From Bugula neritina (lineage: Eukaryota; Animalia; Bryozoa), in NCBI GenBank assembly GCA_964035545.1, contig CAXIUT010000098.1, positions 1 to 25,983 on the forward strand: a DNA stretch of 25,983 nucleotides, written 5' to 3'. This document shows positions 1 through 25,983 of the stretch, piece by piece. The position numbers were made by a program, and so were the translations under genes. The notes below the pieces were generated by a model. That model was not told where the DNA came from. It saw nothing but the letters and a program-made list of their open reading frames with translations, and ran no database searches. The number at the start of each line of letters is the position of its first letter. The stretch's first letter is position 1.

Positions 1-87
1 CCCAACCCCAACCCCAACCCCAACCCCAACCCCAACCCCAACCCCAACCCCAACCCCAACCCCAACCCCAACCCCAACCCCAACCCC
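1..87 (+). repeat. Left telomere, (CCCCAA)n, Tetrahymena-type C4A2
   Basis: Perfect hexamer repeat from base 1 (starts CCCAA) to CCCC at 84-87, then unique sequence. Confidence 0.99.
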
Positions 88-153
88 TGTGTTTGAGACT
101 ATTAACTTCCATCAATAAGTTTTATGAATAGTAAATTATTTGATAATTTAAAA

Positions 154-525
154 ATGGCAAGTATCAACGAACTCAAAGACGTTCTCAAGTAGACTCTAGA
201 GGAGCGAGGAGTATTGTCTCAGATTAGAGCTAAGATAAGATCAGAAATATTCAATACTCTCAATGACAGTCCTCCGAGTCGACCTGATCTATCTAATGAA
301 AACTTGATGATCAACGAACTGATCAGATAGTATTTGACTTTCAACGGATATCAGCATACGCTATCTGTTTTTTTACCTGAAAGTGGACAACCTCAGCAGC
401 CTCCCTTCGAAAGAAACCACATCACTAAGCAGTTAAAGATAGTAGAAGATAGGAAAAGTCAAGAACTGCCTTTACTTTATGGTCTTACCTTTGGAAATAA
501 GAAACAAATTGAAAGAAATTAGTGA
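154..525 (+). CDS. FOPNL: FOR20/FOPNL (CEP20) LisH-domain basal-body protein, 123 aa
   Basis: With TAR=Glu: MASINELKDVLKETLEERGVLSQIRAKIRSEIFNTLND...SNENLMINELIREYLTFNGYQHTLSVFLPESGQP...LPLLYGL, matching FOR20 motifs. TAG falls at the conserved ELIR-E-YL. Ends TAG TGA; no intron. Confidence 0.95.
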
Positions 526-550
526 TCAGCATTTGTTTTGATAATATAAA

Positions 551-695
551 TGCTATTATGACAATGTTAAGTTATTAATGACAATGTTAGGTTATTATTG
601 ACAATATTAATGCCATTAATGACAATATAAATGATATTATTGATAATATTAATGTTATTATTGATAATATTAATGCTGTTATTGATATTAAGGTT
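551..695. repeat. Degenerate 20-21 bp AT-rich tandem repeat (about 7 copies)
   Basis: Successive units such as attaatgacaatgttaggtt / attattgacaatattaatgcc / attattgataatattaatgtt, just downstream of FOR20. Confidence 0.8.
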
Positions 696-1408
696 GATAT
701 CATCTGATTCTTTTGAATTTTTTGAGTTAGTTTGTGTTAGTTTGTGTTTAATGATGGATGATTGGTCTGAGAGTTGATGGACATAAGGTTTTTCTTTTGG
801 AGAGACGATCTATTTTATCATTTTAAATATCAACTATTCTTTTAGTTTTTAATTTTATTTTATTCATTTAATTATAAAAATTTAGTTATTGTTTTTATTA
901 ATTCTGATAGCTACCAGTTGAATGTTTGATATTTTTGAAAGGTAAATTAAAAATATTTTAGTCTAGTACTTAATTTTGTTAGTTGATATTTTACGTATTC
1001 TAACATAAAACCATCTTATCCTCTTGATTATTTTTATCAATTTTGTGTTAATTTATTTATTAATGGATAACAGTGACAGCATTGATTTAATCTAAAAAGG
1101 ATGATTTTTATGATTTATTATGCTATCTTTATAGTTAATAGATGGTATTAGATAGAAATATAACTTTTTAGGTAATCTTTTTTGTTTTATTTTTACTTAT
1201 TATCATTTATTATTTTAGTATTTAGTTATTGGTATTAAGAGTTTAGATTATTTCATTTTTACTTTGTATGATATGTATATATTATTCTTATCTCATTTTC
1301 ATTCTTTCTTATCTTTATCTACATAATTATAATTCTCTTATCAATTGTTTCTCTTCATCTTTATCTGCTTCTTTATTGTCTTATAAATCTTAATGCTCAT
1401 TTATTATC

Positions 1409-1837
1409 ATGAATTTTATCTGCTTTTTTAGCATTGCTACGATCTTATTTATTGAGTCTATTTTTTATTATGAATCTAATGATTATCTGTTGTGGAAATA
1501 ACTTCCCCAGATGTTCCTTAAAAAGTTATAACTTGTGTATTCAGATGAAAAAGGAAGATTAAAAGAGTTTGTGGAAGGCTATTGGAATATTTTGGTACGT
1601 TTTGTTTAGGTTGCCATTCAAATATAACGTTAATGTAATTTAGTTATTTTAAATCAATAAATCTTATACAGTTTATTCTAGTTAGTAGTTGACTCAAAGA
1701 AGATATTGGTAAATGATGGATAGTTTATAGAAGAAGATAGATCGTTTAGTATAAGGTTTTCTGAAGTTATCTATAGTTATAGTTGTTTGAAAATAGTGGC
1801 TGAAATATAACTTTTTGTAAAATGTGATTAAAATTGA
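1409..1837 (+). CDS. Hypothetical protein, 142 aa, hydrophobic N-terminus
   Basis: ATG-to-TGA frame under TAR=Glu: MNFICFFSIATILFIESIFYYESNDYLLWKELPQMFLKKLELVYSDEKGRLKEFVEGYWNILVRFVEVAIQ...FVKCDEN. No recognised family; with one stop codon an ORF this long can arise by chance. Confidence 0.45.
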
Positions 1838-1908
1838 GTTAGTGATAGTAAATTGGAGTAAAGCTTTATAATTAAAAGGATTTTTGATGTTTTTAGTGTA
1901 TAATATCA

Positions 1909-4762
1909 ATGAATAAAAATAAAAACAACGCAGATGACCCTCCTCCCACATCTTATCGTTTCTTCTTAGGATCACGTGAGAGATATATTCATATTTCTAG
2001 TGACTTTTAAGGAGGAAATATCCAACTAGTACGACAACTAACTGAGTTCAATGTACCTATCCCCTCACTAAGTATCGACTCAACTGCATTGATGATGGAA
2101 CAAAAACCAAACATAGAGTCAATTCCAAAAGTTGGTTTTATTTCAGAGTTCATGGCTTCCCTAAAAATACGAGAGGAAAGTTTACAGTCACCAGGTTGCA
2201 AACTCTCATGGCAGTTTTTGTATTAAATATTGTATGCAGAATACTTCTCCAAAAAGCTACAGGCCTGTCTTTAGATAAAGAGGCAACAATAGTCTTTAGT
2301 GGTCTGAATGGGGAAGGATAAGCACCTAAAGTCCACTGGTGTTGCGAGAAACGGGAGAGCTAGAGTGCACATTCGAGTATTTATTCAAAAACGAGGAGCA
2401 ACAAGTCGAATTTGCCTTCGCTTTTCCTTATAGTTACGCTCGTAATATTGAATATTTGAACGCTTTGAATGAATATTACTGCAACGATTAGTTCTATTTC
2501 CACAAGGAGATATTGATACATAGTCCTGAGGAAAGAAATATCCACCTATTAACTTTTACATCCTATGATCAGCCAGATAAGTAGCATGAGGAGTAAGAGA
2601 TATTTAACAATGAGCTGTTTCCTTAAAAGTGTAGACCTAAGCGATTCAAGAAGCCAGTGATATTGATATCTGCAAGGGTACATCCTGGAGAGACGGCAGC
2701 TTCTTTTGCTATGGAAGGAGTAATTGATTTTCTGGTTAATAATTCGGATTTACGTTCTTATTTGTTGAAGAAGATGTTTGTGTTTATGGTTGTGCCAATG
2801 ATCAATGTGGATGGAGTATTTCATGGTCATTTTAGAATGGATGGATTTGGAAAAAATCTAAATCGATACTACGTTGACCCTTCTGCCTAAAAGCAGCCTG
2901 CAGTATACGGTATACGTTAGTTGGCAGATCATTTGATCAAGGAAGGTCGATTGTCTCATTATTTTGACTTGCATGCGCATAATGCTAAAAAAGGTGCTTT
3001 TATTTATGGAAATGCTATCAACGATTTTGTGTAGCAGGTGGAAAGTCAGGTGTTTTGTAAGTTATTTGCTCTTAATCACAGTGGGTTTTAGTATTAGTAT
3101 TGTAACTTTTCTCAGAAACAGATGAACTCGAAAGATAGAAACTAAGAGAGGACTAAAGAAGGATGTGGAAGAGTAGTCATGCATAAAAAAGCTCATATCA
3201 TTCATTCTTATAGTCTATAATGTGGCATAATCGCTCCTGTTAAATACAAAACTCCACCTACTCCTATGAACAAAGATTTCTAGTTGGCTCATCATAAACT
3301 TATAGAATCAGCGCCTGTCACTACAAATACTCAAGACCCAGTTTATTTTACTCAGTAATCTTATAAATAGTTGGGAAAGTCAATGTTGATATCGATATTA
3401 GACGCATTTGATAAGAATCCTTTCAATCGGGTGTACAACTCAGCTCATAAGTCGATGGAGCTGTTAAGAAGGTTGACAGCTTTTGAAGTATTTCATACAG
3501 CTGAGAGGTTTAGAATGTTTTAGAAGTATATTTATGGTAAAGTTAAAAACATCAATGAGCTGATTAGATAAGTTCTCAACTCTAAACTTCACTACAGATA
3601 ACTTTATAACTTCTACTTTTATAATGATAAAGAACTCAAAAATACTCAATGGCCTTAAAATATACCAGGATTGGTCAAACCGAAGTATACTCAAAAACTT
3701 AGACGATTCAGATCTTTACAGGAACCTAAATTGGAATATTCTTTATCTTTTCTTGAAGATGTCAGAACTAATAGAGACCAGCTAGAGCACTAGTTAACCG
3801 AAAGTAATGTTAGAATCAACAAAATAGAAGAACAAATGATTTAACAGGAAAATAATCAATCAAGCGAGACTGAAAATGAAGAAGATCCTCTTGAAGAAGG
3901 CAACTATTATGAATAACTGTTGGCTGAAGGAAAATAGATACATAGTCAGGTTTTTATTCCTTTGTAGAAACAAAATCGAGAAGAGCTTTAACCTGATTTT
4001 GAGATATCAAGCTGGAGTACTTACAATTAAAAACCTAAAGAATCTTGGCTTAATTAAGAAAAAGCTCTTTCTATCAGTTAGAAAGATTCGAATGAAGAGA
4101 TAGCACTGAACCTATGTGAGCCTGAGGAAATATAGCAACCTAGAAAGATGAAAATATTTTAGAGACCAAGTTAATCATAGTATCAAGAGTTGAAAATAGC
4201 TCCACTTGAGAGTCCTTCGATGCGTGTTCGTCGTTTATTGAAGAATTAGCAACAGCAGCCTAAAAAGAAAATAACTTCTCATAACTAGATCAAGGGTAGA
4301 ATTAGTGAGATGATAAGCAATATACCTCAAGTTTGTCAGAATTCATTTGTGGCAAATAATACTTTGACTAATTATAGTGGCCTATCTGTTAAAAACGAGA
4401 GGTAGAGAGAAGGACAGTATCCTGAACGTGAGATGCGTTTGTTTTAAGAGATAAAGTTGGAGATCAGATAGTAGTTGAGGAGACATAAGGAGAAGACGGG
4501 AGTGGTGACAGCTAATGTGAAGAAGAGCAAAGGAGTCAAGTATAATAGTTTATCTGAGGTGAAGGAAAAGGAGAGAATTAAATCTACTAATGTTAATTTT
4601 TTGAATTTAAATCTGAATGTGACTCAACAAAAGAATAAATCTCAATCTTTGCAGCGGTCGCCTAGCAAATCTTCTGTAATAAAGACTCAACTGCCTGCTT
4701 TGAACTCACATATACTAATTATTAGCAATAGTAATAGTTCTAAGGGATTGGGACATAATTGA
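1909..4762 (+). CDS. AGBL5: Cytosolic carboxypeptidase 5-like tubulin deglutamylase (M14), 937 aa; join(1909..2052,2073..2219,2240..4762)
   Basis: Motifs SDFEGGN, SWFYF, FAFAFPYSY, ARVHPGE, NLNR, DLHAH, CNFSQKQM..KEGCGRV and HSYSLECG (catalytic Glu = TAA at 3218-3220). Two 20-nt GT-AG introns restore the frame. Long charged C-terminal tail. Confidence 0.93.
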
Positions 4763-4803
4763 AGAAGTGATTGGTAATTATATTAATGACTCTATCTTTT
4801 TTA

Positions 4804-4813
4804 GTTGATGGAA
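4804..4813 (+). promoter_or_regulatory. Candidate upstream motif RTTGATGRA (copy before eIF2 beta)
   Basis: GTTGATGGAA about 65 nt before the ATG; similar words precede several other starts. Function is inferred only. Confidence 0.35.
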
Positions 4814-4878
4814 TTTATGAGTAGGCAATATATTAATTCTTGAGTATTTCTTTTATATTAATAATCATTAATTAAATC

Positions 4879-5566
4879 ATGAAGGAAGAGTTCGAGGATA
4901 TGAAGATCATTACCGACTTCAAAAAACCAAAAAAAGCCAAAAAAGCAGAACAAGGTATGACTTCAATCATGTAGTATAGTCGACTGCGAAAGTTGAAGAT
5001 AGTGTTAAGACTAAACCAGTTGATAATTAGAAAAGATACGTGCAATTGCTAAAGAGAGTGACAGAATTACTCAATAAAAACAATCCCTAACTAGGTACTC
5101 TATAAGTTAGTTAGCTTAAAAATCAAAAATCGTGTTGAAGCCTCCTCAATCAACTAGAGTTGGATCTAAAAAAACAGCTATTCTTAACTTCGCTGACTTA
5201 TGTAAGCAACTCGATCGGCATCCTTAGCATGTGATGAACTTTTTTATAAACTAGTTGGGTCGAGAGGGTTCCATGGGTAACGTGGGCTTTAGTACTTATT
5301 TCTTTATTTCAGCTATTAAAATAGTCATTCAACCTAAACAAATTTAAAATTTATTCAGAAAATATATCACAGAATTCGTTCAATGTCAAATCTGTAAAAG
5401 ACAAAATACCTAATTGGTCAAAGATGACAAAATGAGATTGTGGACTTTACAGTGCAGAGATTGTAAATGTAAGCGAACTGTGCCTACTATGAAGGGAGCT
5501 GAGAAGAAATATGAAGATTATGAGGAAGAGTTGGCTGAAAGAGAGGAAAAAGAGGGCAGTAGTTGA
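4879..5566 (+). CDS. EIF2S2: Translation initiation factor eIF2 beta, 208 aa; join(4879..4954,4975..5094,5115..5291,5313..5566)
   Basis: [64 protein letters not shown] (C4 zinc finger). Two 20-nt introns are required for frame; a 21-nt in-frame intron is inferred from alignment length. Confidence 0.93.
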
Positions 5567-5569
5567 TGA

Positions 5570-5579
5570 GTTGATGGAT
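5570..5579 (+). promoter_or_regulatory. Candidate upstream motif RTTGATGRA (copy before RPL31)
   Basis: GTTGATGGAT in the 55-nt spacer, with a second GTTGATGA overlapping the eIF2 beta stop. Confidence 0.35.
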
Positions 5580-5621
5580 ATCATAAATATTAATATTTAA
5601 TTTAATAATTAATTAGTGGTA

Positions 5622-5981
5622 ATGCCTAAGAAGGAGCAAAGAACTGGACTCACTGAAACAGCTGTTGATACGACTGTCAACATCCACAAGTTGGCTCATA
5701 GAGCTACTTTCAAGAGAAAGGCACCTACTGCTATCAAGAAAATAAAGCAACTTGTCCACAAGATGATGAAGACAGAAGACGTGAGAGTAGATCCCAAGCT
5801 GAATCAGTTTGTTTGGGCTCAGGGAGTTAGAAACTTACCTCACAAAGTCAGAGTTAGAATTTCAAGAAAGAGAAACGAAGAAGAAGGATCTTCCAAAGGA
5901 GAATTCTATTCTCTTGTTCAACATGTTCACATTGAAGATTTTGCTGGAAGACTCACTGAAAAGGCTAAGCTCTCTGCATGA
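5622..5981 (+). CDS. RPL31: 60S ribosomal protein L31 (eL31), 119 aa
   Basis: TVNIHKLAHRATFKRKAPTAIKKIK..MKTEDVRVDPKLNQFVWAQGVRNLPHKVRVRISRKRNEEE. True ATG is 5622, not the GTG at 5616. Confidence 0.97.
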   Translation: MPKKEQRTGLTETAVDTTVNIHKLAHRATFKRKAPTAIKKIKQLVHKMMKTEDVRVDPKLNQFVWAQGVRNLPHKVRVRISRKRNEEEGSSKGEFYSLVQHVHIEDFAGRLTEKAKLSA

Positions 5982-6336
5982 TTGTTAGTCTATTATTTAA
6001 ACCCTAATCCCTTCATGTATTTGACTTTTAAATTCATAAAATATATCTAGTGCATAAATATTCAAAAATAGTCTTTAATAAATTTTTAAATCAATAAAAT
6101 ATTTGTCTAATATTTTAAGATGTCATCAATTGAATCAATTATCATCGATTTCTTATCATATTTTTAAAATTTTAAATATTTTCTTTTCGTTAACAAATGA
6201 TAAAAATATTTTTTACTAAAAAATACCTCAAAATAAATCAAAAAATGCCTTAAAAAAGGTATTATCAAACGATAAAATGACTAATAGTTGATAATTTACT
6301 TTATAATATTGAAGATATTTATGGAAGGAGAGGCTA

Positions 6337-6896
6337 TCATTTGTACTTTTTTTATACTTTTTTAGCTAATACAGTATTAAACTGTTCCCAAGTTATTGAC
6401 TGTTTTCCCTTGCCTGCAATAGTCTGGATAGATTCTTCTACTTGATCATCATTCAAGTTAAGTTTCAACATGATTGATAGTTTTTTGAGGGTATTGAAGG
6501 TAACTCTTTCTTATCCTTCACGATCAAGCATCGAAAAAGCTTGTCTTCTTCCTTCTTAGCTTTGTGCATGACCCTAAATATAAAATAAAGAACTATGGAA
6601 TTAGTCAGCATTGTTAGAAAATCTTAAAATCCAACCCATTCTCCATCCAATTGATCGGCAATATCTTACAATGATTTATAAATGAACTAATGTGATTTAT
6701 CGTAGCCTAGAGTTTTGGCTGTAACGACAATTTATCTAACATCTGCTTGTCTTCTGTTGTCTGCGTAGAGGTTGAAAAGAGTCCAGAAGTCTTAAATTTG
6801 TTTTATTTAGAAGCTTGGGTTTTGTGATACTATGGGTTTGGCCCAGATCTTTTTGTGTTATTCATCTATTATGGCTTTTTTGTCTATTTTGCTCAT
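6337..6896 (-). CDS. Divergent centrin/spasmin-like EF-hand protein, 179 aa; complement(join(6337..6573,6594..6896))
   Basis: QIEDFWTLFNLY..VREIVVTAKTLGYDKSHEFIYKSLEDI..VGFEDFLTMLT..RQAFSMLDREGEERVTFNTLKKLS..LNDDQVEESI..ITWEQF follows the centrin four-EF-hand layout. One 20-nt intron at 6574-6593. Confidence 0.8.
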
Positions 6897-6956
6897 AGAT
6901 ATATCAAATATAATATAATTTAAACAGTTTATTTTATTTATTCTTCATCAATCTTC

Positions 6957-7025
6957 GGGGTTGGGGTTGGGGTTGGGGTTGGGGTTGGGGTTGGGGTTGG
7001 GGTTGGGGTTGGGGTTGGGGTTGGG
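6957..7025 (+). repeat. Internal telomeric tract (GGGGTT)n, right-end orientation, 69 bp
   Basis: Perfect repeat beginning GGGG and ending TTGGG, followed directly by coding sequence. Confidence 0.99.
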
Positions 7026-7648
7026 ACTGAAGTTCTCCTCTTCTTTACTCATCATCAGCTTCCTGTCTTTACTCTTTCTGTAGTCCTTTTCTCTCGATAA
7101 AATCGATTAGGGATAGAAGTAATTACCATAACGTGATACTTCTAAGCTCTCATGGATCCAGTTTCTATTTTGTTGGATAACGTGTCGATAAAACTTATGT
7201 AGAGTGAATCTGGTTGTTTTCCACCATGCATAAGCTGCAAATCCTAACCATCCTCCTACTCCTGCCACACCTAGCCATCCAAAGTTTTGATAGAATTGAG
7301 TTTAGTTGATTTTTCTAATTCCATATCTGCCCACTGGAATGAGTCTTCTGCATACTTTTTGAGTAGTAAATAGGAACATTGAACTCATGACCCATACTGC
7401 AAAAGCTCTGGGGAAGGTAAAGGCTTTCATATCTCTTTGTAGGAAGTCTTCGAAGTTTCTGGAGAGGGTGAGTCTGAATGTTTATGATATTACCTGACAC
7501 CTCTATCGAGGACGTACGTTCTGTGGTCGATCATTTTTTGATCTCTAATGTTTTCCATTCCTATTTTCATGAACTTTTTGAAAGCAGGATTATCGCCATG
7601 ATTCCAGTATCTCTGTGGGTCGAAGTACAACTCTGGAACTTTAGACAT
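7026..7648 (-). CDS. 3'-truncated membrane protein with two hydrophobic segments, possibly mitochondrial; complement(join(<7026..7473,7494..7648))
   Basis: MSKVPELYFDPQRYWNHGDNPAFKKFMK..FPRAFAVWVMSSMFLFTTQ..FGWLGVAGVGGWLGFAAYAWWKTTRF..KEEENFS, then the frame enters the telomere with no TGA. 20-nt intron at 7474-7493. Mitochondrial role is a guess from composition. Confidence 0.8.
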
Positions 7649-7809
7649 ATCACACTATTATCAATTAAATATAAATCATCTATCAACTACAACTCAATAA
7701 CTAAAATAAAAATAATAGCAATCATAAATATAAATAAATTTATGTTTTTAGTTATTTTAATTATCAATATGGTTATTTATAAATATTTAATAATCTAAAT
7801 TTGACTAAA

Positions 7810-7890
7810 GGGGTTGGGGTTGGGGTTGGGGTTGGGGTTGGGGTTGGGGTTGGGGTTGGGGTTGGGGTTGGGGTTGGGGTTGGGGTTGGG
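7810..7890 (+). repeat. Internal telomeric tract (GGGGTT)n, right-end orientation, 81 bp
   Basis: Perfect repeat beginning GGGG and ending TTGGG. Confidence 0.99.
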
Positions 7891-7892
7891 AT

Positions 7893-8168
7893 ATTTGTAT
7901 TATCAACTCTTAGAATGCACTTTACCAACCATAAGTGAAATATTGTTTGTCAAATTTTGATTTAATTGCTAGTAGATAATATATAAAAGTAGTAGAAAAA
8001 GAAAGAGTAGTATAGGAAAGATAGGATTTGTTCCTAAAAAGATAAAAATCATCAACAAATGGATGTGAGTAATAATACAAAATGCCAAAAAAAGAGTAAA
8101 AAATCAAATTAAATAAAAAAACAACACCCATTTTTAAGATAACTAAAAGAAATGATTGGATATGTTGA
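7893..8168 (+). CDS. 5'-truncated C-terminal fragment of an unknown protein
   Basis: Frame is open from the telomere junction to TGA at 8166-8168: ICIINSENALYQPEVKYCLSNFDLIASREYIKVVEKERVVEEREDLFLKREK...KITKRNDWIC. Glu/Lys-rich, purine-rich, with no initiating ATG. Confidence 0.55.
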
Positions 8169-8387
8169 ATATCAAAGGATGAACTGATTACTACTATACA
8201 CTGATAAAACAAAAATGGAATACTAAAGTTATATTTTATTATTTTGTCTGATATGAATTGAGTTGATGAAGGTTGGCGGTGTAGTTGAATCGATTTAGTT
8301 AAGGTTTCAAAATAATTTGAATTGTAAAAAGTTGCATGATTTTATTATCCCATATTAGTTTTAAATATCAAAATCATTCAAACCTGA

Positions 8388-11300
8388 ATGTTCGCTTTTC
8401 TTCAAAAGAAAATAGCTGTTCCTGCTAATTCAGTCGCTTCAGCTTGTTCTTGGGATACCTATGAAGGGTGGCTAGCTATTGGAGCAAGTGAAGGCTTCCT
8501 TAAACTCATCAAACTCGATAGTCTCAAAACTCAAGGAAACGCCTCTCAAGGAAACTAAAGTGCTGACCTACCCAACCATACAGGAAATATCACTCTTATT
8601 ACTTGGAATGATAAATACAGAAAATTGACTACTTGCGATGCAACTGGAACTATCATTGTTTTCATGAAGTACAATGGGCAGTGGGTAGAAGAGATGGTCA
8701 ATAACAGAAAGACTTCTGTCGTTAAAGATATGAAATGGAGTCCTGATGGATCTAAAGTCTGTATTGCCTATGAAGACGGTAACGTGATAGTGGGAGGAGT
8801 GGAAGGCAACAGGAAGTGGGGAAAAGAATATCAGCACAAAGTTCATATCATTGCTTGGGCTCCTAGTTCAAAGGAATTACTTATTGGTACTAATCTGGGT
8901 GAGGTGTATATGTATGATGAAAATGGATAAATTTTGCATCAACTTAGACTCCAAGGTCTTCAACGTATTGTGTAGCCTTAAAACTTTTTGACTCCTAACA
9001 TACCTCTAGCTGGTATTGAGTGGTACGATGAGGCTCAGATGTATTCTGAGGATGCTCCAGTTGGTCTGTGCATAGCATATCAACAGGGCAGATTGATCTT
9101 GATGAAAAATGATAAAGATGAAGATCCGATTGCAGTGGATACTTCTATGCTTTTGAACAGAGTAAAATGGAATCCTGGAGGGACAATGATCGCTGTTGGA
9201 GGCTGTTCTCTTGAGTATGAATAGAAAAGAGCAGTGGTGAAGTTTTTTGATAGCAAAGGCAATCATCTTAAGAACTTGAGGATTCCTAATGCTGAAACAG
9301 TGAATGACTTAACTTGGTAGGGATCTGGACTGAGAATCGCCATAGCTGCTGGTTCAAGTGTTTACTGTGCAGCTGTAAGACCAAACTATAAATGGTGCTA
9401 TTTATCTAATGGTACTTTAGTGTTTGCTTATCAAAAGACAGATCGGGTGGAGTTTTGTTTAGTATTTTGGGATACTAAATCTGATTAGAAGTATATGAAG
9501 TACGTGAAGGAGTTGACCTAGATAAAAGGAGAAGGCTAGTTTTGTGCGATATTTTCTCATCCTTAAGAAGAAATTACTCAGATTGATCTTTGCAATTCGA
9601 TTGGAACTACAATTTAGACCAAACAAGTTAGTCTTTAGGTATCAGTTTATGCTATGTCAAAGACTCATATTGTTGCATGCTCTTAAAACTTCTGCTACTT
9701 ATGGCAATACAAGAGTCAGACATCAAGACTGACTATGTTTTAGCCTTCAACTCAGGTAGGCTATCGTAAGATGGGTCGATAGATATGTTGGTTCGTTGAC
9801 GATAAACCTGATATCAACCAGATTTATGACATAGACCAATTTGATAATACTAAGGAATCTGAAGATATTATCTGTGCTGTGGCTGTAACTGAGCAGTTAT
9901 TGATTGTGGGAAGAGAAAGTGGAGTTTTGAGGAGATTTACTTTACCTCATATAACTGAGTAACCTAAATTGTTTTGGAAACCTTTGCCTTTATTAATATC
10001 TATTAATAGCGACGGGGCAAGACTTGGATTAATAGATATTACTGGAGTGTTGAATATATTGTAAGTTAATTCTCAAGGTGGAAGTGTACTTTAATTTGAG
10101 AAGAAAGAATGTTGGGCTCTTAAATGGAGTTAAGATCATCCTCAGCAACTATGTTTCATGGAGAAAAGTAAACTTACTACTGTAACTAATGTAACTGTCG
10201 GTCCTCAGATCTCTACTGAAGGTTATATTTGTAGTTTCGATAACTTAAAGGTTACTTACTGCTATCTTGATGATATCATGGTATCTCCTGATGAGAATTT
10301 AAAGGCTGAAGAGCTATTTAACTAACATGATTCAGCTTTACTAAGTGAGTTTAGTGATTTGTTAAAGAAAGAAGGAATTATGAAGGCTATTAAGTTTGTT
10401 TAGGATAATTCTCATCCTTCTCTTTGGAAAATTATAGCAGAAAAGGCTCTTCTTGATTTAGACTATTTGAATGCTGAGCGGGCTTTATTGAAAATAGATG
10501 ACTTCAAAACTCTTAAATATGTCAAAAAATTACAAACTTTGGATGACAGAGAAAAACAAAGAGCATAGATCTACACTCTTTACTCGAAATATGAGGAAGC
10601 TTAAAAGATATATAGAAATATCTAAAGAAAAGATCTGGCTGTTAATATGAGAATCAAGATCGGAGACTTCTATGGAGTTCTTGAGATGGTAAAGGAAGGT
10701 TCCGGTTATGATTAAATTTTAAGCAAAATAACAAATCAACTTGGAAATTTCTATGCATAAAGGCTAGAGTGGGATAAAGCTGCCTAATTCTTTTTGACTG
10801 CTAAAAACTTTAAAGGATTGATTGAAGCATTTACTATGCTAGAAGATTACGACAGTTTGGCTCAAATTATTTAAGAAATACCTGAGAACGATCCTTTATT
10901 GAACGAGTTAGCTGATAGGTTCCAGTTGGCAGGTATGGCTGAATATGCAGTTAAATGCTATGAGAAGTTAGGAGAGTACAAGAAGGCTATTGACTGCTGT
11001 GTATTGTTGAATCATTGGAACATAGCGACTGAGTTGGCTGAAAAACATGGATATGGACAGATAGAAGGTCTGCTACAAAACAGTGCTAATGAGTTGTTGA
11101 TGAAGAACAAGAGACTTGAGGCAGCTGAACTGTATCGAAAGGCTAATCGCAATACTGAAGCTGCTAAGATTTTATCTGGAATAGCTAATCAACTAATCTA
11201 GAAAGAAGGAAAGCCATTATATATCAAGAAGCTTTATGTTTTGGCTGCACTTGAAGTCGATCAGTACAAGAAAAGAATAATTGATTCTACAATGACAGGC

Positions 11301-11976
11301 AATAACGCTAATACTACTCGAGTACATAATGTTTAATATAGACTCTTGATTCATTGATTACAAGTGAGATCAATACTAGTTCTGATAAGATACTTAATAA
11401 TCCTTGGAGAGGAGCTGAAGCTTGGCATTTTTACATTCTTTGTCAACGACAACTCTATATGGGACAGTTCAAATCTGCACTTAAAACTGCTCTTAGACTA
11501 ACTGACTATGAGCTGGATATGGACGCCAAAAAGATATATACTTTAGTTGCTTTGGCTGCCTACTATAATAAGGTAAATAATGCTCTATTTAGAGTTATAA
11601 AGAGTGCTCAAGAGCATTTGTCAAACTCTAAGGTATGGGAACTGCTGAAGAGCGTGAAAGATATACTGATATTGCTGTGAGTATATTTACTAAGCATCCT
11701 CCCAAGGAGACACCGGGCGAGAGGATGAAATGTCCTGGAAGAACATGCAAATAGTCGATAAGTGAGTATGATACTTTATGTCGAGGATGTGGTAGTAACT
11801 ATCCTGCTTGTGTGGTGAGCGGGAAGTCGATAGTGAGTCGTAGTTACTATCGTTGCAAGGCTTGTCGTCATAAGATGTATGATAGTTAGGTGTAGAAGCA
11901 TGAGTTGAAACATTGTGCTTTGTGTCATACTCAAATAGATTTTAGGAAATTTGGACAGAGAAATGACTAAGATTGA
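8388..11976 (+). CDS. WDR35: WDR35/IFT121, IFT-A subunit, 1182 aa; join(8388..11321,11342..11572,11593..11976)
   Basis: MFAFLQKKIAVP start, WVEEMVNNRKTSVVKDMKWSPDG, VGGVEGNRKWGKE, LTWEGSGLRIA, RPNYKW, PWRGAEAWHFYILCQRQLY, C-terminal Cys-rich zinc ribbons. Two 20-nt introns. Confidence 0.97.
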
Positions 11977-12070
11977 TTATCCATGGTTATTAATCATTAT
12001 TAAATCGGTTGATATTGTTGTCTAGTAATAGAATATTATTTGAGTATAACTTGATAATTTAAGAATAAAG

Positions 12071-14362
12071 ATGTACAAACAACCTAAGTTCAATCCTTAT
12101 GGAGGCTTTCCGAATAAATCCAATCAACTCTATTAAGACTAGTATTAAGAATAATCTGAGGGAGAACCTTTGGTTGAAGAAGTTGACTCAAGCTATGAAC
12201 CTACAGATAAAGAGGTCAAAGAATATGCCATTTAAACTTTAGGAATGAGTCTACCTGAAGATCAGGCATTGCTTTATTTGGCTAGATAAGCCTTAAAAGC
12301 TCCTTTGCCTCCTAACTGGGTACCTTATCAGTCGAGAGGAGATGAGGTCTACTATAAACATAGAATAACACAGGAAAAAACATATGATCATCCCACTGAT
12401 ATTGAATACCGTACGAAGTATGAACAACAGAAAGAAAAGGCAGCTCGTAAAAATCTAAAATCGATGAATATGAAGGGCGCTAGTATGTTAGGCGTTGGAA
12501 ATTCAAATTTATTAGGAAATCCCTCTAATTTAATGGGAATGAAAGCAAATAATTCTGGACTAATGAGTGGTTCTACTAACTTAGGTCTGGCTGCTAGTGA
12601 ACAAAATACAGCTATAAAGTTGGATCCTAAAATAGATGAAGAATATGAAGAATAAATAATGAAACTTGAGGAGAGATTGAAACGAGAATGGAAAGAGTTT
12701 TAAAATGATGAAAGAGAGAAGAATGAAGAAAAGATAAAAAAGGCTAAAATAGATTATGAATAAGAATTAGACAGGTTGTATAAAGGGAAAGGAGGAGATA
12801 TAAGAGTTGATGAAAAGTTAAGAGGAGAGAAAGATAAAGTCAGGGAAAGACTTGAATAGTCAATGAAGGCTGATTTGTAAATTGAGTTAAGATAGTATGA
12901 GAGAAGTTTATAGGCAAAGATGGGAGATTTTTCAAGTGTTTATTAATAGGATAGTAAAATCAAGGTAACTAAGTATCAAACTTAAAAATAACATTAGTTT
13001 TAACTTAAATAATAGAGGTTTTCTCAAAATGTTTAAAGGATTTCAAGGATAAAAAACCAGAAGAAAAATGAAAGAGAATAAAAACTTGCACAATTGAAGT
13101 CTGATTTGGAAGGTGGAAGAAGCTAGGAGATAGAGCAGGCTGCAACTGAAGCTCTTGAGCAAGAACTGATCGATATCAGAGATAATTTTAATATGAAGGT
13201 TAAGGAAAAAGAAAATGACCTCTAGAGAGAATATAACGAAACTAAAAGAATATTGGGATTTGACCAGACAAGCTATTTAGCTGAGTTGGCGACTAAAAAA
13301 TCAAGGATGAAAGGAATATCTGACATGAAAGTATAATCTTACAAGAAGAAGGAGATTCAGGCGATAAACCTACAATACCAATCTGACTTGGATGATGAAA
13401 TGAGACGTTTAAGAGAAAAATTGTAAGCATAGTATTCTAGAAAAATAAACTAATAGAGGAGAAGACAAGAGCAGAAGGTGGCTAGTTAGAAGCAGAGAGT
13501 AGATGAGTAGTTGAAACATAAAAGCGAGAGTCAGATATAAACAGTTTACGATGATTTAAAGTTGAAGGTGAGGTCATATGAAACTGAGAGGAATAAGAAG
13601 TTATCGACGCTAAACTAGAAATTTATAAGCGATATACACGATAAGGGTAAAGGTGAGAACAGAGATATAACTGTTCGTTTATAGTTGAAGGAGAAGTAGA
13701 TGATTTTATAGAACAAGAGTCAGATGATCGTGTCATTGAAGAGACAGAAGTAGTTGTAGCAGATAACATTTGATCTTTTGAAGTTGCAAAGCGAGTTGGC
13801 TAAGGCTGGAGATGTGCATAGTGTTGACTAGAAGCTGATGAAGATGGCTAAAAAGTATGATTTGGAGTATAGGACTGAGGAATATTTAGCATATGAGTCT
13901 CAATATAAAGAAATGAAGGGGAGATACAAGAAAGATAAATAGTTTCTAGGATCAGTAATGAGTTCATTACAGGACCATCATCGAGGATCTGCAATTGGGT
14001 CTATTGAAATATTGAGGCAGTACAATGGAGATGTGAAGTTGATGAGATAGAATAGTGAGTTGCTGGGACATTTTGAAATGTTGTTGAAGAAGGCAGAGAT
14101 CAATAATAAGAAGGCTTTGGAGGAGTTGGGTCAGGGAAAGCTCTAATACAAGTAGATAAGATTGAGGAAGGAAATGGTTGATCGTGGTCATGTTCCATCT
14201 GCTTTGCACTAGTTGGAGTAGTAGAATGTGTTGTCTCGTAAGTAAAATACTAATATGAGTGGTCGAGATGTGTAATCAGCTTTGCGAGGACATTCTAAAT
14301 TTTTAACTGAGATGAGACATGAGTTGAACCGGAAGCTGTACAGGTTGAGAGGTTCCTACTGA
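12071..14362 (+). CDS. CEP164: CEP164-like WW-domain coiled-coil protein, 763 aa
   Basis: LVEEVDSSYEPTDKEVKEYA..LYLAREALKAPLPPNWVPY..VYY..DHPTDIEYR matches the CEP164 N-terminal domain. A long Glu/Lys coiled coil follows, with one uninterrupted frame to TGA. Confidence 0.85.
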
Positions 14363-14429
14363 TCGAATAATTTTATCCTTCCTTCTACCTTTTATAACAA
14401 CTGATATTAATTCATTATTGGCGATATTT

Positions 14430-14603
14430 TTGATAAGATATAATAAGATAGTATATTAGATATGATAAGATAGTGTTTTAGATATGATAAGATATGATAG
14501 TATATTAGATATGATAGTATATTAGATATGATAAAATAGTGTTTAAGATATGATAAAGATAGTATATTAGATATGATAAAGATATGATAAGATATGATAT
14601 GAT
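14430..14603. repeat. GATA-rich minisatellite, about 22-bp unit gatatgataagatagtatatta with shorter variants
   Basis: Reiterated gatatgataa / gatagtatatta blocks between the convergent CEP164-like and CFAP69 stops. Confidence 0.85.
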
Positions 14604-14656
14604 GTTGAGTGTTGAGTGTGTTGAATATGAAATATAAGAGGGATTGTTGATATGTA

Positions 14657-17229
14657 TCATTTGATTTGTTTGTTGTGTTTGATGACTTGATAGAATTTCG
14701 ACAGTTAGTTTTATTGATTTTTATTGAACTACTTCAGGATTAGTTGTTGCGTGTTGGTGCAGTTGTTCATTTGTTAGTAGAACTATTAAAGAGCTGTCTC
14801 CATCCAGTGATTGTCGTCTGGAGTGGGTGTAAGATTAGACTATTTTAGTTGTCGTTGAATATCACCCCAAATCTAGCCCATCTTGAAGTGAGGATACATC
14901 TGAATCACCTATAACTTCTGTTGTTCATATGCAGTCAAATCATTTCTTGCAAAGCCTACCCGGTAAAGAATTGAAAATACGATCAATCTGATGTCATACT
15001 GCTCTACTTCCTATCTGATTCTGTTAACTAAATAGGTTTAGGTTCCTGTTTCGGTTAGATCTTTCAGATATGCTGGTTCTGGTAGGTTCTTTTTTGTTAG
15101 TTAAGGAACCAGAGGTTTACTTCTGTTTGTTACTATTCCTTGCTAGTACTTTACTCCATACTTTTAGTCTTATTCTCCATAGAGTTTTATCATTAGTTGA
15201 GTGGCATTTAACATTGTTTTCTAGCTGTTCCATTCTAAAAATTATTTAACTGCTTTAGCGTTTTCAGTTAGGAATGAAACACAAGAAAGAGCCATTTTTC
15301 TATGCACATAATCGCAGGCTTAGATAAATTCAAGGAGATCAAAGAGTCCTTGGGCGCTTAGAAATCTTTCTTATGACCTTCTGCTTCCCAAAACTGCATT
15401 CCAGAGAGCATTAAGAAGAGCAAGACCTAGTAGAACATAGCGATTAGATGAGGCAATATTCGGATCTTTGAGATATGTGATAAGTATATCAACACCATGT
15501 TTTTACCTGAAGAGTTTCTTATTTTTTTTGCATCCATTGCAAAGGTTGGCAATGATGGTGAGACAGAGCTACTTGATTTCAATTGGATTTTACTATCCCT
15601 GCAAAAACTAAAGCAAATAGTCGATAACTCCTTCTTAGCTGATTTTTATTTTATACTATTATTCGAAAAGAGAAGCATTTGCAAAGGCTTTTAGACATTT
15701 TTATCTTCTCTACATATCAGTTGCATTGGATAGGAACTTTGTTAAGCAGAAGATGCCTTTCTTCTATTAGAAGTCGTCTTTCATGTGAAGGACGATATTT
15801 GATAGGACTGAGAGAGTGTGCCCTTGGAGTTCTCTTAGTTGTGGGACTGACCATCTGGTAACAGCATAAGAGGTATTGGCTGAATCAATATACAGTAAAA
15901 GGTATTTGATGAAGTGAGTATTTTTAGCCAGAAGAATAGTGTTACTGTCTCTTGACTAGATTGCATTGAGAAGACCTGACCATAAAAGCTTTTTAAGTTA
16001 TAGATCTTATGCATTAGTACCAAATTGTACTTTACGGTCTGCTTGCCGATTTTTTGATTCATAAAAAGAGGCCTCATCGATTGTGGAGTAATGGAAAAGG
16101 ATTTATAGGAAGGATGACTCGGGTTTTTGGTTTTATATTTATAGTCGAACTAAGAAGAGAGGAATGCACTCAGGAATGGAGAGAAGATAGTTGACTAGTA
16201 TAACTATTTAGTTTCTGAGACATTTATCTTCAAGTTTGTATCCTTCTTTGACTACTCTAACGAGCAACTTTTGCAGTCCAGTGACATATTACTGACTATT
16301 TAGTGCAATAAGACATTATACGCCTACTTCTTCAATGGCTGACCAAAATATTTAGAAACCAGTTCTGATGAGTCCTGACCTGAAATCATCAGTCATCAAC
16401 ATTATTTCCATTACTAAATGTAGAACTCCTCTTTTGCAAAGTTAATGAGCCAATTTCGAGTACATCATCATGTAACTGATGAGCTAGAGGAGCAGATAGA
16501 TAATTTTTGTTTGATTACGATAGTCATATAGAAGCTAGACTATTGTTTATAAGGCCTTAGATTCACTAAGAGCTCGTAGTTGTTTTGTTCCTTGCATCAT
16601 AAGGATAGTTAGAGGCGAGTTTCCATCATTACTGCTTGCTTCTGTGGCCTATTATCGACTTATTATTTATGGAATTTGCCGTTATGCAAATCTTCTTAGG
16701 TAGTCTACAGTTGTTTCTCTTAAACTCTCAAGGGCAGCAGTTGGACTGGTCCATTGTTGATATCTGAGAAGAGGTCTAAATGATGTTAGAAATACTCGAG
16801 AGATGTAAGGAATCCTGGAACGAATTGCATGTATCTGAGTTAATCAGAGCCAGCATTTTTATTGAACATGGAGGAGAAGTCAATGCAGTCGACAGTGAGC
16901 ATGGCTTGTAGGGCAGAAATCATTTATTATACGCCTTGTTCTAGATCACTTTTAGCCAATTGAAAGAGAGTAGTGAGTCCTTCTACTTCTTCATAGAAGA
17001 ATCCATGGGGTCTTTCTTAGCAGAAGTGGATGATGGCTTTAGCTTTTCTGTCGTGTAGGGATTGTGTGTATTATGATTGGAACATATCTATGACTGAGTT
17101 GATGATGGGAGTAAAGGGTAGTCTTAGTTGTCCATTGACTTTTTATCCATAGTTGAAGAACTTGTCGATTGAGTCGATTCCTGTTCTTTGCATTTCTTAT
17201 TCTGGAGAGAATTGAGTTTTAGTTTGCAT
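14657..17229 (-). CDS. CFAP69: CFAP69-like armadillo-fold ciliary protein, 850 aa; complement(join(14657..16775,16796..17229))
   Basis: SLHDRKAKAIIHFCEERPHGFFYEEV..AGSDELRY..EIFWSAIE..KEGYKLEDKCLRNEIVIL resembles CFAP69. One 20-nt intron gives a length divisible by 3. The middle was not read codon by codon. Confidence 0.8.
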
Positions 17230-17292
17230 GGGAAGTTATATTTTAAATACGACTAAATCATACTAATAGCTATTTCATAAAAAGCATCATCA

Positions 17293-17400
17293 GTTATTTA
17301 ACGTTATTTAATGTTATATAATGTTATCTAATGTTATTTAACGTTATTTAATGTTATTTAATGTTATTAAACGTTATTAAACGTTATTTTATGTTTTTTA
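17293..17400. repeat. 10-bp tandem repeat GTTATTTAAY, about 11 copies
   Basis: Column-aligned units acgttattta / atgttattta / atgttatata / acgttattaa upstream of CFAP69. Confidence 0.92.
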
Positions 17401-17455
17401 GTACAATTTATATTGATAATGATAATTATGATACTGAATAAGGAAGTTGAGATTA

Positions 17456-18597
17456 TCAGAGATTGATTTTATGTAGTATATCTATAAATGATTTTTTATT
17501 TTACGGGCTGCTGTTAAAAGTCTTATACATTGAACTATTTATTGACTCTTATCTTTTAGTTGTATACCCTGAATATTATTCATAAACTATTAATGAAAAA
17601 CGCTATTGACTATACTTACAAGATTTATTCTTAACTGATTTCATTGTCTACATATACTCTAGTAACAATTTTACTCCTTACTTTTGACTCATTCCTGTTG
17701 AACTGAACAGCAAATCTTCACCCTCTACTCTTTTCAGCTTACTCACGCAAATATGGCTGGTTAGAATCAGTGCCTCGACAAAACGAGATAGAGTGAAGTG
17801 CTATCCCATTTTAGAGTATGAAGTTTTCAGGTAGAGAGAAGGAGTGAGAAGCGCGAGATGGTTATGTTGATTTTAGTCTAGAACTTAATTATAGATAAAG
17901 AAGAGTTGAGATGCGCTTATGAGTTTCGGAAAGATATCGAAATCTTTAGCAATATCTAGAAAACATTAAAAAGATCTATTTTGGTAATCTTTGTCTTTAT
18001 CTTTGAGAGTGATTTCGAATTAGAAGTATACCTATATAATGAGATGGCTACTTTATAGAGTTTAGTGAGTGAATCTTTTAATTTTACTAGAAACTCTTTG
18101 GTATCTTAGTTGATTTATTATGATTTGATGCCTTTTTTGAAGAGCTATTCTTCTAAAATAATGTGATACATTTTCTAAAAAAGAATTAATAAATTTTTAG
18201 TAGCCTATTCGTCTTCTAACTCTAGTCCTCTTTTCGATGGACTACCATTCACAAAGATACATCTGGCCAGTCCAGGCAGTAACTAAAGAAATTGTGTGAA
18301 ATACAAAGGTTTAGATCTGCCTACAATATCTATGAAGGTACCTTTGGTGTAGTAAAGAGTGCAAATGGACATCCATTTTTGTGAGCGTTTGTTGAGTGAG
18401 ATGCCGGCTAGTTCTAGTATTTATTATACCATTTATGTGTAGTATTTTTAATGCAGTTCTTGGTAGTTATATTTGGACCCTTTTCCTGAGTAGTAAGTGA
18501 AGATGAGTTCTAGCTGTTTGATAGTGGTTTGTTTGTTGTGCTAGAGGGAGTGGTAGGAGCTGGTCTTGTAGGGAGATTACCTTTACTTTTAGAACAT
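17456..18597 (-). CDS. Hypothetical protein, 373 aa, EF-hand-like helical repeats; complement(join(17456..18031,18052..18597))
   Basis: LELIFTYYS..LYFTQFLELLPGLA..LTKLYKVYFEFE..FLDIAKDFDIFPKLISASQLFFIY..GEHFTLSRFVEALI. One 20-nt intron (18032-18051) yields a continuous ATG-to-TGA frame. Confidence 0.8.
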
Positions 18598-18722
18598 CTT
18601 TTATTTATTAATATCAAACTAAATAACATTAAATAAAATTGGTAAAAATTTATTGCATTTATATCACCTTTTTTGACTGATAACTATTTGTATCTTTATC
18701 AACACCCCTATATTCGTCAACT

Positions 18723-18861
18723 TTTACTACTATAGTTATCAACACTTCTCTACTACTGTAGTAATCAACACTCTTTTACTACTGTAGTTATCAACACTCC
18801 TTTACTACTGTAGTAATCAACACTCCTTTACTACTGTAGTAATCAATACTCCTTTACTACT
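18723..18861. repeat. 26-bp tandem repeat TTTACTACTGTAGTAATCAACACTCC, 5 copies plus a partial
   Basis: Copies start at 18723, 18749, 18775, 18801, 18827 and 18853 (partial), head-to-tail with no spacers, in a divergent intergenic region. Confidence 0.93.
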
Positions 18862-18942
18862 CTCATAATCATAACTACTGTTGGTGTTTATGGAGTGGAT
18901 ATCTGTTGTTTGTGGTGATATAATATAATATGATAGATAATA

Positions 18943-19886
18943 ATGGATGAAGGGTTGCTGTCGTGCGACTAATCTTTTGGTGCTGCTGTGTGCATAATGT
19001 GATTATAGTATAAGTTAGTAAGCTGATTGAGTGCACGATAGGAGTCCTTATGTTAATATTGGTGGTGTATGGGATAGTAAGAAGAATATTTAGGGTGTTA
19101 AGATTATCCTTTTATCTATTTTTATCTTTATTTATGGTTCTAACTCTTGTATGTACCACTCAGCTATTATAGTTTCTATTACGTTTGCGATTGATTCTTC
19201 TAAGTTGCTTTTTGCTTTTCTAGCTGTCTACTCTTACGACATTTACTTTTCCATAATAGTTTTAAAGATGGGTTTGAAGCTGATATCTGTCATTAGGTAT
19301 AGAATCAACTATCATCGGTATTATAAAGTTATCGTTGGGGGGTATGTTCTATATCAATTGCTGCTTTTGGGCGCCTTGATTTTCTATGCCATACTAACGG
19401 GCATTTAAGAGTGCAATTGTAATAAGCAGATAACATAGTGAGTCCTGCCTTGGTGGTTAATTCATTGAGTTTGTTGTCGGCCTTGTTATTTGTGATGTTG
19501 GGTGTGATTCACAACAGATAGCAGGAGAACAGGTTGGATTTATCACTGTCCTAAGGGATGTTAAATAATCCTTTGCCTAGATTTAGATGTTGGCTGGTCT
19601 GCAATGTCATTGGCCAAGTGATGGTGTTAGTTGAAACGATAGTACTGAAAGTAATGGGTTGTAGATTTAGTAACGTAATGATGACTATATTTAGGATGAC
19701 GGGGTGAATGCTTTGTGTTATTTGGTGTTTGCTTTTATTAGCTACCACTTGGGAATCGGATCGACTATTTATTTTTACTATGAGAAGAGAGCGGATTCAG
19801 TTCGGAGAGAAGCTGATGTTCCAAGATAGATTTAGATGGTTTATGTGGACCATTTTTAAAATAAAAAATAAAAATAGTCTATCTGA
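18943..19886 (+). CDS. Orphan seven-transmembrane protein, 287 aa; join(18943..18998,19019..19152,19173..19418,19439..19674,19695..19886)
   Basis: Four 20-nt GT-AG introns join seven hydrophobic segments into one ATG-to-TGA frame. The last intron has an equally valid alternative at 19651-19670. Confidence 0.82.
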
Positions 19887-19917
19887 TTGATTAGTTTATA
19901 GTTATATTATAACGTTC

Positions 19918-21194
19918 ATGACTAATAGTCAACTTAAGATATGCCAATTAGCCAGTAAATTGCTGATTGCTCTATCAAAAGGAGAAGAAGATATTGAAAA
20001 GGTTAAGTAAAGGATGGTATCTCATCCTTTTTTTAGTCCTTTCCCTCTGTTTAGCCATGTTGTAACACATGGAGATATTATTAAAAAGTAACATTTGATA
20101 GCTTTCCTTAAAAATAGAAAAGAAAGAGTCGATGATAGGTAAGTTGTTAGTTTGTTGGAGATGGAGACAGGCAGGAGTATTTGGAGTTATAAAAATTATT
20201 TAGAGTTTATCTACCCATCTAATTGTTAAAAAATTTAATAAATAAAGAAAAATAATATCAAAAGATATCCTAAATTGCTACATTGTGGAGCAACTTAGTC
20301 AACCTTATAAGCTTTTTCACTATTATTGTCTAAAAAAATATTATTATAAAGAAAAATTGATCAACAAAAATCAAATCTTAGAATATATAGTTCAAGAAAA
20401 AAAATCAAAGAGCTTATTCAAGTAATCAAAAAAGAATAAAAGTAGATATTATAGGTTAATGAGGATCAAATGATAACGATTGAGGAGTTGAAAAGATTTA
20501 TTGATATGTATTCAGGTGGGTAAAGTTATAATTTGGAGTGTTTGTGTCGGGCACTAGGAATGGAGAAAGGCTTTATTGAAATAAGTATGTTTTAGTTGTT
20601 TTTGAAACCATCTAAAATCGTAAAGAAAGGGTTTAATAGACAGCTAAAGAGAAAATCTCTTGTAATAACTGAAGATTTTAGTTAAAATGTTTTAAAAGAG
20701 AATATAATAGACTAAATAATCGATTAGATGAGTAAAGAAGATACTAAAAAGAATGTTAAATCAGGAAAATAGAATAAAAAGAAGTCAATGACAGTGAGAA
20801 ACAATAAGATAGATAAATTTGAATCAAAAAGAGCAAAAACTCCTTTGATAAGTAACTTTAATTCTAAGTAATAGTAAAAATAGAGAAATAAAAAGCAATT
20901 ATCTTGTATAGATGAAGAAATGAAAGAAATATTGCTGAAAATGCTGTAAGTAAATTCTTAAAGATAATAGAAAATGTCTCTTACAGTGGATAAGTAAAAC
21001 TTGAGAATATATTTAAAGATATAAACAAATCAGAAAATGGTTTTATCGATTATCATTAGTTGAAAAATTATTTAAATTATATAGGACTGAAACTATCGAT
21101 GCCCTAGATAACATATATCTTGAAAAGATTAGATAGAAGTGGAAAGGGAGTGGTTCTTGAGTCAGATTTTATGAGGTTTTTCTTGGAGAATTGA
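19918..21194 (+). CDS. Ciliate-type EF-hand protein, about 425 aa, with a one-base frame break near 20996-20999
   Basis: Open frame from MTNSQLKICQLASKLLIALSKGEEDIEKVKERM. The C-terminal EF-hand pair NIFKDINKSENGFIDYHELK / KRLDRSGKGVVLESDF lies in the -1 frame and ends at TGA 21192-21194. Confidence 0.75.
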
Positions 21195-21263
21195 TTTTGA
21201 TCAATTATTGATTAGTTTATTGTGTAGTTAGTTTATGGTTTATATAACTGAGTTTGATTTAAA

Positions 21264-22495
21264 ATGAAGAAAGAAAAGAGTAAAGATGAGAAGAGTAAAA
21301 AGAGTAAGGATAGCAAGAGCAAGGCTAAGAAAGAGGGTGATAAGAAGAGTGAGAAGTCGGGGTCAAAGTCTAAATCAAAGGGGAAGGAGGTATCGAAAGG
21401 AAAAGAATCAAAGACTCCAAAGAAATAGGCTAAATCAAAGAAAGGAGATAAGCAATCAGAGATGTCATCTATTTCTCATTTGCCAGTAGCTCCAGCGTAT
21501 GGTATTTATGATATTAGTGATTGCGTGCATCATAAGAGTCCATTTATAAACTTTTGCTAGACCTGTGAGGAACTAGTATGCAACCAATGTACTGTTTTTG
21601 GACCTCATAATAATCATGTAAGTAGTGAATGATTAAGTTGCACAGGATATTGAAAATGACTGATGCTTATCGTTTGAGGAAGTTCTACTTAGTAGAAGCA
21701 ATTCGGTCCAATTTGGTAGATAAGAGAGATAAGATCATAGCTCAGCTGCATAGGTTGGAATATCGGGTTGAAGAGATTAGGTTTGTTAAAAATATTATTG
21801 AGAGGGATATCAGGTCGGAGTATTCAGGCATTTTGGAGAGACTTAAAAATCATGAGGGAGTTAAATTGGCAACTCTTACTCACTAGGTGTCTCTTGTTCA
21901 AAGATAGTTAGATACTATTAATGATTTAGGCAATAAGTTTTTTGAATTAACTAATATGGAATGTTAAAAGATAGAGCAAGAGAGAAGAACGAACAGGTTT
22001 TTACTTCAGTCTAAGGAGATGTACGATGCCATTGAGTACATAACTAGTCGACCTGATAAAGTATAGTTTTAGCGATTTAGGTAGCTCCTGATTTGACTTT
22101 GCATGACATGCCTCGCTAGGTGTAGGCTAATCGGGACCAAGTGAAGAAGGCTTTAGCTGGTCGTTAGATAAATGCGTTTAAGAACTAGATACTATGGAAG
22201 TTGGTGACCGATTTGATGGCTGAGAAGAATTCTGTTCGTCGTTAGGTGTAGGAGAAGGCGAGTGGTGTGATAAAGGAGATGAGTCAAGAGGTGGAAGGGT
22301 TGAACGGGAAGTTGAAGAAATACAAGTTGATTTGTTTTTTTTTGCGGGGTGAGGATGAACAACTAGAGCGTGAATGTCGGATGTGAGATGAATAAGAATA
22401 AAGAAGGAGGAGAGAAACGGTTTTAGACTTAAAAATATCCTAGCTAGAAACATATGGGAAATGAAAGGCACTTTTTTACCAAGGTGGTTGACTGA
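21264..22495 (+). CDS. B-box zinc finger / coiled-coil protein with Lys/Ser-rich N-terminus; introns 21618-21637 and 22061-22080; one-base frame break in T9 at 22335-22343
   Basis: B-box CVHHKSPFINFCETCEELVCNQCTVFGPHNNHLHRI, then coiled coil. C-terminal CFFCG..VNVGC..GNERHFF is in the +1 frame; read literally the frame stops at 22384-22386. Confidence 0.82.
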
Positions 22496-22536
22496 TAATA
22501 TCGGAATCATATCATGAAGTATCAATATTTGTTTTA

Positions 22537-23482
22537 TCATTAGCCAGTTTTGTACTTTTTCCCAAAAATGAGGAGTTGAAGTTGATCGTAGATAGTGAGA
22601 ACTCCTGCTCCAGTAACACCTCTCAAAATATTGGCTCCTATTCCTCCCACAAAGGATTTAAAGCCTTTTTATTTGTACATGTGTTTGATTGCTTGAAAGG
22701 AACTGTTAAGTTTTAATTATTAACCTGAAGACATCATCATTCTACGACGAATAGTATCCATCGGGTAGGCAACTATTCCTGCAGTTACTGTTACTGCATA
22801 GCTGAGGAGGAAGGAGATGAAGATGTTATTGATGTATTGAGAGGGGGACTGATTATTTGACTCCTGCATTCAGTCCGAAGTAGACTCCTCGATAGATCAT
22901 CATCAAGGGAATAGTGATTCCAAAGCCTCTGTATAAGCCTCTGATGCCATCAGAATGATGTGTTTTTCTAAAACAGTCGATGATTCCTTAATATTGTCTC
23001 TTTCTTCCTGCTTTAGCCATATAGATGTCATTGGTCAGTCTAGTTCTTGTATAGTCAAGAGGATATACGAAACATTGAGTGGATGCTCCTGCTAGGCTGC
23101 CTCCTTTCATGTTGTTGATAACAGTTTTAGTAAAACTTTTTTATTAATTATTCTTGTTCAATGAAAATCTTTTCATAAAGAAATCTTTGAAGGCAAAATT
23201 GAGAGCTTGGGTTGGAAAGTATCTGATGACGTTAACAAGATTACCTTTATAGTAGGCTTTCCATCCTTATTCGAGATATAGTCTTTTGAAGCAGTCGATG
23301 ATTCCTTTATATGGTTAGTTAATGAGTTGTTTTTGGATGAGAGGAGCTTGTAGTTGCAGTCTGATTTTGATGACTTCTATGGGTGAGGCAAGGGTTTTAG
23401 AGAGAGCTGCGGCTGTTCCACTGATAAAGAATTCAATAATGAACTGATTGATTTGCGATTATTGTGTTTGAATTGAGGTCAT
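22537..23482 (-). CDS. AAC: Mitochondrial ADP/ATP carrier, about 314 aa, with a one-base frame break at G5 22843-22847
   Basis: [48 protein letters not shown] and the signature [12 protein letters not shown]. The span is 946 nt (3n+1) and no intron fits. Confidence 0.95.
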
Positions 23483-24192
23483 AAAGAATATAATAATAGC
23501 TAGAATCTATAATATTTATATTAGCATAAATATGTTTTCTCAAATGAAAGATAAATATAATTTTAATAAGTCTATTGGAGTTAAGTTCATTGATTGTATT
23601 GATAGATTATTTTAACTTTTATGTTGTTTTATTATTAAAAATCAATATTGTCTAAAGGTGTTAGAAATGACTGATTTGGTTATGTATTTTGAGATTAATC
23701 TATGATCATTTTACCTTTATTTTTTGAAGATTATTTGATATTTTATCTGTTAGTTATGATTATTTATTGTTGTATTTAGATAGCGTCTCTTATTATATTC
23801 GTTATTATCTTTGTTATTTTGTGTTTTATTTTATATTTAAACTCCTATTCTCTAATAAGTGATCATTATTCTTTTATTTTTTGTTGATTTTTATTACTAT
23901 TTCTAACCAAACAACTCCTTTTATATCCTTCTTTCATTTCTTTATTATTCATGTGATAATCTTGTACAAATCATTCATTAATAGAAGATAAAAGATTGCC
24001 TTATTGTACTACCAAGTAATCAATATTACTAGCTCTCATGCCAATCTCTTGAATTTAACTTGCTGTATCTTTTAACTCAGATATTTATTTCTAGTTATTC
24101 AAAATTAGTTCTATTCTATGTTGTTTTGTTATTTTTTATAATCAGTGATATAATAATTAGTTTAGTATGATATGATTTATCTGAGGATGATA

Positions 24193-25696
24193 TCATAGTC
24201 TTGATTTCACTGATGGATATCCAAGCAATTTACAAATTCCATCTCCGTATTAGGGATCTGCCTTGTAGAAGTTCTTTATGGCTCTCTATGCTATTTCTCG
24301 AGAAACTGGCTTCATTGCCCCTGCCACTGTTTTGATAGTATGTTCACGCATAGTGTTATCCATTACTCGACGGAAAAGAGTTCCAGCCTGACTAAAGTCG
24401 CAGTTAGGATGATTAGGCTTGTGACGAGCAACCAATCCTGTCACCTTGTATGGCTCATATCGAGCTTGACTGTTAAAAGTAAATGTATTCTTGCCTCCGT
24501 TCATCGAGTTAGGCTCGTAATTAGGTGAACTTCCTTTATTACAATAAATATACCTCCGTTTTTATCAACTCTCATCGGTCCATCTCTAATAGCATTGTGG
24601 ACTTTAGATCTGTAGGGACAGTTGATGGGAATTTGTTCATAGTTTGTTCCTAATCTGTGTCTGTGAGTATCTGGGTAAGAAAAAAGACGGCCTTGCAACA
24701 TCTTATCGATGGATGGCTCCATTCCTGGAACTAAATGACCTGGAGAGAAGGCAGATTGTTCCGTCTCAGCAAAGTAGTTATCAACATATCTGTTAAGGAC
24801 CAATTTTCCAACTGGAATGAGAGGGTAGTCAGCTTGAGGAATGACTTTAGTAACATCGAAAATGTTCCATCTGTAGTTAAGTCCTTCAGCTTCAGGAATT
24901 ACTTGGATTTTTAAGTCCCATTCTGCTGTTTTTCCTGCATCTAGAGTGTTCATTAGGTCTCTTGTGGCATAGTCCGGATCGTTGAGACGATCAAATGCTT
25001 GTTCATTAGTGAAATTTTTTATTCCTGAACAAGTTTTGAAGTGTAATTTGACCCAAAAGGCTTATCCATTTTTGTTGATCCATCTAAAGGTGTGAGAACT
25101 GTATCCATTCATATGTCTGTAGCCATCTGGAGTTCCTCTATCACTCATAAAGATGGTGACTTGATGGGTTGATTCTGGACTGAGTCCCCAGAAATCCCAG
25201 ATAGCTGTTGGACTTCTGATGTTGGATCTTGGTTCTTTCTTTTGGGAGTGAATAAAGTCAGGGAATTTGATAGGATCTCTGATAAAGAAGATAGGAGTAT
25301 TGTTTCCAACCATATCCCAGTTACCTTCTTCAGTATAGAACTTGATCGCAAAACCTTGGTTAATAGATGGCTACCTCTTGGGTCTCTTTAGGTATCGGAA
25401 GATCCTTTTTATCCTGCGACTGTGGAGAATCTTGTGAAGATGGGAGTTTTTTTACCAATGGTATCGAAGACTTTGGCCTTAGTGTATTTAGAGACATCAT
25501 GGGTGACTTCAAAGTATCCGTGTGCTCCTGCTCCTTTAGCGTGGACGACTCTTTCTGGGATTCTTTATCTATCGAAGTGGGCTAGTTTATCTATAAGATG
25601 GAAATCTGAGATGACAATGGGTCCGTTTTGTCCTGCAGTGACTGAATTTTGGTTGTCGTCTACTGGCAATCCTGTGGAGGTGGTGAGGTTGGTCAT
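24193..25696 (-). CDS. CAT: Monofunctional heme catalase, 487 aa, C-terminal PTS1 (SRL); complement(join(24193..24533,24554..25354,25375..25696))
   Basis: [17 protein letters not shown] (first E = TAA), [49 protein letters not shown]; ends VKSRL. Two 20-nt introns. Confidence 0.98.
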
Positions 25697-25884
25697 GACG
25701 TAATAAATAAAATAATGATAGATATATCATAAGTTGAAGCAGATGGATAATGTTGGGTAAAGCAAAATTCAATGAATAAGTTTAATATCTCCTATGATAG
25801 AATATGATCTCAGTATGATAAAACAGGATATCAATGTGATATAAATATGAATGAAGATTAAAAGATAATGAATAAATAACATTA

Positions 25885-25983
25885 GGGGTGGGGTTGGGGG
25901 TTGGGGTTGGGGTTGGGGTTGGGGTTGGGGTTGGGGTTGGGGTTGGGGTTGGGGTTGGGGTTGGGGTTGGGGTTGGGGTTGGG
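25885..25983 (+). repeat. Right telomere (GGGGTT)n, 99 bp, with proximal G4T and G5T2 variants
   Basis: Begins GGGG after atta and runs to the window end at TTGGG. Confidence 0.99.

Follow-up and report, generated by a model that had tools for sequence, protein, structure and literature searches.

The 25,983-nt contig analysed here (the window) carries 19 short segments that are very probably ordinary U2-type GT-AG spliceosomal introns of a peritrich-type oligohymenophorean ciliate, shrunk to a near-minimal and almost invariant size. Eighteen of them are exactly 20 nt long, and one (5292-5312) has 21 nt. The sequence-only reading from which we started had proposed spliceosomal-type GT-AG introns in a ciliate. 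Frame restoration, conserved positions with diverged interiors, precise absence from one relative (L029) and the cDNA of another relative all bear out this proposal.

A ciliate chromosome with TGA as the only stop

The window is an entire contig with a telomere at both ends and belongs to a cobiont within a 216-Mb host assembly. It is a small but complete macronuclear chromosome of a peritrich-type oligohymenophorean.

1..86, no strand: left telomere, repeat of (CCCCAA)n
25791..25983 (start approximate), no strand: right telomere, repeat of (GGGGTT)n

The longest open reading frame extends over 2967 nt when TGA is taken as the only stop, compared with 558 nt under the standard code. In alignments of the catalase, eIF2-beta and carrier genes, TAA and TAG stand opposite GAA and GAG in the orthologs, and a tRNA with the anticodon CTA was found. 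These observations confirm the earlier assignment to a ciliate reading TAR as Glu: TAA and TAG are sense codons (Glu) and TGA ends the genes, as in the nuclear code of Peritrichia (UAR=Glu, PMC10553269).

Excision of the segments closes ten gene models

All 19 segments were found at the positions and on the strands claimed for them, each starting with GT and ending with AG. As for U2-type introns, their excision restores the reading frame and colinearity with homologs, and the ten gene models listed below are closed (length divisible by three, no internal TGA, one terminal TGA) only once the segments have been taken out. The claim that no other intron length is required holds within these ten resolved models, a closure that stop-free 3n introns, or long ones outside resolved genes, may escape. 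In the following list, A15 denotes an A at intron position 15.

2053..2072, + strand: 20-nt intron, phase 0, cytosolic-carboxypeptidase-like gene 1909-4762 (937 aa); A15; flanking exon weakly matches Pepdidase_M14_N
2220..2239, + strand: 20-nt intron, phase 0, same carboxypeptidase-like gene; A15
4955..4974, + strand: 20-nt intron, phase 1, eIF2-beta-like gene 4786-5566 (239 aa); diverged 20-nt GT-AG intron at the same site in the L027 ortholog
5095..5114, + strand: 20-nt intron, phase 1, eIF2-beta-like gene; diverged 20-nt intron in L027; L029 lacks exactly those 20 columns, as in the spliced form
5292..5312, + strand: 21-nt stop-free intron, phase 1, eIF2-beta-like gene; A15; a 20-nt frame-breaking segment in L027; L029 lacks exactly those 21 columns
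6574..6593, - strand: 20-nt intron with GTT donor, phase 0, EF-hand gene 6896-6337 (179 aa), presumably centrin-like; A15
7474..7493, - strand: 20-nt intron, phase 2, gene 7648-6948 (226 aa, no family match); A15
11322..11341, + strand: 20-nt intron, phase 0, WDR35/IFT121 gene 8388-11976 (1182 aa); excision puts upstream TPR_WDR35 and downstream TPR_IFT121 in one frame
11573..11592, + strand: 20-nt intron, phase 0, WDR35/IFT121 gene; sole GT..AG pair in the zone
16776..16795, - strand: 20-nt intron, phase 2, gene 17229-14657 (850 aa); recovered exactly by a length-blind gene decoder (kmax 40)
18032..18051, - strand: 20-nt intron, phase 0, gene 18597-17456 (373 aa); A15
18999..19018, + strand: 20-nt intron with GTG donor, phase 2, membrane-protein gene 18943-19886 (287 aa); diverged 20-nt GT-AG intron at the same site in the L047 ortholog
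19153..19172, + strand: 20-nt intron, phase 1, same membrane-protein gene; the sole one without A15 (A14); the corresponding 20-nt segment of the L047 ortholog has A15
19419..19438, + strand: 20-nt intron, phase 1, same membrane-protein gene; A15
19675..19694, + strand: 20-nt intron, phase 0, same membrane-protein gene; A15
21618..21637, + strand: 20-nt intron, phase 0, gene 21264-22386 (360 aa); A15; retention leads to TGA 4 codons on
22061..22080, + strand: 20-nt intron, phase 0, gene 21264-22386; A15
24534..24553, - strand: 20-nt intron, phase 1, catalase gene 25696-24193 (487 aa); orthologous introns of 20 (L024), 20 (L025) and 23 nt (L026); L043 cDNA colinear with the spliced form
25355..25374, - strand: 20-nt intron, phase 1, catalase gene; orthologous introns of 22 (L025) and 21 nt (L026); L043 cDNA colinear with the spliced form

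The 18 segments that change the frame are all 3n+2 in length, and each 20-nt intron, when retained, leads to a TGA ahead of the normal stop (11 codons on for 11322-11341). Intron phases 0/1/2 are distributed as 9/7/3, at a density of about 1 intron per kb of CDS. Protein family profiles were also compared across several junctions. Over the stop-free 5292-5312 segment, the PF01873 spacing is -1 residue when spliced versus +6 when retained. The TPR_IFT121 profile matches with positions 1-59 upstream and 79-99 downstream of 11573-11592, with an offset change of 2 residues, and the PF00199 offset is the same (-4) on either side of 25355-25374. At the second catalase junction, the variability of the region limited agreement with PDB coordinates to within 2 residues.

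In the ADP/ATP-carrier-like gene at 23527-22540 (-), the frame has to be corrected by +1, and no plausible intron would do so. The sole candidate for a missed intron in this gene, a 13-nt GTC..CAG segment, was set aside for a 1-nt difference from the L026 ortholog at a C5 run.

A near-invariant adenosine inside the introns

An A occupies position 15 in 17 of the 18 introns of 20 nt (P about 1e-7 given 33% A) and also in the 21-nt intron, and positions 16-18 are T-rich. The sequence-only reading held that the interiors share little sequence; this has to be corrected for the near-invariant A15 and the T-rich bases behind it. Each intron can be described by three fixed points, GTA at 1-3, A at 15 and (T/A)AG at 18-20, with AT-rich filler for the remainder. 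A15 is most likely the branch point, and branching at this candidate would produce a lariat loop of 15 nt with a 5-nt tail.

Relatives and cDNA support removal as introns

On six related metagenomic or transcript contigs we found orthologous loci with the same intron positions and diverged interiors. The length sets, with the intron of the window given first, are 20/22/21, 20/20/20/23, 20/20, 20/20/absent, 21/20/absent, 20/20 and 20/20. The two absences are the 20-nt and 21-nt introns of the eIF2-beta gene in L029, which are missing exactly, so that its sequence equals the spliced form. At both catalase introns, the poly(A) cDNA L043 of a relative aligns colinearly with the spliced sequence; a genomic partner of the same species was searched for and not found. 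Many relatives' genomic ORFs cease aligning exactly at 24534-24553, and a public protein collection holds these genes as fragments broken at the introns.

It could be argued that the segments are never spliced and represent chance GT..AG 20-mers beside frameshift errors or pseudogenes, sites of ribosome skipping, or leftover DNA-elimination elements. The sequencing runs holding the segments are DNA only, and the carrier gene has its unexplained +1 frame break, both of which would fit such a reading. Contigs of four of these runs (2000-7900) cross the introns unspliced and contain no 20-nt joints, which is uninformative on splicing. Against it stand 19 independent cases with GT and AG ends, 18 of which have A15 in common, and positions kept in relatives despite diverging interiors and lengths differing by non-multiples of 3, together with the exact absence in L029 and the poly(A) cDNA without the segments. 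As to elimination elements, the segments sit in telomere-capped macronuclear DNA and are bounded by GT and AG, not by TA. We regard the unspliced reading as extremely improbable and retain spliceosomal introns as the explanation.

Twenty nucleotides is the only length peak

We counted the motif GTA..A(-6)..HAG by spacing in a length-blind manner, using spacings 25-45 as the background. The window contains 29 matches at spacing 20 versus 12.0 +/- 3.6 in the background. The corresponding counts are 166 versus 68 +/- 9 (z about 11) over another 165 kb of ciliate contigs from this assembly, and 59 versus 26 +/- 5 in four relatives. Over the 165 kb, counts at spacings 17-19 and 21-30 do not exceed background, and the same 20-nt peak appears in both GC classes of contigs. 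The motif class without A15 shows no excess. The bound from this spike test is loose: among GTA/A15-type introns of 17-24 nt, a share of at least about 60% has a length of 20 nt (95% confidence).

Two further approaches were less informative. One was a Viterbi decoder, self-trained on codons and dicodons, whose prior was uniform over intron lengths. Its coding signal amounted to about 0.28 bit per codon, which does not suffice for short exons; a kmax of 100 led it to favour long spurious skips, and three of the listed introns came out exactly at a kmax of 40. No census was drawn from it. The other, an ORF-joining scan with control dinucleotides, was too noisy because random TGA-free frames are long, and all that it showed was an excess of 3n+2 for GT-AG (146, versus 63 of 3n+1).

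These counts bear on the possibility that the true length distribution is broad and Paramecium-like (about 20-34 nt), the window being unrepresentative or the 20-mers having been picked by the reader. Orthologous introns of 21, 22 and 23 nt in relatives and the 21-nt intron in the window lean this way, and a thin scatter over many lengths is compatible with the spike test. However, 20 is the only spacing above background in the 165 kb, and the ten models of the window were closed by the listed introns alone. We regard a broad distribution as quite improbable. The narrow 20-nt class is preferred, although "single-length" is too strict a term for it: 20 nt dominates in the window (18 of 19) and in the other contigs and is the peak in the four relatives, but there is one 21-nt intron here and lengths of 20, 21, 22 and 23 nt occur in relatives.

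Splicing machinery

The sequence-only reading had also suggested an independently evolved, ruler-like spliceosome. This suggestion was not upheld: a U1 snRNA with a canonical-looking ACUUACCUG 5' end is present on a ciliate-type contig (C244) of the same assembly, and the snRNA searches gave no sign of an altered spliceosome. Searches for U2 and U6, in which the top candidates were scored and the ciliate was partly represented, gave matches on large host contigs only. Evolutionary independence is not established either, because some phylogenies (PMC10553269) make Paramecium, which has short introns, the sister of peritrichs.

A remodelled spliceosome specific to the lineage, with U1- or U2-associated factors lost or truncated, might nevertheless measure out 20 nt. 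Both the peak at one length and the fixed A15 are in keeping with a molecular measuring constraint, and PMC13685798 describes regulatory splicing factors that vary from lineage to lineage within the ciliates. On the other side, besides the canonical-looking U1, relatives accommodate introns of 21-23 nt and the window one of 21 nt, and Stentor, with 15-nt introns, conserves all five snRNAs and the core proteins (PMC9505925); therefore, tiny introns need no reduced machine. We consider remodelling unlikely and favour ordinary introns that have become very small.

What may set the length

The length of such introns would be set by the smallest spacing between the 5' splice site and the branch point that the spliceosome tolerates, because in the four introns longer than 20 nt (own and orthologous, 21-23 nt) the A is found at position 15 in three and at 16 in one, never at -6, with the extra bases lying between this A and the 3' AG. 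Deletion bias and selection for compactness may drive introns down to that floor. Lengths of 3n+2 could be favoured since an unspliced mRNA would shift frame into an early TGA and be removable by nonsense-mediated decay, a logic proposed for Paramecium.

A stronger version would be that what is measured in this lineage is how far the branch A lies from the 5' splice site (14 nt, to A15), neither the total length nor the distance from branch to 3' end, with extra bases tolerated only after the A. This 5'-anchored ruler is drawn from n=4 introns, and we put it forward tentatively, as an idea that we rather doubt. If true, it would suggest that joint occupancy of the 5' splice site and the branch site has a steric floor of its own here, and that a second "minimal lariat" size has been set independently within the ciliates.

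For annotation, gene callers with a default minimum intron size and the standard code will shred all genes of such cobiont ciliates. Gene models can be recovered with a simple rule: an intron begins with GTA, has A at 15 and ends in AG at 19-20, TGA alone is a stop, and TAR is Glu.

Comparison with known small introns

The introns of heterotrichs (Stentor coeruleus, Blepharisma; 15-16 nt) resemble the present set in having one dominant length, a 5' GTA and AT-rich filler. In both, the A six bases from the 3' end is near-invariant; it lies at position 10 of 15 or 11 of 16 in Stentor (PMC9505925) and at 15 of 20 here. The U1 5' end is canonical in both. Unlike in heterotrichs, the length is 20 instead of 15 nt, and the A lies 14 instead of 9 nt from the 5' splice site. 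The lengths are 3n+2 and not 3n, so retention always shifts the frame, and the strong phase-0 excess is absent (9/7/3). In longer introns, the A is kept at -6 in Stentor but at position 15 or 16 here (four cases). According to PMC13685798, intron density in heterotrichs is below 0.1, as compared with about 1 per kb of CDS here.

Like Paramecium, the present ciliate is an oligohymenophorean with very short GT-AG introns of non-3n lengths, which place a premature stop in unspliced mRNA. Paramecium introns spread over about 20-34 nt with a mode near 25, whereas here we observed one sharp peak at 20 with no excess at 21-30 nt. Short introns with 3n lengths disfavoured in Paramecium are noted, citing Jaillon 2008, in PMC13685798. 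The same source (2026) describes narrow intron-length distributions resembling Paramecium's for the peritrichs Vorticella campanula, Epistylis hentscheli and Campanella sinica, and published peritrichs belong to the same genetic code group as the present ciliate (UAR=Glu, PMC10553269). An explicit 20-nt mode for peritrichs was sought in the literature and not found. The "pygmy" introns of chlorarachniophyte nucleomorphs measure 18-21 nt, mostly 19; they are likewise GT-AG introns of near-fixed size (about 19-20 nt), although they belong to an unrelated lineage and a reduced endosymbiont nucleus.

Tiny introns within a narrow range of lengths are already known in other ciliates (Stentor, Blepharisma and Paramecium, and as reported in 2026 three peritrichs), and the present case is a further example, not a new kind of splicing. 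It adds a second sharp size class (20 nt, 3n+2) alongside the 15-nt class of heterotrichs and offers a natural comparison of what sets the minimum intron and of whether lengths that shift the frame have been selected to guard against unspliced mRNA.

Nineteen tiny introns in ten gene models

All 19 segments between 2053 and 25374 that the sequence-only reading had proposed as introns carry GT and AG at the proposed ends; 18 of them are exactly 20 nt long and the remaining one (5292-5312) has 21 nt. Removal of these segments results in ten closed gene models, each with a length divisible by three and a single terminal TGA. Retention of any 20-nt intron brings a TGA before the normal stop, and the intron phases are divided 9/7/3.

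Gene models of the window after removal of the 19 segments
Cytosolic-carboxypeptidase-like protein, 937 aa, Peptidase_M14
eIF2-beta, 239 aa, PF01873 (introns 4955-4974, 5095-5114 and 5292-5312)
EF-hand protein, 179 aa
WDR35/IFT121, 1182 aa, TPR_WDR35 and TPR_IFT121
25696-24193 (-), catalase, 487 aa, PF00199 (introns 25355-25374 (-), junction 1, and 24534-24553 (-), junction 2)
Five remaining gene models, without a family match

The runs compared with the window were all DNA. A slightly diverged strain in one of them, X3, which is filed under a different host label, differs from the window by about 0.5% over 5.9 kb. Its C>T change at window position 5310 converts the CAG end of the 21-nt intron into TAG, keeping the AG. 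An ADP/ATP-carrier-like gene with three Mito_carr-type repeats (23527-22540 (-)) has a +1 frame change near 22850-22840, at a run of five C, which no plausible intron repairs. The ortholog in a relative's contig (L026) is one base shorter at the C run and reads through; the break is either a homopolymer assembly error or a real frameshift or pseudogene.

Orthologs with and without the introns

The offset between the catalase and the PF00199 profile is the same on both sides of 25355-25374 (residues 45-95 correspond to profile positions 41-91, 109-204 to 105-200, and 207-373 to 203-369), and the residue count between the catalase pieces is therefore exactly as predicted. A protein search with one catalase exon found many metagenome fragments of 75-93% identity, in which the alignments end exactly at junction 2 although the ORFs continue; this pattern marks an intron of the relatives at that very site. 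The junction 1 intron has 20 nt in the window and 22 and 21 nt in two relatives; the junction 2 intron has 20 nt in the window and two relatives and 23 nt in one relative. Between the window and the relatives, the introns have conserved flanks and diverged interiors. A relative's 1464-nt Logan contig ending in poly(A) (L043) is colinear with the spliced catalase of the window at both junctions.

In one relative (L027), each of the three eIF2-beta sites holds a 20-nt intron; in another (L029), introns 2 and 3 are missing, with gaps of exactly 20 and 21 columns in the alignment, and its gene matches the spliced form of the window. Because the ortholog of the stop-free 21-nt candidate 5292-5312 is a frame-breaking 20 nt in the one and precisely absent in the other, this segment is an intron as well. 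For the four-intron membrane-protein gene (18943-19886), a further relative (L047) carries segments of 20 nt, diverged from those of the window, at sites 1 and 2 (18999-19018 and 19153-19172).

Close relatives of the window genes are widespread in metagenome assemblies, and some of their proteins are filed as 'UNVERIFIED_CONTAM' of the isopod Idotea baltica, suggesting peritrich epibionts as common contaminants of aquatic-animal assemblies. In protein collections, the relatives' genes are fragments, broken at TAR codons and tiny introns.

A macronuclear chromosome of a peritrich-type ciliate

The host assembly comprises 216 Mb in 321 contigs, the largest exceeding 29 Mb, and the window is one entire contig. 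It starts with (CCCCAA)n and finishes with (GGGGTT)n, which makes it a full macronuclear chromosome of a ciliate, about 26 kb long and a cobiont in the host assembly. The same telomere opens many further small contigs, and the same coding signature was found in 17 fetched stretches (165 kb) of the assembly. Long dipeptide runs (PNPNPN, PQPQPQ and PTPTPT) occur in ORFs near gene ends (7694-8377 (-) and 6948-7106 (-)) and on the telomere repeat (25772-25982); those on the telomere repeat are only translated telomere, and the PN run forms the end of a 226-aa protein (gene 7648-6948). Internal (GGGGTT)n arrays in one orientation, every few kb, accompany a terminal telomere in contigs C10, C11, C14 and C15 (L004-L014), among which L012 contains a scaffold gap of 200 N. 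These resemble several small macronuclear chromosomes fused end to end during assembly or scaffolding, or else alternative sites of telomere addition. Contigs C12, C13 and C17 (L015, L016 and L018) are GC-rich (43-50%) with long standard-code ORFs and probably belong to bacterial cobionts.

The GC content of the window is 33.7%, and its longest ORF measures 2967 nt with TGA as the sole stop versus 558 nt when the standard code is applied. In the long ORFs, TAA and TAG account for about 5% of codons; they stand opposite GAA/GAG of orthologs in the alignments of catalase, eIF2-beta and the carrier gene. A sister contig (C10) encodes a tRNA with the anticodon CTA (L005:6787-6858; ARAGORN label Pyl), which begins with TCC and has GGTTAGGA in the D-loop region; we take it to resemble a tRNA-Glu derivative, fitting TAG=Glu. 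The TAR=Glu code of the sequence-only reading is thus borne out by TGA-only ORFs, orthologs and tRNA. Since a UAR=Glu code has been reported for Peritrichia (PMC10553269), the organism is peritrich-type.

Length distribution beyond the window

Matches to the motif GTA..A(-6)..HAG were counted on both strands at each spacing between 17 and 45, without a length prior. For the relatives, A was anchored at position 15, which at spacing 20 coincides with -6.

Motif matches at spacing 20
Window: 29; background 12.0 +/- 3.6
Other ciliate contigs of the assembly, 165 kb: 166; background 68.2 +/- 9.0
Higher-GC contigs of the 165-kb set: 73; background 29
Lower-GC contigs of the 165-kb set: 93; background 39
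Four relatives, 71 kb: 59; background 26 +/- 5

In the 165-kb set, match counts at all other spacings from 17 to 30 were 47-76, no higher than background. Motifs lacking A at position 15 had no excess at spacing 20, and bacterial contigs and host stretches gave no peak in the motif count. The excess at spacing 20 is about 0.6 per kb in the window and other contigs alike, and all four relatives peak at 20. Dominance of the 20-nt length, as first read from the window, thus extends to the other contigs and the relatives. The genome-wide estimate comes from these motif counts; ab initio decoding and the joining of ORFs had too little power for a census. By that estimate, almost every tiny intron of the organism is 20 nt long; the formal 95% bound from the same counts is looser, namely that at least about 60% of 17-24-nt introns have this length. 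Stop-free 3n introns or long introns in unresolved regions could escape the window's count of 18 of 19.

A conserved adenine at position 15

Of the 18 introns with 20 nt, 17 have an A at position 15 (A15), which is -6 in this class, and the 21-nt intron has A15 too (P ~1e-7 given 33% A); the exception, 19153-19172, carries A14. The 20-nt introns are rich in T at positions 16-18, and 16 of the 18 have A at position 3. The earlier observation that the interiors share little sequence missed the common A15 and T-rich 16-18. The fixed points are GTA, A15 and AG, with one dominant length. A15 would serve as branch point, with a loop of 15 nt. Four introns exceed 20 nt (21 nt in the window; 21, 22 and 23 nt in relatives); three have the A at position 15 and one at 16, and none has it at -6, which suggests that the distance from the 5' splice site to the branch is the rigid element. 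Because the length is 3n+2, retention causes a frameshift along with the early TGA; this fits the translational-surveillance argument made for Paramecium, which is discussed in PMC13685798.

Spliceosome and comparison with known systems

A U1 snRNA gene (C244:2223-2377, minus strand; L041:1501-1655) scored 73 bits, above the Rfam threshold, and has the canonical ACUUACCUG 5' end. Since this canonical U1 lies on a contig with ciliate-type coding statistics, we see no sign that U1 recognition has been abandoned. The U1 gene adjoins a papain-like protease gene with in-frame TAA/TAG. Searches for U2 and U6, in which only the top candidates were scored, matched large contigs alone, and these were taken as host copies. 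The proposed independently evolved ruler-like spliceosome found no support from the machinery, with a canonical U1 present.

The one-size tiny-intron phenomenon is real, clean and clade-wide. Heterotrichs have fixed tiny introns of 15-16 nt, whereas the introns here have 20 nt; in Stentor the A stays at -6 in both the 15-nt and 16-nt classes (PMC9505925), unlike here in introns longer than 20 nt. No statement of '20 nt' for peritrich introns was found in the literature searched, and the accessible text of PMC13685798 (2026) gives no mode; that portion describes the intron-length distributions of three peritrich genomes as narrow as that of Paramecium, for which short introns are known. Because fixed tiny introns in heterotrichs, short introns in Paramecium and narrow distributions in peritrichs are already known, the one-size introns described here are a further case of a known phenomenon rather than a new category.

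Follow-up and report, generated by a model that had tools for sequence, protein, structure and literature searches.

An adenosine found almost invariably at base 15 of the 20-nt introns of a peritrich ciliate is most likely their branch point, to judge from its yUnAy-type context and its retention across species. Its position is probably fixed by two minimum spacings acting in minimal GT-AG introns, the loop requiring no fewer than 15 nt and the tail no fewer than 5 nt. The first-pass annotation of the stretch of DNA analysed here (25,983 nt; hereafter the window) had singled out this adenosine, and the pattern is confirmed: A15 is present in 12 of the 13 validated 20-nt introns of the window, and in 42 of 43 such introns across species. 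The only exception named at that stage, 19153-19172 with A14, is also the one found among the validated 13.

The ciliate chromosome and its introns

The window is a complete 26-kb macronuclear chromosome, capped by telomeres, of a peritrich ciliate carried as a cobiont in the assembly of another organism. TGA is its only stop codon, TAA and TAG encoding Glu (genetic code 30) as in the nuclear code of peritrichs, and UAR-to-Glu reassignment is reported to have a single origin, in Peritrichia (PMC10553269). In the catalase gene TAA is aligned with the conserved Glu of NGEA and with that of another conserved catalase stretch, and where the window has TAA and TAG, aligned relatives have GAA and GAG. 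Kinase matches on small contigs of the assembly contain many in-frame TAA and TAG codons; those on its nine large chromosomes, which belong to the other organism, are free of in-frame stops. A search for the ciliate's own U2 snRNA did not find it, all U2 matches in the assembly lying on chromosomes C2 and C3 of the other organism; Rfam detected no RNA genes, whether in the window or at the loci of the relatives, and an exact look-up of a catalase exon product gave no match.

The list of introns was derived independently of the adenosine. Support for the validated introns of the window (Table 1) divides into five proven by RNA, two supported by Pfam or reading-frame continuity, and nine supported by cross-species comparison. 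The first five are exactly missing from RNA-like contigs (runs X5 and X8) and retained in a DNA-like run (X3). For the comparison, the spliced peptide was aligned over the junction to the syntenic loci of about seven related species, and its bit score was set against that of the unspliced alternative; selection was blind to intron interiors. Such selection yielded 61 validated introns in eight species, all of them with GT...AG boundaries, and 20 nt is the modal length (43 of the 61, and 37 of 54 comparative calls). Removal of 25355-25374 and 24534-24553 leaves a full-length catalase frame without interruption, and removal of 11322-11341 and 11573-11592 a continuous IFT121. Codon-usage scoring and the linking of TGA-free reading frames were rejected for excessive noise; where TGA is the sole stop, about half of the reading-frame links are due to chance.

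Table 1. Introns of the window, with the position of the adenosine and the supporting evidence
Position	Strand	Intron	Adenosine	Support
2053-2072	+	probable, 20 nt, M14 peptidase gene	A15	reading frame only: chain 0>2>1 into 888-codon frame
2220-2239	+	probable, 20 nt	A15	reading frame only; rival 2195-2214
4955-4974	+	20 nt, GTATGACTTCAATCATGTAG	A15	missing in X5 RNA-like contig, kept in DNA-like X3
5095-5114	+	20 nt, GTACTCTATAAGTTAGTTAG	A15	missing in X5 and X8 contigs
5292-5312	+	21 nt, GTACTTATTTCTTTATTTCAG	A at +15 (-7), T at +16	21 bases skipped in X5 and X8; cut placement unique
6574-6593	-	20 nt, GTTCTTTATTTTATATTTAG, GTT donor	A15	20 bases skipped in X5 and X8
7474-7493	-	20 nt, GTAATATCATAAACATTCAG	A15	X5/X8 contigs reach 7477, resume at 7498 (loose ends); 20-base skip, 4-base placement ambiguity
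11322-11341	+	20 nt, IFT121/WDR35 gene	A15	sole 18-24-nt GT-AG link from 989-codon frame to next frame; continuous IFT121 once spliced
11573-11592	+	20 nt, IFT121 gene	A15	Pfam TPR_IFT121 match stops at donor; frame link; rival 11633-11652
16776-16795	-	20 nt, DRC11-like gene	A15	junction-spanning alignment to species S2, 64 vs 44 bits unspliced
18032-18051	-	20 nt, DRC11-like gene	A15	comparative, 66 vs 48 bits
18321-18341	-	21 nt, GTACCTTCATAGATATTGTAG	A at +15, T at +16	comparative, 72 vs 58 bits
19153-19172	+	20 nt, GTACCACTCAGCTATTATAG	exception: A14, A17, T15	comparative, 48 vs 35 bits (moderate support); orthologous 21-nt intron in S3
19419-19438	+	probable, 20 nt	A15	frame link; weak junction-spanning match, 36.6 bits
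19675-19694	+	probable, 20 nt	A15	junction-spanning match, 45 bits; preferred over 19651-19670 (no such match)
21497-21517	+	21 nt, GTATGGTATTTATGATATTAG	A at +15, T at +16	comparative, 74 vs 63 bits
21618-21637	+	20 nt	A15	comparative, 91 vs 67 bits
22061-22080	+	20 nt	A15	comparative, 67 vs 48 bits
24534-24553	-	20 nt, catalase intron 2	A15	alignment; catalase read-through once spliced; comparative, 77 vs 53 bits
25355-25374	-	20 nt, catalase intron 1	A15	alignment; catalase read-through once spliced; comparative, 89 vs 63 bits

Several candidates were rejected. On the reverse strand, two candidates considered against 18032-18051 failed, 18150-18169 (T15) giving no match across the junction and 18075-18094 scoring lower than its unspliced version, and 1579-1598 (C15) sits in a stretch of 22-26% GC that is probably non-coding; 3102-3121 and 12954-12973 both fall within long open frames. 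The comparative screen also returned 'introns' of 15 nt and of 32-43 nt, which were set aside, most of them being without GTA and on antisense or coding stretches. For 19153-19172, an intronless model beginning at ATG 19151 is less likely. The DRC11-like gene would additionally need 17139-17161(-) (23 nt, GTT donor) together with either 17548-17567(-) (20 nt, G15) or 17482-17504(-) (23 nt, A16); the former of these two alternatives, if real, would be a second exception to A15.

The adenosine at base 15

Across species, adenosine accounts for 28% of the other interior positions of the 20-nt introns, against its presence at base 15 in all but one (binomial P ~3e-22), and 20-mers of the form GTA-N14-HAG number 57 in the window, compared with about 37 for neighbouring lengths; chance is therefore excluded. 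The four extra 20-nt candidates taken on reading-frame support only (2053, 2220, 19419 and 19675) all have A15 as well. In orthologous catalase introns the adenosine is retained while other intron bases vary between species; the wider set of orthologous introns, from about seven species, shows the same retention among otherwise unconserved intron bases.

The context of A15 is a degenerate yUnAy, with T two bases before the adenosine, any base between them and a pyrimidine immediately after it, followed by YAG. The frequent T at position 13, earlier described as a TnA remnant, recurred in the window, where 11 of 16 validated introns have it (hand count), and in 26 of the 43 20-nt introns across species (P=0.006); in the latter set a pyrimidine is present at position 16 in 35 (P=0.0015) and at position 18 in 38. 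G is never seen at position 18, either in these 43 or in the 16 of the window, and the acceptors of validated introns are YAG or AAG, never GAG. Donors in the 20-nt class are GTA, with a single GTT among the 43. The absence of a polypyrimidine tract also held good: after the adenosine there is only a 3-nt stretch (16-18) that is rich in pyrimidine and depleted of A at position 16, and then AG.

The introns have GT-AG boundaries, a yUnAy-like branch context as judged from sequence and, for five in the window, demonstrated removal from RNA, as is characteristic of the U2 type. The best explanation is that they are ordinary U2-type GT-AG spliceosomal introns, shrunk to about the smallest size that the peritrich spliceosome accepts. 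A15 would most likely be the branch point, within a degenerate yUnAy motif in which T13 and A15 flank an unspecified base and a pyrimidine follows at 16. This motif could base-pair with the conserved U2 snRNA element GUAGUA, which is reported as strictly retained in all ciliates examined, in a species set that includes three peritrichs (PMC13685798).

Longer introns and the spacing of the adenosine

The introns of 21, 22 and 23 nt form small classes (10, 6 and 1, respectively), drawn mostly from related species with few from the window's own genome, and they are not fully independent because some are orthologous. Among the ten 21-nt introns the adenosine is only at +15 in seven, only at +16 in two, and at both positions in one. 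The RNA-proven 5292-5312 is one of the seven, bearing out what had been claimed for the 21-nt intron of the window; 18321-18341 and 21497-21517 were absent from the first-pass list, and the orthologs of 21497-21517 in species S2 and L019 are 20 nt long with A15. Two validated 21-nt introns, 9426-9446 in S2 and 22249-22269 in S3, have T15/A16, as does 9275-9295 in L018, an ortholog of the S2 intron that appeared in the first run only and missed the final cut. A16 is found in five of the six 22-nt introns, four of which are without A15, and in the single 23-nt intron, also without A15. In all 17 introns of 21-23 nt there is an adenosine between +15 and length minus 5.

These sequences appear already to weaken both of the simple rulers that could be proposed. 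A pure 5' ruler would place the branch always at base 15 from the 5' splice site, with a constant loop at any intron length. It accounts for A15 in 42 of 43 20-nt introns and in eight of ten 21-nt introns, seven of which, including 5292-5312, lack A at +16. However, it is unlikely, given the two validated 21-nt introns with T15/A16, the four 22-nt introns and the 23-nt intron that have A16 but not A15, and the A14 of the window exception. Of the earlier suggestion that the branch is set by distance from the 5' splice site, what stands is the preference of the 21-nt class for +15; the 22- and 23-nt introns mostly have +16, and the constant 15-nt lariat loop that went with it is contradicted by the two T15/A16 introns, by the 22-nt introns (A16 in five of six) and the 23-nt intron (A16), and by A14 in the window. 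A pure 3' ruler in the style of Stentor and Blepharisma, with the branch invariably at -6 and additions upstream of it, is very improbable. A15 of the 20-nt class is also -6, an adenosine is at -6 in three 21-nt and two 22-nt introns, and the 15- and 16-nt introns of Stentor hold A at -6 (PMC9505925); yet -6 is not A in seven of ten 21-nt introns (it is T in 5292-5312), nor in four of six 22-nt introns, nor in the 23-nt intron. It had been proposed that A at +16 in 21-nt introns would favour such a ruler, and the outcome is divided: A16 occurs in three of ten (in two of them alone), and the other seven have only +15.

It is also improbable that the conserved adenosine belongs to a different signal, for instance a longer motif at the 3' splice site, or that it reflects the way in which introns were chosen. 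The depletion of A at 16 and the pyrimidine-rich 16-18 would suit such a signal, as the whole 3' half is constrained, but selection by RNA and cross-species peptide continuity ignored the intron interior, and in longer introns the adenosine shifts relative to both ends. In most of these, the T two bases upstream and the adjacent downstream pyrimidine shift with it (judged by eye, untallied), as is expected of a branch motif and unlike a fixed splice-site extension.

The best reading is of a permitted interval with a minimum distance from each end, which fits the data better than a 5' splice-site ruler. About 15 nt would be needed between the 5' splice site and the branch adenosine, and at least 5 nt between the latter and the 3' end, the tail of 5 nt ending in YAG. 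At 20 nt both limits would be reached, leaving one position for the adenosine, and this double limit would explain why A15 seems fixed. Longer introns would have slack, with the adenosine permitted anywhere from +15 to length minus 5, mostly at +15 in 21-nt introns and at +16 in those of 22 and 23 nt. The adenosine would be the lariat-forming nucleotide, and the limits on spacing are presumably steric. Against the two-spacing model stands 19153-19172 (moderate support), which with A14/T15 falls one short of the 15-nt minimum.

Comparison with other minimal introns

Stentor coeruleus and Blepharisma spp. have GTA...YAG introns of 15-16 nt, nearly of one length (PMC9505925; PMC13685798). Counted from the 3' end, their sixth base is a near-invariant adenosine (A10 in the 15-nt introns; motif GTAAWWTTTATWTAG) (PMC9505925), in agreement with what the first-pass annotation had stated for Stentor, and they have neither a strong branch consensus nor a polypyrimidine tract (PMC9505925; PMC13685798). 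The peritrich introns resemble them in having A at -6 in the modal class (42 of 43 20-nt introns), and so the same 5-nt tail as Stentor. They differ in that the mode is 20 nt (3n+2) rather than 15 nt (3n), with no intron of 15-16 nt having an interior A, and in that the distance from 5' splice site to adenosine is 15 rather than the 10 of Stentor, making the proposed loop 5 nt longer. In the one-base-longer introns of Stentor the A stays at -6 (A11 of 16 nt), whereas the peritrich 21-nt introns keep only +15 in seven of ten and -6 in three of ten. The fixed adenosine of heterotrichs is already known; for peritrichs, the text of the literature searched gives no intron length and describes neither a mode of 20 nt nor an adenosine held at one position.

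Narrow intron-length distributions have been reported for Paramecium spp. and for three peritrichs, Vorticella campanula, Epistylis hentscheli and Campanella sinica (PMC13685798), with a median of 24 nt in P. bursaria (PMC12862383). Paramecium (median 24-25 nt), an oligohymenophorean like the peritrich, shares with it very short GT-AG introns and a narrow range of lengths, although its introns are longer than the 20-nt class and more variable. In Euplotes and Oxytricha an adenosine near the 3' end has been read as the branch point (PMC10946202); introns there are longer, vary in size and have an adenosine whose distance from the 5' end is not fixed, in contrast to the near-fixed adenosine of the peritrich.

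Minimal introns show how small a spliceosome substrate can be, and Stentor, with its 10-nt loop and 5-nt tail, provides one data point. An independent second lineage that combines an identical tail with a 15-nt loop would separate the two constraints; the comparison suggests a limit on branch-to-3' distance common to both and a 5'-to-branch distance specific to each lineage. The lineage differs from the heterotrichs (Peritrichia, UAR=Glu), and the origin is therefore presumably independent. It is quite possible, if somewhat short of probable, that the peritrich minimal intron is convergent with that of heterotrichs, its 20 nt consisting of a 15-nt loop and a 5-nt tail as hard limits, with slack going first to the tail and not to the loop. 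If this is true, peritrichs and heterotrichs would form a natural pair for finding the spliceosome parts that set the minimum 5'-to-branch distance. The rule GTA-N11-A-N2-YAG (with A between 15 and L-5 in longer introns) should help gene models in peritrichs, contigs of which occur as cobionts in the assemblies of other organisms and in metagenomes.

The chromosome and the assembly that contains it

The window bears C4A2 repeats at its start and G4T2 repeats at its end, and is thus a complete linear mini-chromosome of 25,983 bp. TAA and TAG are numerous in its long open frames, while TGA is rare (6 of 4,344 codons, located at the ends of frames). In an alignment of the catalase gene, TAA stands opposite the invariant Glu of a conserved stretch of 20 protein letters and of NGEA, and GAA and GAG in related species align with TAA and TAG codons of the window. 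Since UAR=Glu has been reported to have a single origin, in Peritrichia (PMC10553269), the window is a chromosome from the macronucleus of a peritrich ciliate. The assembly (G000) comprises nine chromosomes of 11-36 Mb (C1-C9), which use the standard genetic code, and roughly 310 small contigs (C10-C321) that total about 16 Mb. Kinase matches are without in-frame stops on the former but have many in-frame TAA/TAG on the latter; the ciliate is therefore present in the assembly of another organism, as a cobiont or a contaminant, and G000 is a mixture of host and peritrich.

Evidence for the introns

The window holds 57 20-mers of the form GTA-N14-HAG (both strands), against about 37 for neighbouring lengths, an excess that indicates about 20 genuine introns of this length. 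Contigs from sequencing runs X3, X5 and X8 were compared with the window over 1500-7499. Those of X5 and X8 have exact gaps at four of the introns listed in the table, and at a fifth skip from 7477 to 7498; all five stretches are present in X3, which differs from the window by scattered bases. X5 and X8 thus look like RNA data and X3 like DNA from a different strain. Splicing restores an uninterrupted catalase and a continuous IFT121/WDR35, in which the Pfam TPR_IFT121 match stops at the donor of the second intron.

Selected introns of the window and the evidence for each
Feature	Position	Strand	Evidence and remarks
20-nt intron	4955-4974	+	missing from RNA-like contigs
20-nt intron	5095-5114	+	missing from RNA-like contigs
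21-nt intron	5292-5312	+	missing from RNA-like contigs; A only at +15
20-nt intron	6574-6593	-	missing from RNA-like contigs
20-nt intron	7474-7493	-	RNA-like contig jump, 4-base placement ambiguity
20-nt intron, IFT121/WDR35	11322-11341	+	continuous protein
20-nt intron, IFT121/WDR35	11573-11592	+	continuous protein; Pfam match ends at donor
21-nt intron	18321-18341	-	comparative; A only at +15; absent from first-pass list
20-nt intron, exception	19153-19172	+	A14, T15; comparative, 48 vs 35 bits
21-nt intron	21497-21517	+	comparative; A only at +15; absent from first-pass list
20-nt intron, catalase	24534-24553	-	uninterrupted protein
20-nt intron, catalase	25355-25374	-	uninterrupted protein

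Related loci were obtained by querying a protein collection with the stop-free catalase exon and retrieving the encoding contigs. This gave syntenic loci from about seven related species, with catalase, a mitochondrial carrier and, in several, a DRC11-like gene; several begin with a C4A2 telomere. Both catalase introns lie at conserved positions across species, their only conserved bases being GTA, one A and AG (alignment A1). In a comparative screen, each GT...AG of 14-45 nt adjoining conserved coding sequence was retained if the spliced peptide (20+20 residues) aligned without gaps over the junction to another species and scored at least 8 bits above the unspliced read-through and read-in peptides, a procedure blind to the intron interior. 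It yielded 67 clusters: 37 of 20 nt, 10 of 21 nt, 6 of 22 nt, 1 of 23 nt, and 13 others (15 nt or 32-43 nt), mostly without GTA, which were set aside as noise. The final set of 61 consists of the comparative 20-23-nt calls plus seven further introns, five of them RNA-proven and two resting on Pfam or reading frame.

Position and context of the adenosine

A occupies +15 in 42 of the 43 20-nt introns of this set (binomial P = 3e-22, against a background of 28% A, the mean of interior positions 4-13). By species the counts are 12/13 in the window and 13/13, 7/7, 5/5, 4/4 and 1/1 in the related loci S2, L019, S3, L018 and L022, respectively, so that the near-constant A15 reported for the window in the first-pass annotation is upheld. 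The sole exception, 19153-19172, was already singled out there for its A14; its comparative support is moderate, and its S3 ortholog is 21 nt long. In the DRC11-like gene (17100-17600), a candidate intron with G15 at 17548-17567 may be a second. T is favoured at +13, as previously noted (26/43, P=0.006), +14 has no base preference, and a pyrimidine is found at +16 in 35/43 (P=0.0015; A in 3/43) and at +18 in 38/43 (G in none). Together these bases form the branch context yUnAy in degenerate form, with YAG after it. What was earlier described as the absence of a polypyrimidine tract is a 'tract' shrunk to the three bases between the A and AG. Conservation at the 5' end is limited to GTA, with G at +5 in 7/43.

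The first-pass annotation took A15 for the product of a 5'-anchored ruler giving a constant 15-nt loop, and held that 21-nt introns with A at +16 would instead favour a 3' ruler. The set includes ten 21-nt introns whose donor is GTA. Seven of them, including, as had been claimed, the RNA-proven one, have A at +15 but not at +16; two, S2 9426-9446 and S3 22249-22269(-), show the reverse; and one has A at both positions. The S3 intron was validated by comparison with a stretch of the window that lacks an intron. L018 9275-9295, an ortholog of the S2 intron found only in the first comparative run, also has T15/A16. The six 22-nt introns have A16 in five, A15 in two and A17 in two, and the single 23-nt intron has A16, these 21-23-nt classes being small, mostly from related species and in part orthologous to each other. 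The seven 21-nt introns fit a 5' ruler and the two with A only at +16 a 3' ruler, but neither accounts for the whole: since its position varies in 21-23-nt introns, the A is anchored to neither intron end. It lies within [+15, length-5] in 17/17 of them. Most simply, two minima apply: about 15 nt between the 5' splice site and the A, and 5 nt for the tail. An intron of 20 nt reaches both, which leaves a single position.

A15 is probably the branch adenosine. Its yUnAy context, though weak, would let it pair with the GUAGUA box of U2, whose strict retention has been reported in all ciliates examined (PMC13685798), and the two minimum spacings may represent steric limits of the peritrich spliceosome. 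All U2 snRNA matches in the assembly fell on the other organism's chromosomes (C1-C9), none of them being the ciliate's own U2, and a search of the window and related loci gave no match. Heterotrichs are already known to have tiny introns of fixed length with the branch adenosine at a set position: Stentor has A10 in 15-nt and A11 in 16-nt introns, with a constant 5-nt tail (PMC9505925), and Blepharisma has GTAAWWTTTATWTAG with A10 (PMC13685798). In Stentor, then, the A shifts with the added base, whereas in the introns analysed here it is tied to neither end. Narrow intron-length distributions have been noted in three peritrichs (PMC13685798); the literature searched did not describe, for peritrichs, a mode at 20 nt, the A15 rule or the way the A behaves as intron length changes.

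Other features of the window and assembly

Catalase and the mitochondrial carrier, joined at several loci by the DRC11-like gene, keep their order beside a telomere in L011, L012-L017, L018 and L019, window-like contigs of 23-29 kb from several peritrich species out of unrelated metagenomes and sequencing runs. Given this shared order and size, these mini-chromosomes seem to be evolutionarily stable units. Intergenic G4T2 arrays at 6957-7022 (11 units) and 7810-7887 (13 units), oriented like the right-end telomere, may be sites where the chromosome can also end, giving nested mini-chromosomes of about 7.0 and 7.9 kb, or may stem from a join in the assembly; near the former, the RNA-like contigs of the neighbouring gene begin at 7035 and reads seem cut at 6950-7034. 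The carrier gene (23539..22400, minus strand) has a +1 frame shift at about 22,820-22,850, with one extra base near TCCCCCTCTCAATAC relative to its S2 and S3 orthologs; no GT-AG intron of suitable length occurs there, only a 13-nt GTCAAATAATCAG, and the likely cause is either an indel introduced in assembly or a true frameshift. The stretch 500-1900 (GC 22-26%) has long TGA-free frames on both strands and is probably non-coding; an apparent intron within it, 1579-1598(-) with C15, was left out of the count. Units of about 26 nt resembling CAACACTCCTTTACTACTGTAGTAAT are tandemly repeated at 18700-18870, directly upstream of the DRC11-like gene start. On the large chromosomes, L006 (G000:C5:100001-110000), L004 and L007 are dense with tandem repeats, among them TATATTATATTACAG x34 and a unit of 18 nt repeated 19 times. 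The units, 14-31 nt long, contain GTA and finish with CAG or TAG, and they give hundreds of false 'GTA...AG' matches.
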